A stretch of DNA of 64,000 nucleotides from contig JAUSEN010000024.1 in assembly GCA_030650025.1 (NCBI GenBank), positions 563-64,562 of the forward strand. Reading direction: 5' to 3'. The stretch is from Candidatus Magasanikiibacteriota bacterium (lineage in GTDB: Bacteria > Patescibacteriota > Patescibacteriia > Magasanikbacterales > GWA2-37-8). Under the pieces are notes generated by a model. The model did not search any database. It had not been told where the DNA came from and was given only the letters and a program-made list of their open reading frames with translations. Shown one piece after another: positions 1 to 64,000 of this stretch; within the stretch, counting starts at the first letter, position 1, and the number at the start of each line of letters is the position of its first letter. The translations under genes were made by a program, and so were the position numbers.

Positions 1-180
1 ACACTTATCTGACCCAAACAGTGAACAGCGTGGCCTCTAAAGTCTCTTATGTCTATGACAACACAATCGCGGGAGTGAGGACGTTTTTGGGGAGGTTGGG
101 GTGGTGAGGTGAGAGAGCGGGGATAGTATTGGAATTTTAACAAATAACGCCCAAATACAGCCAAATTTTGCAGAAAATAA

Positions 181-213
181 CAGAATCCAGTAGCCTAAAG
201 CTACTGGATTCTG
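181..213. terminator. Perfect 14-bp-stem hairpin (cagaatccagtagc-ctaaa-gctactggattctg)
   Basis: Inverted repeat read directly from the sequence, in an intergenic position. Confidence 0.3.
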
Positions 214-266
214 TTATCCGGCTATTTTGTGCTATAATAACCTTAATTAGCTTTGGTTAATTGTAA

Positions 267-379
267 ATATGATTTTCGCGTTTGGCAATTTTCTCGCTTT
301 CTTCGCGCGCGAGCGCTTAGGGTGACCCGCCCTGGGCGGGTCAAACCCGCTCGAAAACAACCAAACGCGAAAATCATAT
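267..379. mobile_element. MITE-like element with perfect 19-bp terminal inverted repeats (atatgattttcgcgtttgg / ccaaacgcgaaaatcatat) and an internal GC-rich hairpin (gacccgccc-tgg-gcgggtc)
   Basis: The inverted repeats at 267-285 and 361-379 are exact reverse complements. The element is 113 bp, non-coding and GC-rich inside, in an AT-rich intergenic region. Confidence 0.45.
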
Positions 380-399
380 AACTAATAATTTTTTACTAT

Positions 400-573
400 A
401 TGAGAATTAATGATACTGGCCTTAGGCACGCGGTTTCCATGATTGGCATTTTAATCGGCGCCCTGATATTTTTTGCCGGTTACGTGGCTGGCCAGCATGG
501 CTGGTGGTGGATAGCGTTTGGCCTTCTGGTAATTTACGGAATAGTTTACAAAGTTATAGACGCGGGCCACTAA
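400..573 (+). CDS. Small hydrophobic ORF of 58 aa, possibly a membrane peptide
   Basis: The ORF reads MRINDTGLRHAVSMIGILIGALIFFAGYVAGQHGWWWIAFGLLVIYGIVYKVIDAGH. No homology is recognised. Confidence 0.2.
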   Translation: MRINDTGLRHAVSMIGILIGALIFFAGYVAGQHGWWWIAFGLLVIYGIVYKVIDAGH

Positions 574-582
574 ACTAATTTT

Positions 583-2019
583 ATGCCAGGCTTTGAGCCG
601 CTTTTTAATATTACGCTCGACTTCTCTTTTTGGGAATGGTTTATTGGTTTGTCTATTCCCCAGATGGCGATAGTTTTATACGCTTTATTTGGCTGGCTGG
701 TTTTGTTTGGCTTTTTCTTTAAGGCCGGCTCTTTACTCTGGGTAAAATATCGGCAAGATGTTTTGTACATGCCCAAATGGCATTGGGTACTCCTCGCGGT
801 AGATATTCCGCCTTTGTTTATCCAGACGCCTAAGGCGGTCGAGCAAATTTTCGCGCATCTTTCGGGCGCGGCCATGCATATTAACGTGCGCGATAAATAT
901 TGGATTGGTAAAAGGCAAAAATGGTTTAGCTTTGAAATTGTCAGTATCGAGGGTTATATTCAATTTATTATTCGCACCGAAGAGGCGTACCGGGATTTGC
1001 TTGAGGCGGCTATTTACGCGCAGTACCCGGAAGCGGAAATTACGGAAGTGGAAGACTATGTTGATTATATTCCTAAGTATTACCCCAATAAAGATTTTGA
1101 TGTTATGGGCGTGGAGTTCCAGCTGTCGGAGAAATTGCCCTACCCGATTCGCACCTACCCATCGTTTGAATATTCTTTGAGTAAAGACGTGGTGTTTAGC
1201 GACCCGATGGCCGCGATTTTGGAAGTGTTTACCAGGATTGGCCACGGCGAGCATATGTGGATGCAATTATTGGTAGAGCCGACCAGCAATCATTGGAAAG
1301 AAGAAGGAATTGAGCTCGTCAAAAAATTAATGGGCCAAGAAACGCCCCACCAGGCTAGTTTGGGCAGTAAACTTGCTGGTATTCCCCAGGTGGCTCTCCA
1401 GGAGCTCTCTAATATTTGGCATTGGCAGTTTGAGCCGAGCGAAGCGCACGCGAGCGCCGGCAAAGAGATTAGCGTTAATCGCCTCTCGCCGGGAGCTAAA
1501 GATACAGTTTTGGCGCTGGAAGAAAAAATTGCCAAAATTGGGTTTAAGTCGAAACTGCGCATTTTATACGCCGGGCGCACGGATGTTTATAAAGGCGACC
1601 GGTATACGGACAGTTTTGTCGGCGCGATTAGCCAATTTCATATTCAAAATCGCAATGGTTTGGTGCCGTATATGGCCACCCATTCGCATTATGATACCAA
1701 GCACCATAAGCGCAGTTACCAGTGGAAGCGGACATTTGTCAGGGCTTTTAAAAGGCGCAAAGAACGCTGGAAGAAATGCCGCGGCTATATTTTAAATATC
1801 GAAGAGTTGGCGACCATTTGGCACTTCCCACTGCCGTTTGTGAAGGCGCCTCTGATGAGCAAAGCGAGCGCCAAACGCGCCGAGCCGCCAATTGGCCTGC
1901 CGGTCGAGAGTTCTATTACGCCGCTACAAAAAAGATTGCCCGAGGTTGAGAGGCTAGGGGCCAGCGTCCCTACAGTGCCAGAGCTTAACGAGCCTCCCGA
2001 GGACTTGCCTTACGCTTAA
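583..2019 (+). CDS. Membrane protein paralogous to the N-terminal (non-ATPase) domain of the T4SS coupling-protein-like ATPase at 6187-8742
   Basis: It has N-terminal transmembrane helices. Shared blocks with the 851-aa protein include FEIVSIEGYIQFIIRTEEAYRDLLEAAIYAQYPEAEITEVEDY versus FEIVAKENAISFYVAVPDKLKGFIEQQIHAQYPHAEITEELDY, and EELATIWHFPLP versus EEMASFWHLPIPG. There is no Walker A motif. Confidence 0.5.
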   Translation: MPGFEPLFNITLDFSFWEWFIGLSIPQMAIVLYALFGWLVLFGFFFKAGSLLWVKYRQDVLYMPKWHWVLLAVDIPPLFIQTPKAVEQIFAHLSGAAMHINVRDKYWIGKRQKWFSFEIVSIEGYIQFIIRTEEAYRDLLEAAIYAQYPEAEITEVEDYVDYIPKYYPNKDFDVMGVEFQLSEKLPYPIRTYPSFEYSLSKDVVFSDPMAAILEVFTRIGHGEHMWMQLLVEPTSNHWKEEGIELVKKLMGQETPHQASLGSKLAGIPQVALQELSNIWHWQFEPSEAHASAGKEISVNRLSPGAKDTVLALEEKIAKIGFKSKLRILYAGRTDVYKGDRYTDSFVGAISQFHIQNRNGLVPYMATHSHYDTKHHKRSYQWKRTFVRAFKRRKERWKKCRGYILNIEELATIWHFPLPFVKAPLMSKASAKRAEPPIGLPVESSITPLQKRLPEVERLGASVPTVPELNEPPEDLPYA

Positions 2020-3170
2020 ATTGTTTTTATAAACTGTTTTACAATCCGCTCGACATCCTCGGCGGATTTGGCGTTCTCCATAAGTTCAACGCGTAGTTCT
2101 TTGGCGCCAGGGAAGCCGTTAACGTAGGCTTTGTAGTGCTTTTTCATGATGTCGAAATTTTTATGTTCACTTAAAAGCCTTTCAAATAATTTGGTGTGTT
2201 CGACCATGACAAAGAGTTTTTGTTTTGTTCCAACTGTCATCCCGAGTGAGGCCTCGCGGCCGACGAGGGATCTCTGTCCATCGATGGGTGACACAGAGAT
2301 TCCTCCTGCGACGTCGGAATGACAGTCGCGAAACAGCCACGGGTTGCCAAAGATGCCGCGGCCAATCATGACGCCATCGGCAGAAGTCTCGGTAATTTTA
2401 TTTTTGGCGTCGTTAATATCCAGCACGTCGCCATTGCCGAGGATGAGTGTTTGGTCGCGTAGGGGCGGGGTGACCCCGCCCCTACTAAAATTACCAAAAA
2501 AATCATCGCGAATTTCCACTGCCCGTTTAACATGCTCCCACCGAGCGGGAACTTTGGACATTTCTTTGCGGGTGCGGGCGTGAATTATTATAGCCGCGAG
2601 ATCCATTTCTAATAAATAAGGCAACCAAGTGTCCATTTCCACTTTGTTAAAGCCAACGCGAGTTTTTACGGAAATCGGCAGCTGGCCAGCCCCGCGTTTG
2701 GTGGCGGCAATAATTTCTGCCGCGAGTTTGGGGTTTTGCATGAGTTTAGCGCCCGCGCCTTGTTTTTCCACGTTTCTGTCCGGGCAGCCCATGTTGATAT
2801 CAATGCCGTCGAAGCCAAGTTCCTGGATTAAGAGAGCGGTTTTGTAAAAATTGTCTGGTTTTGAGCCAAAAATTTGCGCCACGATGGGCCGTTCGGCTTC
2901 GCTGAATTTAAAATCAATCAAAAGTTTGGCGCGGCCGGGAGATTGCAAGCCATCGCAAGAAGTAAACTCGGTAAACATTACATCTGGCCCGCCTACGCTC
3001 GCCTCCGACGAGCTACGGCGGGTAAACTTTCCTTGTTCATCAAAAATGTTCGCCCCGTCAAATTTTGAGTATTTAGCTATAATGGCACGAAACGCGCAGT
3101 CGGTAACATTGGCCATGGGGGCGAGGGCAAAAATAGGCCGGGTCAAGTTTTTCCAAAATCCAGAGCGCAT
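2016..3170 (-). CDS. dus: tRNA-dihydrouridine synthase (Dus family); carries an in-frame palindromic insert
   Basis: LAPMANVTDCAFR and GFDGIDINMGCP motifs are present. The insert encodes RGGVTPPL. Confidence 0.85.
   Translation of the reverse strand: MRSGFWKNLTRPIFALAPMANVTDCAFRAIIAKYSKFDGANIFDEQGKFTRRSSSEASVGGPDVMFTEFTSCDGLQSPGRAKLLIDFKFSEAERPIVAQIFGSKPDNFYKTALLIQELGFDGIDINMGCPDRNVEKQGAGAKLMQNPKLAAEIIAATKRGAGQLPISVKTRVGFNKVEMDTWLPYLLEMDLAAIIIHARTRKEMSKVPARWEHVKRAVEIRDDFFGNFSRGGVTPPLRDQTLILGNGDVLDINDAKNKITETSADGVMIGRGIFGNPWLFRDCHSDVAGGISVSPIDGQRSLVGREASLGMTVGTKQKLFVMVEHTKLFERLLSEHKNFDIMKKHYKAYVNGFPGAKELRVELMENAKSAEDVERIVKQFIKTI
2459..2485. repeat. In-frame GC-rich palindrome gtaggggcggggtgaccccgcccctac (gtaggg...ccctac family) inside dus
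   Basis: A perfect 27-bp palindrome read from the sequence. It is in frame and translates to RGGVTPPL. Confidence 0.8.
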
Positions 3171-3199
3171 GATTTAGGTTGGAAGCAGTTAAAATTCTT

Positions 3200-3646
3200 T
3201 TAAAAAGCGCCCGGGAGAGTCCCTTCGGCCGAGGTGGTGGCGTAAACTAGCTGGGTAATGACAAAACTGGCGATAGCGTACGCCGAGAGAATTATAGCGA
3301 GGCCGATGGCGCCGGAATAAAGGAATTTTTTGGCTTCGCCCACTTTTTCTTCATTGCCGCCGGCGGTCATCCAAATAAAACCGCCGAGGAGCACGATGAC
3401 CACCGCCACAATGCCGAGTAACCCCATGGCGACGCGAATAATACGCGCCATCGTGAGGCGAATATCCCCGGCGCCAAGGCCACTGGTTTCGGAAATTTTG
3501 GGCGGTAACAGCTCGTTAGGAGTAATTAAATCCGCTCGCGCGGGTAAAGCAAAATACGCCTGCGAGAGCAAGGCTAGAGAAAAAATATTTATGAGAAACA
3601 AAGATAGTTTTTTCATGTGTTGCCAGACTTGGATTCGCCCTATCAT
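3200..3646 (-). CDS. TrbC/VirB2-like T4SS pilin-type protein (signal peptide followed by two hydrophobic helices)
   Basis: A signal peptide (MKKLSLFLINIFSLALLSQA) is followed by IRVAMGLLGIVAVVIVLLGGFIW, a short polar loop and AIGLAIILSAYAIASFVI. This topology is typical of VirB2/TrbC pilins. Confidence 0.4.
   Translation of the reverse strand: MIGRIQVWQHMKKLSLFLINIFSLALLSQAYFALPARADLITPNELLPPKISETSGLGAGDIRLTMARIIRVAMGLLGIVAVVIVLLGGFIWMTAGGNEEKVGEAKKFLYSGAIGLAIILSAYAIASFVITQLVYATTSAEGTLPGAF
3618..3640. repeat. Direct repeat of the tRNA-Gln 3' end (gttgccagacttggattcg), about 70 bp downstream of the tRNA
   Basis: The 3618-3640 segment matches 3707-3729. Two small hairpins sharing 'tcattcgata' lie between the copies. 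Confidence 0.5.
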
Positions 3647-3705
3647 TCGATAGGGCGCCGTGTCGTCATATCATTCGATATGACCAACATGACACGGCGA
3701 ACATC

Positions 3706-3779
3706 TGGTTGCCAGACTTGGATTCGAACCAAGATAATAAGATTCAGAGTCTTATGTCCTACCATTAGACGATCTGGCA
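3706..3779 (-). tRNA. tRNA-Gln (anticodon CUG)
   Basis: Manual fold: 7-bp acceptor TGCCAGA/TCTGGCA, anticodon loop CTCTGAA, T-loop GGTTCGAATCC, discriminator A and an encoded CCA. Confidence 0.8.
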
Positions 3780-3785
3780 GTGAAC

Positions 3786-4628
3786 TTAGTTATCAAACGC
3801 GGGGCCGGTTTCGTACCTAGCTAATTCTTCGCGGGAGATCGTGATAATATTTTTTAGGCTCCAGCCGTGGTTTTGCAAAGCTTTGGGGCTCGCGACAAGA
3901 TACTTAACACCCTCGCGCACGAGGTAAACGCGTTTAGCGTTTTCCGCCCGGACAAACATTTTTGGCTCGGTAAAGAGCACGGTCGGTTCGCCATCGGCCT
4001 CGTGAGTAGCGTGGTTGAAGTCCCGTAAAGAGGCCATAATAGTATCATAATTATACGGAAAGTCAATGCCATCTGACAGCTCCGGGTCGTTGACATAAAA
4101 GCTTTTTTTTACGTTATCAAAGCCGGTTAAGACCATCATGTGATAGCTCGAACCGCCGCGGCGAAAACGATGGCGGGGGTTGTTCAGATCATAGCCATAA
4201 TGCAAGCTGATCACCGGCCGGCCAGCCTCAAGCTCGCTCTGAATTTCTTCGAGGGTGGGATGACGTTTAATAACCGCGTCAAAATTGCTGTAATCATTAA
4301 TGAGTTTTTGCGTGCGGGTAGCGTTGGTGTCCGCGTTACTGCCAAACAGCCTGTCTTCGATCGGAAATAAACGGTTCATTAATTTTTTAGAGATCGCTTT
4401 GTTTAAGATGGCCCTGGGGTTCCCTTGATAAAATTTATCAACCATTATAATTGACGCTTCTTCGCAAGCGCCATTCCAAGGTTTGACCCAAACGCCATCG
4501 GGGATTTCCCAAATGTGAGGCACCGGGAGCTGGGTCGTTTCGCTCGCGGCCATGGCCACAGGAGTATTCCAAAAAAATACCCCTAAAAATATCATGATAA
4601 TGACAGGGCGAAGTAAGATCATAATCAA
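3786..4628 (-). CDS. Secreted C39-like (Peptidase_C39_2 type) cysteine peptidase domain protein
   Basis: There is an N-terminal transmembrane/signal segment. It has a WNGACEEAS cysteine motif with downstream His (HYGYD, YHMMVLTGFD). Confidence 0.35.
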   Translation of the reverse strand: MIMILLRPVIIMIFLGVFFWNTPVAMAASETTQLPVPHIWEIPDGVWVKPWNGACEEASIIMVDKFYQGNPRAILNKAISKKLMNRLFPIEDRLFGSNADTNATRTQKLINDYSNFDAVIKRHPTLEEIQSELEAGRPVISLHYGYDLNNPRHRFRRGGSSYHMMVLTGFDNVKKSFYVNDPELSDGIDFPYNYDTIMASLRDFNHATHEADGEPTVLFTEPKMFVRAENAKRVYLVREGVKYLVASPKALQNHGWSLKNIITISREELARYETGPAFDN

Positions 4629-6181
4629 CTAACCACTTCGCCCCCAAATTCGAGCGCGAGCGATTGGAGTTCGGAGTCAGCGGTTGGCGCCGCGGGCGGG
4701 GGCGCGGTTAGAGAGCAAACCAGGGGAATTTTTTCGCCAAATTCCGCTTCGAGAGTTTGTTCGATGAGAATGCGGTTTTTGCGGTCTTCCAGCTTTTCTT
4801 TATGCAAAGAATAGGGGAGTGCGAGGTGAAGGCCGTCCGCGTCCACTTTGTTTAAGCTCGCCATGCTTAAAATAAAAGTGAGGGAATGGTTCGCTTTAGT
4901 GATGAGAGTTATTAAATTACTCCATTTGGTTTGAATTTCTTCCAGAGTAGTTTTTGGAGGTTCGCGGTGCCCGGTGATCGTTTGTAAAGCGGATTTCAAA
5001 GATTCAGTCAGAGAGTGTTTTGATTCGGGCGCGGCTGGTTTAGAGGCGGGAGTGGAGGCAGAGCTCGGGGGAGGCGTGGTAGGCAAAGAGGCGGAAGACG
5101 CGAACTCCACAATTAAAAGTTCCAGCGGTAGTTCTGGTAAAGGCGCGGATTTAATCTGGCCGCGGCGCTTAATAGTGAGATCAATAAGATTCTGAATATC
5201 GTTAAGCGCGCTGGCCGTGGCCAGCTTTCCGAGACGTTTAATGTGTTCGGGGCTAAAATCTGGAGATAAATCACTGCCAGTGAGGCCGATTTTAGCAAAC
5301 AGCACTGTCCGGAGCGCTTCTAAGAGATCCAGGGTAAACTGGTCAAGGCTTAAGCCTTCGCTGATCAGCCTCGCGAGAAGCTGGAAAGCGGCAGACATTT
5401 GGCGGGTGAGGAGGAATTCGGTAAATTCCAAAACCCCATCGCTCGCTCCGGCCGGCAAAATTAGTTCGGCGTCGGCCGCGGTTATTTTCTTTTGATCCAA
5501 AGTAAAAATTTGCCCGAGCAAACTCTCGGCATCGCGGAGGCAGCCGTCGCTTTTTTTAATGATACGCTCCAGCACTTCTTTGTCTACTTTTATTTTTTCT
5601 TCAGCGCAGATTTTTTTGAGGCGCTCCAGCATTAAATCGTGCGGTATTTTTTTAAATTGAAAGCGCTGGCAACGCGAAATAACCGTGGCGGGCAATTTGT
5701 GCAGTTCGGTGGTGGCTAAGATAAAAATAACATGGGCAGGCGGCTCCTCCAGGGTTTTAAGGAGCGCGTTGAAAGCGCTGCCCGAGAGCATGTGCACTTC
5801 ATCAATGATAAATACTTTGTATTTGGCCGTCGCGGGCTGGAAGTGAGCACTCTCGATAATATTTTCGCGGACATTTTCCACCCCGGTATGCGAGGCGGCG
5901 TCAATTTCCAAAACGTCGATAAAGCGCCCGGCGGCAATGGCCGTGCAAGCGCTACATTCTCCGCAGGGTTCACTGGTCGCTGCGGCTCGCTTCTCGCAGT
6001 TAATCGCTTTGGCTAAGAGGCGAGCGAGCGTAGTTTTGCCAACACCCCGAGGACCAGAAAACAAATAAGCCTGCGCGAGCTTATTTTGGGAGATCTCGTT
6101 TTTAATAGTTTGAGCAATATGTTCTTGGCCGATTAAATCAGCAAACACTTGCGGGCGGTATTGGCGATAAAGAGTGGGCAT
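4625..6181 (-). CDS. dnaX: DNA polymerase III subunit gamma/tau
   Basis: YRPQVFADLIGQEH, GPRGVGKTT and the zinc-module cysteines (CGECSAC) are present. Confidence 0.9.
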   Translation of the reverse strand: MPTLYRQYRPQVFADLIGQEHIAQTIKNEISQNKLAQAYLFSGPRGVGKTTLARLLAKAINCEKRAAATSEPCGECSACTAIAAGRFIDVLEIDAASHTGVENVRENIIESAHFQPATAKYKVFIIDEVHMLSGSAFNALLKTLEEPPAHVIFILATTELHKLPATVISRCQRFQFKKIPHDLMLERLKKICAEEKIKVDKEVLERIIKKSDGCLRDAESLLGQIFTLDQKKITAADAELILPAGASDGVLEFTEFLLTRQMSAAFQLLARLISEGLSLDQFTLDLLEALRTVLFAKIGLTGSDLSPDFSPEHIKRLGKLATASALNDIQNLIDLTIKRRGQIKSAPLPELPLELLIVEFASSASLPTTPPPSSASTPASKPAAPESKHSLTESLKSALQTITGHREPPKTTLEEIQTKWSNLITLITKANHSLTFILSMASLNKVDADGLHLALPYSLHKEKLEDRKNRILIEQTLEAEFGEKIPLVCSLTAPPPAAPTADSELQSLALEFGGEVVS

Positions 6182-6186
6182 AAAAT

Positions 6187-8742
6187 TTACAAACTCGCTT
6201 CGCTCAAGTCTACTTCTGATGCTTTAGTAGCCACTCCTAACTGCGCGCGCTCCATGATTTCGGCTTCTACGATTTCGCGCGGGCGGCCGTATTTGAGGCG
6301 CGAGAGTTCTTTAATGGCCGCGGCCAGCTCTTTGTTGCCGGCTTGCGGCGGGTAAGTCATCATATTAAACGGCTTGGCGGCCGTATTGTCAATAAGGAGC
6401 TTAACATAGGCGGTGTATTGCTCCACGTTGAGGAGGTCATACGCGCCAAACACCGGGGCATACTCTTTCTGGAGTACCTCGGCGTCCTCGGGGCCGATGC
6501 GGAAGGTAACAAGAGAGCCGGCGTTGCCCAAGACCGCGTCGCGCACCTGGGTTTTGCCTTTGTTGTCTTCCAGTTGTTTCATGTACTGGTGGGCGATGAT
6601 AAGTTCTAGGCGATATTTACGGGCTTCTGAAAGAATGGTCGCGATTGAGTCGGTAATAAAGTTTTGGAACTCGTCTATATACAAATAAAAATCACTACGT
6701 TCTTCTTCGGGGAGCGAAGCCCGTTCGAGAGCGGTCATTTGGAGTTTGCTCACAATAATCATGCCAAGCAAGTTGGCATTAATTTCGCCGACCAAGCCTT
6801 TGGCTAAATTAACGAGCAAGATTTTTTTCTTGTCCATGATTTCTCTAAAATTAAAACCCGAGTGGGTTTGGCCGATAATATTGCGCATCATGGCGTTTTC
6901 CACAAAGCGGCCGACTTTCGAAATCAAATAACCGAGCATTTCGGATTTATGGAAGTCGCTGGTTTTGGCCATTTCTTTGTCCCAAAATGCCAGCACCACC
7001 GGGTCTTGCAATTTCTTTTTCCATTTAGCGACAAACGAATCGTCGGTAAACATGCGCGGAATTTCGGCGATCGTCCCCGGGTTTTCCATGTCGGCCATCA
7101 GAGTAAGCATGACGTTCCTCATGTTATGTTCAAACATCGGCCCGATCATGGAAGGGTCGGTGACGAGTTTATAAAATATGGAGACCATTTCTTGAGTGAC
7201 AAAATCTTTTTGTTCCTCGGTTCTGGCTTCAAGCATATTGAGACCGATAGGGCGGTCCACATCGGACGGGTTGAAATAAATAACGTCGTCCACCCGTTCT
7301 TTGGGGATATGCTGTAAAACATATTCTACAAAATCGCCGTGCGGATCAACCACGCAGACTCCTTCGCCATTTTGGACATCTTGCACCGCCAAATTTTGAA
7401 TGAAGACAGATTTACCGGATCCGGATTTACCAATGGTATAGAGGTGGCGACGGCGGTCGGAGCGCGTCATACGGACGATGGTTTCTATGCCGCGGTAAAC
7501 AGTGCGCCCGAGAATAATACCTTCTTTTGGCATGTTAGTGGGCGGCGGTGCTTTGCGGGCAGTTAGCCAATTAATATGCGGAGTGTCAGTGCCCGGGATA
7601 GGCAAGTGCCAAAAACTGGCCATTTCTTCGGTATTAACGACTTGGTATTGGCTAGTGTCAAATAGGCGGTAGATAGAATCGGAGATGAGGCGGGCGGGGC
7701 GAGAAGGGACCGCGGCGCCAAAACTGTTGCCATAGCGATAGATATTGTATTGTGAAAAAGCGTTGAGAATATTTTCTAGGTTGAGCTGGGCTTTCTCTTT
7801 GCTCGGCGCCGAGCTAACCACGCGGAAGCAGATTTCGAGGCCGCCGTGGCTTAGTTTTTCTTCCATGGATTTGACCATTTCTTCTTCCATTTGGGTAAGA
7901 TGGTATTGCCCCGAGGCCGAATCCATTTGTGAAGGGTCTTTTTTGCTTTTTGACAACACTTTCCAAGTTTTATAAATTTCGCGCATGATCGCGCCGCGGC
8001 GCGCGACGTATTCAAATTTTTGGCCTTCTTTAATGTCTCTAATCATATGGACGCTTTGGCCGCGCCAATCGGAGGTGGCCGGGCGAACGACATATTGGAT
8101 TACCGCGCCCTCGTTATCCAAAATTTTACTTAAGGGGTTAAGCAAAGCCAAAATCGGGTCGCTATCAATTTTTTTATAGGTTTTGAACGGAAAAGCGGAT
8201 TTATATTTAAAAAAAAGTTTAGCCCCTACCACGTGCGATTGGGGTTCAAAAATATTATAATCAAGTTCTTCGGTAATTTCCGCGTGGGGGTATTGGGCGT
8301 GGATTTGCTGTTCGATAAAGCCTTTCAGCTTATCGGGAACAGCGACATAAAAAGAGATCGCGTTCTCTTTGGCCACGATTTCAAAGGCAAGATGGTCGCC
8401 CCGCCCGCGGAGCCACTTCATAAAGCCCTTTTCCCGTTTGAGGCCGGCGACAGCGCTAAAGAGAGTGTCGGCCACGGCCACGCGCTCGCGCACCTGATTT
8501 ATGTTGTCTTCGGTATTCTGCTGGGTGTTTTCGTTTTTCTTTTCTTTGGGCACTTTAATTAAGAGGACACCGCGATGAAAAGTTTTATTTTCCCGATTTT
8601 GGGAATGAAAAATTGAGCGTAGTAAATACAAGAGTCCGACTACGGCGAGAATAATTACGACCGCGAGAGTAATATAAAAATTAGTCGGGTTCTTGGTGAC
8701 CAAGGCGGCGAAGCTCGTGATGACAAAGGCGGTGTCGCTCAT
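6187..8742 (-). CDS. T4SS coupling-protein-like P-loop ATPase (VirD4/TraG/TrwB family) with an N-terminal transmembrane and extra domain
   Basis: The Walker A motif is IGKSGSGKS and is followed by VVDPHGD. A Walker B-like motif (LYIDEFQNF) and a C-terminal AHQYMKQL (Q..QL-like) motif are present. Confidence 0.6.
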   Translation of the reverse strand: MSDTAFVITSFAALVTKNPTNFYITLAVVIILAVVGLLYLLRSIFHSQNRENKTFHRGVLLIKVPKEKKNENTQQNTEDNINQVRERVAVADTLFSAVAGLKREKGFMKWLRGRGDHLAFEIVAKENAISFYVAVPDKLKGFIEQQIHAQYPHAEITEELDYNIFEPQSHVVGAKLFFKYKSAFPFKTYKKIDSDPILALLNPLSKILDNEGAVIQYVVRPATSDWRGQSVHMIRDIKEGQKFEYVARRGAIMREIYKTWKVLSKSKKDPSQMDSASGQYHLTQMEEEMVKSMEEKLSHGGLEICFRVVSSAPSKEKAQLNLENILNAFSQYNIYRYGNSFGAAVPSRPARLISDSIYRLFDTSQYQVVNTEEMASFWHLPIPGTDTPHINWLTARKAPPPTNMPKEGIILGRTVYRGIETIVRMTRSDRRRHLYTIGKSGSGKSVFIQNLAVQDVQNGEGVCVVDPHGDFVEYVLQHIPKERVDDVIYFNPSDVDRPIGLNMLEARTEEQKDFVTQEMVSIFYKLVTDPSMIGPMFEHNMRNVMLTLMADMENPGTIAEIPRMFTDDSFVAKWKKKLQDPVVLAFWDKEMAKTSDFHKSEMLGYLISKVGRFVENAMMRNIIGQTHSGFNFREIMDKKKILLVNLAKGLVGEINANLLGMIIVSKLQMTALERASLPEEERSDFYLYIDEFQNFITDSIATILSEARKYRLELIIAHQYMKQLEDNKGKTQVRDAVLGNAGSLVTFRIGPEDAEVLQKEYAPVFGAYDLLNVEQYTAYVKLLIDNTAAKPFNMMTYPPQAGNKELAAAIKELSRLKYGRPREIVEAEIMERAQLGVATKASEVDLSEASL

Positions 8743-8751
8743 GAAATGTGG

Positions 8752-9315
8752 TTAGCGAGTGGTATCCTGGTTTTGTTTGGAAAGCGACAGAACGCGGTCG
8801 GTTTTAATTTTGGCTTCTTGTTCCAAAAAAAAGCGGTTAATGCCGGGGAGCATTTTTAGCCATTCTAAAATTAAGCGGAAGATTTTTTTGACTTGAGTAT
8901 GGCCGGTAGAGAGCAGTTCGCGAATTTTAAAAGCCACTTCCTCGCCTTTTAGTTTGAACTCTTGTTTGGCAACTGGAGAGAGGCGGCTGTAAGCTTCACC
9001 AACGCCGTCCTCGAGAATTTTTTCGATTTTGACGGTAGTCTCGTCTCTTGGTTGCGGAATGGCCGGGCGCGGGCGCCTTCTTTTGAGGACGCCAAAAAAA
9101 TCTGCCGTAGTGGTTTGGCCTGTCATTTCTTTCTCTGGAGCGCGAGATTCCTGTTTGGGCGAGGCAGTTTCTGTTAACTCGACCGCTTTCTGCAAGTCCT
9201 TTGGTTCGGGTTTAAAACTATCAACCGCGGCTCTATTTTTTGGAAAGTTTGCGTCAATTTCTTTGTCGGTCATAGTAGCCATATTATAGCATAAAGCCAC
9301 CGCGCTTGCCAACAA
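8752..9315 (-). CDS. Hypothetical protein immediately upstream of, and apparently co-oriented with, the T4CP-like ATPase
   Basis: It is an ORF only, with charged and low-complexity composition. Confidence 0.35.
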   Translation of the reverse strand: MLASAVALCYNMATMTDKEIDANFPKNRAAVDSFKPEPKDLQKAVELTETASPKQESRAPEKEMTGQTTTADFFGVLKRRRPRPAIPQPRDETTVKIEKILEDGVGEAYSRLSPVAKQEFKLKGEEVAFKIRELLSTGHTQVKKIFRLILEWLKMLPGINRFFLEQEAKIKTDRVLSLSKQNQDTTR

Positions 9316-9372
9316 AAAAGCGGCCTATTTTGGCTCTCTTAATTTTATGGTATAATGTATATGTAAGTAATT

Positions 9373-9420
9373 GCGCCGCGCTTCAACGGACATTGCGCGG
9401 CATGATTTTGTCAAATCATG
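9373..9420 (+). promoter_or_regulatory. Conserved leader element: stem-loop gccgcgc-N13-gcgcggc followed by catgaNtttgtcaaNtcat (copy 1)
   Basis: The motif recurs at 13643-13700 and 22669-22712. In this copy it directly abuts the start of the 9418 ORF. Confidence 0.4.
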
Positions 9421-10344
9421 AAACATATTCACGAGCTGGATTACAAAGGCCTTTTGTGGCTAAACGTCACTAAACAAACGGATGTGGAGTTAAAAGCCCT
9501 GCAAGAGCGGTTTGATTTTTGGGACCAAGATATCGCGGAATGCGGCCCGCAGTTTCAAAGGCCTAAAATTATAAAGCGCCCGGGTTATTATTTTATGTCG
9601 CTCCATTTTCCGGTTTTTGACAGGGAAACGAAGCGGCTCGGGTACACGGAAGTGGATTTCTTTTTGGCTCATAATTTTTTGATTACCGTTCACAACAGTA
9701 AATTGATTTCAATAGAAAAATTTTTTGAGGAACTCAAGAAAAGCGAAGCGCTGCGGGAACAGATTTTAAACGGGACGGCCGTACGCCTTTTGTTGGAGTT
9801 ATTAAGCCGTTTACTTGATGCTGTTTTCCCGATTTTGGTTCACGTGAACGAAGATATAAATTTTGTTGATAAAAAGTTATTTTTAAAACTCCCCGGGCGC
9901 GAAATGGCCGAAGAAATTTTGCGCCTTAAAACCAATATAGTAACTTTTAGGCGGACGATGCAGGCTCACAAAACAGTGCTTGAGAGGCTAGTGCTTTTTG
10001 CCGGCCATGAACTGGGCTTCGGGAATCTTCAGTCGAGCATAAATTCATTGCGCGAATTTAGTTCCGAAATTTGGCTCATGCTCGAAAGTCAAAAAGAGAG
10101 TATTAACGCTCTTCACGAAGCCAACGAATCCCTCTTGAGTTTGCGGACGAATGATGTGATGCGGATTTTGACAATTATCGCGGTACTTACTTTCCCGTTA
10201 ACGCTTTTAGCCACTGTGTTCGCGATTCGCGCGCCCGGTACGCCGCTGGTTAATTTGGCAGGTGGCTTTTGGGCAATACTCGGAATGATACTCTTAGGGG
10301 CGGGAGTGATGATTGCTGTTTTTAAGAAAAAAGGGTGGCTATAA
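9418..10344 (+). CDS. CorA-like divalent cation transporter family protein (divergent, no canonical GMN motif)
   Basis: It has the CorA-like architecture: a cytoplasmic N-domain, a long helix, two C-terminal transmembrane helices and a basic C-terminus (KKKGWL). Confidence 0.45.
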   Translation: MKHIHELDYKGLLWLNVTKQTDVELKALQERFDFWDQDIAECGPQFQRPKIIKRPGYYFMSLHFPVFDRETKRLGYTEVDFFLAHNFLITVHNSKLISIEKFFEELKKSEALREQILNGTAVRLLLELLSRLLDAVFPILVHVNEDINFVDKKLFLKLPGREMAEEILRLKTNIVTFRRTMQAHKTVLERLVLFAGHELGFGNLQSSINSLREFSSEIWLMLESQKESINALHEANESLLSLRTNDVMRILTIIAVLTFPLTLLATVFAIRAPGTPLVNLAGGFWAILGMILLGAGVMIAVFKKKGWL

Positions 10345-10349
10345 AAATT

Positions 10350-10859
10350 TTAATACAATTCCGGCTCTTGAGACGTGGCCGCGTTGTCCGTAGAACCCGG
10401 AATCGACGCAAACAGGCGCATTTTGTTAATAGGAGTTAGGATAACTCGAGAGACGTCCCCGGTTGGTTGCCTGGAAAGATGATTTGGTTTTTCTAAAAAA
10501 ATCGTAAGACGGTCGCCCGGCCGCAGAAAAAATTTATTGGTCTCCGCTAAGAGGAGAAAACCGGCAAAAACGGTTTTTTGTTCAATGTGTCCCGGAGTTT
10601 TGCCGCGGTTATCCGGCGCGTGGTAATCATCGAGCACCGCTCCGTTTTGTAAAAAAATTCTTTTATAAAAATTAATTTTTAGGCTGCTCTTTTCGTCAAC
10701 TCGAGCTAAATAATAACTGCCGCTATCGGTTTTAATTTCTAGCCTTAAATCCGGGTGGTAAGCGAGTTCTTGCGCTAACAAAATTTTTTGTATCCCAAGT
10801 TCTGGTCGTTCTCGCTGATTTGAGGGAGAGAGAGTATCAGGACTTCCTTCGTGTGTCAT
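10350..10859 (-). CDS. Hypothetical protein
   Basis: ORF only. Confidence 0.3.
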   Translation of the reverse strand: MTHEGSPDTLSPSNQRERPELGIQKILLAQELAYHPDLRLEIKTDSGSYYLARVDEKSSLKINFYKRIFLQNGAVLDDYHAPDNRGKTPGHIEQKTVFAGFLLLAETNKFFLRPGDRLTIFLEKPNHLSRQPTGDVSRVILTPINKMRLFASIPGSTDNAATSQEPELY

Positions 10860-10873
10860 AGGTTTATTAAAGA

Positions 10874-12280
10874 TTATTTTTTTCTTACTTCTGTCCCGTT
10901 TTTCGTGTCCTTGACTTCATAGCCTAATTTCTCAAGTTTTAGGCGTAAGCGGTCGCTTTCGGCCCAGTTTTTGCCAACGCGCGCGGCATTTCGGGCAGTT
11001 TTAAGCTCCTCTACTGCCTGGGGCAGGGGTTGATTTTTTTGTGAGCTAACGCTCGCAGTGTTTTCTTTTATTTTTAATCCCAGCACTTCGTCGAATTTAA
11101 GAAGAGTTTGTTTTTTGGCGGCATCCGGGTAATCGCTTTTTACCAGTTGCCACATTAAAGCCAGAGCAGAAGGGGTATTAAGGTCGTCGTTGATGCACGT
11201 TAAAAATTTTTGTTCATATTCGGCACAGCCGATTTTTGGCGCGCCCCAACCGCGCGCAGTTTCGTAGAGTCGCGTCAGCCCATTTTGGGCGGCGGCAAGG
11301 GCCTCGAAGCTAAACGTCGCTTGCTTGCGGTAGTGCGTTTGCAGTAAAAAATAACGGTAGGCGAGAGGGCTGAAGTCTTTGTTTTTTAAGGTTTGGAGCG
11401 TTATAAAATTTTCACTGGATTTAGCCATTTTTTCAGTTTCTTTAGTAAGCAAAAATTCGCCATGTAGCCAGTAATTAGCCAAGGGTTTACCGGTAGCCGC
11501 CTCGCTTTGGGCGATTTCATTGGTATGATGCACGGGAATGTGGTCGATGCCGCCGCAGTGGATATCAAACGGCTGGCCGAGATATTTTATGGCCATGGCC
11601 GAGCACTCGATGTGCCAGCCAGGGAAGCCGACTCTCCAGGGGCTTGCCCACTCCATCTGCCGATTCCCGAGCGGTGGCGAAAATTTCCACAAAGCAAAGT
11701 CAGTAATATTTTTTTTGTCGCCTATGCCCACTCGCGCTCCAGCTCGGAGCTCTTGATTTTTGAGGTTAGCGAGCTTGCCATAATCCTCGAGCTGGCTGGT
11801 ATCAAAATAAATGCCATCGACAGTTTTGTAGGTAAAACCTTTTTGGGCTAGTTTTTTTATAAGCGCGATCTGTTCTTTTATATGGTCGGTAGCGCGGGGT
11901 AATTTATTGGCCGGCAAAATATTAAGCTCCTCTAAATCGTTTAAGAAAGCCGCTTCGTAAAATTTGGCGATGTCCTGGGCGCTCTTGCCTTCGCGCGCGG
12001 CGCCTTTGGCCATCTTATCCTCGCCCTCGTCCGCGTCGCTTGTGAGATGGCCAACGTCGGTTATGTTCATGACGTGGTTAACGTTATAGCCATTATACAA
12101 AAGCGTGCGTTTTAAAATATCCTCAAAAACATATGTGCGCAGGTTGCCAATATGGGCGTAATTATAAACAGTCGGGCCGCAGGTGTACAAACCAACGCGG
12201 CCGCGTTTAATGGGTTTAAAAAGCTCTTTTTGCCGGTGAAGAGAATTAGAGAGAAAAATTTGGGGAGCAAGCTCTGGCAT
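10874..12280 (-). CDS. cysS: Cysteine--tRNA ligase
   Basis: CGPTVYNYAHIGN (HIGH-type motif), KMAKS (KMSKS motif) and zinc-binding residues are present. Confidence 0.9.
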   Translation of the reverse strand: MPELAPQIFLSNSLHRQKELFKPIKRGRVGLYTCGPTVYNYAHIGNLRTYVFEDILKRTLLYNGYNVNHVMNITDVGHLTSDADEGEDKMAKGAAREGKSAQDIAKFYEAAFLNDLEELNILPANKLPRATDHIKEQIALIKKLAQKGFTYKTVDGIYFDTSQLEDYGKLANLKNQELRAGARVGIGDKKNITDFALWKFSPPLGNRQMEWASPWRVGFPGWHIECSAMAIKYLGQPFDIHCGGIDHIPVHHTNEIAQSEAATGKPLANYWLHGEFLLTKETEKMAKSSENFITLQTLKNKDFSPLAYRYFLLQTHYRKQATFSFEALAAAQNGLTRLYETARGWGAPKIGCAEYEQKFLTCINDDLNTPSALALMWQLVKSDYPDAAKKQTLLKFDEVLGLKIKENTASVSSQKNQPLPQAVEELKTARNAARVGKNWAESDRLRLKLEKLGYEVKDTKNGTEVRKK

Positions 12281-12351
12281 GAAGTTTTTTAGTGATAAAT
12301 CAAATAACCCTCAATAAGGGGTGGCTTTGACTTAATTGTATCTTATTTTAT

Positions 12352-13569
12352 GTGAGTTATCAACAGGGGGAGGAGCATAGCTATAGGCTGGTGGCTGATT
12401 TTTTGCTATACTATAGGTATATGCTGTTTGGTAAACCCCATTCATTTTTGGGTATTGATCTTGGCGCCGGGGGCGTAAAATTAGTAGAACTAAAAACCGA
12501 GAAACACCGACCGGTTCTTTTTACTTATGCCGTCACAACCGATGGCCAGGACGTGCATCGCTTGCTCCACGAGAGCGTGAACACTCCCGAAGAAGGGAAA
12601 AAACAAAACCAGGCCAAAGTCAAAGAGTACGCGGCGGTTTTAAAGGCGGTTTGCGCCCGCGCCAACGCCAAGTCCAAGAACGCGGTCGTGAGCTTGCCGG
12701 TGTCGTCGGTATTTCATGCTTTGGTAACTTTGCCAGCGGCCAAGAAAGAAGATTTCGATCATTTTTTAAAAGCAGAAGTAAAGAAACTCCTGCCCTACCC
12801 GCTCGAGGAAGCAGTCTTGGATTATCAAATTTTGCCCGGGGAGGAAAAAGCTACCACCAAGCGGGTTTTGGTGAACGCGGTGCCGCGTGATTTGGTGGTT
12901 TTTTATACCGAGGTGTTTGCCGAGGCTGGCCTTAAGCTCGAGGCGCTCGAGCCCGAGTCCGTGGCCTTGGCTCGGTCTTTAATCGGGCGCGACCAGTCTG
13001 TTACCATGCTGGTGGATGTGGGGGCGGAGCGCACTAATTTTTTTATTATTGATGGGGGTGTTCCTATCACGCACCACAGCACTGAAGTGGGCGGCAATCG
13101 TTTAACAGCGATTTTTAAAAATATTTGGCAAGTGGACAGCGCGGCCGCGGAAATTTTGAAGATGGATTTATTTACGGAATTAACGCGCGGCAGTAACCAT
13201 GCGGCTGTGTCCCCCGACCCGTCTGCCGTCCCGCTTCGCCCGCGAAGCGAGGCGAGCGAGGCAAGCCGATTTAAAGCGCTGACCCTGCCGGTGGTGGATC
13301 CGATTTTAAAGGAAATACAGTATGGTTTTGAGGTCTATTTAAAGCAGAGCGGCAACGAGCAGAAACGCCCAGAAAAGGTAGTTTTGACTGGCGGAGCGGC
13401 TTTTTTACCATACCTCTCCGAGCAAATAGCGGCCAATTTTAAGATTAAGTGCTTTATTGGCGACCCGTGGGGGCGGGTTCTTTACCAAGATAGGCTAAAA
13501 CCGATTCTGCGCGCGGTAGGGCCAAGGCTAGCGGTGGCTATTGGCCTAGCATTGCGCAGTATGGTATAA
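12352..13569 (+). CDS. pilM: Type IV pilus assembly ATPase-like protein PilM; carries an in-frame GC-rich hairpin insert
   Basis: It has the actin-like fold signature FLGIDLGAGGVKLVEL. The GC-rich insert encodes PDPSAVPLRPRSEASEAS. Confidence 0.8.
   Translation: MSYQQGEEHSYRLVADFLLYYRYMLFGKPHSFLGIDLGAGGVKLVELKTEKHRPVLFTYAVTTDGQDVHRLLHESVNTPEEGKKQNQAKVKEYAAVLKAVCARANAKSKNAVVSLPVSSVFHALVTLPAAKKEDFDHFLKAEVKKLLPYPLEEAVLDYQILPGEEKATTKRVLVNAVPRDLVVFYTEVFAEAGLKLEALEPESVALARSLIGRDQSVTMLVDVGAERTNFFIIDGGVPITHHSTEVGGNRLTAIFKNIWQVDSAAAEILKMDLFTELTRGSNHAAVSPDPSAVPLRPRSEASEASRFKALTLPVVDPILKEIQYGFEVYLKQSGNEQKRPEKVVLTGGAAFLPYLSEQIAANFKIKCFIGDPWGRVLYQDRLKPILRAVGPRLAVAIGLALRSMV
13232..13249. repeat. In-frame GC-rich palindrome cgcttcgcccgcgaagcg inside pilM
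   Basis: The palindrome is read from the sequence. It sits in a locally GC-rich segment of the coding sequence. Confidence 0.6.
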
Positions 13570-13642
13570 TAGTATCCAGGCGTGTTATAATATAAATTAA
13601 GCATAATCAGCAATAAAAGGGGGCTAAAATTAATTCAGAAAG

Positions 13643-13700
13643 CGCCGCGCTTCAGCGGATCCCGACTTAGTCGGGACGCGGCATGAATTTGTCAATTCAT
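13643..13700 (+). promoter_or_regulatory. Conserved leader element (copy 2), with an extra small hairpin (tcccgac-tta-gtcggga) inserted in its loop. Its ATG is the start of the response-regulator ORF
   Basis: The motif gcgccgcgcttcagcgga[...]cgcggcatgaatttgtcaattcat is the same as at 9373-9420. Confidence 0.4.
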
Positions 13701-14081
13701 ATGGAAAAAAATAAAATAAATATTTTACTAGTTGAAGACGATATTTTTTTGGCCGGAATTTACCAGAAGAAGTTTGAAATGGAAGCCTATAAAATAGTGG
13801 TGGCGGATAACGGCGAGAAGGCGCTCGTAGAAGCCAAAAAGAAAAAATTTGATATAATTTTGCTTGACATTTTGCTCCCTAAATTAGATGGGTTCGCGGT
13901 CTTAGAGAAACTTAAAGCTGACCCGGAGACTAAACCGATCCCGGTAATTTTGTTGACGAATTTAGGCCAAAAAGATGACGTGGACAAGGGTTTGCAAGCC
14001 GGCGCCGTGGATTATTTGATTAAGGCGCATTTTAAACCATCGGAAGTGGTGGATAAAGTGCGGGCGGTTTTGAAAATTTAA
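13683..14081 (+). CDS. Response-regulator receiver domain protein (CheY-like, stand-alone)
   Basis: LLVEDD, DIILLDILLPKLDG and a conserved Lys region are present. Confidence 0.8.
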   Translation: MNLSIHMEKNKINILLVEDDIFLAGIYQKKFEMEAYKIVVADNGEKALVEAKKKKFDIILLDILLPKLDGFAVLEKLKADPETKPIPVILLTNLGQKDDVDKGLQAGAVDYLIKAHFKPSEVVDKVRAVLKI

Positions 14082-14126
14082 GCCGCGTCGGTCATTTTTG
14101 AAAAGTATCATTTTTATAATGAATCT

Positions 14127-14564
14127 TTGGAAGGAGGTGACACTATGAATAAAAAAGGCTTTACTTTAATTGAACTTTTGGTTGTTATCGCTATTATTGG
14201 CTTATTGTCCACTTTGGCGGTAGTAGCGCTCGGTAGCGCCCGCGTTAAAGCGCGCGATTCCAAGCGTTTAAGCGATCTTAAACAGCTCCAGACAGCATTC
14301 GAACTTTATTACACCGATCAGAACGCTTATCCAGCGGGAAGCGGCGTCACTTTGGGTTCAGGAGACTATGCTTGTCTGAACGCGACTGGCTTCGCGGCCA
14401 CTGGCTGTGCCACCCCTTATATGGGCCAAGTTCCTAAAGATCCAAAAGACTTCACTTACGTATATACTTTAGCCTCCAGCACCTATAGTGTGGCGGCGGA
14501 GCTTGAGGGTACGGTAAACGGTTTGACTGGCGTGATTTCTTTGTCTCCGGCTGGAATTAAATAA
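14127..14564 (+). CDS. Type IV pilin (prepilin with an N-terminal methylation motif)
   Basis: [19 protein letters not shown] is the class III signal peptide. Confidence 0.85.
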
Positions 14565-14672
14565 TTGATAAGCAATTACAAAAAAATCTCCCCCTCGATA
14601 TTTACTCCGGGAGATTTTTTGTTTACTTAAAATAGTTTTTTTGCTATAATATATGCGATTTTTAGTATTTTT

Positions 14673-15503
14673 ATGGCGTTTGACAGCCTACAACTAGCAG
14701 TATATTTGCTTATTAGTTTACTCGGACTTTGTTTTGGCAGTTTTGTGAATTCTTGGATGTGGCGAGTAAAAAATACACGCGAAAAGATTGGGAGGCGCAG
14801 TGTTTGTGTGCATTGCGGCGAGAAAATTATTTGGTACGACAATATTCCGTTATTTGGTTTTTTGCGGTTGCGTGGGCTTAGCCGGTGCTGCCGCCGACCG
14901 ATTCCGCAAGATTATTTTTGGGTGGAGCTCGCGGGAGGGTTCTTGTTTTTATTAGTCGCTCTTTATCATCTCAACTTAGTTATTTTTAATCCCGTTTTTT
15001 TTGCTCGGGATTTATTTTTTATTTGTATTCTGTTGGTAATCTTTTTATATGACGCCAAGTATCAGTTAATTTTAACTGGAGTAGTGGCGGCCGGGGGGTT
15101 GGGCGGTTTTATTTTTAATTTGTTCACCGCGCGGCCATTTACTACTTATATTTTGCTTTTTAATCATAATGCCGCGGCGATTGCCAGCAATCTGGCGCTC
15201 GGAGCCATAGTCGGGTGGGGTTGGTTTGCTTTCCAATATTATGCCTCGCGCGGTAAATGGGTGGGCGGCGGCGACGTGCGCCTCGGCGCTATGCTCGGCC
15301 TCTGGCTCGGCTGGCCGCTTATTCTGGTTTGTTTATTTTTTTCCTATATTCTTGGTGCTCTGGTGGCAGTGCCGTTGTTAATACTCAAGAAAAAGCAGTT
15401 TGGTTCGGCTCTGCCGTTTGGGACTTTTTTAGCAGTCGGGGCAGTGATCACGATTTTTTATGGCCAGCCAATTTTCAATTGGTATTTGAGGTTTTTAGGG
15501 TAA
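14673..15503 (+). CDS. pilD: Prepilin peptidase (A24 family)
   Basis: An N-terminal CxxC...CxxC zinc module, multiple transmembrane helices and the conserved GGGD-containing region are present. Confidence 0.8.
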   Translation: MAFDSLQLAVYLLISLLGLCFGSFVNSWMWRVKNTREKIGRRSVCVHCGEKIIWYDNIPLFGFLRLRGLSRCCRRPIPQDYFWVELAGGFLFLLVALYHLNLVIFNPVFFARDLFFICILLVIFLYDAKYQLILTGVVAAGGLGGFIFNLFTARPFTTYILLFNHNAAAIASNLALGAIVGWGWFAFQYYASRGKWVGGGDVRLGAMLGLWLGWPLILVCLFFSYILGALVAVPLLILKKKQFGSALPFGTFLAVGAVITIFYGQPIFNWYLRFLG

Positions 15504-15507
15504 TAAT

Positions 15508-16227
15508 ATGACCGAAGATTTTAAGAGCACCAGGGGGCAACGTTTAAATGAGTTTCGGTTTGCGCCGACTGACTATTCTTTGCAAAAAATGCAGGAATTA
15601 AAAAGAGCGCTACCTGATCTACGTTCTGAAATTCCCGAAGTACGCGGCTTTGCTTTTTACGGTTCTCGTGTGCATGGCAGAGAACGTCCCGAAAATGGCG
15701 CAGATCGTTCGGATGTGGACGTATGTGTTTTTTATGACAGTTCAGATATAGCAGACTCAAGAAAAAAAGTGGCTGTAGTGGAAAGGATTGTAGAACTTGA
15801 AGGTCGCATTAGGCGAGCCGTGCATAAACGGTTGGAGGCAATTGATTTACCAGCTCACGGGTATGAACCGCAGGTCGCATTATTTGATATAAATCGTGAG
15901 CAAATAAATTTTTTTATACAACAATTCATACAAGAAGTTAAAAAAAACATAGAAACAAACGGAGACAATTTGCCTTTTCAAATTTGGGCAAAACGTTTAT
16001 TTCCAATTTTTCTTTTGAGTACTAGCCGCGCAGTATATGAGGCACGCGATAGTTTCTTTACTGCTCTAGAAAAAGAACCGCAAGGTGATGTTTATTGGGA
16101 TTTGTTTATTGGATTATTTGAAAAATTTGAACGTCATAAAGTGGTTGATAAAGATGGTAAAACAGTAATTTTTAAACATTGGCCACGGACAACCAAAGAG
16201 GCGCGTGAATATTTTTTTGTTAAGTAA
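15508..16227 (+). CDS. Pol-beta superfamily nucleotidyltransferase-fold protein of unknown function
   Basis: It has the minimal nucleotidyltransferase signature GS-x14-DVDV (FYGSRVHGRERPENGADRSDVDVCVFYD). Confidence 0.4.
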   Translation: MTEDFKSTRGQRLNEFRFAPTDYSLQKMQELKRALPDLRSEIPEVRGFAFYGSRVHGRERPENGADRSDVDVCVFYDSSDIADSRKKVAVVERIVELEGRIRRAVHKRLEAIDLPAHGYEPQVALFDINREQINFFIQQFIQEVKKNIETNGDNLPFQIWAKRLFPIFLLSTSRAVYEARDSFFTALEKEPQGDVYWDLFIGLFEKFERHKVVDKDGKTVIFKHWPRTTKEAREYFFVK

Positions 16228-16230
16228 GTT

Positions 16231-18324
16231 ATGGCTGTTTCTAAAGAAGTACAATTAAGAGTGGAAAAATTACGGGCGCAAATTGATGATTTGCGTTATC
16301 GTTACCATGTTTTAAACGAGCCTGGTATTACGGACGCGATGTATGACCCGCTCATGAAAGAGCTCCGTAAATTAGAGGAAGAATATCCAGGCTTGATTAC
16401 TCCTGATTCCCCCACCCAGCGCGTGGCCGGCGCGCCCGCCGAAAAATTTGAAAAAATAAAACACGCGGTAACGCAGTGGAGTTTTAACGATGCTTTTAGC
16501 GAGGAAGATATAAAAGATTGGGAAGAGAGAATTCTCAAAATATTGGAGAAGTCACTAGGCCAGAGGCCGAGTGACTTAGATTATGTCTGTGAATTAAAAA
16601 TAGACGGCCTGCATATTATTTTGACTTATGAAAATGGTTTTTTGAAAACCGCGGCCACGCGCGGCAACGGGTTGGTGGGGGAGAATGTGACGCAAAATAT
16701 CAAGACGATTGAGAGCGTGCCGCTAAAAATAAAATTATCGGACGTAAGGAACGCATATATGCGTTCCTTACAAAGTGAGGTTTTAATTGTCGAGGGCGAG
16801 GCGTGGCTGGGAAGTTCAATGCTCCAAAAAATAAATAGTGAGCGAAAAAAAATCGGTGAAGCGCTGTTCGCGAACCCGCGTAACGCCGCGGCCGGGACAC
16901 TGCGGCAGTTAAATGCCAAAATTGTGGCCGAGCGAAAATTATGTTTGACGGCTTATGATATTTCGAGCGCTCACGCGCCAGAGACTCAGGAAGCAGAATT
17001 AAAAATGCTCCGCGAATTAGGTTTCAAGACGGATATACATTGGAAGGTTTGTAATAATTTGGAAGATATTTTTAAGTTTCATCAGTTTTGGCAAAAAAAT
17101 AAGTCGAGCCAAGAGTTTTGGATTGATGGCGTGGTGATAAAAGTTAATCAAAAAAGATATCAAGACGCGCTTGGCTTTACTGGCAAAGCGCCGCGTTGGG
17201 CGATTGCTTACAAATTTCCGGCCGAGCAGGGGACTACTAAAATTAAAGAGGTCTATTGGCAAATCGGCCGAACCGGCGCCTTGACACCAGTCGCGCTGAT
17301 GGAGCCAGTTAAGCTGGCAGGCACCACTGTTACACACGCAACGTTACATAATTTTGATGAAATAGAAAGGCTTGGGGTAAAGATAGGAGATAGTGTGGTG
17401 GTGGAAAAGGCGGGGGATATTATCCCCAAAGTCGTGCGGGTACTTGAGAAGATGCGCGCGGGCCAGGAAAAAATTATTCACGCTCCGGTTAAGTGCCCGC
17501 TCTGTGGCGGAGAGGTGGGCCGTAGGGGCGCGGTTTCCGCGCCCCGGGGCGGGGAGACCCCGCCCCTACGCCAGGAGGTTTCGGTCGCTCTGTATTGTCT
17601 AAATAAAAATTGTTTTGCCCAGGAACTGGGACGTATTATTCACTTTGTCTCCAAAAAAAGTTTTGATATTGATCATCTCGGTGAAAAAATTATTGAGCAG
17701 CTGGTGAACGAGGGGATTATTAAAGACGCGGCTGATTTGTTTACGCTGACAGCCGGAGACTTGGCGCCGCTTGACCGATTTGGCGCCAAATCCGCGGAAA
17801 ATTTAGTGGCGGCTGTGGCGCAAGCCAAAACAATTACTCTCGCTCGTTTTATAAATGCTCTTGGCATAACGCATGTTGGCCAAGAAACGGCCGAAGATTT
17901 AGCGCAAAATTTTCAAACTTTAGATAAATTAATGAATGCGCGGCGTGAAGATTATACGGCAATTTATGGCGTAGGGGAGAAGGTGACAGGCTCGCTCGCG
18001 GCGTATTTTACGGACAAAAATAATCAAAAATATATTAAAAAATTATTGGGTAACGGCGTAGTAATTGCCAAGGTTGAAATTAAGAAAACTGGCGGTAAGT
18101 TGGCGGATCAAACTTTTGTACTAACAGGAACTTTAGAGAGTATGAGCCGCGATGAAGCTAAAGCTAAAATCAAAGCCCTAGGGGGTGAGGTAAGCGAAAG
18201 CGTGAGCGCCAAGACTACGGCGGTCATCATAGGGGATAATCCGGGGAGTAAGTTGCAAAAAGCCGAGAAGCTAGAAGTAAAAGTATTAAATGAAAATGAA
18301 TTTCAGAAATTACTGGGAGTGTGA
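16231..18324 (+). CDS. ligA: NAD-dependent DNA ligase; carries two in-frame palindromic inserts
   Basis: The adenylation region, OB fold, zinc finger (CPLCGGEV...LYCLNKNC), HhH and BRCT regions are recognisable. The inserts encode NAYMRSL and RRGAVSAPRGGETPPL. Confidence 0.9.
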   Translation: MAVSKEVQLRVEKLRAQIDDLRYRYHVLNEPGITDAMYDPLMKELRKLEEEYPGLITPDSPTQRVAGAPAEKFEKIKHAVTQWSFNDAFSEEDIKDWEERILKILEKSLGQRPSDLDYVCELKIDGLHIILTYENGFLKTAATRGNGLVGENVTQNIKTIESVPLKIKLSDVRNAYMRSLQSEVLIVEGEAWLGSSMLQKINSERKKIGEALFANPRNAAAGTLRQLNAKIVAERKLCLTAYDISSAHAPETQEAELKMLRELGFKTDIHWKVCNNLEDIFKFHQFWQKNKSSQEFWIDGVVIKVNQKRYQDALGFTGKAPRWAIAYKFPAEQGTTKIKEVYWQIGRTGALTPVALMEPVKLAGTTVTHATLHNFDEIERLGVKIGDSVVVEKAGDIIPKVVRVLEKMRAGQEKIIHAPVKCPLCGGEVGRRGAVSAPRGGETPPLRQEVSVALYCLNKNCFAQELGRIIHFVSKKSFDIDHLGEKIIEQLVNEGIIKDAADLFTLTAGDLAPLDRFGAKSAENLVAAVAQAKTITLARFINALGITHVGQETAEDLAQNFQTLDKLMNARREDYTAIYGVGEKVTGSLAAYFTDKNNQKYIKKLLGNGVVIAKVEIKKTGGKLADQTFVLTGTLESMSRDEAKAKIKALGGEVSESVSAKTTAVIIGDNPGSKLQKAEKLEVKVLNENEFQKLLGV
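16744..16771. repeat. In-frame palindrome gtaaggaacgcatatatgcgttccttac (variant of the gtagggaacgcatatatgcgttccctac family) inside ligA
   Basis: A 28-bp perfect palindrome that translates to RNAYMRSL. Confidence 0.8.
17522..17569. repeat. In-frame composite palindromic element gtagggg[cgcggtttccgcg]cccc-gggg[cgggg-aga-ccccg]cccctac inside the ligA zinc-finger loop
   Basis: Two adjacent GC-rich hairpins sit between gtagg and cctac ends. The element lies between the cysteine pairs of the zinc finger. Confidence 0.8.
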
Positions 18325-18354
18325 TATAATCACTGCGACAAATGGCAAATTTTT

Positions 18355-21300
18355 ATGTATATAAAGTGGTTTAACGAACTCACAATTAAAGACATCCCGC
18401 TTGTCGGCGGCAAAAATGCCAGCCTCGGCGAGATGTACTCTAAATTAACGCCTCAAGGCCTCCCCGTGCCCAATGGTTTTGCTTTGACAGCCGAGGCTTA
18501 CCGAGCCTTTATTAAAAGCAATAAGCTTGATAAAAAAATTAAGGATATTTTGCGCGGATTGAATAAAAAAAATGTGCGCGCCTTGGCTAAGGCGGGCCGC
18601 GCGATTAGAGAGTTAATTTTGCATGGTGAATTTTCGCTAGAGTTGAAAAATGAGATAAAAGCAGCCTATAAAAAACTGGGGAGTGGAGACGTGGCCGTGC
18701 GCAGTAGCGCCACGGCCGAAGATTTGCCGGACGCGAGTTTCGCGGGGCAACAAGAAAGTTATTTAAATGTTTGCGGCGAAAAAGAAATTTTAGATGCTTG
18801 CCGCAAATGCATAGCTTCACTTTTTACGGATCGCGCGATCTCGTATCGAGAGGATAAAGGCTTTGATCACCTGTCTATCGCTCTCTCGGTCGGCGTGCAG
18901 GAGATGGTGCGTTCGGATATGGCTGTGAGCGGCGTTATGTTCACACTCGACACAGAATCCGGGTTTCGCGGCGTGGTTTTGATTAACGCTTCTTATGGCC
19001 TTGGCGAGTATGTGGTAAAAGGCCAAATTACTCCCGACCAATTTTATGTTTTTAAAGATCGTGCTAAGCAAGGCTATAAATCTATTATTAACCACCGCCT
19101 GGGCAGTAAAGAAGTCAAATTAGTTTATGGTAAAACTGGCTCCGGAACCAGACAGCAAAAAGTAATCGCGGCAGACCGGAATCGTTTTTGTTTAGCTGAC
19201 GACGAGGTTTTGCAATTAGCGAAATGGGGCATGCAGATTGAGGAGCATTATGGCCACCCTATGGATATTGAATGGGCGAAAGATGGCCTTACTAATCAGC
19301 TTTATATCGTGCAGGCGCGTTCGGAAACAGTTAAATCGCGCGGCCTGACTAATGTGCTAGAAACGTATCGCCTGGGGCGTCGGGGAAAAGTTTTAGCGAG
19401 CGGCACAAGTGTTGGCCAAAAAATTGGCCAAGGCAAAGCGCGTATTATCGCGAACCCCAAACAAATGAAATTGTTTAAGCCGGGCGAGGTGCTGGTGACC
19501 AGAATTACTGATCCGGATTGGGAACCAATAATGAGAATTGCCAGCGCGATTGTGACAGAACAAGGCGGCAAAACCAGCCACGCGGCCATTGTGAGCCGCG
19601 AACTGGGGGTGCCCTGCGTGGTCGGAGCCGCCAAAGCGCGCCAGTTAGTCAAAAATGGCCAAGAGATTACCGTCTCGTGCGCTGAAGGCGAGGTTGGTTA
19701 TGTGTACGCAGGCCGCTTGCCGTTTGAAGTCGAAAAAATTAAAGTGGAGGGCATTGCTAAAACCCGCACAAAAATAATGATGAACGTGGCCGACCCGGAT
19801 AAAGCTTTTTCTTTAACGCACCTCCCGAATGATGGGGTGGGGCTGGCGCGTGAAGAATTCATTTTTACTAATTACATTAAAATTCACCCGCTCGCTCTTA
19901 TCAATTATAAAACCAGGCCACGCGCGGTTAAAGCCAAGATTAACGCTCTGACGGTTGGCTATAAAGACAAAACCGAGTATTTAGTAGAAAAATTAGCCGA
20001 AGGGATCGCTTTTATCGCGGCGGCTTTTAGCCCCGGTGAAGTTATACTCCGTTTTTCTGATTTTAAAAGTAATGAGTACGCCACTTTAATCGGCGGGGCT
20101 GATTTTGAACCCTCTGAAGAAAACCCCATGCTTGGTTGGCGCGGGGCGGCGCGCTATTATGACCCTAAATTTAAACCAGCGTTTCATTTAGAATGTAAGG
20201 CTATTAAACGAGTGCGCGAGGTGTGGGGGCTTAAGAATGTAATCGTCATGGTTCCGTTTTGCCGCACCGTGGAAGAAGGCCAGAAAGTTTTGGCGACAAT
20301 GAAGGAATTTGGCTTAGAGCGCGGCCAGGACGGTTTACAAGTTTATGTGATGTGCGAAATTCCGTCCAATGTGCTGTTGGCGAAAGAATTTAGCGAAATT
20401 TTTGATGGGTTTTCGATTGGCAGTAATGATTTAACGCAATTAACGCTTGGCGTTGACCGCGATTCGGCTTTGGTCGCTCATGTTTATGACGAAAAGAACG
20501 CGGCCGTGAAAAAGTTAATTCGGGAAGTTATTAAAGTGGCGCATGAGAATAAACGGAAAGTGGGGATTTGTGGCCAAGCACCGAGCGATTATCCGGAATT
20601 TGCCGAATTTTTAGTGCAAGAGGGGATAGATAGCATTTCGCTCAATCCGGATACGGTTTATAAAACTCGCCTTCGGATTGCGGGTATGGAGAAAAAGTTA
20701 GGGGTAAAGCCTCTCGCGTCGTCTGTAGGGAACGCATATATGCGTTCCCTACCAGCAGGTAGCCAGGCCGTGGCCATGCCAACTTCTAAAACGCTCTCTA
20801 AAATCGCTTCGCGCGCGGTGACAACGCTTGGCGTGTTGGCTTTGGCTGTGATGATCCTCGGCGTGACGTGCCAAACGAGCGTAGGGGCGGGCAGTGCCCG
20901 CCCCCTACAGACAGATGATTCAGCTTTAGCTGTCGCCCAAGCCAAGTCGCAAGCGCGGCGTGAGTTTGAAGAGGAGAAAGCCAAAGAAACGCGCGAGTAT
21001 AGTGAGGATAGCTTTGTGAAATTGACAATGAGGTATCCAGCCAGCTGGACAGTTTTTCACGGTAAAAATGATGTTACCTTTTCGTTGCCCACTCCTGATC
21101 CGTCGTATTTAAATGAATGGTTTAGTATTAGTAAAGAAATGCCACTAAAAAACACCAATGATTTTACAATCTTAGTCCGCACCACCACCATTTGGAATGG
21201 TTACGTCGCCAGGCGACTGGAAGTTGTCGCCGCACGTGAAACCGGAACACAGTATTTGGAAATATATCCAGCGTTGCACCGTGGGGGTAATCCGGTGATT

Positions 21301-21372
21301 CGTATTTCTGGTGAGGCTCTGCATTTTGACGCAATCCTAAACAGCATTAAAAATTTTGAAATTAAAAAATAA
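18355..21372 (+). CDS. ppsA: Phosphoenolpyruvate synthase (pyruvate, water dikinase) with a C-terminal extension of about 215 aa joined through a palindromic element
   Basis: The N-terminus reads LVGGKNASLGEM and the phosphohistidine region is GGKTSHAAIVSRELGVPCVVG. Homology ends at about residue 790, exactly at the palindrome at 20725-20752. The extension has a transmembrane segment plus an unknown domain. Confidence 0.85.
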   Translation: MYIKWFNELTIKDIPLVGGKNASLGEMYSKLTPQGLPVPNGFALTAEAYRAFIKSNKLDKKIKDILRGLNKKNVRALAKAGRAIRELILHGEFSLELKNEIKAAYKKLGSGDVAVRSSATAEDLPDASFAGQQESYLNVCGEKEILDACRKCIASLFTDRAISYREDKGFDHLSIALSVGVQEMVRSDMAVSGVMFTLDTESGFRGVVLINASYGLGEYVVKGQITPDQFYVFKDRAKQGYKSIINHRLGSKEVKLVYGKTGSGTRQQKVIAADRNRFCLADDEVLQLAKWGMQIEEHYGHPMDIEWAKDGLTNQLYIVQARSETVKSRGLTNVLETYRLGRRGKVLASGTSVGQKIGQGKARIIANPKQMKLFKPGEVLVTRITDPDWEPIMRIASAIVTEQGGKTSHAAIVSRELGVPCVVGAAKARQLVKNGQEITVSCAEGEVGYVYAGRLPFEVEKIKVEGIAKTRTKIMMNVADPDKAFSLTHLPNDGVGLAREEFIFTNYIKIHPLALINYKTRPRAVKAKINALTVGYKDKTEYLVEKLAEGIAFIAAAFSPGEVILRFSDFKSNEYATLIGGADFEPSEENPMLGWRGAARYYDPKFKPAFHLECKAIKRVREVWGLKNVIVMVPFCRTVEEGQKVLATMKEFGLERGQDGLQVYVMCEIPSNVLLAKEFSEIFDGFSIGSNDLTQLTLGVDRDSALVAHVYDEKNAAVKKLIREVIKVAHENKRKVGICGQAPSDYPEFAEFLVQEGIDSISLNPDTVYKTRLRIAGMEKKLGVKPLASSVGNAYMRSLPAGSQAVAMPTSKTLSKIASRAVTTLGVLALAVMILGVTCQTSVGAGSARPLQTDDSALAVAQAKSQARREFEEEKAKETREYSEDSFVKLTMRYPASWTVFHGKNDVTFSLPTPDPSYLNEWFSISKEMPLKNTNDFTILVRTTTIWNGYVARRLEVVAARETGTQYLEIYPALHRGGNPVIRISGEALHFDAILNSIKNFEIKK
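20725..20752. repeat. In-frame palindrome gtagggaacgcatatatgcgttccctac at the ppsA C-terminal junction
   Basis: A 28-bp perfect palindrome that translates to VGNAYMRSL. Confidence 0.8.
20881..20908. repeat. In-frame palindrome gtaggggcgggcagtgcccgccccctac inside the ppsA extension
   Basis: A 28-bp palindrome that translates to VGAGSARPL. Confidence 0.8.
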
Positions 21373-21391
21373 CTTTGTTTATTGGCCAGGT

Positions 21392-21985
21392 TTACAATAC
21401 CATTTTTCCGATCCAGCCAATTAGTAAAATACCCAGGAAGTTTAGAATAAATGTTAAGATGCCAATGGTTGACGTTTTCATTTTTGACAGGGCGAGAATG
21501 CTAATACCAATTTCGTCGGGTAGAGGCGAGGCGATGCAAAGAGCGCCAATAAGCGGTATCACCCATTTAAAAGCGTGAAGCTCCTTCCAGCGGTGGTGGA
21601 TTTTAAGCCAGCGCCGCTCTTTTTTAATTTCATTAAAGATAAATTCAAAATCTCGCGTGACATTGTCGCGCACGAATTTAAAGATGAATAAATCGCCGAG
21701 TAGGGCGCCGAGCGCGCCAAACAGAGCGGTCAGCCACAGGGAATTGGCATGAGCGATTTCGGCCAAAGCCACCGTGGCCGGAGCGGTGGTAAAAATACTG
21801 GTAAAAAAAATGCCGGCGATAAAACTGCCAAGGGCGTGGTAATATTCAGTAGTTTGGCTCAAGACCGATAGTAAAATCGGGGTTTTGACAAATAAAATTG
21901 CCACTAAAATGCTAATTAAAACCAAACCAAGATCGCGGTAGATCTCGCGTTTAGTGCGTGGCGGGATAGCAGTTGATTCTGTCAT
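21392..21985 (-). CDS. Polytopic membrane protein, hypothetical
   Basis: It has four to five hydrophobic helices. Confidence 0.4.
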   Translation of the reverse strand: MTESTAIPPRTKREIYRDLGLVLISILVAILFVKTPILLSVLSQTTEYYHALGSFIAGIFFTSIFTTAPATVALAEIAHANSLWLTALFGALGALLGDLFIFKFVRDNVTRDFEFIFNEIKKERRWLKIHHRWKELHAFKWVIPLIGALCIASPLPDEIGISILALSKMKTSTIGILTFILNFLGILLIGWIGKMVL

Positions 21986-22111
21986 ACTGCCCTAATTATA
22001 GCTTAATAAAAAATGATTGCCAAGATACCTCTAATTAGCGCCTTTAATTAGACAAAACCCCCGCCGGCAGGGCCGGCGGGGGGTAAGAAGAGCCAATTGA
22101 TTGCTCCCAGT

Positions 22112-22609
22112 TTAGGTAGAGGAAGTGGAAGTAGTAGCTGGGGTGGTAATAGCCGGAGAAGTGGTGGCCGGGGCAGGAGGAGGGGTTTTAAACTGGAGTT
22201 GAGCAGTTTCCCGGGCGGCTTTGTAAGCGGCGAGAGCGGCGGCATGAGCGGCTTTAAAGTCTGCTTCGGCTTTATGGATAGTAGCTTTGCGGTCGGCCCG
22301 AGCTTTAGCGAGAGCGGTTAGGTAAGTTTGGCGAGCTTTGGCCAGGGCTTCGTTACGAACTTTAGCGCGAGCTGATATTTCGGCTTTTTGCGCTTTAGCG
22401 GCGTCGAGCTTAATTTTATTAACCTCTTTTAAAGCTTCGATTTTGTCTTTATATTCGACGCGCAGATCTTTGATTGCCGCGCGGTTCGCTTCTTGAGCGG
22501 CTTTAACAGGGGTCGGTTTGGCGGCAGTGCTAGTGGCATTTTCCGCTAAAGCCGGGGCGGCAGAAAGCATTAAGGCTAGGGATAGAGTGGAAGCAATTAG
22601 TTTTCTCAT
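22112..22609 (-). CDS. Secreted Ala/Lys-rich coiled-coil protein, hypothetical
   Basis: A signal peptide (MRKLIASTLSLALMLSAAPALA) is followed by low-complexity sequence. Confidence 0.4.
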   Translation of the reverse strand: MRKLIASTLSLALMLSAAPALAENATSTAAKPTPVKAAQEANRAAIKDLRVEYKDKIEALKEVNKIKLDAAKAQKAEISARAKVRNEALAKARQTYLTALAKARADRKATIHKAEADFKAAHAAALAAYKAARETAQLQFKTPPPAPATTSPAITTPATTSTSST

Positions 22610-22668
22610 ATGGTTATAAATTATTTTTTGGCTAAATTTAAGTATTTTTTATTATTTCGACCTTTTTC

Positions 22669-22742
22669 GCCGCGTTTTAGTAGACGTTACGCGGCATGAA
22701 TTCGTTAATTCACGTTAATTCACGTTAATTCACGCTAATTTA
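22669..22742 (+). repeat. Conserved leader element (copy 3) followed by about 3.5 tandem copies of a 10-bp unit (ttaattcacg)
   Basis: The motif cgccgcg-N-cgcggcatgaattcgttaattcacg is followed by a direct repeat of ttaattcacg. Confidence 0.4.
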
Positions 22743-22820
22743 TATATACTAATACACTGGATATTAGGTAAAGGTTACAGGGTAAGACATGTGGTCAGAA
22801 CAAGCTGGAGCGTTTTATTT

Positions 22821-23507
22821 TTACAACTGTGTGGCCAGAATATTTGAGAAGGTTGCCTCGGCGTCTTCGGTATAGAAGGCGTATTGGCCATCGGCCGTGA
22901 GCGTGTCTTTAGCGGACATGGTGTACGCTACGTATGGCTTGCCATTGACCGTGAGCGTGATGACATTATCTTGGACTTTGACCACGACATTATATTTGGT
23001 GTTTAAGTTAAAAATGTCTTGGTTAAGAGGTGAGGTGTATGAGAAGTTTTGTTGATCGTTTAACAGCGATTCACCAATTTCCACGCCGTAGCCATTGGGC
23101 TTCAAGATTACATATTTGAATTTGCCGTCGGGTTTGTAGCCAAAACCAAACCAGCCTACTTCCCAAGGGTTTGGGGCGGAACCAGTGCGGAGCTGTTTGA
23201 TTGTGTTCATGGTAAAACTAACCTGGTAAGGTTGTTTTAAAGTCTGGTTGCTAACCACTAACGCGGCGTGCGTTTCACTCTGTTCTGTCGAGGCTTTAGG
23301 GGCCATGTATAAAGTTTTGCTTAAATTATTCCAACTAACTTTGCCATAGCCATTATAAACGACCTTGCCCCAGGGAATAGACGAAGAAACCTTGGCAGCC
23401 GAGGCGCTCGCCGGAGCAAAAATTAGACAGCAGGCTATTACTAGGGCAGTGGCAGTTAAACGCTTTAAATTAGATATTTGGTTAGTTTGGTTTAGATTTT
23501 TATTCAT
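22821..23507 (-). CDS. Secreted hypothetical protein
   Basis: An N-terminal signal peptide (LIFAPASASA) is present. Confidence 0.4.
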   Translation of the reverse strand: MNKNLNQTNQISNLKRLTATALVIACCLIFAPASASAAKVSSSIPWGKVVYNGYGKVSWNNLSKTLYMAPKASTEQSETHAALVVSNQTLKQPYQVSFTMNTIKQLRTGSAPNPWEVGWFGFGYKPDGKFKYVILKPNGYGVEIGESLLNDQQNFSYTSPLNQDIFNLNTKYNVVVKVQDNVITLTVNGKPYVAYTMSAKDTLTADGQYAFYTEDAEATFSNILATQL

Positions 23508-23584
23508 ATAGAGATATTAATAATATAACAAATAATTATATTGCAAAAAAGCCTTTTGTCAAGGGGGCAAGGTAAACGCCATTT

Positions 23585-24163
23585 TTATTTAGCTTGGCCG
23601 GCTAAGTAATCCATTATGGAGGCCACGACCGAGGCTTTGGAGTTTTCGTCTTGGTTGCGCCCTTTGATGTTGGCAAAATTAATTCTAATTTTTGGGTTGG
23701 TGCCAGCGAGGTGGTCATATCTTTTTTTAAAATCCTGCCAGCCTTCCTCGTCATTAGTTTCTAAAGAATTTAAAAATATTTCCAACTCCACAGGCCCTGT
23801 ATTCTCGTGTTTTTGGTTCCATTCAGCCACCGCATTTTGAATGTCGCGGATCGCCAAAATGCCGTTGAGAATTTGCGGCCGAGCATTGAACGTAGTTGGC
23901 ATTTCAAAATCAGCAATTAACATTAGACGAGAGCCAGGTGCCAATTGTGTTTGCATGGCGGCGAGGACGGCGGGCAGGTCTTTGGTCGCAGAGACAGTAA
24001 AAATTCCGGCATCGGTTTGGCCGGCTGTGCCGCGTTCTGTTTGAAGAGCCTCTGTGATATCGGCAAGAGAAAGCGGGCCGTCTTCCATAATTAAAATCAG
24101 CCGCTCTCGTAAAAGTTCACGGGCGCGTTCGCGTTCGGGAGTAAGGGTAGTGTCTCTAGGCAT
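23585..24163 (-). CDS. Hypothetical protein
   Basis: ORF only. Confidence 0.35.
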   Translation of the reverse strand: MPRDTTLTPERERARELLRERLILIMEDGPLSLADITEALQTERGTAGQTDAGIFTVSATKDLPAVLAAMQTQLAPGSRLMLIADFEMPTTFNARPQILNGILAIRDIQNAVAEWNQKHENTGPVELEIFLNSLETNDEEGWQDFKKRYDHLAGTNPKIRINFANIKGRNQDENSKASVVASIMDYLAGQAK

Positions 24164-24480
24164 ATTTTTTTAAGAAAGGTACCCAGTGATGAATTATTTT
24201 TGCGATTGAAAAATTGAAGATGAGATATTATAGCGGGAGCGATGTAACGATATTATAACATACTTCCGGACGGCTAAGCGGCGAGTTCTTTTGACATGTG
24301 CACTTTTCTTATGGCCAAAGCCATATTTTACCAGAAAGGTGGTGCATCATGATTTGAATGTATGCTTTACAACGCATCTATTTACAAGATGTCATTTTTA
24401 TGCTATTGTTTATTGCACTAAATCAGTGGAAATTGTAATTCACCCGATCGTTCCTGGCAGCTGTCAGGAGAGGAGAAGAA

Positions 24481-24690
24481 GTGATGAAGCGTGCTCTCGG
24501 GATCATCTCGGTGGTGCTCGGGATCGGCGCCATCTTGGCCATGGGTGTGGTAAGGGCGTATTACACCTTTGTGCCCAGCGGGGGAGCCACCCCGTACGCT
24601 CTCATGTGGAGCGACCACCTCTCCTGGATCGGGATGGGGACGGGTGCCGTTGGGGTGGCGCTCTATGCGCTCTCGACCCGGTTGAAGTAG
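24481..24690 (+). CDS. Small two-helix membrane protein encoded by a GC-rich ORF in an AT-rich context
   Basis: A ribosome-binding site (aggagaggagaag) precedes the ORF. The ORF is about 65% GC and the flanks are AT-rich. The sequence is hydrophobic (GIISVVLGIGAILAMGVV...GAVGVALYAL). Confidence 0.4.
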   Translation: MMKRALGIISVVLGIGAILAMGVVRAYYTFVPSGGATPYALMWSDHLSWIGMGTGAVGVALYALSTRLK

Positions 24691-24983
24691 TTGCGCCCAT
24701 AGCCCCGTAATTTTGACGGGCTTTTCACCGCAGGTCAAGCGGTCGAGAAGGCAAGCATTATCACGCTACCAACTCGTTAGCTTTCTAACACCTTAGAAGA
24801 TTTACGAGTAGCGTGATAGCAACAAAATAAAAACTTCTACCAAAACGGTGGGAGTTTTTTGTTTCCTGAAAAAGCGGGTCTAGTGGACGACATTAGAACC
24901 TATTGGCAAACCGCCGCTGAACGGTTTTTTTATTCTAAGTCTATCCTTAGACTTTGCAAAAATCAGTTAAAACGCAAAGTTAG

Positions 24984-25685
24984 TTAGCTTCTCATACTAT
25001 CTTTAAGAGCACTGAGAATGTCCTGTTGCATTTCCGGACGCAAACCTTTGACCCCCCAAAAATTAGCCCGATAAAAATTTGAACCATCGAATTTTGCATT
25101 TGTGCAATCCGCATCTTCAAAATCAGCCTTTTCTAAATCCGCGCCCGTAAAATCTGCGCCGATTAAGTTTGCTCTAATAAAGATCCCCCCAATTATTTGG
25201 CTATCTTTAAAAACTGCGCCGGAAAGATTTGAATCATCAAATTCGCTTCCTTCAAAATCTGCACTAGAAAAATTTGCCCCCTGAAGTTCGCACTTTATGA
25301 ATACAATACTGTCATACCCTTTTATGCTTTGGAAATTAGCTCTCTGCAATTGACAAGATTCAAAACGAACGTCGTTCAATTTCATGCCTGAGAAGTTCGC
25401 GCCCTCGAGATTAATAAAATAAAAGTGAATCCCATCAATATTGAACTTGCTAAAATCTACCCCGCTTAAATCAGCCCGATTTCTTTGACCTTCCTTACTT
25501 TTTACATATTTATTGAACCAATCAACATTCCCTGCCGCAAGAATTTCCAATAATTGTTCCCTACCAATATCTGGTGATGAATCAATGTCTGATTTTTTGT
25601 TTAGCCCATCTCCAGAAATTGCGGTTGGGCACGGACCGGGAAGGTGCAACGCGTTACATTTTGAACATAAAAATGGCTCTGACAT
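24984..25685 (-). CDS. Pentapeptide-repeat protein
   Basis: Tandem A(D/N)(L/F)xx repeats are present, for example ANFSGMKLNDVRFES and ADFTGADLEKADFEDADCTNAKF. Confidence 0.8.
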   Translation of the reverse strand: MSEPFLCSKCNALHLPGPCPTAISGDGLNKKSDIDSSPDIGREQLLEILAAGNVDWFNKYVKSKEGQRNRADLSGVDFSKFNIDGIHFYFINLEGANFSGMKLNDVRFESCQLQRANFQSIKGYDSIVFIKCELQGANFSSADFEGSEFDDSNLSGAVFKDSQIIGGIFIRANLIGADFTGADLEKADFEDADCTNAKFDGSNFYRANFWGVKGLRPEMQQDILSALKDSMRS

Positions 25686-25797
25686 AATACAGTATACAAT
25701 TTTTTCTAAAATTTTATCTATAATATTTTATCATACGGTTCCAAGTCTCGCAATGGGATGAGAAAAAAATTGGCTCGCTTAAGCCACATTTTGGTGA

Positions 25798-25872
25798 GCG
25801 GGTCGGACGGGACTCGAACCCGCAACTTCTGCCGTGACAGGGCAGTGCTCTAACCAGTTGAACTACCGACCC
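25798..25872 (-). tRNA. tRNA-Asp (anticodon GUC)
   Basis: Manual fold: acceptor GGGTCGG/CCGACCC, anticodon loop CTGTCAC and T-loop GGTTCGAGTCC. CCA is not encoded. Confidence 0.75.
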
Positions 25873-26023
25873 AATATTATTCTGATATATTTGTGCAAAG
25901 ATTATATCAAAAAAATATTATTTTGTCAATAAATCGGTAGAAATCGTTTTTAGTCAGGAAAATACGTTTTTAAAAATTAACAACAGCCGTTCGCTTAGGC
26001 GAACGGCTGTTGTTAAATGGCAA

Positions 26024-26632
26024 TTACTTCACTATCAGCCGCCCTTTCATGTCAGCGTGGCCGTCGCCGCAGTAAACGCGACAGGCAAAGACGAACTCAC
26101 CGGTTTTGTCCGCGGTAAATTCCACGGTTTGGGGCACGCCGGGTTCGAGAGTGATTTTAATATTAAAGTCAGGAAGAGAAAAACTGTGAGTGACGTCCAG
26201 GCTCTTAATCTCCAGGCGCACTTGGTCGCCTTGATTCACAGTAATAACGGACGGCGTAAACTCCCAAGTTTTGGCTGTGACAGAAAATGTTTTTACGGCC
26301 GGAGCAGATGGTTTGGTTTGGGTAGTTGATTCTGTTGGGGTAGCCGGTTCGGTTTGGGCGGCAGGTTTGGTAGCAGGTTCTGTGGATGCAGGGGGTTCAG
26401 GAGCAGGTTTGGAGGTAGCAGTGGTGTCAGTGGGAGTGGGCGGAGAAGCAACCGGAGCTGGCTCCGGAGTAGGCGCATTGACCACGGGGGTGTTAACTGC
26501 GGTATTGGGAGTGGGCGTTGGAGCTGATTCTGGGTTACTTGTTTCGGGATTAGTGGGGGCGCAACCCGCGCCGAGTGTTATCAGGGCAGTGCTAATTAAA
26601 ATTGTTAAATGCTTCGAAAATGTTTGAGGCAT
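26024..26632 (-). CDS. Cupredoxin-domain lipoprotein (CuA/COX2-like copper centre motif) with a Pro/Thr-rich linker
   Basis: A lipoprotein-type signal (LITLGAGC) and a PT-rich linker are followed by a C-terminal H...C-x3-C-G-x-G-H-x2-M motif (FACRVYCGDGHADM). Confidence 0.6.
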   Translation of the reverse strand: MPQTFSKHLTILISTALITLGAGCAPTNPETSNPESAPTPTPNTAVNTPVVNAPTPEPAPVASPPTPTDTTATSKPAPEPPASTEPATKPAAQTEPATPTESTTQTKPSAPAVKTFSVTAKTWEFTPSVITVNQGDQVRLEIKSLDVTHSFSLPDFNIKITLEPGVPQTVEFTADKTGEFVFACRVYCGDGHADMKGRLIVK

Positions 26633-26831
26633 AGTGTTGTGGCTATATTTAAATAAAAAAAATTATTTAGTCATTTAAATATATGGGAAATAAAATTGTT
26701 TGTCAATCATAAAACGGATATTACAAAATAGACAGGAAGGGCAGGAAGCTTGACAGCAGGCTAATTTTAGAATATAAGTCCTACACGTTCAACCGGATAC
26801 AATTCAACCATTAACCACGGAGGTACGTGTC

Positions 26832-27302
26832 ATGGCACACCAAAAAAAGCGGTGCCAGAGCCAGTCTCTGGCCGCCAAACGCAGGATGCGTCTCGTCATC
26901 ACCACCAAGGGCGAGCACCACGATCTGGCGGAGATTCGTGACGCGATCGTCCGCGACTACGCGGATATCTTCGGTCGCGGCTTTCGGGTCAAAATCACCT
27001 GGGGCAACGCCCTGCCGCGTGGCCGCGCTCACATCCACCGCAATGTTCGGCTCGGCGGCTACGATGATGAGCGCAACCCCATCATCATCCACCGCACGTT
27101 GGACCGCGCCGCAGTGCCCCGCTGCTATGTGGAGTGGAGCGTGTTCCACGAACTGCTCCACGCCAAGTTCGAAGTGCCGCTCTACCATGGGCGGCACGAC
27201 TTCCACCCGCGCTGGTTTCGGGTGTACGAAAGCACCTTCGCCCGCCAGGACCAGGCGCTCAAGTGGGTCGCTTACCACGCGAGCACGCTCTCCCGTTTTT
27301 AG
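26832..27302 (+). CDS. YgjP/DUF45-like zinc metallohydrolase (HExxH) encoded by a high-GC ORF
   Basis: HELLHAKF...HGRHDFHPRWF matches the DUF45 signature. The ORF is about 65% GC in a low-GC neighbourhood. Confidence 0.55.
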   Translation: MAHQKKRCQSQSLAAKRRMRLVITTKGEHHDLAEIRDAIVRDYADIFGRGFRVKITWGNALPRGRAHIHRNVRLGGYDDERNPIIIHRTLDRAAVPRCYVEWSVFHELLHAKFEVPLYHGRHDFHPRWFRVYESTFARQDQALKWVAYHASTLSRF

Positions 27303-27345
27303 CTCGGCCGGGCCGCCACCGGCAAGCAGGGGGGGGGCGAATAAC

Positions 27346-27406
27346 AAAATCGCCCGCCCTCGCTTTGTAAGCGCAAGTTACTTGTACTTATAAAGCGCGG
27401 GCGATT
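27346..27406 (+). terminator. Stem-loop terminator (atcgcccgc...gcgggcgat followed by a T-run)
   Basis: Inverted repeat plus ttttttt, read from the sequence. Confidence 0.5.
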
Positions 27407-27650
27407 TTTTTATTTTGACTACAACCCCGACGTCGCTTCGCTCGTCGGGATTGTTAACTGACACCCCGCCTTTGGCGGTGGTCGTTAACAAAAAGACCCT
27501 GGAGGCGTCTGGCACAAGAAAAGTAACGAAGGAGGGGGCGTTACTTCCAGGCACCGGACGCCTTCAGGGTCCGTTTTATTTTTGGTTTTATACTCTACCA
27601 CAATGTGAGGGAGGTGTCAAGCGTTGTGGTTTGCGTGGTGGTTTGCGAAT

Positions 27651-27685
27651 CTTGTAGAGACAGGGCACTGCCCTGTCTCTACAAG
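27651..27685. repeat. Intergenic 35-bp perfect palindrome cttgtagagacagggcactgccctgtctctacaag (gtag...ctac-ended, related in style to the in-frame elements)
   Basis: A perfect palindrome between the GC-rich island and rplT. Confidence 0.6.
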
Positions 27686-27703
27686 GCAATTCCTGGCGTT
27701 TAT

Positions 27704-28051
27704 TTATTTCTTGGCAATATTAACAAGTTCCGCGAACATTTTGGGGTATTTTGCGGCAATGGTAGCTAGCACTTTGCGGTCGAGCGCAATGCCAGCCTTT
27801 TTCAGCCCACCCATAAATTTGCTATAGCTCAAAGCGTGCTTCCGAGTAGCGGCGTTAATTTTGATTTGCCAGAGTCCGCGGGCTTGGCGCTTCTTAACTT
27901 TGCGGCCCACAAAAGCATGTTGGCCAGCGCGCATTTTGGCGGTTTTGGCGAGCTTGATTTTGCTCTTGCGGCCCCAGCGGAAGCCTTTGGTATATTTGAG
28001 AATGCCTTTGCGATGTTTGGCGTGGATAACGCCGCCTTTAATGCGAGTCAT
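27704..28051 (-). CDS. rplT: 50S ribosomal protein L20
   Basis: MTRIKGGVIHAKHRKGILKYTKGF is a clear L20 sequence. Confidence 0.9.
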   Translation of the reverse strand: MTRIKGGVIHAKHRKGILKYTKGFRWGRKSKIKLAKTAKMRAGQHAFVGRKVKKRQARGLWQIKINAATRKHALSYSKFMGGLKKAGIALDRKVLATIAAKYPKMFAELVNIAKK

Positions 28052-28094
28052 AAACAATTAACAAATAACAATTAACAAATAACAATAACGAAGT

Positions 28095-28289
28095 TTAGTA
28101 ACGGGGGAGAGCGGTTTCAATCGTGTAACGGATAGTACGGCTCGCGGTGACATCGCGGCGTTTGTTGCGGCCAACTTTGCCAGACTCGCGCGAGTTAAAA
28201 TGCGCCTGGCCAGAAACGCGCTTGAGGATCTTGCCGGTTCTGGTAACTTTGAATCGCTTGGCAATCGCTTGGTTGGTTTTCTGCTTCAT
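28095..28289 (-). CDS. rpmI: 50S ribosomal protein L35
   Basis: MKQKTNQAIAKRFKVTRTGKI matches L35. Confidence 0.9.
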   Translation of the reverse strand: MKQKTNQAIAKRFKVTRTGKILKRVSGQAHFNSRESGKVGRNKRRDVTASRTIRYTIETALPRY

Positions 28290-28310
28290 AAAAAAATATT
28301 TTTTTATTTA

Positions 28311-28949
28311 TTAGGCCTTGGCAATGATGGCGGTAATTTTGTTAGCTTGGCGTTCAATGGCCTGTTCGAACCTGACCGGGTGTATAGCGGTGATGTCGTT
28401 TACAAATTGGCGGACAACTTCCATAGCGCGGGAAATTTGCTGTTGTTCGCGGCCGCGCATCATGAGCTCGATTTTAACTTTGTTGCCGTCGTTTAAAAAT
28501 TTGATAGTTTGATTTTTGCGGATGTCAATGTCGTTTTTACCAATGCGGAGCGACAGCCGGACACCTTTGGTTTCCACCACATGCTGATGCGCTTTGGCCA
28601 GGCGCGCTTCTTTTTCTTGTTGGTAACGAAACTGGCCAAAATCCATCATTTTGCAAACCGGTGGGTCAATTTTGGGGTTAATTTCTACCAGGTCCATGGC
28701 CGCGGCGCGCGCGGCTTGAATGGCTTTCGCGGTTGGCATTATTCCTAAATTACCGCCGCTCTCGTTTAAAACCAAAACTTGAGGCGCGGTAATTTGTTCG
28801 TTACTGCGGTACATTTTTTTTGGCTCTTCTTTTTTGCGGCGGTGGGTGATGCGCATGCGATAAAAATTTACAGCTTTATTTACCTGTCTAGAATGCCGCA
28901 ATTCTATCACAGTTAAGCCAAAATAGTCAAGAGGGGAAGAACGCCGCAA
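28311..28949 (-). CDS. infC: Translation initiation factor IF-3 (the true start is probably internal or non-AUG)
   Basis: SNEQITAPQVLVL...MDLVEINPKIDPPVCKMMDFGQFRYQQEKE matches IF-3. Confidence 0.85.
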   Translation of the reverse strand: MRRSSPLDYFGLTVIELRHSRQVNKAVNFYRMRITHRRKKEEPKKMYRSNEQITAPQVLVLNESGGNLGIMPTAKAIQAARAAAMDLVEINPKIDPPVCKMMDFGQFRYQQEKEARLAKAHQHVVETKGVRLSLRIGKNDIDIRKNQTIKFLNDGNKVKIELMMRGREQQQISRAMEVVRQFVNDITAIHPVRFEQAIERQANKITAIIAKA

Positions 28950-28971
28950 ATAAAAGACATTCTATTTTTAT

Positions 28972-29223
28972 TTAAGGTTTTAACCCGGCGATCAGATGTT
29001 CTTTTTTTATTCTAGACCACTTTTTAATTTGCAATTCGCGGCGATGTGCTGTGAGGTAATTAGGATATGTTTCGGAATATACTATTGCGCCCTCTCCGTG
29101 GACATTAAACCAGTGTGCCCCAGCACCAGAGTTGTGTCGCGCAATTCTTTGCTCGAGGCTATTAGTGCAGCCGATGTATAGAGAAGCGTCTTTACAACGA
29201 GCGATATAAAAATAATGGGACAT
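28972..29223 (-). CDS. GIY-YIG nuclease domain protein (YhbQ-like)
   Basis: YFYIARCKDASLYIGCTNSLEQRIARHN matches the GIY-YIG domain. Confidence 0.75.
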   Translation of the reverse strand: MSHYFYIARCKDASLYIGCTNSLEQRIARHNSGAGAHWFNVHGEGAIVYSETYPNYLTAHRRELQIKKWSRIKKEHLIAGLKP

Positions 29224-29363
29224 AAAATTTACGTGCCTCTCGATTCGTCGCTGCGCTCCTCACTCGAGGCACTCGCCTCGGCAACTGTTAAATTTGGTCG
29301 CAGGTTTTTTCCGAAGAAAAAACCGAAGACCACGAGCGAGGCCATTCGCATGGCCGAGTCGAG

Positions 29364-29762
29364 TGGAAGTGATGGGAGTTGAACCCATGTCTAGCAGTCA
29401 GTACCTTTGCCGTCTACATACGTAGTTTTCTTAAGATACGGGTATGCGGTGATAAGAAAACGAAATCCGCACACGAGAATCGGCCAACAGTTCGGTGGCG
29501 CTCGGGCCGGTGGCAAGCTTCACCTACGCTTCGTGAGTGACACCGTGCTACCCCTACGAAGTCTTGGGGCGACGATGGCAAATGGCCCTTAGGCCATTGC
29601 GGGCGCGAAGCTAAAGCCGCTAAACAAGTTAGCGATCTTGTTGCTTACGCGAGCAAGTAAGTTGTTAGCACTTATTGCGTTTCCTCCCGTGATTAACGAG
29701 GATAGGAGGACTCCTCGGTATGCGGAACAATGATACTGCCACTGTCGAAACCCGGCACTCCC
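29364..29762 (-). ncRNA. ssrA: tmRNA (SsrA)
   Basis: The 5' end reads GGGAGUGCCGGGUUUCGAC. The 3' end has a tRNA-like T-arm GGGUUCAACUCCC and an acceptor with a G3:U70 pair. An internal tag-like reading frame encodes (A)NLFSGFSFAPAMA followed by a stop. The gene is adjacent to smpB. Confidence 0.7.
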
Positions 29763-29898
29763 AAAACTTTCTATTTTGGCGCACTTCGTTGTCGCGGCCT
29801 CCGCGCCTCGCTCGCCGTAGTCTTGGCTATGCCTCGCTACGGTGCTCGGCCGCTCCTAGAATTGCGCTCAAAATATAAAGTTTTAATTGTTGAATAAT

Positions 29899-30342
29899 TT
29901 ATCGCCGCGCTAGTTTTTGTTTTTCTCGCGCGAAGTCGCGTTTTTTAATGGCGGTGCGTTTATCGAATTTTTGTTTGCCGCGCGCCACGGCAATTTCTAG
30001 CTTGATAAAACGGCCTTTAGTGTACACCTTCAAGGGCACAATTGTCAACCCCGCTTCTTGCGCTTTGGCTTTTAAATAATAAATTTCTTTTTTGGATAAT
30101 AATAATTTGCGGCTGGCGGTGGGGTCGTAGTCTTTTAAGATTCCGGCGGATTTATAAGGGGCAATTTGGGCGCCGGTTAAATACGGCAGAGCGCCCCGAA
30201 AGGTAACAAACGCGCCTTTGATGGTGAAACCGCCAGCGCGCGCGCTTTTGGTTTCTTGGCCGGTTAATACTAAACCGGCCTCGAAGATTTTTTGAATTTC
30301 GTAATCAAAGCGGATTTTTTTATTTTCGGATAGAGTGGGCAT
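29899..30342 (-). CDS. smpB: SsrA-binding protein
   Basis: FDYEI...ASRKLLLSKKEI matches SmpB. Confidence 0.9.
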   Translation of the reverse strand: MPTLSENKKIRFDYEIQKIFEAGLVLTGQETKSARAGGFTIKGAFVTFRGALPYLTGAQIAPYKSAGILKDYDPTASRKLLLSKKEIYYLKAKAQEAGLTIVPLKVYTKGRFIKLEIAVARGKQKFDKRTAIKKRDFAREKQKLARR

Positions 30343-30506
30343 AACAGTTTGGTTGTGATTTTGTTGGCACTATAACATATCAATTTTACTTAAGCAACGA
30401 ATTTAGGTTTTGTGTTTAGGTTTTGTAATAATTAATATTGTTAACCGAGCGCGGAGAGAAACCGGAGAGAGTTGAAATTATTTAGATAATTAGATATAAT
30501 TAGGTA

Positions 30507-31325
30507 ATGAGAACATTTCTTAAGACTATTTCGCTCCACCCGAGGCTGGTAGCGGGTATTGATATATTACTCGGTCTGGGGTTTATTTTGTGGCTGAAAA
30601 ATTTGGACCGGATTTTGTTTTTTATAGAAGTGCGCCCCTGGGTTGGTTTTTGGTTGTGGTTTTTAACGCGCCTTGGGCTTTGGGCGGTAATGATTAAAAG
30701 CGTTTACTTCCCGCCTATTTTTTCGCGTTGGCGGCATTGGTTGACGTTATTTTTGTTTTGGCTCGGGGTGAGTAGCCTGCTCATTTTTGTGGATTGGCCC
30801 GTGGCCTGGTATGTGATAGCGGCTTTCTCGGTGGCGGCGCCGGCTTTGAGTTTTGCCATGATAGAGCGAGAAGCCAGCGGCCTGCCTTTTTTGCAAAAAC
30901 CCTGGCGCCGTCTGCGCTTAATTTTGGCGGTGGCGGGCGTCGCGGGGATTTTAAGCGGCCTATTCGCGGCGGAAATGTTTCAAATTATTCCTTCGCACTT
31001 GTGGTGGACGCCGATTTTGGTCAGTTTAGCCACGGGTTTGATCGCCGAGTGGTGGTGGAGCGAGTACGAGGTGCCGCCCGAAAAAACGCGCCGCGCGTTT
31101 TTGGTTTTTGTGATAATTTTCACGGAATTAATTTTTATTGTCCGCTCTTGGCCGCTTGGTTATTTTGCCAGCGGATTTTTAAGCACCTGGATATGGTTTG
31201 TAGGCTGGCTGATGCTCCGATTTTACTTAAGCCCCGAGGGCATAAAGTGGAATCGCCAGGCGCCGTTTTTGGCGATTAATTTTGGGATTTTAGTGGTGTT
31301 TTTATACGTGGTTCGTTGGCATTAA
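30507..31325 (+). CDS. Polytopic membrane protein, hypothetical
   Basis: Seven to eight hydrophobic helices are present, and the sequence is Trp-rich. Confidence 0.4.
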   Translation: MRTFLKTISLHPRLVAGIDILLGLGFILWLKNLDRILFFIEVRPWVGFWLWFLTRLGLWAVMIKSVYFPPIFSRWRHWLTLFLFWLGVSSLLIFVDWPVAWYVIAAFSVAAPALSFAMIEREASGLPFLQKPWRRLRLILAVAGVAGILSGLFAAEMFQIIPSHLWWTPILVSLATGLIAEWWWSEYEVPPEKTRRAFLVFVIIFTELIFIVRSWPLGYFASGFLSTWIWFVGWLMLRFYLSPEGIKWNRQAPFLAINFGILVVFLYVVRWH

Positions 31326-31349
31326 GGTCGCGCTTTAGTCACACTTCAT

Positions 31350-32426
31350 ATGAAATTCTTTTTTCCTCCTCACTTACCACCGCCGAGCTCTAGCTTAGAG
31401 TGGCATCGCCAATACCAGTTTTTAAAAATTTTTTTGGCGATTGCCGCGCTCTCGGTCGCGGCGGGCTTTGCCGGCGCGGCCGGGCTGCTTGGTTTTGTAT
31501 GGCCGCGCGCCGGAGGTTATGAATATGGCTACCAGCCCGCTACCGGCCGGGAAGCGCCGAGAAACGCGCTCTCCGATAGCGTGGAGCGCGAGCTCTCCGA
31601 AAGCGTCGCTCTGGTTTATAGCGGTACCACCCTTAAAAGCGGCGTTGAAGTAATGGCGAGCGGGCAAAAATTAGGCTTAGCCTTGGTAGTCTCGAGCGAT
31701 GGCTGGCTAGTGATGCCAAAACCTTTAAAGGCGAGTGCCGCCAAAAATTGGCGCGTACTTTTGAACAGCGGCGCGCGCTATAAAGTTTCGCGCGCAGTGA
31801 GCGACGACAATGCCGGGTTATTATTTTTGCAGGTATCACCCGAGAGCGAGCAGGCGAAAAATAATTGGCTCCGGCCCGCGGTGTTTTCGGACAAAATAGT
31901 TTTGCCTGCGTCACTGTGGGCTCGCACGAGCGAGGGTTTTGGCGAAGTTCTGGCCGAGCACCCTGCAGTTACAGCGCGGACTATTCCGCACTTGGATTAC
32001 GCTTTTACTCCGGGATATATTTTAAACCAGACTTTGCCCGCGGGTTCTATTTTGATAAATGTCAACGGACAAGTGGTCGGAATAGTTCAGGACAAAGAAC
32101 GGATGCTCCCGGCGAGCTTCCTGGCGCGCGCTTGGGAGGGCGTGCGCGAGAGCGGCCAAGCAGTATATTATAGTTTGGGGGTAGAGGGCTGGTTTAGTGA
32201 AGAAGAACCATTTTTTATAGCGGGCAAGGCTTGGAATGGGTTTTATGTTAGCCGGGTGGTATCAGGCGAGAACCCGCTCGCGCGCGGTGATGTGATTTTA
32301 GAATTGAATGGGGAACTCGCGACCGCGGATTCTTGGCAAGAAAATTTACTCCCGCCGGCTGTTAAAGCGCTGGTTTTACGGGCTGGACAAAAATTGGAAA
32401 TTTCAGTTCCGGTTGTTAAAAAATAG
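31350..32426 (+). CDS. Secreted HtrA/DegP-like (trypsin-fold plus PDZ) protein, with a probably degenerate catalytic site
   Basis: There is a signal or transmembrane segment, trypsin-like segments (YSGTTLKSGV...DDNAGLLFLQV) and a C-terminal PDZ-like region (GDVILELNGE). No GNSGGP motif is present. Confidence 0.3.
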   Translation: MKFFFPPHLPPPSSSLEWHRQYQFLKIFLAIAALSVAAGFAGAAGLLGFVWPRAGGYEYGYQPATGREAPRNALSDSVERELSESVALVYSGTTLKSGVEVMASGQKLGLALVVSSDGWLVMPKPLKASAAKNWRVLLNSGARYKVSRAVSDDNAGLLFLQVSPESEQAKNNWLRPAVFSDKIVLPASLWARTSEGFGEVLAEHPAVTARTIPHLDYAFTPGYILNQTLPAGSILINVNGQVVGIVQDKERMLPASFLARAWEGVRESGQAVYYSLGVEGWFSEEEPFFIAGKAWNGFYVSRVVSGENPLARGDVILELNGELATADSWQENLLPPAVKALVLRAGQKLEISVPVVKK

Positions 32427-32601
32427 TAAAATTAGCTATATCCGCTATTGACAAGCATCATATTCTGTGGTATAGTGGGCTGTTTTAGCAAAAAAGCTAT
32501 TTTATCCACACCTATGTAACATAAAAACTATAAAGTTTGGAAAGTGCCTAAAAATGTGGTATAATAAAAACTCATTTATTAATAATTTAGCCAAATAATA
32601 T

Positions 32602-33903
32602 ATGGCCAGAGATGTAAGTTCAATTGGAGCGGATCTTGGCGAAGATCAAGAGGCTTCGGAAGAAGCCCATAACGAAGAGGCGTTTAATGAATTTTTGGAT
32701 AAACTGAATACGGACCAGGATCTAAAAGATTTGGGTTATTCTAATTTAAGCCCAGACGACCCCAGGCGCGAAGAAGTTCGGGCGGAACTGTACCAGGTTT
32801 TTAAATTATCAGAAAAAGCTAAAGACGTTATCCCTGCCATGCTGGAGTCGGTTTTAGAAGAGGACTTAAGCAAGGTAGGAATGAGCCTGGAATTAAAAGA
32901 CGCGGATAAGGATAAGATTGTTAAGTATTTTATTAAAGAGGGATTAGACCAGAACAAGCGTGACCGCGTGTTGGAAATTTTGGACCGCGTCGCCGAGCAA
33001 CAGCAAGTGCGCGCGGAGAATGCCAAAAAAGAATCCGCGCTTAACAAATTAATTAACAAGCGCTTCCGGAATAAGCCTGGCTACACCGTGGAGAGCAAAC
33101 AGAAGTTTTTGGATATGATGACGGAAGCTAAGAAAGCTTTGCCAACTGGTTTAAAACGCTTGTGGCCTGGCAACTGGCTTCGCAGTGAAGAGCAGGCTGA
33201 CCTTATTAAACGCTTGGACGTTAAGTTTGGCGTGAATCTTAGCGTGATTGATGAAGAGATCGCGTTCATGCAAGAGCATATTAAACAGCATGAGGACTTA
33301 CAAGAAATTAAAAATGGCGCTCAAGAAGCGCGCCACGCGCTTTTGAGTAATATTGCTGTTATTGAAGACATATTCAAAGGGCCTGGCGGGATCCGCGAGA
33401 CCGTAGCTAAACAGTTTAAAGATTTAGCCGAGGGTAATGCGGCGGCGGGTTTAACTGCCAAGCCCCGCGAGGCCATCGCGGCTTTAAATCGGTTTAAGGG
33501 GACTAAAGACGCGAGCGGCGCGGAAAAAACTAAAGGCATTGAAAAGAAAAACGCTCCGATGCCAGCGGATGCAATTGTTAGCGGTGGCAAAACCGAGTTT
33601 TCGGTAGATTATCTTGGTAAATCCACAGTGGATCAGAAAAAATTAAGGGACTCTTTGCAAGCAGAGGTTAAAGCCAAAGTTGTGGCTAAGCTTAACAGCC
33701 CGGATGTTAAAAAGGGTAACGCTGTTAATGAATTAATCTCGGCGTTTGACGAGATTATTGGCTATGAAGCGGACGCGCCCGAAACGCGCGAACAGTTGAT
33801 GAAGGTATTAAAAGAAGAATGGAAAACAATGGCGGACAAAACCAAAAAAGCGCTGGTGGCGGATGTTATTAATAAGCTGAACAAGCGGGCGGCTAAATCT
33901 TAA
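32602..33903 (+). CDS. Hypothetical, highly charged (Lys/Glu/Asp-rich) cytoplasmic protein
   Basis: ORF only. Confidence 0.35.
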   Translation: MARDVSSIGADLGEDQEASEEAHNEEAFNEFLDKLNTDQDLKDLGYSNLSPDDPRREEVRAELYQVFKLSEKAKDVIPAMLESVLEEDLSKVGMSLELKDADKDKIVKYFIKEGLDQNKRDRVLEILDRVAEQQQVRAENAKKESALNKLINKRFRNKPGYTVESKQKFLDMMTEAKKALPTGLKRLWPGNWLRSEEQADLIKRLDVKFGVNLSVIDEEIAFMQEHIKQHEDLQEIKNGAQEARHALLSNIAVIEDIFKGPGGIRETVAKQFKDLAEGNAAAGLTAKPREAIAALNRFKGTKDASGAEKTKGIEKKNAPMPADAIVSGGKTEFSVDYLGKSTVDQKKLRDSLQAEVKAKVVAKLNSPDVKKGNAVNELISAFDEIIGYEADAPETREQLMKVLKEEWKTMADKTKKALVADVINKLNKRAAKS

Positions 33904-33957
33904 TGTAATGCTTTTTTGATATACTCTTAAATTTAGCCTTAATTTAAAACAAATTTT

Positions 33958-34251
33958 ATGCATGATATTATTAGTAACATCACCAAGCTAATTAAAGCTA
34001 AGCGCTGGGACGATGTTAAAAAAGAATTGCACGCGTTTTTCGCTTCCGGAGTTACCGGCGAAACCGACAGCGCCAAGTTCGTGAATTTTGTGGACGCTTA
34101 CGTGACCGTGAGCTTGGAAATGGAAAAAATGTACGGCCAGGAGCTCGATAAAGCGATGGCCACTCTGCAAGCGCTTAATAAAACCGAAGCGGAGGTTGAC
34201 GACGCGATGGATTTAGAAAAAGTTCAACAAAAAATCAAAGACATTGGTTAA
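33958..34251 (+). CDS. Hypothetical small protein
   Basis: ORF only. Confidence 0.3.
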   Translation: MHDIISNITKLIKAKRWDDVKKELHAFFASGVTGETDSAKFVNFVDAYVTVSLEMEKMYGQELDKAMATLQALNKTEAEVDDAMDLEKVQQKIKDIG

Positions 34252-34265
34252 GTTAATAATTTTTT

Positions 34266-34880
34266 ATGTTTCACTTGCTGATCAAAAACGCGCGCGTGCT
34301 TTTAATTTGGGGTTTGCTGGTGGCAGTCCTGTCGGCGGTAGTAAGTATTTTACTGCCGACTTTTTACGGCGCCGAAGCGCAGGTGTTGATTATTAGCCGC
34401 GACCGCGCCAACAGCGACCAATACGCTCAGGCGCGCTCGGCCGAACTGGTGGGCCAAACGATCGCGCAAGTGATGCAAACCGAGGATTTTTATAATAAAG
34501 TAATGGGGGAGACGGCCGCGGATTTTGATAAAACCCGCTGGCAGAATTTGGGAGGAAGAGAGCGCCAAAAAAAGTGGCAGCGCGATGTGGTGGGAAACGT
34601 GGTATACGGCACCAGTCTACTCAAAATTAGAGCTTATAGCAAAACCGAGAGTGACGCCGGGCTCTTCGCGACGGCGGTCGCGCAAACCGTGGCGAGCCGC
34701 GGCTGGGAATACGTCGGCGCGGATATAAATTTTAAATTAGTGGATAACCCCGTGGTTTCGCCCTGGCTAACGCGGCCCAATTGGAAATTAAACAGCCTCC
34801 TTGGCGGCGCGGTGGGTTTGATAATCGCGAGCATCTGGGTGGCGCGCTACAAACGGCACGTTCTACTTTCTAAAATCTAA
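34266..34880 (+). CDS. Wzz/chain-length-determinant-like bitopic membrane protein
   Basis: An N-terminal transmembrane helix, a periplasmic region and a C-terminal transmembrane helix (LLGGAVGLIIASIWVA) are present. Confidence 0.35.
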   Translation: MFHLLIKNARVLLIWGLLVAVLSAVVSILLPTFYGAEAQVLIISRDRANSDQYAQARSAELVGQTIAQVMQTEDFYNKVMGETAADFDKTRWQNLGGRERQKKWQRDVVGNVVYGTSLLKIRAYSKTESDAGLFATAVAQTVASRGWEYVGADINFKLVDNPVVSPWLTRPNWKLNSLLGGAVGLIIASIWVARYKRHVLLSKI

Positions 34881-34890
34881 AATTTAAAAT

Positions 34891-36537
34891 ATGGCTTCTC
34901 CGGAAAGCGGCCATGGTGGCGGGGGGCATGGTAAAGAAAAAAAGAAACCAAGAAGATCTATTTTAGAAGGGCCGCCTGTAAGGGATTCGGTAGATTCGAT
35001 GAGAGAGCAAATAGAAAATGTAGATAATCCCGATTACCCGCGCAAGCCTAAGCCGCCGGAAGATTGGACAGTGCCCTACCACCGGAAATACCGCCGAGCC
35101 GGGATTTTTGGCACGCTCCTCGCAGGAGCGATGGCAATTGGCTACCCTATTTATAAAGAATTGAATCCAGATAGAGCCCCTCGGATCGGCGCTAAGCCAA
35201 GCCCGGGTGGTAGCGATAAGAATAAAAGTCCAGCAAGTGAACAACCCCGCGGGTCTGCTAGCACTCCGAGCCAGGCGGCACCCGAGAGATTTAATGAAGC
35301 GATCGCGGCGGATGACGCGCGCGTGGCTGAAGAAGAGGCTAATCATAAAGCGGCAGAGGAAGCGGAAGTGGCGCCAGTGGCCGCGCCAGACGCCGGAGAA
35401 GCTCCCGCAACAGCTGCGGCAACCACAGAAGCAGAAGAACCGAGCGCGCCAGTTGTTTCAGCAGAGCCAGCGGTTACCGAGGAGAGTGGGGAAGAAGAAA
35501 ATACCGGAGTAAGCGGTCTCACGGATGCTTCGGGTCGGTACAGATTAAAAATAAATGTACCCGGTTTGCCGGCTGGTTATAATTTAAATTTTAATAGAGC
35601 GCCAGGGCCAGCCATCGCGGCGAACGCGAACACTCTAGAGGTAGCGGCAGTTAAAGAAAAACCTTTGGGGCCAGAAGTTATTCCGATTGATTTAGCTCCG
35701 ACGGAAACTTTAGCCACGCAAATGGTAGCCGGCGAGCCCGTGCAAGTTTTGGCGGGGCGCTATTCGCGAGAAGAAATTACTCGAGCTCTCAATCACGCGC
35801 GCATTTTGGAACAGCGCATCATGGCGGCGAAAGATTTGCGTTCAGAATACGCCCCTAATCCGGCTGGCGCCCGGGCGGCCGCGCAAAAGCTGAAGCAAAC
35901 TAAAGAAGAACTAGCCGCGTTTCGTTTAGGACTGTTGCGCGGGGAAGAAGTAAGTTTTGCGGAACGCGATTTGCGCGAAATTGGGCCTGGTGTCTATCAC
36001 GAAGCTGTTAAAGCGGAATTGCGCGAGGCGATTGATGCCACGGTGGGGCAAGCCATGATAGCTAAAAAAGATAGCGGGAAAAGTTTGACAGAAATTTTGC
36101 CAGTCGGCAGTGGAGACGCTCATACAAAACCGGAACCGCTCGTCGTGCGTATTGTTAGGGAAGGAGAAGCAACGCGAGTGGAAGTCCCCGCTGATTCATT
36201 TACACTCGCGCAGTACGCGGCGTTGTTTGACGCCCCCGAGCGTTTTGTTCATAGCGGATTATTTAAAGCCAAAATTGACTTTGAGAAACCAGCGGGAGTG
36301 GCTCCAGATAAACGCGCGGCGTGGCAAAGAGAAGCCAAACGAGAACTTCCGCGGGCCACAGTTTTAAAAAAAGTTTTAGGTCAGACTCCGGTCGGTACGC
36401 AAGCTTACGAAGCGGTGAAAGCCGAATTGCAAGCAGTGGTAGTGAGGCTAACAACCTCGTTTGGCGCGCGGCCAGCGGACTTATTTGATTCTAAACTTTT
36501 GGATAGATTAGATATTGTTTGGGAAGATAAAAAATAG
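34891..36537 (+). CDS. Hypothetical protein with a Gly/Lys-rich N-terminus and Ala/Glu/Pro-rich low-complexity sequence
   Basis: It is an ORF only, with a terminator hairpin at 36551-36596. Confidence 0.35.
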   Translation: MASPESGHGGGGHGKEKKKPRRSILEGPPVRDSVDSMREQIENVDNPDYPRKPKPPEDWTVPYHRKYRRAGIFGTLLAGAMAIGYPIYKELNPDRAPRIGAKPSPGGSDKNKSPASEQPRGSASTPSQAAPERFNEAIAADDARVAEEEANHKAAEEAEVAPVAAPDAGEAPATAAATTEAEEPSAPVVSAEPAVTEESGEEENTGVSGLTDASGRYRLKINVPGLPAGYNLNFNRAPGPAIAANANTLEVAAVKEKPLGPEVIPIDLAPTETLATQMVAGEPVQVLAGRYSREEITRALNHARILEQRIMAAKDLRSEYAPNPAGARAAAQKLKQTKEELAAFRLGLLRGEEVSFAERDLREIGPGVYHEAVKAELREAIDATVGQAMIAKKDSGKSLTEILPVGSGDAHTKPEPLVVRIVREGEATRVEVPADSFTLAQYAALFDAPERFVHSGLFKAKIDFEKPAGVAPDKRAAWQREAKRELPRATVLKKVLGQTPVGTQAYEAVKAELQAVVVRLTTSFGARPADLFDSKLLDRLDIVWEDKK

Positions 36538-36550
36538 CCTAATTTGAGAT

Positions 36551-36596
36551 AAAAAATCGCGAAAATCCCGTGTGCCTAAGGCAAGCGGGATTTTTT
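36551..36596 (+). terminator. Rho-independent terminator (aaaatcccg...cgggatttttt)
   Basis: Inverted repeat plus a T-run. Confidence 0.5.
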
Positions 36597-36800
36597 GGCT
36601 ATGCACAGCTATTTTAAGGCTTAGACATTGACAAAAAGCTGATTTTGTGTTATATTGATTTGTCCTGCAAAATGCGGGAAAAGGGTCGGTAAAAGCGCCC
36701 AAAATTATTTAGGCATTTTTACGGACCCCGAGGAACCTCTGTTACAGAGACCTTGACGGGAACCACCACCTACCTGGCGCGATCGCCAGAGGAGGAAGCC

Positions 36801-37850
36801 ATGAAGATCATGGCCGAGAACTGGAAGCACGCGGCGATCGCACTCGCCGCTCTGTTCACCTTGTTCGCGGGTGCGACCGCGAACGCCGAAGACGGCGACC
36901 AGTCCGTTTTCTACGCGGCTGCCACGCCTCCGCTCCCCGCGCCGGCTCCGACCACGATCGCCGTTCCGCTCACGGAGGCGGAGAGGGCCACCCTGGCCGA
37001 GTGCCGGCAGATCGAGGCCAAGCGGCCTGCCCGGCCGCGCAAGGCTCTGAAGTCGGCGCCCAAGATGAGCGACGACTGTCGGAAAATCTGGGCGGCGGCC
37101 CAGAAGGCCTTCGGGAATGGGCGCTTTGGCGAGGCGCTCCGACTCTTCCACAAGGGCATGGAAGAGTGCGGCCAGCCGGCCTGGCGTTTCAACGCCGGCG
37201 CGACCCACAAGGCGCTCACGCGCTACGTGGGGTGCAATCCGCAGAACATCGCGGAAGCGCGGCGGGAGGTCGCGGAGTACATCGCCGCGGCCACGGAGGA
37301 CGAACAAACGCGGAGGCTCCTGCGGGAGATTGACGCGTTCGAGAAGTCCTGCCAGGCAGCTGACGCGGAGCCGCCTGAACGGAAGCCGGCGCCGGTGGCC
37401 GACGCCCAGCCTACTGGGAGCGGCCCGCCGCCCGCCTGCCCGCCCACGCAGGTCGTCTGCCCGACGGTGCCCCCGTGCCCGTCGTGCCCGAACTGCGAGC
37501 TCACCTGCCCGCCCATGCAGGTGAACTGCCCCACCGGCGCGTTGCCCACCGCGCCGCCTCCGCCGGCTCCTTCCCAGGAGCCGCAACCGCCCCCCCTGCC
37601 CCCGGTGCAGGAGCGCCGGGTCGTCCCTCTGCCCGAGTCGGACGACCCCCCGCCCGTCCCGGCTAGGAGGGCCAAGCCCCCCTGCCAGAAATGCCCGCCG
37701 CCTGGACCTTTCCAGGACGGCGACAGCATCGTCGGCAAGGCCAGGGGCTTTGAGCGCGCGGGGCGCGCGCTCAAAGAGAAGTGGGACGCGCGGGCAACGC
37801 GTCTCGAAACCAAAGCGGCGGCGGCCGAGGCGGCCGCCGCCCAGCCGTAA
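36801..37850 (+). CDS. Secreted Pro/Cys-rich protein encoded by a roughly 70% GC ORF (GC-rich cassette 1)
   Basis: A ribosome-binding site (gaggagga) precedes the ORF. A signal peptide (MKIMAENWKHAAIALAALFTLFAGATANA) and CPxxP/PPCP-type motifs are present. The ORF ends at the shared 3' stem-loop element. Confidence 0.5.
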   Translation: MKIMAENWKHAAIALAALFTLFAGATANAEDGDQSVFYAAATPPLPAPAPTTIAVPLTEAERATLAECRQIEAKRPARPRKALKSAPKMSDDCRKIWAAAQKAFGNGRFGEALRLFHKGMEECGQPAWRFNAGATHKALTRYVGCNPQNIAEARREVAEYIAAATEDEQTRRLLREIDAFEKSCQAADAEPPERKPAPVADAQPTGSGPPPACPPTQVVCPTVPPCPSCPNCELTCPPMQVNCPTGALPTAPPPPAPSQEPQPPPLPPVQERRVVPLPESDDPPPVPARRAKPPCQKCPPPGPFQDGDSIVGKARGFERAGRALKEKWDARATRLETKAAAAEAAAAQP

Positions 37851-37937
37851 ACATCTGCCCTGTTCGCGGGGCGCTGCGCAGAAAGCGCACAAACAGCCTC
37901 TTCGGCTGATGCGCCGATGAGGCGCAAACACGAACTT

Positions 37938-37990
37938 GGGGACGAGAATGAGAATTTTCAGGACTAGCAAAACTCGTCTCCTCCCCAATT
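37938..37990 (+). repeat. Conserved 3' stem-loop element (ggggacgagaatgagaattttcaggactagcaaaactcgtctcctccccaattgt), copy 1
   Basis: It is nearly identical to 39842-39893, and a partial match lies at 42410-42445. Confidence 0.6.
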
Positions 37991-38209
37991 GTTCTCGGGT
38001 TTTATAAACGTGAGAATTGAAGGGATTTATAACAATTTGATCTTTGAAAAAATTAAAAACAAAAAAGAACTCCCTTGCGGGAGTTCCGAGATTCAGAGCA
38101 GCTTTGCTACGACTAAGATTATCAACAAATGAATGATAACATCACTGTAATGTTATGTCAAATAATTTATCCACAAAAACAAAAGCCCCGAATTTATCAG
38201 GGCTTTAGA

Positions 38210-38295
38210 TGGTGGACGGAGGGGGGATCGAACCCCAGGAACTAAGTTGATAATCCTAGACGCGGCGCCAGCCGCTCTCCGCCCTCAAATCCACC
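38210..38295 (-). ncRNA. tRNA-like small RNA gene A, with its own promoter
   Basis: The fold has acceptor GGGCGGA/TCCGTCC with a G3:U70 pair, D-arm GCGG/CCGC, T-loop TTCGATC, discriminator A and an encoded CCA. The anticodon arm is irregular (8-nt loop AUUAUCAA). A TTGCAT-N17-TAAAAT promoter lies about 14 nt upstream of the mature end, and a hairpin plus T-run lies downstream. Confidence 0.35.
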
Positions 38296-38606
38296 ATGAA
38301 GGATTTTATCATAGTGCTCTTTAAAATGCAACTTTATAAGTATTTATTTATGTGGATAAACGACCATAGGCATCTTGACAAACTAGAGAATTTGTGCTAT
38401 ACTTATTTGTTAGATTAAAAAACAGGTTTTTTAGTCTAATTATAGAGAAATTCTGGCAAAGTTGCTAAGATTAGCAGTTTTGCCAGGGTTTTTACCAAAA
38501 TGCCCTCAAATCAACTGTTCTTTACAACCATGAACCACCCCGCACCACAAGGGTGCAGGGTAAAAAATGGTTCATGGCAAGCAATAGTGTCCCAACATAA
38601 ACACCA

Positions 38607-38660
38607 GTCCTACCGGGAACAAAGATTTGTAATCATACAATTCTTTTTCCCCGGTAGGAC
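38607..38660 (+). promoter_or_regulatory. Conserved leader hairpin (gtcctaccggg...AT-rich loop...cccggtaggac), followed by a ribosome-binding site; copy 1
   Basis: The same stem and downstream tcacgccgagttctccgaaagggatcctcaaggaggatg are found at 40549-40676. Confidence 0.55.
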
Positions 38661-38702
38661 TCACGCCGAGTTCTCCGAAAGGGATCCTCAAGGAGGATGA
38701 AC

Positions 38703-39758
38703 ATGACCATGACCCGTAGTTTCGAGGGTTTCGGCACGGCGGCCATGTTGGCCGCGACCCTGCTCGTGGGGACCTTCACGAGCACCGCGCACGCCGACGC
38801 CTTCATCGCGACCAGCGCGATCGACGAGTGCTGCGGCAACCGGAACCCCGGCGCGGAGAGCATGGTCTGCACGCAGACCGTCAAGACGGCCTGCTGCACC
38901 GGCAACGCTCTGACGCCGATGCCGGACGGTTCTCTCCCCGCGGCCTGCAACACCGCGGTGAAGCAGGTCCTCGTGGCTGCCCGTCGCGAGATCGACGCCA
39001 AGACCCCGGGCGCCACTGTCCCGGCCGCCACCCCCGCCCCCTCGGGCAGGGTGAACGGATTCGACGACGAGATGGACGTCGCCGTCGATTCCGAGGCACG
39101 GAGCAAGGCCGCCCGGGCCGAGCGGATCGCGGCTCGCGCTCGCGAGGACGCGGGCGGGGCCAAGGCCTTCGCCCGTCGCTCGGCCAGGGCCGCCGAGCAC
39201 GCCGCCGACGACGCCCAGCTCGCGGCCGAGAACGCCGAAGCCGCCGCCAGCGCCGCCCGCGAGGGTGACGAGTGCGACGACTGCGGACGCTCGCGGCAGG
39301 TCGCAGCGAACCAGGACGCCATCACCCGCGCTCTGCGCGCGGCCGGGGGGTACGACATCCTCCCGGGGACCGTGAACGTGGTCCGTGGCGGCGGCGCCGA
39401 GCAGCGCACCGAGTCGCCCCCGACGCTCGCCTTCACCGGTTTCGGTGCGGGCAACGGCGACGGCGCACCGAACGGGGAGCTCCCGGGACGGCTCGGGGCC
39501 GTCCGGCTCCGGATCGTGGATTCCAACGGAATTCGCAACCTGGAGACGGGCCCCGCGGCCCTGCTCGTGCCCGGGTCGGCCGACCTGCTCAAGCCCATCG
39601 GCCGCTCGTGGTGCGCCAGGAACACGGGGGCCTGCGTGGCCCTGTCCATCCTGGTTCCCATCATCGCCACCAGCGCGGCGATCACCATCGGGGTGGTCGG
39701 AGACCAGCAGGGCTGGTTCCGGGGTCCGGACCAGAACATCACTCTGGTCGTCCGGTAG
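38703..39758 (+). CDS. Secreted protein of unknown function encoded by a roughly 70% GC ORF (GC-rich cassette 2)
   Basis: Its N-terminus (MTMTRSFEGFGTAAMLAATLLVGTFTS) is shared with the 40677 ORF. It has an Ala/Arg-rich central region. The ORF ends at the shared 3' stem-loop. Confidence 0.5.
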   Translation: MTMTRSFEGFGTAAMLAATLLVGTFTSTAHADAFIATSAIDECCGNRNPGAESMVCTQTVKTACCTGNALTPMPDGSLPAACNTAVKQVLVAARREIDAKTPGATVPAATPAPSGRVNGFDDEMDVAVDSEARSKAARAERIAARAREDAGGAKAFARRSARAAEHAADDAQLAAENAEAAASAAREGDECDDCGRSRQVAANQDAITRALRAAGGYDILPGTVNVVRGGGAEQRTESPPTLAFTGFGAGNGDGAPNGELPGRLGAVRLRIVDSNGIRNLETGPAALLVPGSADLLKPIGRSWCARNTGACVALSILVPIIATSAAITIGVVGDQQGWFRGPDQNITLVVR

Positions 39759-39841
39759 CGGGGGTCGCGCGTTCGAGCGCGGCCAGGCAAAAAGGCTCCG
39801 TGTGCATGGGCGGCACACGGAGCCATCGAACAAAGCAGAAA

Positions 39842-39893
39842 GGGGACGAGAATGAGAATTTTCAGGACTAGCAAAACTCGTCTCCTCCCCAAT
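39842..39893 (+). repeat. Conserved 3' stem-loop element, copy 2
   Basis: It matches 37938-37990. Confidence 0.6.
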
Positions 39894-40042
39894 TGTCTTG
39901 CTCTTAAGTAGTTAAGGGCGGGACTGAAGGGAATCAAGTTCTTTTAAAATAAAAACCCCGCACCACAAGGGTGCAGGGCAAGAAAAATAATTTAAATTAA
40001 AATCCCCTCTAGTAATTTTAGAGAGGATTTCAGGTGGTGGAC

Positions 40043-40119
40043 GGAGGGGGATTCGAACCCCGAAACTGGGATAGCAAGCCCGGCTGTAGCGCCAGCTACT
40101 CTCCGCCCTCAAATCCACC
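40043..40119 (-). ncRNA. tRNA-like small RNA gene B, with its own promoter
   Basis: The acceptor and T-arm match those of gene A, and the D-arm is GTAG/CTAC. The anticodon region GCUUGCU (GCU anticodon) lacks a well-paired stem. A TTGCAT-N17-TAAACT promoter is present, and a CCA is encoded. Confidence 0.3.
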
Positions 40120-40548
40120 GGGGTCTAGTTTATCAGATTGCTCTTTAAAATGCAACTATAAAGTTACATGTGAGTGTCAGACAAAAAAAGAACTCCCTTG
40201 CGGGAGTCCCGAGATTCAGAGTAGCGTTTTTAGCGCCAACTAGACTTGCTATCCATAACTAAGGATACCAAGTAGCGAAAATATCGTCAAGTAGTTGTCC
40301 ACAGGACATTAACATAAAAATCCCTTTTGTTAAGGGATTCATATGTTGACACACAGAGTAAAACCAGAGTTAATATCTGGCACACTGTACAAATTAAGAA
40401 TAACAGCTTGAGAAAAAATTGTCAACCACTTATCCATTTTTTTAAGTTCACGAGGCGCCGAATGTGTTAATTTGGCCTGTCGTGAGCCTTAAAAAGCTCG
40501 TTAGTTCTTTACAACTTAAACGGTTTGACTATATAAAGTAATAAAATT

Positions 40549-40635
40549 GTCCTACCGGGAACAAAGCCTTGTATATAATAATATTATATATATTTTATAT
40601 ATTATTTAAATACAATTCTTTTTCCCCGGTAGGAC
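40549..40635 (+). promoter_or_regulatory. Conserved leader hairpin, copy 2 (with a longer AT-rich loop)
   Basis: The same stem (gtcctaccggg / cccggtaggac) and downstream ribosome-binding-site block as at 38607-38696. Confidence 0.55.
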
Positions 40636-40676
40636 TCACGCCGAGTTCTCCGAAAGGGATCCTCAAGGAGGATGAT

Positions 40677-42314
40677 ATGACCAAGACCCGCATCGAGGGT
40701 TTCGGCAAGGCGGCCGCGTTGGCCGCAACCCTGCTCGTGGGGACCTTCACGAGCAACGGCTGCGGGAACGGACCGGTCAACCTCACCGTCGTCTACCAGG
40801 ATGACGGCGGCGCGATCCCGACCCCCAGCCCGGACCTCGCCCAGGCCCCGGCCGACCTCGCGGTCGCGCCGGACCTGACGCCCACGCCGGATCTCGCCCA
40901 GGCCCCCGTCGCCGACCTCGCGGTCGCGCCGGATCTGGCCCAGGCGCCCGACCTCACCCCGCAGTGCCCGCAGGGCCTCACCCTGTGCGGCAACCGCTGC
41001 GTCGACCTGACCGTCGACAACGCGAACTGCGGCCGGTGCGGCCAGGCGTGCGCGAATGGCGCCGAGACCTGCTCCAACGGGAAGTGCGTCTCGGCGTGTC
41101 CGCAGAACACGACGTACTGCTGGCAGAACAACGCCGGCTGCACGAACGTGCTCACCGATTCCGCGAACTGCGGGATGTGCGGCAAGGTGTGCCCCCCGGG
41201 GAACACCTGCGCGCGCGGCCAGTGCGCAGTCGACCAGAACCTCAACTGCGGGCAGAAGATCGCCTGCGGCAAGGACTGCATCGACATCGCCAACGACCCG
41301 GTGAACTGCGGCGGCTGTGGCAAGGCCTGCTCGGCCATCAACATCGATGGCAACCCGACGTGCACCGGGAAGGTGTGCACGGGTCAGTGCCGTCCCAATT
41401 TCGGGGACTGCGACAGCAACAAGCTGACCAACGGCTGCGAGACCAACCTCATGACCTCCGTGGGCAACTGCGGCGGCTGCGGGGTCGAGGTCCCGCAGAA
41501 TCTCCCGAACACGAGTTCGTCCATCTGCCAGCTCGGCGCGTTCACCCCGGTCTGCAAGCCCGACTTCGGGGACTGCAACGTGTGGTGGCGCGACGGGTGC
41601 GAGATCAACTTTCTCGCGGACGACAACAACTGCGGCCAGTGCGGCAACTGGTGCGCGTGGGGCGAAGTCTGCCTCCAGGGCGTCTGCAAGGAGCCCCCTT
41701 GCCCGATGAACCAGACCAGGTGCTTCGGCGCCTGCAAGGACCTCTCGGCTGACCCCCAGTACTGCGGCGCTTGCAATCAGGCGTGCAAGCAGGGTGAGAC
41801 CTGCAAGCAGGGGCAGTGCATCGCCCCCCCGCAGCCCGACCTCGGCGGCAACAACGTCGACATGGCGTCGCCGCCGGACCTCGGTACCCCCCAGGGCGAC
41901 CTGGCCCAGGCCGCCAGGTACGAATTGAAGGTCTCGGACCCGAAGCCGGGGACGAACGTCGAGGTGTGGTTGACCTCGAACGCGATGGGGGCGCTCCACA
42001 GCTTTGCCCCCAGCACCTTCAGCCTCTCGGCCGCCGACATCTGCGGCCACATGGTCCGGGGGCAGGTCAGCCCGGGCCTTGAGGGGTGGGTTCGGGACTA
42101 CACCGGGGATCCGGCTGGGAACAGCTGGATCGGCTGCCCGCCCAACCCGCGGGCGGTCACCGAGCTCACGTACGAGTTCGGCCCGGTGGGGATGATGAAG
42201 AAGCCGGTGCCGGCCAAGGGTGTCGGGCAGGTCGACGCCTGCAACGGCATGGGCATGCCGAACTTCTTCATCACCCAGGCCGATCTGGCGGCCGCGGGCC
42301 TGGTCTGCCCGTAG
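40677..42314 (+). CDS. Secreted or lipoprotein-like protein with PDLAQAP repeats and Myxococcus-type cysteine-rich (CGxCG...C) repeats, encoded by a roughly 70% GC ORF (GC-rich cassette 3)
   Basis: The N-terminus MTKTRIEGFGKAAALAATLLVGTFTSNGC is followed by more than ten NCGxCGxxC-type repeats and a C-terminal non-repeat domain. Confidence 0.55.
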   Translation: MTKTRIEGFGKAAALAATLLVGTFTSNGCGNGPVNLTVVYQDDGGAIPTPSPDLAQAPADLAVAPDLTPTPDLAQAPVADLAVAPDLAQAPDLTPQCPQGLTLCGNRCVDLTVDNANCGRCGQACANGAETCSNGKCVSACPQNTTYCWQNNAGCTNVLTDSANCGMCGKVCPPGNTCARGQCAVDQNLNCGQKIACGKDCIDIANDPVNCGGCGKACSAINIDGNPTCTGKVCTGQCRPNFGDCDSNKLTNGCETNLMTSVGNCGGCGVEVPQNLPNTSSSICQLGAFTPVCKPDFGDCNVWWRDGCEINFLADDNNCGQCGNWCAWGEVCLQGVCKEPPCPMNQTRCFGACKDLSADPQYCGACNQACKQGETCKQGQCIAPPQPDLGGNNVDMASPPDLGTPQGDLAQAARYELKVSDPKPGTNVEVWLTSNAMGALHSFAPSTFSLSAADICGHMVRGQVSPGLEGWVRDYTGDPAGNSWIGCPPNPRAVTELTYEFGPVGMMKKPVPAKGVGQVDACNGMGMPNFFITQADLAAAGLVCP

Positions 42315-42486
42315 GCCGCCGCCGATAGTAGTCAAACCGCTTTTGCCCCGAGTCACGCGGGCCGGCCCTGAAAGGAGGCCAAAACGTGACATGGGGTGGG
42401 TCAATGAGACTTCACAGATACGGCAAAACTCACCCCTCCCCAATTGTGTTCATCATCACAAGGTGGTGAATAGAAACTAGGGACAA

Positions 42487-42522
42487 AAAAACCACCCCGA
42501 CGTAAAGTCGGGGTGGTTTTTT
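42487..42522. terminator. Bidirectional rho-independent terminator (aaaaaaaccaccccgac-gtaaa-gtcggggtggtttttt)
   Basis: A perfect hairpin flanked by A-runs and T-runs. Confidence 0.6.
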
Positions 42523-42542
42523 AATATTTTTAGTGTTTTTAT

Positions 42543-42857
42543 TTAAATGGACAGTTGCGGGAATGGCTCCAGGGAAGTAATTTTGCTTGTCTCTGATTTT
42601 ATAAGAACCTTTTTATTCCCTAGTATTTCTACAAGTTTATTAAGTTTGTTGTCTTCTTTGCGAGTTAGAACAACTAAATCGCCTTTAAGATTCCCTAGTT
42701 TTTTATCTAGGTATTCTTTGGTAACCATTTGTGATTCTACTTTGGTTAAGCGATTATCCAATTTTTCTATTTTTTCGCTAAACTCCTGTTTAGTTACCGC
42801 GTTGTCTTTAATAAAGCGTACGGTTTCTAAAATATCATCAAGTTTATCATTGGTCAT
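42543..42857 (-). CDS. Small coiled-coil protein, hypothetical
   Basis: ORF only. Confidence 0.35.
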   Translation of the reverse strand: MTNDKLDDILETVRFIKDNAVTKQEFSEKIEKLDNRLTKVESQMVTKEYLDKKLGNLKGDLVVLTRKEDNKLNKLVEILGNKKVLIKSETSKITSLEPFPQLSI

Positions 42858-43041
42858 AAATTATTTGGATTTTTTTAATAACTTCAACAAGTAACACTAG
42901 CCATATTAGAGAAGCTATTATAGAGTTAATTAATTTTTTACTAAAGGTGCCGTCTTTAGTGAGGTTATTTAATCATTTAAAAAACCCGTTGTCAATATCG
43001 AGTAATTTTGGTATTATATTAATAGATTTTTAGCGAAAAAT

Positions 43042-44526
43042 ATGCGTTTAAACATCGATTTTTTGCGTCCCAAAAATTTCCCCCTCTCGGTAGACCAGTG
43101 CGTGGGCTTGGCGCTAAGCGTCATGACCGGTTTTTTGTTGTATAGTGTGGCAATAGATTTTAATTTACCTATTTATTTGTTTGCCACTGTTCTGACCGGC
43201 TGGTTTATTTTTTATTATCCCGAGGTAGGGCTGATCGTAGCACTGCTCTCCACGCTGTGGTTTGAGCGCTGGTTTACTCTGGCGCCAATTGTCTTCGGCG
43301 GCACGGTTTATAAATTATATCCGCTGGATGTTATTCTCGCCTTGGTTGGCCTTAGCATTTTGTGGCATATTTATACCGGCCAAATGCCGCGCCCGAGTTT
43401 TAAGCGTTTTAAATTGGACACGGCCATTCTACTATTTGGCGCGGTTTGTTTTTTTAGTTACGCGGCTTCTTGGTTTAAGCCCACGGATCCGGCGCTGGCG
43501 TTTGGCACGTTTAAAAATTATTTTTTGTACGCGGTAGTTTATCTTTATAGCATTATTCTTTTTAATAGTAGTGAGAGTTGGGCGCGCCTCATGCGCTGGC
43601 TCAAAATCGGCGGCTTTGGACTGTTGTTTTTCTTATTGTTAGGGGTTCTGCGCGGGCAGGGTATGTGGAGCGAGGCGCAAACATTGTCCACGGCCGGGGC
43701 GCGCCTCCTCGCGCAAAGCCACGCGTTTTACTTTTTACTTTTCGCGTTATGGCTTGGGGTGGCGTATTTGTGGCCGCAAAATCAGTGGTGGCGGGTTTCC
43801 CGAAAAACGCTTTGGTGGCTGCTTCTCCTCGCGGTTTTTGGGGTAGTGGTGTCGCTCCAGCGGCACTTGTGGCTTACTGGCACGATTATTTTAGTTACTT
43901 GGTTTATTTTTTTAGAGAGCGCGGAGCGCCGCCGCTTGCTTAGCATCATAGGCTGGGCTCTCGGCGCGGCCGCTTTAGCTGGCCTAATCTATATGTGGAT
44001 TCTGCTCTTGTTGTTTGGCCGTTTGCCGGCTTCGGTTTCGAAAACCGCCAATATTATTCAACAGCGAGCGAGTCTTTCGATGATGCTGAACCAAGGGGAC
44101 ACGAGCGCGAATTGGCGCTGGGCGGCTTGGCGGGGCGGTTTAAAACTTTGGGCCGTACACCCCATTATTGGCACGGGTCTCGGGCAAAAGATTTATGGCT
44201 ATGACAAAACCTATTTATTCGAGGTGGCGGCGCGCGAGCTTCACAACAATTATTTAGGGATTTTAGTGCAAATGGGGTTACTCGGCGCCGCGGCAACAGC
44301 TTATTGGTTCTGGCGCTTGCTCAAATTGCTCTACGCTTTGTGGCAAAAAGCGGCCGCGAGCAGTTTAGCGCCATTTGTGCTGGGGTGGGGGAGCGTGGTT
44401 CTGGTATTTATGATCGTGTTTAGCGTGTCGGTTTATTGGGATACTAATTTTTTGATAATCTGGTGGTGGCTCGCGCTCGCCGCGCTCCGGTTCGCGGCCG
44501 TGGAATTAAAAATTGAATCCCTATGA
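43042..44526 (+). CDS. O-antigen ligase/polymerase family (Wzy_C domain) membrane protein
   Basis: It has more than ten transmembrane helices. ELHNNYLGILVQMGLLG matches the Wzy_C signature. Confidence 0.6.
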   Translation: MRLNIDFLRPKNFPLSVDQCVGLALSVMTGFLLYSVAIDFNLPIYLFATVLTGWFIFYYPEVGLIVALLSTLWFERWFTLAPIVFGGTVYKLYPLDVILALVGLSILWHIYTGQMPRPSFKRFKLDTAILLFGAVCFFSYAASWFKPTDPALAFGTFKNYFLYAVVYLYSIILFNSSESWARLMRWLKIGGFGLLFFLLLGVLRGQGMWSEAQTLSTAGARLLAQSHAFYFLLFALWLGVAYLWPQNQWWRVSRKTLWWLLLLAVFGVVVSLQRHLWLTGTIILVTWFIFLESAERRRLLSIIGWALGAAALAGLIYMWILLLLFGRLPASVSKTANIIQQRASLSMMLNQGDTSANWRWAAWRGGLKLWAVHPIIGTGLGQKIYGYDKTYLFEVAARELHNNYLGILVQMGLLGAAATAYWFWRLLKLLYALWQKAAASSLAPFVLGWGSVVLVFMIVFSVSVYWDTNFLIIWWWLALAALRFAAVELKIESL

Positions 44527-45278
44527 TGCTTGATACTCATTTTTACGCGCACGAACCAGCCGGAGTGCGCAAGCAAAAAATAATCGCGGCTTGTTTGCGC
44601 GGGCAAGAAGGGCGAGGAGAGATTTTGGATATCGGCTGTGGCGTTGGCCATTTGTCCGCTTTTATGGCGAGCCTCGGGTTTAAGGTGACGGCCGTGGATG
44701 AAGACGCGCCAAGCATTGCTCTAGCTAAAGAGCAATATGGCAATCAGCCTGGCATTAAGTGGTTGGTTGGTTCAGTTGAAGCAATCCGCGACAGGTTTGA
44801 TTTTGTGACGGCTTTTGAAGTTTGCGAGCATGTACCGGAATTAGATATTTTTTTGGAGAGATTAAAAACTCGCCTTAAGCCGGGCGGGCAGTTAATTATA
44901 TCAGTGCCAAACGGCTGGAGTGTAGAGGAATTAGGGCGTCGTTTTATGGCCAGGAGTTTTTTAGGGAAAAAATTAAAAGTTTTTTTACGGCGCGGTCTTT
45001 TACCCAAAACCAACGCCCAATCCGCGGCGGACAGCCCCCACGTGCGCTGGTGGGGTTATGCGCGGTGGGTTAAAATTTTTAATAAGCATGGGTTAAGGCT
45101 CAAGAGTGCTAATAATGTGGCTTTTGTTTTTAAGCAGTTTTATTATTTGGGAGGGCGCCGTATTTTAAAACCCACGGCTCTAATTTTTAAATTTTTAGAC
45201 AGAGCAGACGGTATTTTAGCGGCTAAATTGCCGCGGCGCCTCGCGGATGGTTGGATTTTAGTTTTTAATGTTGATTAG
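44523..45278 (+). CDS. Class I SAM-dependent methyltransferase
   Basis: ILDIGCGVGHLS is motif I, and an acidic residue follows the second beta strand. Confidence 0.7.
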   Translation: MMLDTHFYAHEPAGVRKQKIIAACLRGQEGRGEILDIGCGVGHLSAFMASLGFKVTAVDEDAPSIALAKEQYGNQPGIKWLVGSVEAIRDRFDFVTAFEVCEHVPELDIFLERLKTRLKPGGQLIISVPNGWSVEELGRRFMARSFLGKKLKVFLRRGLLPKTNAQSAADSPHVRWWGYARWVKIFNKHGLRLKSANNVAFVFKQFYYLGGRRILKPTALIFKFLDRADGILAAKLPRRLADGWILVFNVD

Positions 45279-45289
45279 CGCGGATTTTT

Positions 45290-46102
45290 ATGGTTCACCA
45301 AGACATTATTTTTAATAAAATCGCTCACGACCGCGTCGCCGGTAATTACGAAGCGCGGCATGGTGAGATTTTTAATTCTTTAGAACAGGCGCGCCTTCGG
45401 GAGGCTCTAAAGCTTGCGTTAGAACAAATTACCACTGGTGAACCAGTTCCGCATGTTCTAGACTATGGCGCTGGCTCGGGAAATTTAACCAGCCATTTGC
45501 TGGCGCTTAGGGCGCGGGTAACGGCCGCGGATTTGTCCTCTAAATTTTTAAAATTAATTAATAGCAAATTTAATTATAATTCCCAAGCGGCCGCGGTTTT
45601 AGTAAATGGCGCGGATTTACGTAATTTTGCCAGCAACAGTTTTGATATGGTCGCGACCTATTCGGTTTTGCATCATGTGCCGGATTATTTAAAAATTATC
45701 AGAGAAATGATGCGGGTGTTAAAACCAGGCGGGGTGCTGTATATTGATCACGAGGCACTCGAACAAATTTGGCATCCGCCGGCTGAATACCGCGAGTTTG
45801 TGGACAAGATTACCGCGACCATGCCTTATGACTGGAGTAAGTGGCTAGAGCCCAAGCGGTACTTAAGCCGTTTTTATAAAATTTTAAATCCGCGCTATCA
45901 GGCGGAAGGCGATATCCACGTCTTCGCGGACGATCATATTGAGTGGGATAAGATTCGGGCGGCCGTGGCGGAGAGCGGCGGTAATGTGATTAGTGAAACT
46001 GATTATTTATTGTTTAAGCGCGGTTATGACCAAAAAGTATATGAGGAATATGCCAGTAAAACGGCGGACACGAAGAGCCTCCTGGCGCGCAAATTAGAAT
46101 AG
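45290..46102 (+). CDS. Class I SAM-dependent methyltransferase
   Basis: VLDYGAGSGNLT is motif I. Confidence 0.7.
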   Translation: MVHQDIIFNKIAHDRVAGNYEARHGEIFNSLEQARLREALKLALEQITTGEPVPHVLDYGAGSGNLTSHLLALRARVTAADLSSKFLKLINSKFNYNSQAAAVLVNGADLRNFASNSFDMVATYSVLHHVPDYLKIIREMMRVLKPGGVLYIDHEALEQIWHPPAEYREFVDKITATMPYDWSKWLEPKRYLSRFYKILNPRYQAEGDIHVFADDHIEWDKIRAAVAESGGNVISETDYLLFKRGYDQKVYEEYASKTADTKSLLARKLE

Positions 46103-46113
46103 ACTTAAATCGT

Positions 46114-47337
46114 ATGAAAATTTTACAAATCAACAAGTTTTTTTATCGCCGCGGCGGAGCTGAACAGCACATGTTTGACCTGATTGATTTACTGGAAAAA
46201 AATGGGCACACGGCTGTTCCCTTTGCCAGCCGCCACCCTTTAAACGAACCGAGTATTTATAGCGGTGAATTTGTGGCCGGCGCGGATCTATCTGAAGTCA
46301 GCTGGCGCTCCGCGCTTTTGGCTCCGCGCGTTTTATATAATTTTGAGGCTAAACGAAAGTTAACCAACCTAATACGCCTCACGCGGCCGGATATCGCGCA
46401 CGCGCATCTTATTTATCACCATTTATCGCCTTCGGTTTTGGTGGCTTTGCAAAAGGCCAAAATACCGGTCGTCATGACTATTCACGATTGGAAGCCGCTC
46501 TGCCCCAATTATCTTTTATATACGGAAAACGCGCCTTGCACGCGTTGTAGTGATCGCCAATATATTCATGCCACCCATCACCGTTGCATTAAAAATAAAT
46601 TTTGGCCGAGCATACTCTCTTCTTTTGAAGCTTACTTTCACCACAACCGGCGTTATTATGAGGATTACATTGACCACCTGATCGCGCCAAGCAATTTCGC
46701 GCGGGATATGTTTATAAATTTTGGCTGGAGCGCGGACAAGATTACAATTTTGCCTCATTTTTTAACTCCGGAAATTAAGATTGCCGAAGTCGCCGAGGAG
46801 GCCAGCGCGCGCGCTCCGGAGTTTGCCTATGTCGGCCGCTTGTCGCCGGAAAAAGGGGTGAAGGAATTGGTGGAATATTGGATCCGCGCCAAGGTTCCGT
46901 ATGCTTTGCATATTTTTGGCGAAGGGCCGCTGTATGATTTTATTAACGCGCTGTGTTTAAATTCCGGCAACATTTTTATGGCTGGCCGGTTTAAGCGCGC
47001 GGAGCTGTTTAACCAGCTTAATCGTTTTACCGCGGTTATTATTCCGAGTGTTTTTTTTGAGACGTTCGGCCTCGTCGCGATGGAAGCTTTAGCGGCCGGA
47101 GTGCCGGTTATCGCGCATCGGCGCGGGGCCTTGCCTGAAATTGTTACGGCTTCCAAAGCCGGCCTCTTGTTTGACTGGTCCGAGGCCGGCACGAGTTTGC
47201 GTTTGGCTTTGGATGAGATGATCAAAAAGCGCGCTATTTTTTCGCATCACGCCACGCAATATATGAAACATCACCACCAAAGCGAGAGTTACTATAAAGC
47301 GCTGATGGCTATTTACCAAAAACTATTGACAAAATAG
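46114..47337 (+). CDS. GT4-family glycosyltransferase
   Basis: The E-x7-E region reads IPSVFFETFGLVAMEALAAGVPVIA. Confidence 0.75.
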   Translation: MKILQINKFFYRRGGAEQHMFDLIDLLEKNGHTAVPFASRHPLNEPSIYSGEFVAGADLSEVSWRSALLAPRVLYNFEAKRKLTNLIRLTRPDIAHAHLIYHHLSPSVLVALQKAKIPVVMTIHDWKPLCPNYLLYTENAPCTRCSDRQYIHATHHRCIKNKFWPSILSSFEAYFHHNRRYYEDYIDHLIAPSNFARDMFINFGWSADKITILPHFLTPEIKIAEVAEEASARAPEFAYVGRLSPEKGVKELVEYWIRAKVPYALHIFGEGPLYDFINALCLNSGNIFMAGRFKRAELFNQLNRFTAVIIPSVFFETFGLVAMEALAAGVPVIAHRRGALPEIVTASKAGLLFDWSEAGTSLRLALDEMIKKRAIFSHHATQYMKHHHQSESYYKALMAIYQKLLTK

Positions 47338-47364
47338 GATTTTTAGGTTATACTGACTGGTTTT

Positions 47365-49404
47365 ATGCAGACTAGATACTCCTCACTAATCGCCATATTT
47401 TTTCTGCCAGTTTTGGTATTGGCTGGCGTTTTGTGGTCCTTACCGTTAAAACCAGCGGACGCAGAAGAGAACCTGGCTCATACTTACCCTAAATTGGCTA
47501 ATTTGTATTTGGGTTCGCCTTTGACCGAGTCAATCATTAGAGATTTGGCGCGTTGGGACGTAGTAATACTCCACATGGCAGACCAGTTAAATTTTGCTTC
47601 CCAAATTAGGGAGCTCCGGCGTCTGAATCCGGATATAAAAATTTTAGCTTATATTCCGAGCCAAGAGTTCCCGATTACGCAGTACGCGGCCTGGGAAACG
47701 AATCCGAACGGCCCGTGGCATAAGTTGCTCGCCGGCATAACTGCTGATATGTGGCTGACAGACAACCTTGGCAATCACCAAAAATTTTGGTTTGAGAATT
47801 GGATGCTGAACAATACCAATTACCCGACTAAGGGAATTAGGTGGAACGAATATCTGGCGAATTTCATGAGCCGCGAAATTTTAGCGACTAATCTTTGGGA
47901 TGGTATTTTTTACGATAATACCTGGCCCAGTATCTCGTGGATAAAAAATATGCAGGCGGACGCCAATCGCGACGGCCTTAATGACACGCCGCCAGAGCTT
48001 GATAAGGCCTGGGAGGAAGGCATGCAAACCTTATTTACTTTGACGCGCCAAAAAGCGGGACGAGAAATTATTATTTTAGGCAATGGCGATCGCGGTTTTC
48101 AAAATCAGGTTAATGGTTTTTACATAGAAAATTTCGCGAATAATGGCTACTCTTATTGGAGCGACCACATGCGCTATTATAAAGAGTCTGTTAATTCTGC
48201 CAGTCCTCGGCCGCGCGTTGCCATAGTTGGCGCCACCTCTCCAAATGGTAATAGTAAAGATTATAAAAACATGCGTTATGGTCTGACCAGCGCGCTACTG
48301 GAGAATGGTTATTTTGCTTTTGACGCTAGGGACAACCACGCGGATATTTGGTGGTACGACGAATATAATTCTAAATTGGGAGAACCAGCCGGCGAGGCCG
48401 TGAGCGTCAGGAGCGGCGCGGCTGATTATACCGGGAAAGACGCATGGCGTCGCGAATACCAGACGGGCGTCGCTTTGGTCAACCCAACTCCGGAGAGAGT
48501 AGATATTGACCTCGGCGGTGAATACGAAAAATTAATCGGCACCCAGGATAAAGTGGTTAATGATGGCGCGATTGTGACCAATGTTAGTATTGAAGCTCAC
48601 GACGGGTTGATTATGCTCAAAACTTTGGAGAAGGTGAAGAACGTCATGTTTATCAACGGCGCTTTTACCCGGTTTTTTACCAAGAATGGCCAGCGGGCGC
48701 GCAATGGTTTGTTTTTATTTGAAGACGGCGTGCCCGGTGGCGCGAAAATTTTTAATGGCGACTTAGACGGCGATGCCACTCACGAAAAAATAATTGTGAG
48801 CGGCGCTAAGATGAAAATTTTGGATAATCAAGGGCGGGTTTGGTATAACGACTGGCCGCTCGGGGCAAATTACAAGGGGGTTATCAATGTGGCGCTCTCT
48901 AATATAAATAATGAATTCTCTAAAACTATCGTGGTGACGGGCAGCCGCGGGGGTAAAGTGGTGGTGTTTAATTATTACGGCGCTTTAGTAAAAGAAGAAA
49001 TTTATCCACTCGGCAAAAAATATTCGCAAGGTTTTTCGGCGGCGGTAGCCGGGAGCGGCCCAAATGGCCAAGGCGAAATTATTTTAACTACTTTGCGCGG
49101 CCCCAAAACTGAAGTTTTGTTTTATAGTTTAAGTCAAAATAAAATCGTGAGGCGATTCGCGCCTTACGGCCAGTTTTATGGCGGCGCTTTTGTGGCCGCC
49201 GGCAATTTTAGCGGGGGGAGCCAGATCCAGGTAGCCACGACGGCTTTGGTAGGCGGGCGACCAACCGTGCGCGTTTTTGATTTAAAAGGCAAAAAAATCA
49301 GCGAATTTAAATTAAGCGGATTTTTTAGCGGGCTACTCGGTATCGCGGCTTCGGATGTAAATTTTGGCGGGCACGACGAGATTGTAATTTTTAGCAACAA
49401 TTAA
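47365..49404 (+). CDS. Secreted glycoside-hydrolase-like (GHL-type TIM-barrel) domain protein with C-terminal FG-GAP/beta-propeller-like repeats
   Basis: A signal peptide is present. The compositional pattern (WDGIFYDNTW...) resembles putative glycosyl-hydrolase-like domains. The C-terminus carries G-x-x-D and FGG repeats. Confidence 0.3.
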   Translation: MQTRYSSLIAIFFLPVLVLAGVLWSLPLKPADAEENLAHTYPKLANLYLGSPLTESIIRDLARWDVVILHMADQLNFASQIRELRRLNPDIKILAYIPSQEFPITQYAAWETNPNGPWHKLLAGITADMWLTDNLGNHQKFWFENWMLNNTNYPTKGIRWNEYLANFMSREILATNLWDGIFYDNTWPSISWIKNMQADANRDGLNDTPPELDKAWEEGMQTLFTLTRQKAGREIIILGNGDRGFQNQVNGFYIENFANNGYSYWSDHMRYYKESVNSASPRPRVAIVGATSPNGNSKDYKNMRYGLTSALLENGYFAFDARDNHADIWWYDEYNSKLGEPAGEAVSVRSGAADYTGKDAWRREYQTGVALVNPTPERVDIDLGGEYEKLIGTQDKVVNDGAIVTNVSIEAHDGLIMLKTLEKVKNVMFINGAFTRFFTKNGQRARNGLFLFEDGVPGGAKIFNGDLDGDATHEKIIVSGAKMKILDNQGRVWYNDWPLGANYKGVINVALSNINNEFSKTIVVTGSRGGKVVVFNYYGALVKEEIYPLGKKYSQGFSAAVAGSGPNGQGEIILTTLRGPKTEVLFYSLSQNKIVRRFAPYGQFYGGAFVAAGNFSGGSQIQVATTALVGGRPTVRVFDLKGKKISEFKLSGFFSGLLGIAASDVNFGGHDEIVIFSNN

Positions 49405-50361
49405 TTAATCCCCGGTGATGAGGCAAACGACGGGTCTCGCAAAAACAGACCCGTTTTTTATTGCCTGCCTTAACCCGGCAATTGATAGGGCGCTATTCGG
49501 AGAGATGTTTAGCAGGCAGTGGTTCGCGACTAATTTTTGAGAGGAAATAATTTCGCTATTATTTACTACCAGGCCCTTCCCAGCAGTTGTTTTTAATAAT
49601 TTTAATATCTCGGCTTTGCGATGAGCGATGTGGTCGACGATGGCGGTAGCGAGTGAGACCTCTTTTTTTTCGGGTAGGGAACGCATATATGCGTTCCCTA
49701 CAAACGGATGGCAAGAAGTCGTCTGCACAATAAAAATTTTAATTGATTTATTTAATTTTTTGAAGCCCGCGTAAAGGCCAACGGCGGTGGTGCCGCTTGA
49801 TGTCGGCACAAATATTGCCCCTAGATTTTTTATTTTAGCCAGTTCCGCGGCTAGTTCCTGGTAGCCGAGCGGGGCAAATTTGTCAGTTGATTGGCGTAAA
49901 AATACAACGCCATTATTTTTTGCAAATTGGAAGGCCGATTGTTTGGGGTTTTGAGTTTGTTTAATAACAATATTTTTAGAGGGAGCGGTTTTAAGTAGTT
50001 TGGCAAGTTTTTGGCTGGGAATTTTTGGCCCGACAAAAATTGTCAAATTTATTTTAGGGCTCGCTTTATTTTGATTATGCTTCTTGATGTAAAGAAGAGC
50101 GGCCAGAGCGGCATTGCCCGAAGAAGAAATAACAAAGTTACGCGCGCCGCGCGCCGCGTGCTGGTTAATCATAACCGGTAGAGACCGGCCTTTATGAGAT
50201 CCTAATGGGTGCAAATCTTCGCGTTTTAACCACAGCTCGGTTTTAAGACCCAGAATGGTTGCTAGTTTTGGATATTGCTTTTGAGGAGTTAGCACCTGCC
50301 TGCCGCCTGCCTGTCCGGTAGGCAGGGCAGGCAGGTCTTGATTTATTTTAAATTTCAGCAT
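49405..50361 (-). CDS. PLP-dependent enzyme of the Trp-synthase-beta / threonine-synthase-like superfamily; carries an in-frame palindromic insert
   Basis: HPLGSHKGRS is a PLP-lysine motif. A glycine-rich loop (SSGNAALAAL) follows. The insert encodes GNAYMRSL. Confidence 0.55.
   Translation of the reverse strand: MLKFKINQDLPALPTGQAGGRQVLTPQKQYPKLATILGLKTELWLKREDLHPLGSHKGRSLPVMINQHAARGARNFVISSSGNAALAALLYIKKHNQNKASPKINLTIFVGPKIPSQKLAKLLKTAPSKNIVIKQTQNPKQSAFQFAKNNGVVFLRQSTDKFAPLGYQELAAELAKIKNLGAIFVPTSSGTTAVGLYAGFKKLNKSIKIFIVQTTSCHPFVGNAYMRSLPEKKEVSLATAIVDHIAHRKAEILKLLKTTAGKGLVVNNSEIISSQKLVANHCLLNISPNSALSIAGLRQAIKNGSVFARPVVCLITGD
49674..49701. repeat. In-frame palindrome gtagggaacgcatatatgcgttccctac inside the PLP-enzyme gene
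   Basis: A 28-bp perfect palindrome; this is the third copy of this exact element. Confidence 0.8.
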
Positions 50362-50402
50362 AAGATATATTAGAGAGCATTCTAATTACTTAACTTAACA
50401 TG

Positions 50403-50567
50403 TATGCGTTTAACTTGTCCAGAATGCAAAAACGACGTTGATTTAACCACTTACATGGATATTTTGCCGGAGTCAGTGGTGGAGTGCAATGTCTGCGGCA
50501 TTAGTTTAATGGTTAAGAGTATTGATGGCGAAGCAGTTAGCGCCGAGATTGTGGACGAAGGGAAGTG
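50403..50567 (+). CDS. LysW-like zinc-ribbon mini-protein of 54 aa
   Basis: MRLTCPECKNDVDL...VVECNVCGISLMV...EIVDEGK. A C-x2-C...C-x2-C ribbon and an acidic C-terminus resemble LysW/ArgW amino-group carrier proteins. Confidence 0.3.
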
Positions 50568-52012
50568 ATCAATTCTTCAATCATCCCTCTAAATCCGTGG
50601 CTGCCTAAAAATACGACGACGTCGCCGCTGTTTACTTGGTTTTTTATGTAAGTAATTAGTTTTTGGTCATCATCAATATATTTTACATTGGTATGAGTGG
50701 CGGCGATGACTGTCGCCAGCTCATCGCCTTCAATCGGTAATGCCTTGGTTGGCGAAGTTTTGATTTTTGTCAGCTTCGGCACTATCACTTCGCTTGCCGC
50801 GCTAAAAGCATGCGCGTAGCCCGGTAACGCGGCCGGTTCGCGGTTGCCGGAGTTAGGTTCGAAAACAGCAATAATTTTATTTTTATAAACTTGCCTAAGC
50901 GAGGCGAGGTCGGCTTGGGCTTTGGTGGGAGAGTGGGCGATGGTGTCGAAGACCGTAATTTTTCCGTCCAGTCTTTTTTCTAAACGCCGTTTGACGCCTT
51001 TAAAACTTTTTATGGCCGCAATAATTTTGTTCGGTTCCAGGCCGCATTCCAGGGCCATCGCAAAACAGCCCGTGGCATTGTCGGCCATATATTCGCCAAG
51101 GCAGGTGGTAGCCACTGGATAGCTTTGGTTTTTGTAGAGAATATTGAACGAAACGCCGCTAACAGTTTCAACGACATTGGCATAGACATAGTCGCACCCG
51201 GCGGTTTTGCCATAACTGATAATTGTTTCGCCGTTGTGCTTAATTAGAGGCAAGGCTTTTTCGGAAATTATTCGCAGACCAGTTTTAGGTACACTGTTAT
51301 ATAATTTTTGAAAAACTTCAAAATAGGATTTTTCCGTAGGGTAAACGTCAGCATGGTCCCAGACCACGGAAGTCAGCAGGAGGTGGGTAGGCTTATAATA
51401 GTCAAATTTGGGGCTATTGTCCCAGCGAGCGGTTTTATATTCATCGCCTTCGACGATTGACCACTGACCGTCCAGTAGGGGCACGGCATGCCGTGCCCCT
51501 ACGTTTGTTTGCCCTAAATCAGCGGCTGGCATCTCGTTTAAACTAATACCGCCAAACATGTAACTGGGGTTTATCTTGGCGTATTTAAAAATCCAAGTCA
51601 GTAGAGCGGTGGAGGTGGATTTGCCAAAAGTCCCGGCGCAGACAATAGAATTGGTTTTAATAAAAAAATCACGTATTACTTCGGGGTAGGATTTGTAATT
51701 TAATTTATGTTCCTGCACGTAAAGCCATTCGGGGTTATGTGAGCTGGCGACGTTCCCTACCACAACCAAATTCGGCGCTCCGCTCGCCATCATTTTGTCC
51801 GGATGCCAACCCGGGTAAAAATCAACTCCGGCGTCTTTTAAATGCGTGGAAACCGGCGGGTAAAATCCAACATCACTGCCAGTAATTTTGTACCCGGCCC
51901 CGCCATTCTGGTCGGGGTGAACTTTTTTAAAAGCAATCGCGAGCGCGCTCATCGCCACTCCGCAAATGCCGATAAAGTGAAGGTGTTTAGACATGTAATA
52001 ATAATATTCCAA
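50537..52012 (-). CDS. Mur ligase family protein (Mpl/MurC-like); carries an in-frame palindromic insert
   Basis: HFIGICGVAMSALA...ITGSDVGFYPPVSTHL is Mpl-like, and a GTFGKST P-loop is present. The insert encodes VGARHAVPL. Confidence 0.7.
   Translation of the reverse strand: MEYYYYMSKHLHFIGICGVAMSALAIAFKKVHPDQNGGAGYKITGSDVGFYPPVSTHLKDAGVDFYPGWHPDKMMASGAPNLVVVGNVASSHNPEWLYVQEHKLNYKSYPEVIRDFFIKTNSIVCAGTFGKSTSTALLTWIFKYAKINPSYMFGGISLNEMPAADLGQTNVGARHAVPLLDGQWSIVEGDEYKTARWDNSPKFDYYKPTHLLLTSVVWDHADVYPTEKSYFEVFQKLYNSVPKTGLRIISEKALPLIKHNGETIISYGKTAGCDYVYANVVETVSGVSFNILYKNQSYPVATTCLGEYMADNATGCFAMALECGLEPNKIIAAIKSFKGVKRRLEKRLDGKITVFDTIAHSPTKAQADLASLRQVYKNKIIAVFEPNSGNREPAALPGYAHAFSAASEVIVPKLTKIKTSPTKALPIEGDELATVIAATHTNVKYIDDDQKLITYIKNQVNSGDVVVFLGSHGFRGMIEELITSLRPQSRR
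51475..51502. repeat. In-frame palindrome gtaggggcacggcatgccgtgcccctac inside the Mur ligase gene
   Basis: A 28-bp perfect palindrome. Confidence 0.8.
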
Positions 52013-52045
52013 AGCGCGATCAATCTCTGATTTAGATTTTTAACG

Positions 52046-52495
52046 TTATGGCGTTTTCGTGCCTTCGATTTCTTTGGCCAATTGTTCTAGTATATTGGGC
52101 AAGACGGTTAGCTCGCTTTGTCGGTATAATTGATTAAATCTGTTTCTGATTTCGCGTATTCTGATAGTCTGGTAGTGTCTGTCGTCTGTTGTATAAGTAT
52201 CTAATGTCTTTAAAATAATTTTTAGCGATAATTTTACTTCTCCGTCCGCCATAGCACGTTTACGCAGGTCGGGATTTTCTATCTGCGCGGCCATAGGATT
52301 GATAAGCGGCTCTTCTGACAAATTAAGTTCAGAACATAGGCGCGGTCTATGTTTTTCTGGCCAATATGGCAAGGTTCTCTTTATTGTCTGCGCCTCTGTC
52401 CGTATATGCGCGGCGAGTTTTTCTGGTGTATCAATTATTTCCCCAAACAGCAATCCTTCAGCTCGGCGTAAAAAACGCGATAATTTTTCGTTCAT
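52046..52495 (-). CDS. Hypothetical protein
   Basis: ORF only. Confidence 0.35.
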   Translation of the reverse strand: MNEKLSRFLRRAEGLLFGEIIDTPEKLAAHIRTEAQTIKRTLPYWPEKHRPRLCSELNLSEEPLINPMAAQIENPDLRKRAMADGEVKLSLKIILKTLDTYTTDDRHYQTIRIREIRNRFNQLYRQSELTVLPNILEQLAKEIEGTKTP

Positions 52496-52506
52496 ATTCT
52501 TAGGAT

Positions 52507-53190
52507 TTAGTTAAAAATTAGTTTAAGTTCAGTTATGTCGATCTTCCATTTCGTTTTGTCCCACCATTGTAGCCCTTCAAATTGCAACTTATATTTATCA
52601 GTCGGGCGGGAAAAACTGCCGAGGTAAACATATTTTTTTCCGGCTTCTTTGGCCCATAAAATTGCTTTTAGCATCATGCCGAGGCCCAGATTTGGTATTT
52701 TTGTTTTCAGATTATAAAAGGGGTAACAGTAGTGGAGGAGTTCGTTGGTTTGCAGGCAGATGGCGTAGCCAACGGCCGATTGTAGGGGCGAACGGCCTTT
52801 CGCCCCTACGCCAGAATCGTCTAATGTATATACCAAAACGCAATTAAAATTGCTTTTATTTTTGTCAGTCAGCAATTCTTTAATTTTATTAGCAGAAAAC
52901 ACTGAACCAAATTTAGTATCATAAAAATCTTTACCAAGTTTGCCAATGTTAAAATGGTAATCGGCGTAGGGGAGAGGGCATGCCTCAAGCTTCACGTCTT
53001 CGGTTTTTTTAAGCACGCGACGGTTTTCGCTGGAGAGCACGAATTTAGATAGATCAATGCGCAGACTCCTGGTTTGATACATCTCGCCCTTGCCCGTGCG
53101 GCCGAACAAATAACCCTGGTGGTACAGGGAGTTGATGTTCTGGTCAGAGAAATCCGTGATGGTTTTTTCGTCCCATTTGAGATAAGCCAT
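52507..53190 (-). CDS. Arginyl/leucyl-tRNA--protein transferase-like protein (ATE_C/Bpt family); carries an in-frame palindromic insert
   Basis: KYVYLGSFSRPTDKYKLQFEGLQWWD resembles the ATE_C YLGYY...KM.YK..F.P.E motif. The insert encodes GVGAKGRSPL. Confidence 0.4.
   Translation of the reverse strand: MAYLKWDEKTITDFSDQNINSLYHQGYLFGRTGKGEMYQTRSLRIDLSKFVLSSENRRVLKKTEDVKLEACPLPYADYHFNIGKLGKDFYDTKFGSVFSANKIKELLTDKNKSNFNCVLVYTLDDSGVGAKGRSPLQSAVGYAICLQTNELLHYCYPFYNLKTKIPNLGLGMMLKAILWAKEAGKKYVYLGSFSRPTDKYKLQFEGLQWWDKTKWKIDITELKLIFN
52782..52809. repeat. In-frame palindrome gtaggggcgaacggcctttcgcccctac inside the bpt-like gene
   Basis: A 28-bp palindrome. Confidence 0.8.
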
Positions 53191-53191
53191 A

Positions 53192-54322
53192 TTAATAAAG
53201 CGCGATCCACATCCCCAACAGCACGACGGCGGCGTGGAGCACCCAAAAACGCATCACGGTTTTTTCTTCACTCCAGCCAATTAATTCCATGTGATGGTGG
53301 AGAGGTGCCATTTTAAATAATCGCCGCCCCAAAAAATACCGACCCAGAATTTGAATAATGACGGTAATAAGTTCCAAATAAAAAATAAACCCTAACAAGG
53401 GTAAGAGAATCATGCGATTGATGACAATGGTATTAATGGCGAGGAGCGCCCCAAGACCAAGCGACCCAACGTCTCCCATCTGGAAGCGGGCGGGTTTGAT
53501 ATTAAAATAGGTATAGGTAATGAGAGCGCCCACGGTGACGGCGTTGACATAGGTAATACTGACGTAGCCAAACAGCCAGCTTAAAATGGTGAGGGCGGCA
53601 AAAGTGATAATGAGAGAGCCGCCGGCGAGGCCGTCCATGCCATCGGCGACATTGACGGCGTTCGAAGTGAACATGACAAACAGAATGATAAGCGGGATAA
53701 TAAGCCAACCAATATTGATAAAGCCATCAAAGGGGATATGAACCGTGCGCCATTGCTCGGACAGTTTAAAATAAATCCACCAGGCGGTGATGCCGCCCGC
53801 GATAAATTGGAGCAAAAGTTTCTCGTGCACCTGCACGCCGCGACCCGGCTTGCTACCAAGCCAGAGGGATAAGCGTTTAAAGGCAGACCAAGGCAGGGTA
53901 AGAAAAAGCCACAGCCGGTGCCCGGAGTTTTTATGAACTTTGATTAAGCGCCAGATGTGCGAGAGTTTGCGCACGCCGCGTTTACCGCCTAAAATATTTA
54001 AAACATCATCTAGGCCGCCTAAGCTTGCCGAGAGTAGCATGACGCCAATTGGCACCCAGGTGAATTGGCGGTCCCAATTGGTAAGAAAGGTGATGACAGC
54101 AACTGTTATAATAATTAAAAGCCCACCCATGACCGGCGTGCCCGCTTTGGCGCGGCGTTCAGACATAGACAAGGTTGGGTCGAAGGCTCCGGAGCGCACT
54201 AGTTTGAAGCGATATAAAAGTTTTGTTAAGAGCGGCGCCCACAAAAAGCTGATAGCACAAGAAAGCAGGCCATAAAAAATAGCCATTTTGAGGATATAGA
54301 CGGAGACCAGGTCAATTGGCAT
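53192..54322 (-). CDS. mraY: Phospho-N-acetylmuramoyl-pentapeptide transferase (MraY/WecA family)
   Basis: NAVNVADGMDGLAGG and GGLDDVL are present, together with ten transmembrane helices. Confidence 0.7.
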   Translation of the reverse strand: MPIDLVSVYILKMAIFYGLLSCAISFLWAPLLTKLLYRFKLVRSGAFDPTLSMSERRAKAGTPVMGGLLIIITVAVITFLTNWDRQFTWVPIGVMLLSASLGGLDDVLNILGGKRGVRKLSHIWRLIKVHKNSGHRLWLFLTLPWSAFKRLSLWLGSKPGRGVQVHEKLLLQFIAGGITAWWIYFKLSEQWRTVHIPFDGFINIGWLIIPLIILFVMFTSNAVNVADGMDGLAGGSLIITFAALTILSWLFGYVSITYVNAVTVGALITYTYFNIKPARFQMGDVGSLGLGALLAINTIVINRMILLPLLGFIFYLELITVIIQILGRYFLGRRLFKMAPLHHHMELIGWSEEKTVMRFWVLHAAVVLLGMWIALY

Positions 54323-54353
54323 GCAAACAGCATACCAAAGATAATGATAATTT

Positions 54354-55127
54354 TCAAGCGAGAGCGCGAAGGCGGCGAAGCTCTAAAATGCTGGCTAGTT
54401 TTGCCCGTTCGGCATAGGTTTCGTTTTGATTGTTGACAGCATTTTTTTCTTCCCAAGTTTGTTCTAATAAATTGCCACTCGGTTTAGTGACAGTAATATG
54501 GCCACGGCGCACGCCACTCTCATAACGGCCATCGGACTTCCAGGGAACAGAGTGAATATAGCCGAGCACCGGCATGCCGTTGTTATTAGTGGTGACTTTT
54601 TCAATCAGAACTACATGTGAAATATATTTATTTTTTTCTGGCGCGCGCATGATTATAAAATCTCCGGGCTTAGCCTCTGATAAATTTATTTTGTAACTAT
54701 TTTGATCGTTCCCAAGAGTCGCGACGCCGGTATTCTCCGGCGGCCGGAGGCGCGCTAGAATTTTGCGCCAAGGAGTCTGCGCGCCAGTAAATTTAATTTT
54801 GCTGGCTAAGCCTCCTTGCCCGCGGGCTTTCAATTCCGCGTCTAAAATATAATAAACAAATCCCGAGCAATCAACCCCCAAACGATGCTCTACTAAGAAT
54901 TTTTTGATGGCTTCGGGAGAGAGTTTGGCGAGATCGATTTTTTCGTGCAGGCTAACGATGTGCGCTTCTTCGACAATATCTGCGGGGCTGCCTTTACCAA
55001 CGTGTGCCCGCAAGCCGGCCCGCAGTTTTAGGCGATCGTTGTTGTAATAAGGGCATTGCACCGGGCCACTTGGGAAGGGGAGAGCTAAATAGTCGGAGAT
55101 TATTTTTTGGGCCGCTTCTGTCAGCAT
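54354..55127 (-). CDS. NlpC/P60 (C40) family peptidase-like protein
   Basis: LGVDCSGFVYYIL carries the catalytic Cys, and the downstream region reads PGDFIIMR...HVVLI. Confidence 0.5.
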   Translation of the reverse strand: MLTEAAQKIISDYLALPFPSGPVQCPYYNNDRLKLRAGLRAHVGKGSPADIVEEAHIVSLHEKIDLAKLSPEAIKKFLVEHRLGVDCSGFVYYILDAELKARGQGGLASKIKFTGAQTPWRKILARLRPPENTGVATLGNDQNSYKINLSEAKPGDFIIMRAPEKNKYISHVVLIEKVTTNNNGMPVLGYIHSVPWKSDGRYESGVRRGHITVTKPSGNLLEQTWEEKNAVNNQNETYAERAKLASILELRRLRALA

Positions 55128-55130
55128 AGT

Positions 55131-56492
55131 CTATTGTGCTTTTATTATTTTGGTTATGATTTTGCCGAGCGCGCTAAAAACACCCGGGGTTTGCATAATA
55201 CCAGCGCGTGCCTGAATGCGCAACCAATCCTCGCCCGGTTTGGTATTGTTATAATATACCACGTTAAATTTGTTTGGTTCCAGTTTTTTTACAAGGGCTT
55301 TTTGTCTGGGTAGGATCCAGGTCGCCTTAGGCGACCTGGATCCTACGTTTTCTGGTACGCGCATTATTATTTGGCTGCCGTTTTTAATGGGAATTATTTT
55401 TTGGTTTTTATAAGGGAGTCCAAGAACAGCGGCGAGATGAGCTTCGAAAGTCGTGATTAATTTGTCATTTGCTCGCCCGGCGGGCTCGGTCGAAATGACA
55501 AGTTGTTGCAATTGGCTTTCATAAGTCGTGCTGGCCGGTTGGCGGGCGTTAATTTCTATCAAATAAATTTTACCGGTTTTCGTTTCGAGCATTACATCAA
55601 TGCCAAATAGACCGCGCCAGTTATGTTTTGCCAATTTTTTTCCAACGGCGGTAGCTATTTTTTTGATTTGATTGGTTTGCTTGGTGGTTAGTAATTTGTT
55701 TGGTAATTTCCAGTCATTGCCAATGGTCGCAAATTGAGAACTGGTAAACGGTGGTAGGCCGGTGATTTGGTAGCTAATATTGCCAGTTAAGACATTTTTA
55801 CTTGCCTCGCCGGTAGGCGGGCCCCAAACAACCGCGTTGACGGTAAAGGCAGGGCCAGAAATATATTTAGTAACGCGGATGGGGCGGTTAGGGAATTGGT
55901 TCGCAATTTCTCGCGTTTGTTTTTTTGATTTTATCAAAGCAGTCCCGCTACCGGTATGGGCGCGATTAAATTGGGCGATAAATTTTTTAGATGTCATCCC
56001 CGACCTGATCGGGGATCCAACTGTCCGGATTCCCGCTTTCGCGGGAATGACAAGTGGCCAAGATAAGCCTTTCCCCAGAACAATTTTATGCGGTGGCAGA
56101 TATTTAGTGAGTGGCCCAAGCCATTTTATTTGCGAGATTTTTTCCTCGACTTGGTTTGCCAGCTCGGCGGGCGGGTTCAGGAGTGTCCAGTTGTGCGCGC
56201 GGCAGATTTTTTCTATCTGGGTAGTATTTTTAAAAACTAAAATTTTTGGCTGTTTGAGCTTGACCAGTATGGACTGAGTCGTTTTATGCCCTAGTAGATC
56301 TAGGGTAGAAAGCAAGGATTTGTTAACAATAAGATGAATATTAGGCAGGTTGCTGGCGGCTGTCTTCGCAAAGGGCGTGGCATTTGTTATAATATGGAAC
56401 CGAGGCGCGCCCGCTAATCCAAAAGCGCGCTCTAAATCGCGCGCTACAAAGACTATTGGATTTTTATGTAAAGCCTTGTACAATGCCTGCAT
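55131..56492 (-). CDS. ATP-grasp domain protein; carries two in-frame palindromic inserts
   Basis: GKIYLIEINARQPAST is an ATP-grasp motif. The inserts encode VGSRSPKATWILP and AGIRTVGSPIRSGMTS. Confidence 0.55.
   Translation of the reverse strand: MQALYKALHKNPIVFVARDLERAFGLAGAPRFHIITNATPFAKTAASNLPNIHLIVNKSLLSTLDLLGHKTTQSILVKLKQPKILVFKNTTQIEKICRAHNWTLLNPPAELANQVEEKISQIKWLGPLTKYLPPHKIVLGKGLSWPLVIPAKAGIRTVGSPIRSGMTSKKFIAQFNRAHTGSGTALIKSKKQTREIANQFPNRPIRVTKYISGPAFTVNAVVWGPPTGEASKNVLTGNISYQITGLPPFTSSQFATIGNDWKLPNKLLTTKQTNQIKKIATAVGKKLAKHNWRGLFGIDVMLETKTGKIYLIEINARQPASTTYESQLQQLVISTEPAGRANDKLITTFEAHLAAVLGLPYKNQKIIPIKNGSQIIMRVPENVGSRSPKATWILPRQKALVKKLEPNKFNVVYYNNTKPGEDWLRIQARAGIMQTPGVFSALGKIITKIIKAQ
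55310..55346. repeat. In-frame 37-bp perfect palindrome gtaggatccaggtcgcc-tta-ggcgacctggatcctac (gtagg...cctac family) inside the ATP-grasp gene
   Basis: Read from the sequence. Confidence 0.8.
55996..56048. repeat. Two adjacent in-frame hairpins (atccccga-cct-gatcggggat and attcccgc-ttt-cgcgggaat) inside the ATP-grasp gene
   Basis: Read from the sequence. They resemble the hairpin inserted into the 13.6 kb leader (tcccgac-tta-gtcggga). Confidence 0.7.
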
Positions 56493-56547
56493 ACAGCTAG
56501 ATTATAGGTTAAATCAGTAATTTTGGCAATGAATTTACGAAGTTTTC

Positions 56548-57495
56548 ATGGACTACGTTTATAAACAGCTTCAGAAATTTGGGAAAATAAAAACCGGAGC
56601 GGGGCTCGCTAAATTTTCTTCGTTTCACATTGGCGGCCCGGCCGATTATTTTTTGATTGTTAAGAATAAAGAAGATTTAGTGGGAGCGTTAAAATTTATT
56701 TCGGCCGAGGGCTTGGATTATTTTATTTTAGGGGGCGGTTCTAATGTTTTGTTTTCAGACGATGGGTTTCGGGGAGTAGTGATCCAGAATAAATGTTCCA
56801 GTTTAAAATTGGAAAATAATATTATTACGGTTGATGGGGGAGTGGAATTGAGTAAAGTCGTGGAGGCCGCGACTGGCGCCGGGCTAGCCGGTTTCGAGTG
56901 GGCGGCGGGCATACCCGGGTCAGTCGGAGGCGCGGTGCGCGGCAACGCGGGCGCGCGCTATGCTTTTGCCGGCGGCGAGCTGAAAGATTGCGCGCAGAAA
57001 GTAGGAGCGTGGCGCGATGGCCATGTGACGGATTTATCTAATGCCGCTTGCGCTTTTGGCTATCGTGACAGTATTTTTAAGCACGAACCGGCCGTAGTTT
57101 TGGATTTAGAAATAGAATTGAAGCCAGGGGACAAGGCTAGTATTTTAACTACTACGCAAAAAATTATTGCCGAACGCCGCGGTAAACAGCCACCCCAATC
57201 TTCGGCCGGCAGTTTTTTTAAGAATATTTTTTTAGAAGCCTGGAAGCGCGACAAAGCCGAACTGCCGCCGCGTTTTTTAGAATACAAAAAAATCGCGGCC
57301 GGCTGGCTTATTGAGCAGGCGGGGCTCAAAGGCTATCGCGTTGGGGGGGCCATGGTTTCTCAAAGCCACGCCAACTTTATTATCAACCTCGGCCAGGCCA
57401 CCCAGGCCGATGTTTTGGCAGTGCGTGATTATGTGATGGAGAAAGTATACGAAAAATTTGGAATTAGTTTAGAGGAAGAGGTGATGATTGTTTAA
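56548..57495 (+). CDS. murB: UDP-N-acetylenolpyruvoylglucosamine reductase
   Basis: The FAD-binding region reads FHIGGPADYF...ILGGGSNVLF. Confidence 0.85.
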   Translation: MDYVYKQLQKFGKIKTGAGLAKFSSFHIGGPADYFLIVKNKEDLVGALKFISAEGLDYFILGGGSNVLFSDDGFRGVVIQNKCSSLKLENNIITVDGGVELSKVVEAATGAGLAGFEWAAGIPGSVGGAVRGNAGARYAFAGGELKDCAQKVGAWRDGHVTDLSNAACAFGYRDSIFKHEPAVVLDLEIELKPGDKASILTTTQKIIAERRGKQPPQSSAGSFFKNIFLEAWKRDKAELPPRFLEYKKIAAGWLIEQAGLKGYRVGGAMVSQSHANFIINLGQATQADVLAVRDYVMEKVYEKFGISLEEEVMIV

Positions 57496-57592
57496 GGTGG
57501 TTGGTTTAAGGTGGTTGGTTTGACGGCTGATTGAGAATTTAGTAAAATATGACTATCAACTAATTTAAATTAGTTAAAAAATTGCTTGTCTT

Positions 57593-57946
57593 ATGCAACT
57601 CATCATCTCCGGTAAAGGCTTGGGCTTAACCGACGCCATCGAAAATTACGTCGCCAAGAAAATTAATCCGTTGGAAAAGTTTTTTAAAGGTATTATCCGA
57701 GCCGACGTGACACTTGGTAAAGAAACCAAGCACCGGGTGAAGGGCGAAATATTCTACGCGGAATGTAAATTAGCCATCCCAGGCAATGACATTTTTGAAC
57801 GCGAGGGTGGCAAAGATTTATATAGCGCGATTGACGGGCTGAAAGATGGTTTAGAAGTCGAGCTTAAAAGACGCAAGGCCAAACTGCACAAAAACGATAA
57901 AAAAATTCACATAGCGCGGCGCAGTAATAAAGAGTACCAAGACTGA
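57593..57946 (+). CDS. hpf: Ribosome hibernation promoting factor (RaiA/HPF family)
   Basis: MQLIISGKGLGLTDAIENYV...AECKL matches HPF. Confidence 0.85.
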   Translation: MQLIISGKGLGLTDAIENYVAKKINPLEKFFKGIIRADVTLGKETKHRVKGEIFYAECKLAIPGNDIFEREGGKDLYSAIDGLKDGLEVELKRRKAKLHKNDKKIHIARRSNKEYQD

Positions 57947-60225
57947 TGACTAAGATTTTTGTTTACAAAAAATTTCTTCCCGCGTTTTATACTCTCGCGG
58001 GTTCTTTTATTATCGCGCTCGGCTGGGGCAAATATCACTTGGACAAGCATAATTTAAGCAAATTTTTGCTTACGATATTCGCGATCATGTTCGCCGTGGC
58101 TCTGCTTTATAGATTGGGGCTTTTTTTGTTTGATAAATTTTTCCCGCGTTTTCGGCGCCACCCTTTTTGGCATACGGAGTTCCGCAAAGAAATAGACGAG
58201 ATTTTTTTTGTCAGCGCGCTGTGGTTTGGAGTATTTTTGATTCGAGTAGAAATTTACAGCTTGCTTTATGTTTTAGTGGTTTTATTATTATTATTTTTTG
58301 TGCTCCGACGCGTAATCAGCCGCCATCCGGCGTCCCGTGACTGGCTCTCTGCACACAACACGCTTGGCTTATTCGCTTTTGTTTTGTTTGTTATTCAGGC
58401 GTTGTTCCAGTATCTAAGTTACCGCTGGTATATCTTGGACGCTAATATTAAGTTTTATAATATTGTTTTGTTCCGCTCGTTCGCGATGACAGCGGTTTGG
58501 TTGTTGGCTTTTGCGGTAGCCGGAATTATAGTGGCGCGTTTAGCCGGCCGGTTGCGTTTTGGCATGCTGGCGTTATGTTCGGCGTTATTTTTGTTGTTTT
58601 TATTATTTTGGGGGGTTAATTTAAGCCTTTTGTATTATTCTGGTTTACAGTTTGACCCAACGGCATTGGCACATTTGAGCGGTTCGTCCGGTCTAGTAAA
58701 ATGGGGGAGTTTAATTTATCCAGTTCTCGGCTTAATTTTTTTAGCGGCGCTTTTTTTGTTTGCACTTATTCAAATGTTGCGAGCGCACAGCAATATTCCG
58801 CGTCGCCAGTGGTATGCTTATTACGGCGGCATTATCGCGCTCGCTATCATGACTCTTTTCAGTTTTGGATCTTTAAAAAATACCCCCGAGCGAGTGGTGA
58901 TTAGTTCGTTTTATAATTTTTACTTTGGGTCAAATACTGCGATCAAGCTAGACCCAGCGCTGGTTCAGAAGCTCAAAAATTTTGGGCTTAATTATAACCC
59001 CGATACGTTTTATGTGGCCGAACACGATCGTGTTTATAGCGCGTCCAGTTCGGCCCCCTTAATTAGTAAAAAATTGGCGGTCGAAAAACCGAATGTTATT
59101 ATTGTTTTTTTAGAGTCTTATAGCGCGCGTTTAACCAGTGTTTACGACAATCGTTTTCCGGGGCTAACTCCGGGGCTCGAGCAAATGGCTTTGAATAAAA
59201 ATACCACAGTTTTTAATAATCACTATAATGCGTCGACGCCAACCGTCACCGGTCTCCTGTCACTGCTCTGTAGTATCTTGCCACCAACTGGGCATAATGA
59301 GATTCAGAATGACAAGAAGTTGCATCGTCATCGTTTGTTGTGTTTGCCGGAAGTTTTAAAGAAAAATGGTTACACATATATCGGCTATGTCACGGCTGTG
59401 GCCAAAGATTTTGCAAATAAAGACGGAATTTTTGCAAGCATGGGTACGGACGAGACGTTTGGAACAGAAGAGCTCAAAAAATTTATTCCCGGAACGCCGC
59501 TGTCTTGGGGGTACTCGGATCATCAGTTGTTTCCATTTTTATGGAAGCTTGCTAGCGAGAAACAAAAACCATTTTTGTTGATGCTCTCTACAGTGGATAC
59601 GCACCCGCCTTTTAATTTGGCAGAGGACGAAGTGAAATATGGCGACGGCGCTCAGCAGCTTTTGAATTCGTTTCATACCACCGACGACGCTTTTTTAAAA
59701 TTTTGGCAAGATTTTAGGTCGAGTTCTCTCGCGGATAACACGATCGTAGTCGCGGTGGCCGATCATGCGGTTTTTCCGGGGGCTTACGACAAAGCGACAT
59801 TTCCAAAAGAATTTGGAAAATTGAATTTTTATGATAAAAATGTGTTTTTAATGTATGTTCCAGGCAATGCGGAAACCAAGCTACTCCCTAAAAAAGTGGA
59901 AATAATAACTTCCGGCTTGGATCTTACTCCTACGCTTCTACAAATTTTAGGTTACACACTACCTAATTCGTTTGAAGGCCATTCGGCGTTTGATGACCGG
60001 AAAGACTACCAAAATATTTTGGGTATGCATGAACTGGGACTTTATATTAATCAAAAAGTAGGGTTGAAAAGGCAAATTGATTATAATGTTCCAACGGAAA
60101 TTTCTTGTTCAATTAATTACTTGCCATTGGCCAGTTCTTTTTCTGGCCTATCGCTCTGCGATTATTTGCAGTTTTATAAATGGAAGCGCCAGATGTTTGA
60201 AGAGGGAAGATTTTGGAAGGAGTAG
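57946..60225 (+). CDS. LtaS-like membrane-anchored sulfatase-family (alkaline-phosphatase superfamily) transferase
   Basis: Multiple N-terminal transmembrane helices are followed by an extracellular domain with NVIIVFLESYSARL and STVDTHPPF. Confidence 0.55.
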   Translation: MTKIFVYKKFLPAFYTLAGSFIIALGWGKYHLDKHNLSKFLLTIFAIMFAVALLYRLGLFLFDKFFPRFRRHPFWHTEFRKEIDEIFFVSALWFGVFLIRVEIYSLLYVLVVLLLLFFVLRRVISRHPASRDWLSAHNTLGLFAFVLFVIQALFQYLSYRWYILDANIKFYNIVLFRSFAMTAVWLLAFAVAGIIVARLAGRLRFGMLALCSALFLLFLLFWGVNLSLLYYSGLQFDPTALAHLSGSSGLVKWGSLIYPVLGLIFLAALFLFALIQMLRAHSNIPRRQWYAYYGGIIALAIMTLFSFGSLKNTPERVVISSFYNFYFGSNTAIKLDPALVQKLKNFGLNYNPDTFYVAEHDRVYSASSSAPLISKKLAVEKPNVIIVFLESYSARLTSVYDNRFPGLTPGLEQMALNKNTTVFNNHYNASTPTVTGLLSLLCSILPPTGHNEIQNDKKLHRHRLLCLPEVLKKNGYTYIGYVTAVAKDFANKDGIFASMGTDETFGTEELKKFIPGTPLSWGYSDHQLFPFLWKLASEKQKPFLLMLSTVDTHPPFNLAEDEVKYGDGAQQLLNSFHTTDDAFLKFWQDFRSSSLADNTIVVAVADHAVFPGAYDKATFPKEFGKLNFYDKNVFLMYVPGNAETKLLPKKVEIITSGLDLTPTLLQILGYTLPNSFEGHSAFDDRKDYQNILGMHELGLYINQKVGLKRQIDYNVPTEISCSINYLPLASSFSGLSLCDYLQFYKWKRQMFEEGRFWKE

Positions 60226-60245
60226 GGGCATGATATATCGTGTCC

Positions 60246-60530
60246 CTACTTGGGGTAGATTAAATTTCCGTTCTGGTCATAAAGCAATACTGCTAACACC
60301 GGGCAGGATTGCGCGGCCAGCATAATAGTGTCTTCGTCGGTCGAATCTGGGTCTACCACGTAGGCTAAATTTTCTTTGTCTATTTGGAACACGCCGGGAG
60401 CGACCGCGACGCAAGTGCCAGCGCCAATGCATTTGGCGCGGTCTATGACAAGGCGTCGAATTTTACCCTGCCTACCGGCAGGCAGGCTTTGGCCGCGAAT
60501 TTTTTCGGAAATTTCTTCGGGGAGATTCAT
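60246..60530 (-). CDS. Single-cluster ferredoxin (Fer4-type)
   Basis: IDRAKCIGAGTCVAVAP...AAQSCP matches a Fer4-type ferredoxin. Confidence 0.7.
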   Translation of the reverse strand: MNLPEEISEKIRGQSLPAGRQGKIRRLVIDRAKCIGAGTCVAVAPGVFQIDKENLAYVVDPDSTDEDTIMLAAQSCPVLAVLLYDQNGNLIYPK

Positions 60531-60823
60531 AGCTCATCTAATTTTAAATCGTCGATCGTGAGCGGCGTGATTGGCTGGCCAGCACCTTGTTCTAGGCGCT
60601 TAGTAATGTCCTTGGTGGCGGCTTCTTGATACAGTTTGGAATCATCTTCCACCACGTTAGGCCCAGAGTCGCAGTTGTCCACACAGGCGCAAAAATCAAG
60701 GTCAACGGGCTCATTTTTCTGCCCTGCCGCCAGGCCAAAGTGGGCGGCGAGCACCTCCATAATTCGCTCCGCGCCGCGGTAGCGGCAATGGGGTCCTTGG
60801 CAAACGCGAATTTTCTTGGACAC
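60527..60823 (-). CDS. Thioredoxin-like [2Fe-2S] ferredoxin (NuoE-like fold)
   Basis: The cluster ligands are VCQGPHC...FCACVDNC. Confidence 0.6.
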   Translation of the reverse strand: MSKKIRVCQGPHCRYRGAERIMEVLAAHFGLAAGQKNEPVDLDFCACVDNCDSGPNVVEDDSKLYQEAATKDITKRLEQGAGQPITPLTIDDLKLDEL

Positions 60824-60858
60824 AGATTACGCAGATTAATAAGTGAGAATTACACGAA

Positions 60859-61176
60859 TTATATTCCCAGCATGGCTCGCATGTCATCGGGAATTTTGTA
60901 CGGCGGGTCAAAGGTTATTTCGATATTAACTTTATCGGCTCCAGCGTTTTTCAGGGCCGCTGTAATCTCGTCATTCAGTTGCGACCCCCAGGGGCAAAAG
61001 GGCGTCGTATAAGTCATTAAAATTTTAACGTTATTTTTATCTATATCAATTTTGTAAATTAACCCCATGCTCCAAACGTCAAAGCCAACTTCGGGGTCTT
61101 TAACAGTTTGCAAGGCCGTGATAGCCGCTTCTTTGTCTAGGGACGGTGGATTAATTTTTTTGTTAGACTTTTTCAT
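60859..61176 (-). CDS. DUF59/MIP18-family Fe-S assembly protein (SufT-like)
   Basis: VKDPEVGFDVWSMGLIY...TTPFCP matches the DUF59 family. Confidence 0.7.
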   Translation of the reverse strand: MKKSNKKINPPSLDKEAAITALQTVKDPEVGFDVWSMGLIYKIDIDKNNVKILMTYTTPFCPWGSQLNDEITAALKNAGADKVNIEITFDPPYKIPDDMRAMLGI

Positions 61177-61187
61177 AAAATTAAGTG

Positions 61188-61937
61188 TTATTTCGAACCT
61201 CGCAGAGCGTGGTGAAACGACAAATATCCATTTTTTTCAATTTCCAGTGCCAGCTGGGCACTACCGGTTTTGATTATCCGGCCATCTGTCATGACCGACA
61301 CTAGATCGGGTTTCACGTATTTAAGCAGGCGATTGTAATGGGTGATTAACAAGAGGCCGGTGCCGGTTTTTTTTGCGGCCACAATGCCCTCTGCCACAAC
61401 CTTTAAGGCGTCTACATCTAACCCCGAGTCGATCTCGTCCAAAATAGCGTATTTGGGTTTTATCATAAGGAGCTGTAAAATTTCCAATCGTTTTTTTTCG
61501 CCGCCCGAAAAACCCACGTGCACATGGCGGCGAGCGAAATCGATATTCATATTAAGCTCTTTAAGCTTGGTAGCCAGTTTTTTGTAAAATTCTTGAGGGT
61601 TTTGGGGCTGGCCGAGCGCGGCGCCGACAGCCAGGCGTAAAAAATTCGCGACGCTAACACCCGGAATAGCGGGCGGGTGTTGCAGGGACAAAAATAATCC
61701 GGCTTTGGCCTTTTTCTCCGGAGAAAATTTAGTAATGTCAGTTGCGTCTAAGAATATTTTACCAGTCGTGACAGTATATTTAGGATGGCCGGCGAGAGCG
61801 TTCGCGAGGCTCGATTTGCCCGAGCCATTTGGACCCATGATAACGGAAATTAATTTGGGTTTAACTTCAAGCGAAACGTTTTTGACAACGGTTTTATTAG
61901 CAGTTACCACTGATAAGTTTTTTATTTGCAGGGACAT
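61188..61937 (-). CDS. sufC: Fe-S cluster assembly ATPase SufC
   Basis: MSLQIKNLSV...GPNGSGKSSL, an ABC signature and Walker B (ILDEIDSGLD) are present. Confidence 0.85.
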   Translation of the reverse strand: MSLQIKNLSVVTANKTVVKNVSLEVKPKLISVIMGPNGSGKSSLANALAGHPKYTVTTGKIFLDATDITKFSPEKKAKAGLFLSLQHPPAIPGVSVANFLRLAVGAALGQPQNPQEFYKKLATKLKELNMNIDFARRHVHVGFSGGEKKRLEILQLLMIKPKYAILDEIDSGLDVDALKVVAEGIVAAKKTGTGLLLITHYNRLLKYVKPDLVSVMTDGRIIKTGSAQLALEIEKNGYLSFHHALRGSK

Positions 61938-61941
61938 AGTT

Positions 61942-62391
61942 TTAGTTGAATCTATTTCGTTCTTTTTTTTCCAACGCGCGTTCAATGTTAACAATAAGGG
62001 CGTTAATTTTTTCTCTAATTTCAGTAATTTCTTCACGTTTTGGAAATTCTGTGAACCTAGTTAAGGAAGGCAAATTGGGCATCACGCAAGCTCCTTCGGT
62101 TGTAAAAATACTCAATGTACCTGGGTCCTTGGCTACTTCTGGGACAAATTGTTCTCTGGCCAGTTCCACAATTCTCTCTTGGCCGACAATCCTATACACA
62201 AACAAATACACAAACAAAGGAATTAATAGGCCGGTTTGTCCATGGAAGCGCACGATGCCATATTCGTTGTCTGCCACGCTGGCCGAGTAACTCGTCGCTG
62301 GTTCGGTAATAGTAATGGCGCGCCTTTTTTCGGTTTCTGGCGTTGTCCCGATTTGTTCTGTCGTCATAGTATCTGAAAAAAGTTTAAACAA
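61942..62391 (-). CDS. Hypothetical 149-aa protein between sufU and sufC, in the position where sufB/sufD would normally be
   Basis: ORF only. It has no recognisable SufB/D beta-helix. Confidence 0.3.
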   Translation of the reverse strand: MFKLFSDTMTTEQIGTTPETEKRRAITITEPATSYSASVADNEYGIVRFHGQTGLLIPLFVYLFVYRIVGQERIVELAREQFVPEVAKDPGTLSIFTTEGACVMPNLPSLTRFTEFPKREEITEIREKINALIVNIERALEKKERNRFN

Positions 62392-62392
62392 C

Positions 62393-62761
62393 TTATTTTA
62401 TAGCATTGTTTATGGCCTTGAGTCCGAGCGTGGCACAGCCAATGCGAGCGGGCGTAATTTTTGGCAATCCCAATATTTTGAGCATTTTTTCGGTAGATAG
62501 TTTAGAAATGTCAGCTTTAGATTTGTTTTTTAAGTAGTCGGTCAAAAGGGAAGTGGCGGCGGTAGAAATGGCACAGCCTTCGCCAGTCCACCCTAGTTCT
62601 GTTATTTTTTCCGCTTTGTCCAATTTAATAAACACATCAATTTCATCGCTACAGAGTGGGTTTTTCTCGTGGCGAGTGAAATCAAAATTTTTTAGCATTG
62701 TTTTGTTCCGTGGGTGGCGGTATAAATCTAGAATATATTCTTGATACAAAGCATCGGTCAT
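62393..62761 (-). CDS. sufU: SufU/IscU-like Fe-S scaffold (NifU N-terminal family)
   Basis: YRHPRN...PLCSDEIDVFI...GEGCAIS...ARIGCATL matches the family. Confidence 0.8.
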   Translation of the reverse strand: MTDALYQEYILDLYRHPRNKTMLKNFDFTRHEKNPLCSDEIDVFIKLDKAEKITELGWTGEGCAISTAATSLLTDYLKNKSKADISKLSTEKMLKILGLPKITPARIGCATLGLKAINNAIK

Positions 62762-62764
62762 AAA

Positions 62765-64000
62765 TTACCCAAAAATTTTCTTAACCTCTTTAATGGCAGA
62801 GACTAGTTTATCAATATCTTTTTTGGTTGTATATACTCCCGCCGAGGCCCGGGCCGTGCCCACCAGTCCCAGGTGTTTGTGGAGCGGCATGGCGCAGTGG
62901 TGGCCAACGCGAACACAGACGCCAGCGCGGTTTACGATTTCGCCGATGTCGTGCGGGTGGGCTCCGGGTATTGTGAATGAGATGACGCCGAGGCGCGAGA
63001 CCTCACCCCGCCCTCTCCTTTGCGAAGGAGAGGGGGTCGACGGGCCGATGATGTTTACGAGCGGCGTTAATTTTTCTAGCGCGTAATCGGTCAGCCTTTT
63101 TTCATGAGCAACAATTGTGTTCATGCCAATTTTGGTAATAAATTCGGCGGCCGCGCTAAGGCCAATCGCTTCGGCAATCGGCGGCGTGCCCGCCTCAAAT
63201 TTATAGGGCACTTCATTCCAGGTAGCTCTTTCGTATGTTACGTCGCTTACCATCTCGCCGCCAAACATAAATGGTTCCAGATGTTCCTCCAGCATTATTT
63301 TTTTACCATACAGTACGCCAATCCCGGTTGGTCCGTACATTTTGTGCCCAGACAAAACTAAAAAATCGCAATCCAGTTTTTTGACGTCAATCGGTAAGTG
63401 CGCGGCCGCTTGCGCCGCGTCCACGATAGTGTAAACTTTCGGAGATTTTTGTTTAGCGAGTTTAATAATTTCCGCGACTGGGTTAATTGCTCCCAAAACG
63501 TTTGAGGCTTGCGTTAAGCTTACGATTTTTGTGTTCTCGTCAATGACGTTGTAGGAATTAGGCTCTAGCTGGTAGCTGGTAGGGTCAAGTTCTATAAATC
63601 TGATTTCAAATCCGTAGTGTTTGGACATTTCCTGCCACGGTACCAGGTTGGCGTGGTGTTCCATCCGAGTAAGCACGATGTTATCGCGGTGCGAGAGGCG
63701 AGGGGATAGCGAGCGGGCGAGCGCGTTTAATCCAAACGTGGCGCCGGAATTAAAAATAATTTCTTCGGGCGCGGAGTTTAAAAATTTCGCCATCTGTTTC
63801 CGCGCGGCTTCATATTTTTCCGTGGCCGTAATACTTATATCATACAGCCCGCGATGCACATTAGAACGGTATTTGGCGTAGTAATCATTCATCGCGTCAA
63901 TCACCACCTGCGGTGTTTGCGTGGTGGCGGCACTGTCCAGATATGCTAAATTCGGGTGCGCGCGGAAGATGGGGAAATGTTGTTTAATTTTTTTGGTAAT
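62765..64000 (-). CDS. sufS: Cysteine desulfurase SufS/IscS (class V aminotransferase). The 5' end runs off the window, and the gene carries an in-frame palindromic insert
   Basis: LSGHKMYGPTGIGVLYG (PLP-lysine) and HHCAMP are present. The reading frame continues upstream of 63907 (FPIFRAHPNLAYLDSAATTQ). The insert encodes PSPSQRRGRGEV. Confidence 0.85.
   Translation of the reverse strand: MTKKIKQHFPIFRAHPNLAYLDSAATTQTPQVVIDAMNDYYAKYRSNVHRGLYDISITATEKYEAARKQMAKFLNSAPEEIIFNSGATFGLNALARSLSPRLSHRDNIVLTRMEHHANLVPWQEMSKHYGFEIRFIELDPTSYQLEPNSYNVIDENTKIVSLTQASNVLGAINPVAEIIKLAKQKSPKVYTIVDAAQAAAHLPIDVKKLDCDFLVLSGHKMYGPTGIGVLYGKKIMLEEHLEPFMFGGEMVSDVTYERATWNEVPYKFEAGTPPIAEAIGLSAAAEFITKIGMNTIVAHEKRLTDYALEKLTPLVNIIGPSTPSPSQRRGRGEVSRLGVISFTIPGAHPHDIGEIVNRAGVCVRVGHHCAMPLHKHLGLVGTARASAGVYTTKKDIDKLVSAIKEVKKIFG
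63011..63034. repeat. In-frame palindrome ccctctcc-tttgcgaa-ggagaggg inside sufS
   Basis: Read from the sequence, with a GC-rich flanking extension. Confidence 0.65.

Follow-up and report, generated by a model that had tools for sequence, protein, structure and literature searches.

VirD4-like genes are ubiquitous in Patescibacteria and lie mostly far from virB4, and the VirB2-like pilins of these bacteria are scattered or form arrays (Quinonero-Coronel et al. 2025; Wang et al. 2023). A count of 5,713 VirD4-like genes in 2,918 genomes corresponds to approximately two per genome, rarely in the vicinity of virB4 (PMC12102498). TrsD, remotely related to the N-terminus of VirB4, is widespread beside virB4 in Patescibacteria, and in Southlakia, the one experimental system, a VirD4-like gene is reportedly dispensable for epibiotic growth (PMC12102498).

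In a preliminary description of the 64-kb stretch of DNA analyzed here (the window), dispersed T4SS-like components were noticed, i.e., a coupling-protein-like ATPase (B), a paralog of its N-terminal domain alone (A), and a VirB2-like pilin, and the T4SS-like machinery implicated in epibiotic host interaction in Saccharibacteria was mentioned for comparison. All three ORFs were confirmed in place (Table 1). The dispersal is real, but dispersed VirD4-like genes and VirB2-like pilins had already been reported for Patescibacteria (PMC12102498), and the organism studied here belongs to Candidatus Magasanikbacteria, not to Saccharibacteria. We propose that A and B probably represent two anciently duplicated motors based on the DUF8128 domain, one fused (B) and the other split, with A as the anchor/adaptor of a separate ATPase.

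Table 1. Genes and domains of the A–B region (nucleotide positions in the window).
Feature	Position	Strand	Basis or remark
Small membrane protein, 57 aa	400..573	+	two hydrophobic helices; RH...GY.sG..GWWW signature
A, stand-alone DUF8128 (PF26449) protein, 478 aa	583..2019	+	anchor at residues ~19–54
VirB2/T4SS-type pilin candidate, 148-aa ORF	3200..3646	-	Pfam T4SS_pilin
Peptidase_C39_2-family protein	3786..4628	-	Pfam E = 1.7e-11
dnaX, DNA polymerase III tau/gamma subunit	4625..6181	-	translation; Pfam families on ortholog
B, fused anchor + DUF8128 + ATPase, 851 aa	6187..8742	-	Pfam, NCBIfam, hhalign
B, DUF8128 domain	residues ~57–400 = nt ~7543–8574	-	
B, T4CP-type P-loop ATPase	residues ~405–800 = nt ~6343–7530	-	
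Hypothetical protein, 187 aa, conserved	8752..9315	-	no family match

The ATPase of the fused protein B

The VirD4/TraG-type motifs originally quoted for B are present in its sequence: GKSGSGKS at position 438, VVDPHGD at 464, and AHQ at 717, with a Walker B motif, YIDEF, at 688. The protein exceeded the cut-offs of Pfam TrwB_AAD_bind (43.5 bits versus 20.5, with positions 9–333 of the 387 in the profile covered), T4SS-DNA_transf (34.3 versus 20.1 bits), and TraG-D_C (29 versus 22 bits). TrwB was its sole match in a phmmer search of the PDB (E = 1e-7), and hhalign aligned the B ATPase profile with TrwB over 272 columns (97.4% probability, E = 1.2e-11), the similarity to the VirB4 profile being weaker (E = 8e-6). 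The Pfam VirB4 family (CagE_TrbE_VirB) did not match B, TIGR00929 (VirB4) scored 13.8 bits (cut-off, 643), and all NCBIfam equivalog and subfamily models of T4CPs stayed far under their cut-offs on this protein. B is 100% identical to a MAG protein annotated as 'type IV secretion system DNA-binding domain-containing protein'.

FtsK/SpoIIIE and HerA share with B the ASCE P-loop superfamily. DUF87, the HerA central domain, scored over its Pfam cut-off (27.6 versus 23.2 bits), FtsK_SpoIIIE gave a fragment confined to the P-loop (14 versus 24 bits), and the NCBIfam HerA models reached 13–14 bits with cut-offs of at least 800. The classification of B as FtsK or HerA was rejected, since those families match around the P-loop only and the T4CP families score far higher. 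Judged by these profile comparisons, the B ATPase belongs with the type IV coupling proteins (VirD4/TrwB), not with FtsK/HerA, as originally described.

The Walker A and B motifs, the similarity to the TrwB profile over ~270 columns, and the anchoring in the membrane at the N-terminus are features that B shares with VirD4, TrwB, TraG, and TraD. Unlike these proteins, B carries a DUF8128 domain of ~350 residues between anchor and motor, and has one hydrophobic segment (residues 18–48 by hydropathy) in place of the canonical two-helix N-terminal domain. The DUF8128 motors also differ from the known coupling proteins in having a split version of two or three genes, and in being encoded by chromosomal core genes without a relaxase or virB4 gene nearby.

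The participation of B in anti-phage defense, as a mad8-like component of MADS (an eight-gene operon, mad1–mad8; bioRxiv 10.1101/2023.03.30.534895) or as a HerA-type ATPase, is disfavored and seems very improbable. PADLOC matched mad8 to B (E = 1.9e-16) and to an ATPase-only homolog (3.9e-17), the HerA families gave weak matches, and Foldseek found the DUF4297-HerA complex at E = 0.07. Against this stand the lack of a PADLOC match for A, the lack of any other mad gene nearby, the neighbors of B in every relative examined (dnaX, the C39 peptidase gene, and the conserved hypothetical gene), and a near-universal presence and very high conservation unlike those of defense islands.

The DUF8128 domain shared by A and B

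The N-domain of B, initially regarded as unique, is Pfam DUF8128 (PF26449), for which precomputed matches exist on A, B, and homologs of both. The domain is present in thousands of Patescibacteria proteins and comprises 3,648 representatives at 50% clustering, of which the top 150 are nearly all 420–690 aa long, i.e., form a large stand-alone family. No paper in the literature searched mentions DUF8128.

A and the N-domain of B are significantly similar in BLASTP (E = 5e-27, 23% identity between A residues 107–445 and B residues 110–410) and in a phmmer comparison with all ORFs of the window (2e-21), which bears out the proposed paralogy. Of the two blocks reported as shared, AQYP.AEITE occurs in both proteins (AQYPEAEITE at A146, AQYPHAEITE at B149). 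The other, WHFPLP, is exact in A (position 413) and has the similar form WHLPIP in B (position 378). A likewise has one hydrophobic N-terminal segment (residues 19–54 by hydropathy).

The AF2 model of A had a pLDDT of 78.6 and a pTM of 0.73. In the model of B, the ATPase half was of low confidence, with pLDDT below 50 at residues 679–820; a helical stretch at ~509–637 in this half is a tentative candidate for the all-alpha domain that coupling proteins carry inside the nucleotide-binding domain. The top Foldseek matches of both models were all TrwK, the VirB4 protein of R388 (PDB 7o41–7o43, 8rtb, 8rtd), with 10 matches for A (E = 1.5e-4 to 5e-3) and 13 for B (E = 6e-7 to 8e-4, 514–815 aligned columns), at low TM-scores of 0.2–0.36. 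Like B, VirB4/TrwK has a RecA-like ATPase behind an N-domain of ~400 residues; TrwK residues 15–400 served as the reference for the VirB4 N-terminal fold. Sequence-profile comparison revealed no similarity between DUF8128 and VirB4 N-domains. The predicted models suggest the VirB4 N-terminal domain as a possible nearest structural relative of DUF8128, at low TM-scores and without profile support.

TrsD and TrsE of pGO1/pSK41 (MPF-FATA) offer a parallel to the stand-alone form, a separate N-domain-like gene lying directly upstream of that for its ATPase. TrsD, however, has 227 aa as compared with the 420–690 aa of the stand-alone DUF8128 proteins, and its similarity to DUF8128 in hhalign was not significant (E = 0.08–0.2). 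TrsD homologs adjoin virB4, whereas A-type genes adjoin secF and a T4CP-type ATPase gene.

The end of A coincides with the start of the ATPase domain in B, as would be expected of a truncated pseudogene or an assembly artifact derived from a full-length fused protein. This origin was refuted, and we consider it extremely improbable: intact stand-alone homologs of equal length number in the thousands, close homologs match A at 100% query coverage, an identical gene was found on an independent read-assembly contig, the end of the convergent dus gene overlaps the A stop codon, and there is no ATPase remnant downstream.

A and the split two-gene arrangement

In 7 of 80 genome loci, the A-type gene was followed directly by a separate ATPase-only gene (L058, L061, L069, L071, L073, L080, and L082; intergenic distances from -4 to +30 nt). 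The protein encoded by this second gene is 43% identical to the B motor, has Walker A at residues 35–58, and falls into the Pfam classes TrwB_AAD_bind, TraG-D_C, and DUF87. Among 64 metagenomic ATPase-only loci with upstream sequence, a DUF8128 gene was directly upstream in 49, nearby in 3, and absent in 12, and in none (0) was it fused to the ATPase gene. Magasanikbacteria commonly have ATPase-only genes that are unlinked from A-type genes, with identities of at least 79% among the 120 matches listed; in one locus (L033), both genes are on one contig, 8 kb apart. The WHxP tail motif was retained in all 76 unlinked A genes (76/76). No ATPase-only partner for A is encoded within the 64-kb window, so in this organism A may either work with B or have no ATPase of its own.

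The gene for a small membrane protein that ends 9 nt short of A adds to the parts named in the preliminary description. In 56 genome loci, the A-type gene is immediately preceded by a homologous small ORF, at a median gap of 7 nt. This position of a gene for a two-helix membrane protein resembles that of virB3 relative to virB4. The 57-aa protein itself matched no Pfam family over its cut-off, VirB3 included, and its hhalign probability with VirB3 was 1.6%. Further upstream in this context, secF precedes the A-type gene in 70 of 82 loci and is absent from this window.

An alternative, raised in part by the preliminary description, is that A is a stand-alone offshoot of the B N-domain, which serves B as a regulator, a decoy, or another module for recruiting substrates. 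The association with B could take the form of mixed rings or N-domain heterodimers, for instance. Several observations agree with this: the genes of A and B are no more than 8 kb apart in the window and share a contig in 20 of 82 loci, the window has no dedicated ATPase gene, and the WHxPxP...PP linker motif is common to both proteins in this lineage. Moreover, if DUF8128 is VirB4-NTD-like, dimerization through N-domains has a precedent in the pairing of the central and outside subunits of VirB4 (PMC9259494). The offshoot origin is nevertheless unlikely. A is 41–61% identical to stand-alone orthologs with their own adjacent ATPase and only 23% to the N-domain of B, the split pair of two genes predominates, and the order secF, small membrane ORF, A is independent of B. 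The orthologs of A, with approximately 43% identity to it, usually head a gene pair that includes their own ATPase, which argues against a regulator or decoy derived from B; A would instead be the anchoring half in the split form.

Gene neighborhoods and possible functions of the two proposed motors

B belongs to a conserved operon in which the gene of the 187-aa hypothetical protein is followed by B, dnaX, and the C39 gene. The first gene ends 9 nt upstream of B, dnaX starts 5 nt past the B stop codon, and the dnaX stop and the start of the C39 gene overlap by 4 nt. The dnaX gene, whose ortholog carries Pfam DNA_pol3_delta2 and DNA_pol3_gamma3, is the next gene after B wherever a B ortholog is visible (20/20 loci), and the C39 gene adjoins dnaX and B in relatives. 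The 187-aa protein has no transmembrane segment and no match in Pfam or NCBIfam; in 11 loci, a conserved counterpart of its C-terminal half (53–73% identity) is encoded upstream of B, and a gene was called at its position also in L083 and L001.

The VirB2-like pilin candidate proved well founded, as the ORF passed the cut-off of Pfam T4SS_pilin (PF18895; 36.4 versus 26.6 bits, E = 5.7e-9); it remained under that of the NCBIfam Mbov_0395 pilin-like model (27.3 versus 40 bits). Hydrophobic segments occupy residues 14–34, 64–98, and 107–136, i.e., a signal-peptide-like segment, with an ARA|D-type site after it, and then two hydrophobic helices. The true start is probably Met11 (~nt 3616). In relatives, a pilin-like ORF occurred in 2 of 82 loci, at other positions, and no virB4-type assembly ATPase gene is present in the 64-kb window; the gene is an independently placed one of the VirB2 type, not a conserved neighbor of A or B.

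A search for VirB4, VirB6, and VirB8–11, suggested in the preliminary description, found none of them within the 64-kb window, where the context consists of housekeeping genes. No relaxase gene was found in the window either, and no relaxase, virB4, or virB6 gene adjoined the orthologs in related loci.

These neighborhoods raise the question of whether the two systems serve as housekeeping translocases with no relation to any T4SS channel, engaged in FtsK-like segregation, DNA/RNA import for nucleotide salvage, or Sec-associated export, in which case "T4SS component" would be a misnomer by homology. We hold this to be a tentative but real possibility. It accords with the dnaX and secF linkages, with the high conservation (72–83% identity for B homologs among the matches listed, and that of the ATPase-only proteins given above), and with the lack of VirB4, VirB6, and relaxase genes in the window. 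Only 148 of the 5,713 Patescibacteria T4CP genes are near virB4, and exaptation has been raised by the authors of that survey (PMC12102498); the T4SS cluster of Southlakia has no recognizable coupling protein (PMC10633639). In addition, a treble-clef zinc finger or a Lys-rich tail is frequently found at the C-terminus of the ATPase-only subunits, which suggests nucleic-acid binding. Gene context is circumstantial, however; T4CP genes are often far from virB4 in real conjugative systems too, the window also contains a VirB2-type pilin gene, and T4SS genes occur widely across the phylum (PMC12102498). The housekeeping proposal concerns function only and does not conflict with the structural and evolutionary side of the two-motor explanation.

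According to the two-motor explanation, both systems would be vertically inherited, membrane-anchored motors of the VirD4/TrwB kind, built on a cytoplasmic DUF8128 module; homology and gene context point to the motor function. Type 1, represented by B, is a single chain running from the membrane anchor through DUF8128 to the P-loop ATPase. Type 2 is divided among the small two-helix membrane protein, A as the DUF8128 protein with a membrane anchor, and a soluble ATPase of its own, whose gene is normally directly downstream of A and in this Magasanikbacteria lineage has probably been relocated or possibly lost. The ATPase would form a hexameric translocase, as TrwB does, and DUF8128 a membrane-proximal platform that anchors and oligomerizes the motor. 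If so, A would not be a decoy but would serve an ATPase encoded at another locus as its anchor/adaptor subunit. In type 2, contact with the platform may be non-covalent, via the WHxP...PP tail, the same tail acting as the ATPase linker in B.

The reported dispensability of the VirD4-like gene in Southlakia counts against the two-motor explanation, and the approximately two VirD4-like genes per Patescibacteria genome (PMC12102498) fit the two paralogs. The DUF8128 module, the pair of fused and split paralogs, the small upstream membrane protein, and the secF and dnaX linkages are described neither by Quinonero-Coronel et al. 2025 nor by Wang et al. 2023. The candidate roles of such motors in these bacteria are a part in the Patescibacterial T4SS or an independent translocation of nucleic acids or proteins.

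Gene organization around A and B

The preliminary description had read this region as dispersed T4SS-like parts, and the three ORFs on which it was built were all present. The stand-alone DUF8128 protein A and the fused anchor-DUF8128-ATPase protein B are listed together with their neighbours in the table. Consecutive genes of the series running from the hypothetical protein through B and dnaX to the C39-like peptidase are separated by gaps or overlaps of a few bases only.

Features of the segment encoding A and B, with coordinates along the window
Feature	Coordinates	Strand	Remarks
Hypothetical protein, 187 aa	8752-9315	-	First of a tight four-gene series
B, 851 aa	6187-8742	-	Second of the series
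dnaX	4625-6181	-	Third of the series
C39-like peptidase	3786-4628	-	Fourth of the series
tRNA-Gln	3706-3779		3' of the C39-like peptidase gene in the minus-strand series
Pilin-like ORF, 148 aa	3200-3646	-	T4SS_pilin Pfam match
dus	2016-3170	-	After the pilin-like ORF
A, 478 aa	583-2019	+	Convergent with dus
Small ORF, 57 aa	400-573	+	Two hydrophobic helices, GWWW motif; end 9 nt 5' of A

No VirB4-, VirB6- or VirB8-like gene was found in the window, the large ORFs of which encode housekeeping functions (LigA, PPDK, Mur ligases, glycosyltransferases and type IV pilus genes). The type IV pilus genes at 12352-15503, pilM (12352-13569) and that of the prepilin peptidase (14673-15503), are separate from the T4SS-type pilin. 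The stretch at 36000-42500 has approximately 58-61% GC, against approximately 46% for the genome. It holds three tandem paralogous minus-strand ORFs (36705-37988, 38633-39937 and 40602-42443) with 55-66 nt blocks 100% identical between adjoining copies, and two degenerate tRNA-like elements lie between them (38210-38284 and 40035-40108). The three ORFs had no Pfam match; an overlapping plus-strand ORF matched the Cys-rich Stig1 family.

Comparison with related loci showed which of these neighbourhoods are conserved. In 56 genome loci a homologous small ORF lay directly 5' of the A-type gene (median gap 7 nt), and in distant metagenomic loci the same slot was held by unrelated small two-helix ORFs. 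Of 82 genome loci, 70 have secF immediately 5' of this pair, as do 27 metagenomic loci; in the lineage of the window this linkage is lost. Positions 1-400 of the window, the slot of secF in most relatives, contain stops in all frames and gave no Rfam match at the gathering score. Orthologs of B were present in 20 of the 82 loci, every time with dnaX directly 3', and the 187-aa hypothetical protein was encoded 5' of B wherever the region was covered. A pilin-like ORF occurred in only two of the 82 loci and elsewhere in position, and its closeness to both genes in the window is probably incidental. Thymidine kinase, considered as a conserved 3' neighbour, was discarded, being found in two loci only.

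The C39-like peptidase has an N-terminal hydrophobic segment and is kept across relatives at the end of the B-dnaX operon, envelope or pilin processing being among its possible roles. In locus L001, one of the related genome loci, the A ortholog and dus are separated by an inserted diversity-generating retroelement (bAvd and an RVT_1 reverse transcriptase, 12762-14179). The records of many loci (L004, L007, L009-L016 and others) are titled 'uncultured Gammaproteobacteria bacterium', which, by gene content and similarity to Magasanikbacteria, seems to be a placeholder or a labelling error.

Fused and split DUF8128 systems

The motifs quoted in the preliminary description were found, and the similarity of A to the N-domain of B (residues 110-410) was significant (E=5e-27, 23% identity). 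This N-domain, formerly called unique, is Pfam DUF8128 (PF26449), carried by both the A and B families; the Pfam scan of A was empty because the scanned copy of Pfam lacked the PF26449 model. A literature search returned no paper on DUF8128. B matches at 100% identity a Candidatus Magasanikbacteria MAG protein deposited as 'type IV secretion system DNA-binding domain-containing protein', and its 120 best homologs are 72-83% identical. Homologs of A share 50-83% identity with it and have a length of approximately 470 aa. An exhaustive DUF8128 profile search gave 3,648 representatives (clustered at 50%), and almost all the best 150 of them are 420-690 aa long, which rules out that A is a pseudogene or an artefact. 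The homolog search with A returned no self-match (best match 83% identical), although its exact sequence is on record in a read-assembly contig of 1.9 kb; the identical protein of B is present in NCBI records. The deposited annotation may lack A.

Altogether 80 species-level genome loci with A orthologs were retrieved. In the seven most distant, an ATPase-only gene followed the A-type gene on its 3' side with a spacing of -4 to +30 nt. The ATPase-only proteins of these loci are 539-773 aa long with Walker A at residues 35-58, and an ATPase-only protein is 43% identical to the motor of B. They are T4CP-type by Pfam, and a C-terminal treble-clef zinc finger is often present. The zf_Tbcl_2 finger was seen in several of the subunits from loci L058, L061, L073, L082 and L033, C-terminal extensions being variable; the L033 subunit ends in a long Lys-rich low-complexity tail. 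Such zinc fingers and Lys-rich tails suggest nucleic-acid binding.

Metagenomes were then scanned with an alignment of the ATPase-only proteins. Among the 64 loci with upstream sequence, a stand-alone DUF8128 gene lay directly 5' on the same strand in 49, nearby in three and was absent in 12, a fused gene being found in none. A DUF8128 protein encoded on its own is therefore, in the normal case, the leading subunit of the B architecture in split form, the split point being exactly the domain boundary of B.

In Magasanikbacteria the ATPase-only gene is at least 79% identical among the 120 matches listed and often stands alone amid housekeeping genes; in L033 it is 8 kb from A, and none was found in the 64-kb window. 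Co-occurrence of an unlinked A with the ATPase-only gene in one assembly was looked for in two cases, and in both the two genes came from different assemblies. The WHxP linker motif was kept in all 76 unlinked A genes, which argues for a retained function. The idea that A, as an N-domain-only paralog, might be a decoy or regulator was replaced by a better-supported reading that makes A the anchor subunit in the split paralog, the motor gene of which would be unlinked in this lineage.

Affinities of the motor and of the DUF8128 domain

B scored above the Pfam cut-offs for three coupling-protein families, and the sole phmmer match among PDB sequences was TrwB (E=1e-7). A profile of the C-terminal half of B and its ATPase-only relatives matched TrwB with 97.4% probability (E=1.2e-11, 272 columns), followed by the VirB4 profile (E=8e-6) and TrsE (E=9e-6 over 102 columns). 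FtsK and HerA models matched B around the P-loop only. An FtsK/HerA class, which the preliminary description had named as a refutation, was rejected on the scores; the T4CP assignment was kept. PADLOC matched the ATPase to mad8. MADS is an eight-gene operon (bioRxiv 10.1101/2023.03.30.534895), and with no other MADS genes nearby a defence system (mad8/HerA) was rejected on gene context; the match reflects shared ATPase ancestry.

The AF2 model of A was reasonably confident (pLDDT 78.6, pTM 0.73), and its ten best Foldseek matches in the PDB were all TrwK/VirB4 of R388 (E=1.5e-4 to 5e-3, approximately 440 columns), the next matches having E>=0.025. The model of B, confident mainly in the N-domain, had TrwK as its best 13 matches (E=6e-7 to 8e-4, 514-815 columns; at least 744 aligned columns in 11 of them), followed by the crystal structure of the VirB4 C-terminal domain; TrwB was not in the top 50. 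The two models share alignment rows and hence are not independent. Since the ATPase half of the B model was too poor, owing to a shallow alignment, the motor was classified by sequence profiles instead. The VirB4 C-terminal domain was not among the matches of A, so that the likeness falls on the N-terminal domain of VirB4 (residues 15-400 of TrwK), the part responsible for VirB4 dimerisation and for binding of VirB3 and the VirB8 tails (PMC9259494).

Against this link stand TM-scores of only 0.2-0.36, as does the shared alignment basis of the two models. The DUF8128 alignment HMM found nothing relevant among all PDB sequences, and hhalign against single TrwK, TrsD, TrsE, TrwB and TrsK sequences and an 11-member VirB4 profile was non-significant (E=0.08-0.9; E=0.35 for a diverse DUF8128 profile against the VirB4 profile). 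The link is therefore without sequence support. The small upstream protein matched VirB3 with a 1.6% hhalign probability and gave in Pfam only sub-threshold generic transmembrane matches. We treat the modelled likeness of DUF8128 to the VirB4 N-terminal domain as a lead with about an even chance of being correct.

Possible functions and significance

There are two paralogous systems, one fused (B) and one split into the small protein, A and a separate ATPase, and both bring together a membrane anchor, the DUF8128 domain and a P-loop motor of T4CP type. Placed between one anchor helix, the flank of which is positive-inside, and a cytoplasmic ATPase, DUF8128 must itself lie in the cytoplasm. If the biology of T4CPs such as the hexameric TrwB is a guide, the motor would form a ring at the membrane, with DUF8128 as the platform next to the membrane; where the system is split, the conserved C-terminal tail of A would serve as the tether for the soluble ATPase. 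A housekeeping role related to nucleic acids or export is favoured at least as much as classical T4SS coupling, given that the genes are linked to dnaX and secDF and very highly conserved and that the split ATPases carry zinc-finger or Lys-rich tails.

A bolder joint reading, which we consider rather unlikely, is that the DUF8128 systems form a third, hybrid VirB4/VirD4 motor lineage. A small VirB3-like membrane protein and a platform like the VirB4 N-terminal domain would be combined with a VirD4-like ATPase in fused and split forms, as near-universal, vertically inherited core genes of Patescibacteria powering housekeeping translocation, not conjugation. The task might be to import nucleic acids for the salvage of nucleotides, or a process coupled to Sec or to replication. 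If true, the hybrid lineage would link the two signature ATPases of T4SSs as an extant intermediate and would explain why approximately two 'orphan' coupling proteins are kept per reduced genome.

Much of bacterial diversity belongs to Patescibacteria, which need host cells to live, and their T4SS-like machinery is among the few systems found essential for this lifestyle. In a 2025 survey, 2,918 Patescibacteria genomes yielded 5,713 VirD4-like genes, of which just 148 lay near virB4, as well as VirB2-like pilins in 1,948 assemblies, and its authors raised a possible exaptation of the coupling proteins to another function (PMC12102498); the T4SS cluster of Southlakia has no recognisable coupling protein (PMC10633639). 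Dispersed T4SS-like components have therefore already been published, and the T4CP and pilin assignments (the 148-aa ORF scored above the T4SS_pilin cut-off), although right, were already known for the phylum. What is new is that the approximately two VirD4-like ATPases per genome share a dedicated DUF8128 module, that they occur as two paralogs, fused and split, accompanied by a small conserved membrane protein, and that they are tied to secDF and dnaX instead of virB4. The shared module, the paralog pair and the linkages amount to a concrete list of parts that can be tested. In annotation, 'hypothetical proteins' of the stand-alone DUF8128 type can be connected with the 'T4SS DNA-binding domain' ATPases, both being subunits of a single machine. 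If the likeness to the VirB4 N-terminal domain holds, these systems would also bear on the divergence of the two T4SS motor families.

Follow-up and report, generated by a model that had tools for sequence, protein, structure and literature searches.

In-frame palindromes in a CPR genome belong most plausibly to the GTAG-tagged REP class and are probable sites of RAYT-like transposases

The palindromes that lie in and between genes in the window, i.e. the whole 64-kb stretch of Magasanikbacteria (CPR) DNA analyzed here, are best assigned to the GTAG-tagged REPs and not to the Rickettsia RPEs. Eleven GTAG…CTAC palindromes of 27-48 nt are present. With a probability of roughly 70% they are REP hairpins of several families that serve a large clade of RAYT-like Y1 (HUH) transposases as cognate sites, whereby we infer both the action of a RAYT on the window hairpins and the chemistry of their insertion. 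The initial annotation had called the elements RPE-like; this description is appropriate as an analogy but not as membership, as the elements instead carry the GTAG tag of RAYT-associated REPs and their sequence families are physically linked to RAYT-like genes.

The pattern GTAGG-N10-40-CCTAC has nine matches in the window as compared to 0.61 expected, and none of 100 shuffles attained this number. As single-stranded DNA all copies are predicted to fold into stable hairpins, with z-scores of -4.6 to -10.7. Nine of the eleven palindromes are located in frame within genes; of the other two, one contributes the stop codon of a sulfatase-like gene and one lies between genes; the intragenic share corresponds to the coding fraction of this gene-dense genome (about 88%).

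Each of the ten sites listed in the initial annotation holds a palindrome as described, with some corrections. The dus gene (2016-3170, minus strand) contains a 27-nt perfect hairpin at 2459..2485 (GTAGGGGCGGGG-TGA-CCCCGCCCCTAC), which is read in frame as SRGGVTPPLR. Two copies are found in ligA. The first, a 28-nt perfect palindrome in a loop of the adenylation domain (16744..16771, GTAAGGAACGCATATATGCGTTCCTTAC, read VRNAYMRSL), is a symmetric GTAAGG…CCTTAC variant and departs from the gtaggg/ccctac ends ascribed to all copies. The second (17522..17569, 48 nt, read RRGAVSAPRGGETPPLR) lies in the zinc-finger loop and had been taken for a single palindrome; it consists of two adjacent hairpins, arranged as GTAG-hairpin1 followed by hairpin2-CTAC, and is thus a REP doublet. 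The ppsA gene carries the 28-mer GTAGGGAACGCATATATGCGTTCCCTAC in a C-terminal extension (20725..20752, read VGNAYMRSLP) as well as the 28-nt hairpin GTAGGGGCGGGCAGTGCCCGCCCCCTAC (20881..20908, read VGAGSARPLQ). The latter is imperfect by a one-base asymmetry, so that most but not all copies are perfect palindromes as had been claimed. A 28-mer identical to that at 20725, also read VGNAYMRSLP, is present at 49674..49701 in the gene of a PALP (PLP-dependent) enzyme (49405-50361, minus strand). The remaining intragenic copies are a 28-nt perfect palindrome in a Mur ligase gene (gene 50537-52012, minus strand; copy 51475..51502, GTAGGGGCACGGCATGCCGTGCCCCTAC, read VGARHAVPL), a 28-nt hairpin in a bpt-like (ATE_C) gene (52782..52809, GTAGGGGCGAACGGCCTTTCGCCCCTAC, read VGAKGRSPLQ) and a 37-nt perfect hairpin in an ATP-grasp gene (55310..55346, GTAGGATCCAGGTCGCC-TTA-GGCGACCTGGATCCTAC, read VGSRSPKATWILP). 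The intergenic palindrome, whose pairing reaches out to 27651-27685, contains the GTAG-tagged hairpin GTAGAGACAGGGCACTGCCCTGTCTCTAC with its GTAG…CTAC ends at 27654..27682 and belongs, as proposed before, to the same class. An eleventh copy that had been overlooked is a degenerate relative of the 28-mer (GTAGGGGCATGATATATCGTGTCCCTAC) at 60222..60249, whose TAG serves as stop codon for the sulfatase-like ORF 57946-60225. Mobilization by the same machinery had also been suggested for a MITE-like element at 267-379. Nothing ties this TIR element to it: the element lacks GTAG, is present only once in the window and is found in none of the 241 loci compared.

The elements are found in many other genomes. 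The exact 28-mer of the 20725 copy occurs at more than 115 loci in 39 assemblies, whose labels cover about 12 phylum-level groups, with several copies per MAG. In 6-7 loci it is located in frame within a RAYT-like Y1 transposase gene, just past the HUH motif, either in an ORF of about 180 codons (L012, L026, L032, L098 and L113) or in truncated remnants thereof (L010 and L034). This ORF encodes a Y1 transposase. It scores 25-27 bits against Pfam Y1_Tnp (threshold 23), and its best NCBIfam match is the REP-associated tyrosine transposase (E=6e-19), where, unlike known RAYTs, it remains below the equivalog cut-off. A profile built from 24 sequences had E. coli TnpA_REP (4ER8) as its sole match in the PDB, and an AF2 model of the protein (pLDDT 81) matched both IS608 TnpA and 4ER8 (E about 4e-7), the TM-score being highest for 4ER8 (0.58/0.62). 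The HUH motif and Tyr146 are invariant in the alignment. Both the RAYT and dispersed copies of the 28-mer are present in the genomes SBS.BIN.12, Dadabacteria PMV_6.24, Syntrophaceae co378_81 and Falkowbacteria 1946.

Further hairpin families of the window have counterparts in or next to the genes of other RAYTs from this clade. The family of the dus element is found inside the RAYT ORFs of L186 and L219, where it is read RRGGVTPPLQ. In L243, a sequence identical to the dus element flanks RAYT P0331, which itself contains both hairpins of the ligA doublet as a spaced doublet, and RAYT P0298 of L242 contains a hairpin near-identical to the bpt-like copy. Of 120 metagenome loci, 5 have the GC-rich family of the window within a RAYT homolog or at its end. 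For the families at 51475, 20881, 55310 and 27654, no RAYT-embedded counterpart was detected among 240 sampled RAYTs. In a codon-feasibility test, a GTAGG hairpin was encodable in 133 of 240 RAYTs as compared to 2 of 120 LigA and 4 of 150 Mur homologs. The top RAYT matches are biased, since the protein searches were seeded with queries containing the palindrome peptide.

It appears unlikely that the hairpins are mobile or copied independently of a RAYT, e.g. by another enzyme, by recombination or gene conversion between copies or by template-switching at replication forks, with RAYT genes being merely a favored and tolerant landing site. Such a process would agree with the lack of a RAYT gene in the 64-kb window and in the 22-kb loci of two relatives. 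All named matches in both RAYT searches are non-CPR, and the only CPR instance seen is the truncated remnant in a Falkowbacteria MAG. The distance between hairpin and HUH motif varies among RAYTs from 0 to 9 residues, as would be expected of independent insertions. Moreover, E. coli TnpA_REP, the one biochemically tested RAYT, requires a mismatch in the stem and neither binds nor cuts a perfect palindrome (PMC3333891); the mostly perfect copies of the window contrast with these substrates, which counts against the RAYT reading. On the other hand, hairpins are 50-150 times as dense in RAYTs as in LigA or Mur homologs, and the hairpin always occupies the same inter-element loop, the one after the HUH strand, with V83, G84 and L91 being invariant or nearly so. 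Distinct RAYT subclades carry distinct hairpin families, and GTAG is the known recognition tag of RAYTs (PMC3733652, PMC3333891).

Alignment with orthologs identified the additional residues as lineage-specific insertions for the ligA, dus and Mur copies, in line with the initial annotation. The first ligA copy, which adds about 12 amino acids, is unique among 120 LigA homologs, and the Mur insert is unique among 31 homologs. The dus copy coincides with a 14-residue gap relative to solved Dus structures (PDB). The second ligA copy adds 16 amino acids between the Cys pairs of the zinc finger, as previously noted, and is common only to the closest relative, L116; about half of the 40 closest homologs have different inserts in this loop. 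In general, relatives mostly lack these copies or have different inserts in the same loops. Two observations count against the REP reading. A precise insertion of 28 nt would cause a frameshift, with net insert sizes being about 12, 13 and 16 amino acids, and neither a target duplication nor an empty site was found for the elements. In the flanking bases, the sole preference is a weak one for T(-1)/A(+1).

It is quite improbable that the copies are old, immobile relics which are retained since the hairpin, or the loop it encodes, is now of use to the host, be it at the level of DNA or RNA structure or as a surface loop of the protein. Conservation of the stems is consistent with such a role: in the ligA doublet shared with L116 (LigA 73% identical), both 8-bp stems are intact and all four differences fall into loops and spacer, while the flanking codons diverge by about 29%. 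Similarly, orthologous filled sites retain perfect 27-29-mers with flanks that are 82-90% identical, a comparison subject to ascertainment bias. Stems would, however, also be conserved if a transposase still recognized them, or through gene conversion. Furthermore, most copies are missing from the nearest relative (in L116 the first of ligA and both of ppsA), identical 28-mers are seated in unrelated genes, and element load differs strongly, with 11 per 64 kb here, one per 22 kb in L116 and a single degenerate GTAAGG…CCCTAC match in 22 kb of relative L245.

All nine intragenic copies preserve the host frame, which reads through them, as had been proposed. In the seven copies with a length of 1 mod 3 (six 28-mers and the 37-mer) GTA is read as a codon, while the 27-mer and the 48-mer are in the phase xGT AGG. 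The TAG phase, which was thought never to be used, is indeed used by none of the nine copies inside genes, but 60222-60249 is in this phase and its TAG ends the ORF. Likewise, the 28-mer sub-family is always read in the same frame within the window, but other genomes also read it as (S/G/C)RERIYAFPT; the element itself does not dictate one reading frame. If the inserts are translated, an example of a peptide spanning a palindrome junction is …SSVGNAYMRSLPAG…. Removal or bypass of the palindromes before the protein stage by an intron-like or recoding process, so that no residues are added, is very improbable. Processing of stable hairpins in mRNA is conceivable in principle, and no evidence supporting it was found. 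In contrast, in all nine copies the host frame is kept only if the bases of the palindrome are included, Pfam domains are recognized on either side, the sole TAG-phase copy terminates its ORF, and an Rfam search with the palindromes matched no family. That the palindromes stem from an ancestral loop or from faulty assembly, as the gapless alignment of the PLP-enzyme copy to one distant threonine synthase might suggest, can practically be dismissed: the alignments already refute it for ligA, Mur and dus, the same sequences occur in MAGs of many projects and platforms, and the independent Logan assembly of run SRR13727527 (L117; 99.99% identity across 13231-20753, ending at the 20725-20752 copy) contains both ligA copies, arguing against an artefact of one assembly.

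As with Rickettsia RPEs, a small, gene-dense genome here tolerates selfish palindromic DNA in the reading frame of essential genes, where it contributes a peptide loop. The two are unrelated in sequence; RPE-1 exceeds 100 bp, and the short RPE-4/6 belong to a CGTC-tagged superfamily without a transposase link (Di Nocera et al. 2013, PMC3733652). The same survey already described in-frame intragenic GTAG REPs, and the phenomenon as such is therefore not new. In Opitutus terrae, REPs and REP dimers lie in frame in DNA repair and replication genes including a DNA ligase, and hosts in this and other species also comprise tRNA synthetases and pseudouridine synthases, with some REPs at ORF ends (PMC3733652). 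Here, matching hosts comprise ligA and dus within the window, along with UvrC, PheT and an RluD-type enzyme in other genomes. The host phylum and the element sequences differ from those of Opitutus terrae, and intragenic copies, a minority beside many extragenic ones in that survey (PMC3733652), predominate in the window. The earlier statement that such elements are unknown from CPR bacteria stands insofar as no published report of GTAG REPs in CPR genes was found.

With the REPs, REPINs and BIMEs of Escherichia, Pseudomonas and Stenotrophomonas (SMAG), the elements share a 5' GTAG beside a GC-rich hairpin of 20-40 nt, multi-copy sequence families, inverted doublets and the physical link to a Y1 HUH transposase, which among solved structures is closest to TnpA_REP (4ER8). 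They differ in the symmetric tag GTAGGG…CCCTAC, which is paired within perfect stems of 13-18 bp, in their mostly intragenic location, in one 28-mer being common to about 12 phylum-level groups instead of being species-specific, and in the hairpin lying in frame inside the RAYT ORF and not merely adjoining it. No published report of one REP common to several phyla or of a REP inside its own RAYT reading frame was found. IS200/IS605 TnpA proteins (IS608, ISDra2) have the same fold, recognize a single-stranded hairpin with an adjacent tetranucleotide and produce no target-site duplication, in agreement with the lack of one here. However, in IS608 and ISDra2 two different imperfect hairpins enclose the transposase, and insertion takes place beside a fixed tetra- or pentanucleotide, whereas in the window a single hairpin of 27-37 nt would be the whole dispersed unit.

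TnpA_REP requires GTAG, shows limited site specificity in its cleavage of single-stranded DNA and carries out strand transfer (PMC3333891). According to the RAYT reading, an enzyme encoded elsewhere in the genome, or formerly present, would bind GTAG plus hairpin on single-stranded DNA at replication forks, cut with loose site specificity and paste the hairpin elsewhere, like E. coli TnpA_REP in vitro. Given a genome that is about 88% coding, landing sites would mostly be genes. Copies would survive only where a multiple of three was restored, the xxG-TAG phase was avoided and a permissive surface loop was hit, and would be translated into loops about 9 to 16 residues long; a TAG-phase copy would survive solely at the end of a gene. 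A hairpin within the reading frame of the transposase may keep enzyme and site together in horizontal transfer, and their travelling together would explain how one 28-mer came to be common to many phyla.

The pattern GTAGG-N10-40-CCTAC was found nine times in the window, as compared to a mean of 0.61 in shuffled sequences, and none of 100 shuffles reached nine matches. An exhaustive hairpin scan of the window added a symmetric GTAAGG…CCTTAC variant at 16744-16771 and an intergenic GTAGAG…CTCTAC hairpin at 27654-27682, bringing the density to 11 copies per 64 kb. All 11 copies carry GTAG or GTAA at the 5' end and CTAC or TTAC at the 3' end. The single, symmetric hairpins are 27-37 nt long; the 48-nt element at 17522-17569 is a doublet, in which two hairpins lie next to each other with GTA… and …TAC at the outer ends. 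Stems are perfect in eight single hairpins and in both hairpins of the doublet. Folding energies as single-stranded DNA range from -7 to -26 kcal/mol, with z-scores of -4.6 to -10.7 relative to shuffled sequences for every copy. The palindromes listed in the initial annotation all lie where it had placed them and are overall as it described them, except that the copy at 20881-20908 is slightly imperfect, that 17522-17569 comprises two hairpins rather than one palindrome, and that a copy at 60222-60249 had been overlooked.

Nine of the 11 copies are located within coding sequence and none of the nine interrupts its ORF, as had been proposed for their in-frame location in housekeeping genes. By Pfam assignment, the hosts are Dus (2459-2485), NAD-dependent LigA (16744-16771 and 17522-17569), PpsA (20725-20752 and 20881-20908), a PALP enzyme (49674-49701), a Mur ligase (51475-51502), a bpt-like protein with an ATE_C match (52782-52809) and an ATP-grasp protein (55310-55346); one further copy, at 60222, overlaps the stop codon of a sulfatase-like ORF. 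The window derives from a Candidatus Magasanikbacteria MAG, and its LigA is 100% identical to an NCBI protein under this name. Because about 88% of the window is coding by greedy ORF calling, nine or ten of 11 copies in genes corresponds to the expectation for random placement, and genes are thus not depleted of elements. The seven intragenic copies with a length of 1 mod 3 (six of 28 nt and one of 37 nt) are read as GTA-GGG…, giving V-G-…-L, and the copies of 27 and 48 nt as xGT-AGG…. The third phase contains TAG; its sole use is at 60222, where this TAG terminates the sulfatase-like ORF. The earlier claim that this frame is never used holds inside genes and fails for this copy.

Alignment of the host proteins with their orthologs revealed lineage-specific inserts in LigA, the Mur ligase and Dus, in line with the proposed insertions, and gave no clear insertion for the copy in the PLP enzyme (49674). 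At the first ligA copy (16744), the loop comprises five residues in nearly all of 120 aligned LigA homologs, and LSDVRNAYMRSL is present there in the window only. The second copy is located in the zinc finger, as the initial annotation had noted, with one Cys pair on either side. About half of the 40 closest homologs contain some insert in this loop, with many different sequences, which marks it as a permissive hot spot of repeated insertion. The Mur ligase insert is unique among 31 homologs, and the insert in Dus aligns to a 14-residue gap relative to solved Dus structures. The inserts add a net length of about 12, 13 and 16 residues, which does not correspond to a constant 28 nt plus 2. Among close CPR relatives (P0001-P0120), LigA length varies from 655 to 756 aa. 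Many different repeat-like peptides, e.g. …SLRSGRNDRL…, …ILSEPKDPSRSKRDSSATPQND… and …RGAGGVLAHLPLTKRE…, occur at the same two or three loops of LigA homologs (zinc finger, adenylation domain), which points to further hairpin families beyond the GTAG class.

The closest relative, represented by locus L116, is syntenic and encodes a LigA with 73% identity. It is without the first ligA copy and both ppsA copies and contains the second ligA copy. Between the two genomes both 8-bp stems of this doublet are identical and the four differences in the 48 nt all fall into loops or spacer, as compared to about 29% difference in the flanking codons. The comparison shows constraint on the DNA, and any one of three causes could account for the pattern: gene conversion, a function in the host, or recognition that is still ongoing. 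An independent Logan assembly of run SRR13727527 matches window positions 13231-20753 with 99.99% identity and stops exactly at the 20725-20752 copy, as expected for a repeat-type assembly break. When the joined flanks of 255 GTAG hairpins were compared by BLAST with all fetched loci, only filled orthologous sites were recovered. No direct repeat flanks 116 independent copies, the target motif is confined to a weak preference for T at -1 and A at +1, and variants of the terminal bases were too rare to fix the element boundaries.

The initial annotation had also suggested that the same machinery acts outside genes. This is in agreement with the GTAG-tagged intergenic hairpin at 27654-27682 and finds no support in the 113-bp element at 267-379, which has perfect 19-bp TIRs (ATATGATTTTCGCGTTTGG) around a GC hairpin (323-343), carries no GTAG tag, and for which neither the window nor 241 fetched loci gave another copy. 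Two intergenic perfect hairpins at 177-217 and 25977-26016 have 18-bp stems and loops (CTAAA, TTAG) similar to the loop at 55310. They could represent terminators or hairpins of a related kind, and the former contains an internal GTAG…CTAC. A palindrome of a second family (CCCTCTCCTTTGCGAAGGAGAGGG), without GTAG tag and with the C-rich arm first, is found at 63011-63034 in frame within the minus-strand ORF 62765-63907, where it is read …PSPSQRRGRGEVS…. Five copies of this family are present in the 22 kb of locus L245 from another relative, one of them within its ligA. A 10-bp unit, CGTTAATTCA, forms three tandem repeats, and a conserved motif of roughly 24 nt, similar to ACGCGGCATGAATTTGTCAATTCA, is found upstream of three genes, possibly as a regulatory site common to them; the two features together occupy 22703-22740, 9387-9418, 13668-13699 and 22681-22712. 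The region 36700-42450 has 53-60% GC, the genome about 46%. It contains three paralogous plus-strand genes, one with Stig1-like Cys-rich repeats and the others without Pfam match, together with 100% identical leader/trailer segments of 55-66 nt (38635/40610, 37938/39842), and ARAGORN called two odd 'tRNA-???' in its repeated spacers. rRNA was rejected as the cause of this high-GC block (36.7-42.4 kb), since a search for known RNA families in the window detected only a tmRNA (29361-29762, minus strand, tag peptide ANNLLARVSNKIANLFSGFSFAPAMA), tRNA-Gln (3706-3779) and tRNA-Asp (25798-25872).

Furthermore, GTARGGAACGCATATATGCGTTCCYTAC, the exact 28-mer of the copies at 20725-20752 and 49674-49701, was searched for with one genome per species and was present at no fewer than 115 loci of other genomes, demonstrating that the elements are not confined to the window. 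These loci derive from at least 39 assemblies, counted by accession prefix, and several MAGs contain at least 6-12 loci each. The labels among the matches listed represent about 12 phylum-level groups: Thermodesulfobacteriota, Elusimicrobiota, Patescibacteria (Moranbacteria, Falkowbacteria, others), Dadabacteria, Bacillota, Leptospiraceae, Gammaproteobacteria, KSB1, Acidobacteriota, FCPU426, WOR-3 and Omnitrophota. Carriage by phage was considered and rejected, with one match in IMG/VR. Sharing of one 28-mer across phyla argues for horizontal spread as its probable route. Among the matches listed, copies elsewhere are mostly outside long ORFs; genes with an in-frame copy include those for UvrC (Moranbacteria), PheT (twice) and a pseudouridine synthase of the RluD type (Falkowbacteria). 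In this synthase the 28-mer uses the second open frame and gives SRERIYAFPT, so that the fixed reading frame, GNAYMRSL, claimed initially for this subfamily holds in the window only. A tandem duplicate with a 53-bp period, comprising the 28-mer and 12-nt flanks on both sides, was observed in a Patescibacteria MAG (L081, 3779-3859).

Clustering of ORFs over the 115 28-mer loci yielded a recurrent ORF of about 180 aa with the 28-mer inside. The encoded protein scores 25-27 bits with Pfam Y1_Tnp (threshold 23), and its best NCBIfam match is the REP-associated tyrosine transposase (RAYT; E=6e-19, 68.4 bits), below the equivalog cut-off of 80. Judged by the score for this equivalog (REP_Tyr_transpos), the clade is a distant one, though many members are labelled RayT by their sources (JGI: 'REP element-mobilizing transposase RayT'). 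A PDB search with a single RAYT sequence gave no match, and profile and fold searches were needed: a profile of 24 sequences retrieved solely 4ER8, the E. coli TnpA_REP, and an AlphaFold model (pLDDT 81, pTM 0.78) matched IS608 TnpA and 4ER8 in Foldseek with about E=4e-7. The best superposition is that with 4ER8 (TM-scores 0.58/0.62, rmsd 3.9 Å). H75 and H77 of the HUH motif and the catalytic Y146 are invariant in the alignment, and the model has the Y1 fold. Residues 83-91, which are encoded by the hairpin, form a low-confidence loop in the model that links the HUH strand to the following helix.

Of the 120 best matches to the first RAYT, nearly all contain at this position VGNAYMRSL, a doubled form of it, or another peptide of the type V-G-…-L or R-G-…-P-T. 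In a second homolog search the loop peptides GGVTPPL, GAIHELPL, GANGRSPL, GGSRTAPT, GAGSPRPY and GEVTSPL were found; the queries of both searches contained the hairpin peptide, which biases the top matches. The DNA of three loop variants was inspected: two are perfect hairpins within RAYT ORFs, GTAGGGACAGAACATTGTTCTGTCCCTAC and GTAGGGGACGCAGATCTGCGTCCCCTAC, and the third lies at the 3' end of a gene with its TAG as the stop codon. The GC-rich family of the window, GTAGGGGCGGGG-N1-5-CCCCGCCCCTAC, was detected at 120 or more metagenome loci, and in 5 of the 120 matches listed the element is located in or at the end of a RAYT homolog. One of these proteins (locus L186) reads its hairpin as RRGGVTPPLQ, the same reading as in dus of the window. 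The RAYT gene of locus L242 contains GTAGGGGCGAACGGCCGTTCGCCCTTAC, which is similar to the window bpt copy, and is followed by a different GTAG hairpin. In locus L243 a hairpin identical in every base to the window dus element lies in the 5' flank of the RAYT gene (P0331), the interior of which harbours a spaced doublet of both ligA-doublet hairpins. No counterpart of four other window families was present in the sampled RAYTs.

Several MAGs contain the RAYT gene with its internal 28-mer together with 5-10 or more dispersed copies. RAYT remnants starting exactly at the internal 28-mer were found in a Falkowbacteria MAG (L010, 6754-6999) and a Dadabacteria MAG (L034, about 4841-5125); both are without the N-terminal half and the latter also has an internal stop. 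Such remnants are what breakage at the hairpin would be expected to leave. A tblastn search of the window with seven RAYTs detected hairpins only, and no RAYT is encoded in the 22-kb loci of the relatives L116 and L245. The source names in both RAYT searches are non-CPR, with the truncated Falkowbacteria protein as the sole CPR example. It was also analyzed whether a perfect GTAGG…CCTAC hairpin, 24-33 nt in length, could encode any peptide of a given protein, with doublets and decayed copies left uncounted. Feasible sites exist in 133 of 240 RAYT homologs (3.0 sites per 1000 aa), compared to 2 of 120 LigA homologs (0.02) and 4 of 150 Mur homologs (0.06), controls that speak to specificity, not to prevalence over all RAYTs.

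By definition, REPs lie outside genes and are specific to a species, and their RAYTs are domesticated genes with vertical inheritance. A hairpin with an adjoining 5' GTAG is the hallmark of REPs recognised by RAYT (PMC3733652, PMC3333891). The elements of the window have in common with REPs and REPINs the GTAG foot, the hairpin and, in the ligA doublet, the inverted pair; they differ in their perfect stems and intragenic location. E. coli TnpA_REP rejects perfect stems and requires a mismatch (PMC3333891), a requirement that may be specific to the E. coli enzyme. As in a REPtron, where REPs flank the RAYT gene, the same families lie inside and/or beside RAYT genes in other genomes. With RPEs, the class favoured by the initial annotation, the elements share the in-frame insertion into functional ORFs; in contrast, RPE-1 exceeds 100 bp and the short Rickettsia RPE-4/6 are CGTC-tagged REPs without transposase link (PMC3733652), whereas the window elements are 27-48 nt long and GTAG-tagged. 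The GTAG tag and the RAYT link thus identify a REP rather than an RPE phenomenon. The earlier observation is confirmed, and its interpretation is supported in part. A MITE, with TIRs around a non-palindromic core and a target-site duplication, is ruled out because the whole unit is one hairpin without flanking direct repeat.

In-frame insertion of REPs as such is already known: Di Nocera et al. 2013 reported GTAG REPs in frame in genes for DNA ligase, repair, tRNA synthetase and pseudouridine synthase, chiefly in Opitutus terrae (PMC3733652). That study, Bertels et al. 2017 (PMC5581495) and Quentin et al. 2018 (PMC6006769) describe REPs adjoining RAYT genes, with a hairpin within the ORF unmentioned; Bertels et al. 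considered extragenic flanks only (PMC5581495). Patescibacteria are absent from a 2025 REP survey, and full-text searches for the element DNA, its peptides, or REP with Patescibacteria retrieved nothing relevant, an absence that is no proof of novelty. The elements described here are GTAG REPs of a CPR genome, symmetric and with perfect stems, and for the most part located within genes; their families extend beyond single phyla and also occur inside the reading frame of a presumed transposase.

E. coli TnpA_REP binds the hairpin together with its GTAG in single-stranded DNA, cuts in the vicinity with limited specificity for the site and performs strand transfer (PMC3333891). Beyond the structure, copy number, insertion status, cross-genome distribution and physical RAYT link observed here, we propose that the RAYTs of the clade carrying the window families would act on their hairpins in the same manner. 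A symmetric hairpin would present the same substrate on both strands, loose cleavage positions would yield junctions of variable length, and selection would keep frame-restoring copies, outside the TAG phase, in tolerant loops. The missing target duplication and the weak T/A motif are consistent with this mechanism. We assign a probability of roughly 0.45, i.e. slightly under even odds, to the overall reading that a large, phylum-crossing RAYT-like clade with its own hairpin or REP doublet in frame in the post-HUH loop constitutes an inseparable, horizontally transferable replicator, whose offspring hairpins become peptide loops of essential proteins in gene-dense CPR genomes. If true, this replicator could also explain why RAYT groups with few repeats in their flanks appeared 'REP-less' in surveys restricted to extragenic flanks.

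Overall, three features depart from the current picture of REPs: a genic hairpin density as predicted by the coding fraction, one 28-mer common to about a dozen phylum-level groups, and a hairpin inside the transposase reading frame. Taken together they suggest a way in which a REP and its RAYT remain linked and are spread by horizontal transfer. In practice, the elements break short-read assemblies and inflate protein length variation, as in LigA, and recurrent peptides such as GNAYMRSL, GGVTPPL and GAIHELPL can create spurious similarity between unrelated predicted proteins. For the biology of CPR bacteria, they point to an origin of lineage-specific loops in essential proteins.

Follow-up and report, generated by a model that had tools for sequence, protein, structure and literature searches.

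Short palindromic repeats fixed inside genes have already been described in other bacteria, where the closest known system is that of the CGTC REPs (PMC3733652). These repeats are defined by a CGTC or TGTC tag (CCTC is also accepted), a stem of 8-9 bp that begins with AT, a loop of 4 nt in family 1 or 5 nt in families 2-4 and a tail of approximately CCA, and they are mostly organised as head-to-head dimers (PMC3733652). CGTC-1 corresponds to the Neisseria dRS3 element and to RPE-6 of Rickettsia conorii (Di Nocera, De Gregorio & Rocco 2013, PMC3733652). CGTC repeats have been reported from five phyla, chiefly from Alphaproteobacteria; when located inside genes their dimers encode 20-30 aa, and the peptide VIPAKAGI is listed for the intragenic CGTC-1 elements of R. 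conorii and C. chlorochromatii (PMC3733652). GTAG REPs and REPINs are likewise short GC-rich hairpins, often arranged as inverted doublets, and a trans-acting HUH tyrosine transposase known as RAYT (TnpA-REP), typically flanked by the repeats, has been proposed as their mobiliser (PMC2817692, PMC3479197, PMC8266576). In Rickettsia, according to the work of Ogata et al. as recounted in PMC3733652, palindromic elements lie in frame in genes that are still functional, are absent from orthologs and form extra surface segments in a reduced, host-dependent genome. Finally, MITEs are non-autonomous small repeats of 70-300 bp, with terminal inverted repeats of 15-30 bp and target-site duplications, that are capable of in-frame insertion.

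The present analysis concerns a 64-kb stretch of DNA (the window) from a Candidatus Magasanikbacteria (CPR) genome, in which the original prediction had placed five GC-rich hairpins, four in coding genes and one in a leader motif. All five are found as exact matches:

13232-13249, plus strand: hairpin in pilM
13660-13676: hairpin in the leader
55996-56016 and 56029-56048: two hairpins in an ATP-grasp gene
63011-63034: hairpin in sufS

None of the five sequences occurs in 100 shuffles. Perfect stems of at least 8 bp number 46 in the window against 7.6 ± 2.5 in dinucleotide shuffles, and GC-rich stems 23 against 2.1 ± 1.4. Folding is far better than in shuffles for the ATP-grasp (z = -4.6), sufS (z = -3.4) and leader (z = -4.7) regions, but not for the weak pilM hairpin with its 7-bp stem (z = -1.4).

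These hairpins are very probably copies of REP-type palindromes (non-autonomous, GC-rich stem-loops of 20-40 nt) that became fixed inside protein-coding genes. The genes hosting the coding hairpins are PilM_2, ATP-grasp_3 and Aminotran_5/SufS, and alignments with orthologs, the best of which are 54-64% identical, display a lineage-specific indel in all three (16 extra residues in PilM, 22 in ATP-grasp and about 10-15 in SufS). Since an insertion is seen at each coding site, the orthologs do show the indel on which the claim of in-frame insertion had been made to depend, and that claim holds. Every intragenic copy has a length that is a multiple of three and is open in the frame of the gene (the inserts, of 48, 66, 39 and 45 nt, are all stop-free), and because of this the copies are translated as a short Pro/Arg/Gly/Ser-rich loop instead of being removed. 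The compositional effects that had been anticipated are also borne out, with a GC content of 0.59-0.77 in the inserts against 0.44-0.51 in the host genes, and a Pro/Arg/Gly/Ser fraction of 0.45-0.73 against 0.22.

The pair of hairpins in the ATP-grasp gene offers the most direct comparison with the CGTC REPs. Its features, together with a third hairpin of the same gene, are the following:

55992-56057, minus strand: in-frame insert of 66 nt (aa 146-167), reading as a head-to-head heterodimer of two CGTC-type REP units
56027-56052, minus strand: REP unit 1 in gene sense, with TGTC tag, stem ATTCCCGC, loop GAAA, stem GCGGGAAT and tail CC(G), apparently of CGTC-1 type
55992-56019, plus strand: REP unit 2, inverted relative to unit 1, with TGTC tag, stem ATCCCCGA, loop CCTGA, stem TCGGGGAT and tail CCA, CGTC-2-like
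55308-55346, minus strand: third hairpin (aa 383-395), a GTAG-type palindrome GTAGGATCCAGGTCGCC-TTA-GGCGACCTGGATCCTAC

The insert encodes a 22-aa block (PLVIPAKAGIRTVGSPIRSGMT), and 39 of the 60 orthologs are without it at this site. Both units agree with the published family definition, having TGTC as an accepted variant of the tag, 8-bp stems that begin with AT (ATTCCCGC/GCGGGAAT and ATCCCCGA/TCGGGGAT), loops of 4 nt in unit 1 and 5 nt in unit 2, and a tail near CCA. The tags lie outside and the two stems are separated by an unusually short spacer of 12 nt. Judged from these signatures, the pair appears to be a head-to-head heterodimer of CGTC-tagged REPs, one CGTC-1 and the other CGTC-2-like. 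Its coding capacity of about 22 aa resembles that of the described intragenic dimers, and unit 1 encodes VIPAKAGI, identical to the peptide listed for other bacteria (PMC3733652); unit 2 reads GSPIRSGMT on the gene strand. A near-identical 62-nt copy of the dimer, in the same heterodimer arrangement, lies within the 23S rRNA gene of Uhrbacteria L099, where unit 2 is identical down to its loop, and copies of this unit are found in 13 IMG/VR stretches. At the same ATP-grasp site, loci L001, L002 and L003 carry different hairpin pairs. The region of the third hairpin is variable, and most orthologs are shorter there. In an AF2 model of the protein the pLDDT is 92 overall, 59-71 in the 22-aa insert (the lowest-confidence segment) and 65 in the block of the third hairpin; the lowest values correspond to the two REP-encoded segments, in line with permissive loops.

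The CGTC-1 motif is not restricted to this gene. Its 21 specified bases are matched in at least 120 genome stretches, while chance would give about one by our own estimate, and the matches listed come from about 20 phyla, including four CPR lineages, Neisseria and a Nanoarchaeota MAG. GTCAT is preceded by C in 113 of 165 copies and by T in 49, and 129 of these copies end in a CCAG or CCAT tail; in these other genomes, the tags point outward in 22 of 26 close pairs. CGTC-type units are therefore clearly dispersed across genomes. Compared with the CGTC REPs described so far, the host here is a member of the CPR (Patescibacteria), and further copies come from a DPANN archaeon and from within a 23S rRNA gene. 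In addition, nearly all REP-like units of the window lie inside genes, in contrast to their mostly extragenic location in most described genomes. Dispersal in many copies over a single genome is a further defining trait of REPs; the sampled 64 kb of this genome hold one CGTC dimer, one loose variant and one unit of the type found in sufS.

The sufS insert belongs elsewhere:

62996-63040, minus strand: in-frame insert of 45 nt in sufS (STPSPSQRRGRGEVS)
63001-63034, minus strand: core of the element, which reads CCCTCTCCTT-CGCA-AAGGAGAGGG in gene sense and continues with CG and the tail GGGTGAGG

About 10-15 residues (STPSPSQRRGRGEVS) are thereby added to a loop which most of 70 representatives have in a short form, and at this place SufS of the window is 8 residues longer than B. 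subtilis SufS. The element has no conserved tag, and its 10-bp stem CCCTCTCCTT is not of CGTC type. It follows instead the pattern CCCTCTCC-loop-GGAGAGGG plus tail GGGTGAGG, a tail that is conserved in several phyla. This is a second family of wide dispersal, distinguished by its polypyrimidine/polypurine stem (CCCTCTCC/GGAGAGGG) and by leaving the GGGTGAGG tail unpaired. Consistent with such dispersal, an element inside the ATP-grasp gene of L001 matches it at 34 of 37 nt, the KsgA-like ORF of L124 contains a unit of this type in frame (peptide PSPSQRRGQGEVS), and the CT-stem/GGGTGAGG-tail family is present in Dehalococcoidia, Gammaproteobacteria, Chloroflexota and a groundwater contig, as well as in at least 120 IMG/VR stretches. 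The same SufS loop is occupied in a relative, L380, by the sufS-type family in the opposite orientation, and in L379 by a different family (TGTC-ATTCTGAGCG). The same small number of permissive surface loops has thus received copies more than once, in independent events.

The remaining coding insert lies in pilM:

13213-13260, plus strand: in-frame insert of 48 nt (PDPSAVPLRPRSEASE), with CGTC at 13227-13230 followed by the hairpin CGCTTCG-CCCG-CGAAGCG at 13232-13249

Its 16-aa block (PDPSAVPLRPRSEASE) is absent from all 79 aligned orthologs and is unique among 80 PilM sequences. CGTC precedes the hairpin, but the 7-bp stem CGCTTCG departs from that of the CGTC family, and neither IMG/VR nor 3.2 Mb of fetched loci yielded a second copy of the element. 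The pilM insert is a real 48-nt insertion that fits none of the repeat families; it is possibly a decayed unit.

The fifth hairpin is associated with a two-stem repeat of which the window contains three copies:

9373-9419, plus strand: copy lacking the nested hairpin, directly upstream of the start codon of corA
13642-13700, plus strand: copy with P1 GCCGCG...CGCGGC and P2 ATGAATT-TGTC-AATTCAT, just upstream of a response-regulator start codon
13660-13676, minus strand: hairpin nested in the P1 loop, read as CGTC-CCGAC-TAA-GTCGG-GATCC, seemingly a loose CGTC-like variant
22668-22713, plus strand: third, more divergent copy, followed by four tandem CGTTAATTCA units, with no downstream gene on its strand

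Of the three, the 13.6-kb copy alone has an extra hairpin within the loop formed by P1. CGTC precedes this hairpin on the minus strand, but its stem has 7 bp (TCCCGAC) without a leading AT and its loop has 3 nt; the single IMG/VR match is about chance level. It is thus CGTC-like in a loose sense, a unit lodged within another repeat, and the close resemblance to the ATP-grasp hairpin that had been proposed is reduced to a loose one. The surrounding motif was considered a conserved leader, a view that did not survive comparison with relatives: in L125-L127 the repeat is absent from the orthologous intergenic regions upstream of the response regulator and of corA (the latter in L127), and it is specific to this genome. 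A search of Rfam returned nothing at gathering score or with E up to 1. Because the motif is not conserved, has no Rfam match and one of its copies precedes no gene, the regulatory context attributed to it is not established, and its identity as a known cis-regulatory RNA was rejected.

The idea that all the hairpins form one related set is accordingly retained in part, since the two ATP-grasp units, and loosely that of the leader, are CGTC-tagged, while sufS belongs to a separate family and pilM matches none. Other known classes were also considered. GTAG-tagged REP identity was rejected for the five hairpins, none of which carries GTAG; no RAYT gene was found in the window. GTAG...CTAC palindromes do occur elsewhere in the window, and GTAG-type palindromes are also found as in-frame insertions in LigA of the same genome. 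MITE identity was rejected as well, because the units are simple stem-loops of 25-45 nt and no target-site duplication or target motif is found at the insert junctions, although capacity for in-frame insertion is a shared trait. The likeness to the Rickettsia elements is closer, the inserts here being palindromes in frame and absent from orthologs; in the account available for these elements, the classic RPE-1 measures ~100-150 bp and is restricted to one genus, whereas the present units of 25-45 nt belong to pan-bacterial families.

As for their origin, a trans-acting enzyme that handles single-stranded DNA hairpins, which could be a RAYT/IS200-like HUH transposase or an equivalent, would mobilise the repeat and generate new copies. 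Selection would then purge those insertions that break the frame, add a stop or hit a structured region and, because coding density is high, most surviving copies would lie inside genes. Pfam searches, with Y1_Tnp included, detected no transposase or RAYT-like gene among the ORFs of the window or in any fetched locus, a tblastn of 8 RAYT/TIRYT sequences against the window gave nothing below E = 0.5, and no dedicated transposase for CGTC REPs is known in the literature; for these reasons we only infer the mobilisation step. The proposal of small palindromic insertion sequences is thus supported as regards repeat elements, with near-identical copies of two of them in unrelated genes and genomes, and fails as regards insertion sequences in the IS sense, with no transposase nearby.

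A different explanation would be that the hairpins evolved in place as functional structures, acting in mRNA stability, translational pausing or regulation, or as selected peptide loops. The perfection of the stems, the two compensated changes that distinguish the stems of the ATP-grasp units, which are compatible with selection for pairing, and the view of REPs as RNA elements in other bacteria speak in its favour. This origin is nonetheless very improbable, given that the same sequences of 37-62 nt recur across many phyla, in genes that are not homologous and in one for rRNA, that most orthologs have no insert, and that one loop hosts different families and one family in opposite orientations. 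It is possible, in turn, that a function was exapted after insertion. Equally small is the chance that each palindrome formed de novo where it now stands, through errors of replication (template switching, slippage or quasi-palindrome correction), and that the likeness among them reflects only the fact that GC-rich, stop-free hairpins are what selection tolerates. The pilM insert, which contains short GCGAG repeats and is without relatives in the searched data, would suit such an origin, and REP formation de novo is left open in PMC3733652; convergence, however, cannot produce identities of 21-62 nt that include unpaired tags, tails, loops and spacers, nor the observed excess of the 21-base motif over chance. 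Assembly or binning artefacts (chimeric joins at repeats, foreign reads) have hardly any probability, for even though the source is a metagenome-assembled genome and short repeats can confuse assemblers, each insert is flanked by contiguous halves of one conserved gene with the frame kept and no stop, and independent assemblies from other samples show equivalent inserts in the same loops. Just as implausible are ancestral variable loops with no insertion event, in spite of the length variation of the ATP-grasp and SufS sites among orthologs, because in most orthologs the junction is short and conserved, and the DNA coding for the additional residues consists of recognisable repeat units, complete with tags and tails, of which identical copies exist in unrelated genes.

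The reading of the hairpins as REP copies fixed in genes therefore places a known kind of element, familiar from Neisseria and Rickettsia, in a new host group, here in frame within the housekeeping genes of a CPR bacterium with a tiny genome. A bolder extension, which we regard as doubtful, is that the same REP families (CGTC-1/2, CT-stem/GGGTGAGG-tail and TGTC-ATTCYGAGCG) might pass actively between CPR bacteria, DPANN archaea and ordinary bacteria, being mobilised by an enzyme encoded away from the repeats, possibly supplied by a host or a phage, and that in these reduced genomes they might time and again reshape expansion segments of rRNA and the same surface loops of essential proteins. 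If this exchange were true, the tiny gene sets of CPR bacteria would be the best place to find the missing enzyme that mobilises CGTC REPs.

Exact matches to all five hairpin sequences quoted in the original prediction are present in the window at the positions claimed. Three of the sites lie within genes assigned by Pfam and PDB searches to PilM_2, ATP-grasp_3 and Aminotran_5/SufS, and the fourth is intergenic.

Predicted hairpins located in the window, each an exact match
13232-13249: pilM hairpin
55996-56016 and 56029-56048: ATP-grasp hairpins, gene on the minus strand
63011-63034: sufS hairpin, gene on the minus strand
13660-13676: leader hairpin, intergenic, upstream of a response-regulator gene

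The source MAG belongs to Candidatus Magasanikbacteria (CPR/Patescibacteria) and has a GC content of ~46%. The window contains 46 perfect stems of 8 bp or longer, where dinucleotide shuffles give 7.6 +/- 2.5, a strong enrichment; for GC-rich stems the figures are 23 and 2.1 +/- 1.4. Folding is much better than in shuffles for the ATP-grasp (z = -4.6), sufS (z = -3.4) and leader (z = -4.7) regions, but not for the pilM hairpin with its 7-bp stem (z = -1.4).

Alignment to orthologs, which had been proposed as the check on these hairpins, revealed an indel at each of the three coding sites. In PilM, a 16-aa block (PDPSAVPLRPRSEASE) is missing from all 79 aligned orthologs. In the ATP-grasp protein, 39 of 60 orthologs join the conserved W-x-G directly to KFILQFN at the point where the window encodes a 22-aa block (PLVIPAKAGIRTVGSPIRSGMT). 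In SufS, ~10-15 residues have been added (STPSPSQRRGRGEVS) where most of 70 representatives display a short GP..R.G junction, the window protein having 8 extra residues by comparison with B. subtilis SufS. The inserts measure 48 nt (PilM), 66 nt (ATP-grasp) and 45 nt (SufS). The composition that had been attributed to them, namely a higher local GC content and a Pro/Arg/Gly/Ser-rich peptide, proved correct, since their GC is 0.59-0.77 against 0.44-0.51 in the host genes and the share of these four residues is 45-73% against 22%. Judged from these alignments, the hairpins are shown to be insertions relative to orthologs. All intragenic copies keep the frame and are free of stops, which argues for their translation and against their excision. 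Readings of the hairpins as MITEs, as intron- or intein-like elements or as ancestral loops were rejected on the anatomy of the elements and the alignments.

On the gene strand, the ATP-grasp insert consists of TGTC-ATTCCCGC-GAAA-GCGGGAAT-CC, the spacer ggacagtt and GG-ATCCCCGA-TCAGG-TCGGGGAT-GACA, that is, two units of the same design in mutually inverted orientation with their tags outward. The palindromes known as CGTC REPs display a CGTC (often TGTC) tag, an 8-9 bp stem that begins with AT, a 4-nt loop in family 1 or a 5-nt loop in families 2-4, and a tail of approximately CCA, and head-to-head dimers predominate among them (Di Nocera et al. 2013, PMC3733652). Family CGTC-1 corresponds to dRS3 of Neisseria and to the palindromic element RPE-6 of R. 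conorii (PMC3733652), and its intragenic units encode the peptide VIPAKAGI in five genes of R. conorii and one of Chlorobium (PMC3733652, supplementary table); the identical peptide is found in the ATP-grasp protein of the window. At the sequence level, the ATP-grasp pair matches the CGTC-tagged REP superfamily. A search of a 596-Gb genome collection with the CGTC-1 motif GTCATTCCCGC-N3-5-GCGGGAATCC (21 specified bases, for which we estimate ~1 occurrence by chance) retrieved at least 120 stretches. The matches listed span ~20 phyla, with carriers among Paceibacteria, Parcubacteria, Saccharibacteria, Uhrbacteria, Neisseria and a Nanoarchaeota MAG. Of the 165 copies in these listed matches, 113 have C and 49 have T immediately 5' of GTCAT, and 129 end in a CCAG or CCAT tail; the tags point outward in 22 of 26 close CGTC pairs.

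A near-identical 62-nt copy of the entire head-to-head heterodimer, sharing unit 2 down to the loop, was detected in Candidatus Uhrbacteria RIFCSPHIGHO2_02_FULL_57_19 (locus L099, 34-89). This copy sits within the 23S rRNA gene, which diverges from conserved 23S sequence immediately 3' of GAGACAGT; this divergence suggests an insertion in rRNA that carries the CGTC repeat. In a Nanoarchaeota (DPANN) MAG, a CGTC-1 palindrome (locus L083, 1510-1534) is in frame in a 584-codon ORF and encodes VIPAQAGIQ. A second REP-like peptide, SCFRRND, lies immediately upstream of it; contamination of this MAG is possible.

The sufS hairpin reads CCCTCTCCTT-CGCA-AAGGAGAGGG-CG-GGGTGAGG in gene sense, and this element is identical at 34 of 37 nt to a block in the ATP-grasp gene of the Magasanikbacteria genome L001, where it occupies the same loop as the CGTC dimer of the window. 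The family, which we call CT-stem, can be written CCCTCTCC-loop-GGAGAGGG-NNN-GGGTGAGG(G). Further members occur in Dehalococcoidia, Gammaproteobacteria, other Chloroflexota loci and a groundwater contig, as well as in at least 120 IMG/VR stretches. Across 149 profiled copies there is neither a GTAG nor a CGTC tag, and the only conserved flanks are a pair of pyrimidines before the stem and the 3' tail GGGTGAGG(G). Membership in the tagged GTAG/CGTC superfamilies was therefore rejected, and CT-stem is regarded as a separate family, of which no published description was found. A single metagenome scan with a 30-base pattern, which was too strict, returned only the groundwater contig (L124), in which a KsgA/RsmA-like methyltransferase ORF (84-1001, minus strand) includes an in-frame two-hairpin CT-stem composite, SSAEERESEPSPSQRRGQGEVS, with the same layout as in the L001 ATP-grasp gene. 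The peptides encoded by the family are PSPSQRRGQGEVS in the L124 ORF, PSPSQRRGRGEVS in the window SufS and PSPLQRRGQGEV in the L001 ATP-grasp protein. By comparison of their copies, the ATP-grasp and sufS hairpins are shown to be copies of dispersed repeat families.

The SufS loop carries a CT-stem element in the opposite orientation in one ortholog (L380, 59% identical) and a different element, TGTC-ATTCTGAGCGCAGCG, in another (L379, 63% identical). An element of the latter type is also located at the ATP-grasp loop of locus L002, the same loop of L003 has received yet another hairpin pair, and some insert is present at the window's ATP-grasp site in 21 of 60 orthologs. These cases show independent hits on the same loops, from different families and with different orientations. 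In the AlphaFold2 model of the window ATP-grasp protein (pLDDT 92.1 overall), the minima are the two REP-encoded segments (59-71 at residues 151-170 and 65 at residues 381-390), which in this model are permissive surface loops.

Palindromes of the other REP superfamily, GTAG...CTAC, are in frame in Dus, LigA, PPDK, a PALP enzyme, a Mur ligase, an ATE_C-like protein and the ATP-grasp gene.

GTAG...CTAC and GTAG-GGGCGGGG palindromes in the window
2459-2485
16744-16771
17520-17566
20725-20752
20879-20904
49674-49701
51475-51502
52782-52809
55310-55346

LigA is thereby lengthened by 9 and 15 residues over its E. coli counterpart, the 15-residue addition falling within the zinc-finger loop. Altogether, ~14 REP-like units were counted in 10 genes of the window, compared with a handful between genes. 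The intergenic DNA also contains long perfect hairpins with stems of 16-18 bp (177-217, 25977-26016, 27651-27685 and 42486-42522), one of them with GTAGAG...CTCTAC ends and one flanked by A and T runs in the manner of a bidirectional terminator. A block at 36700-42450, with 58-61% GC in a 46% GC genome, is composed of ~1.9-kb tandem units that have 100%-identical 66-nt and 55-nt segments in common; it contains two tRNA-like predictions whose anticodon loops are odd (38210-38284 and 40035-40108) and long ORFs on both strands, with Stig1 Cys-rich repeats as the sole Pfam match (40569..42314(+)).

The pilM insertion is real, and its short hairpin has CGTC on its 5' side, with neither an AT-start stem nor a CCA tail; neither a fuzzy search of the 3.2 Mb of loci that had been fetched nor a scan of IMG/VR detected further copies. 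A T4SS-like coupling protein (TrwB/VirD4-type) and a T4SS pilin adjoin a type IV pilus cluster comprising pilM, a response regulator, a pilin and a prepilin peptidase (3200-8742 and 12352-15503), an arrangement that is ordinary for CPR and bears on DNA uptake and exchange.

The two-stem repeat that had been described as a conserved leader (P1 GCCGCG...CGCGGC, P2 ATGAWTT-N4-AAWTCAT) is present in three copies within the window. In three relatives, the sequences upstream of the orthologous response-regulator and corA genes lack this motif. Rfam searches of the entire window at the gathering score, and of the two leader regions at E up to 1, gave no matching family, and the third copy precedes no gene. 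Conservation as a regulatory leader was rejected because of this absence from orthologous intergenic regions, and the motif is therefore regarded as a genome-specific repeat. Only the 13.6-kb copy holds the extra hairpin, CGTC-CCGAC-TAA-GTCGG-GATCC on the minus strand. Its claimed likeness to the ATP-grasp hairpin stands for the tag and the GGGATCC end, both in common with ATP-grasp unit 2, and is loose in the 7-bp stem and the 3-nt loop; IMG/VR gave one match to the leader hairpin, about chance level. After the third copy come four tandem 10-mers (CGTTAATTCA three times, then CGCTAATTTA), an array that looks like iterons or an operator; this region (22668-22760) lies between two minus-strand genes of unknown function.

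At the mechanistic level, we infer that these repeats would be mobilised in trans by an enzyme acting on hairpins of single-stranded DNA, and that later selection would spare only those copies that are in frame and located in loops. According to Pfam searches of ~60 ORFs, the window encodes no transposase, tblastn with queries from the PMC3733652 supplement gave no RAYT/TIRYT homologues in it (RAYTs being REP-associated HUH transposases), and no dedicated transposase is known for CGTC REPs.

The phenomenon itself is not new, as in-frame REP/RPE insertions and the CGTC family are already published. Intragenic REPs were already described in 2013, with dimers encoding 20-30 aa, and CGTC repeats were then reported from 5 phyla (PMC3733652). 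A literature search on REPs or in-frame palindromes in CPR/Patescibacteria, or on the peptides they encode, found nothing relevant. What is added here is the identical CGTC-1 palindrome, down to VIPAKAGI, in CPR bacteria and the presence of CGTC-1 in a Nanoarchaeota MAG, which extend the host range well beyond 5 phyla; the location of the repeats of this CPR genome almost entirely within housekeeping genes (in the 64-kb window), with a 23S rRNA copy in one relative; the repeated and independent striking of single protein loops by different families and orientations; and a second family, recognisable by its CT-rich stem and its tail GGGTGAGG, equally widespread and outside the GTAG/CGTC tag scheme. 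Repeat-bearing genomes of ~1 Mb narrow the candidates for the enzyme mobilising CGTC REPs, and REP-type inserts can make CPR proteins look more divergent than they are and give rise to spurious ORFs.
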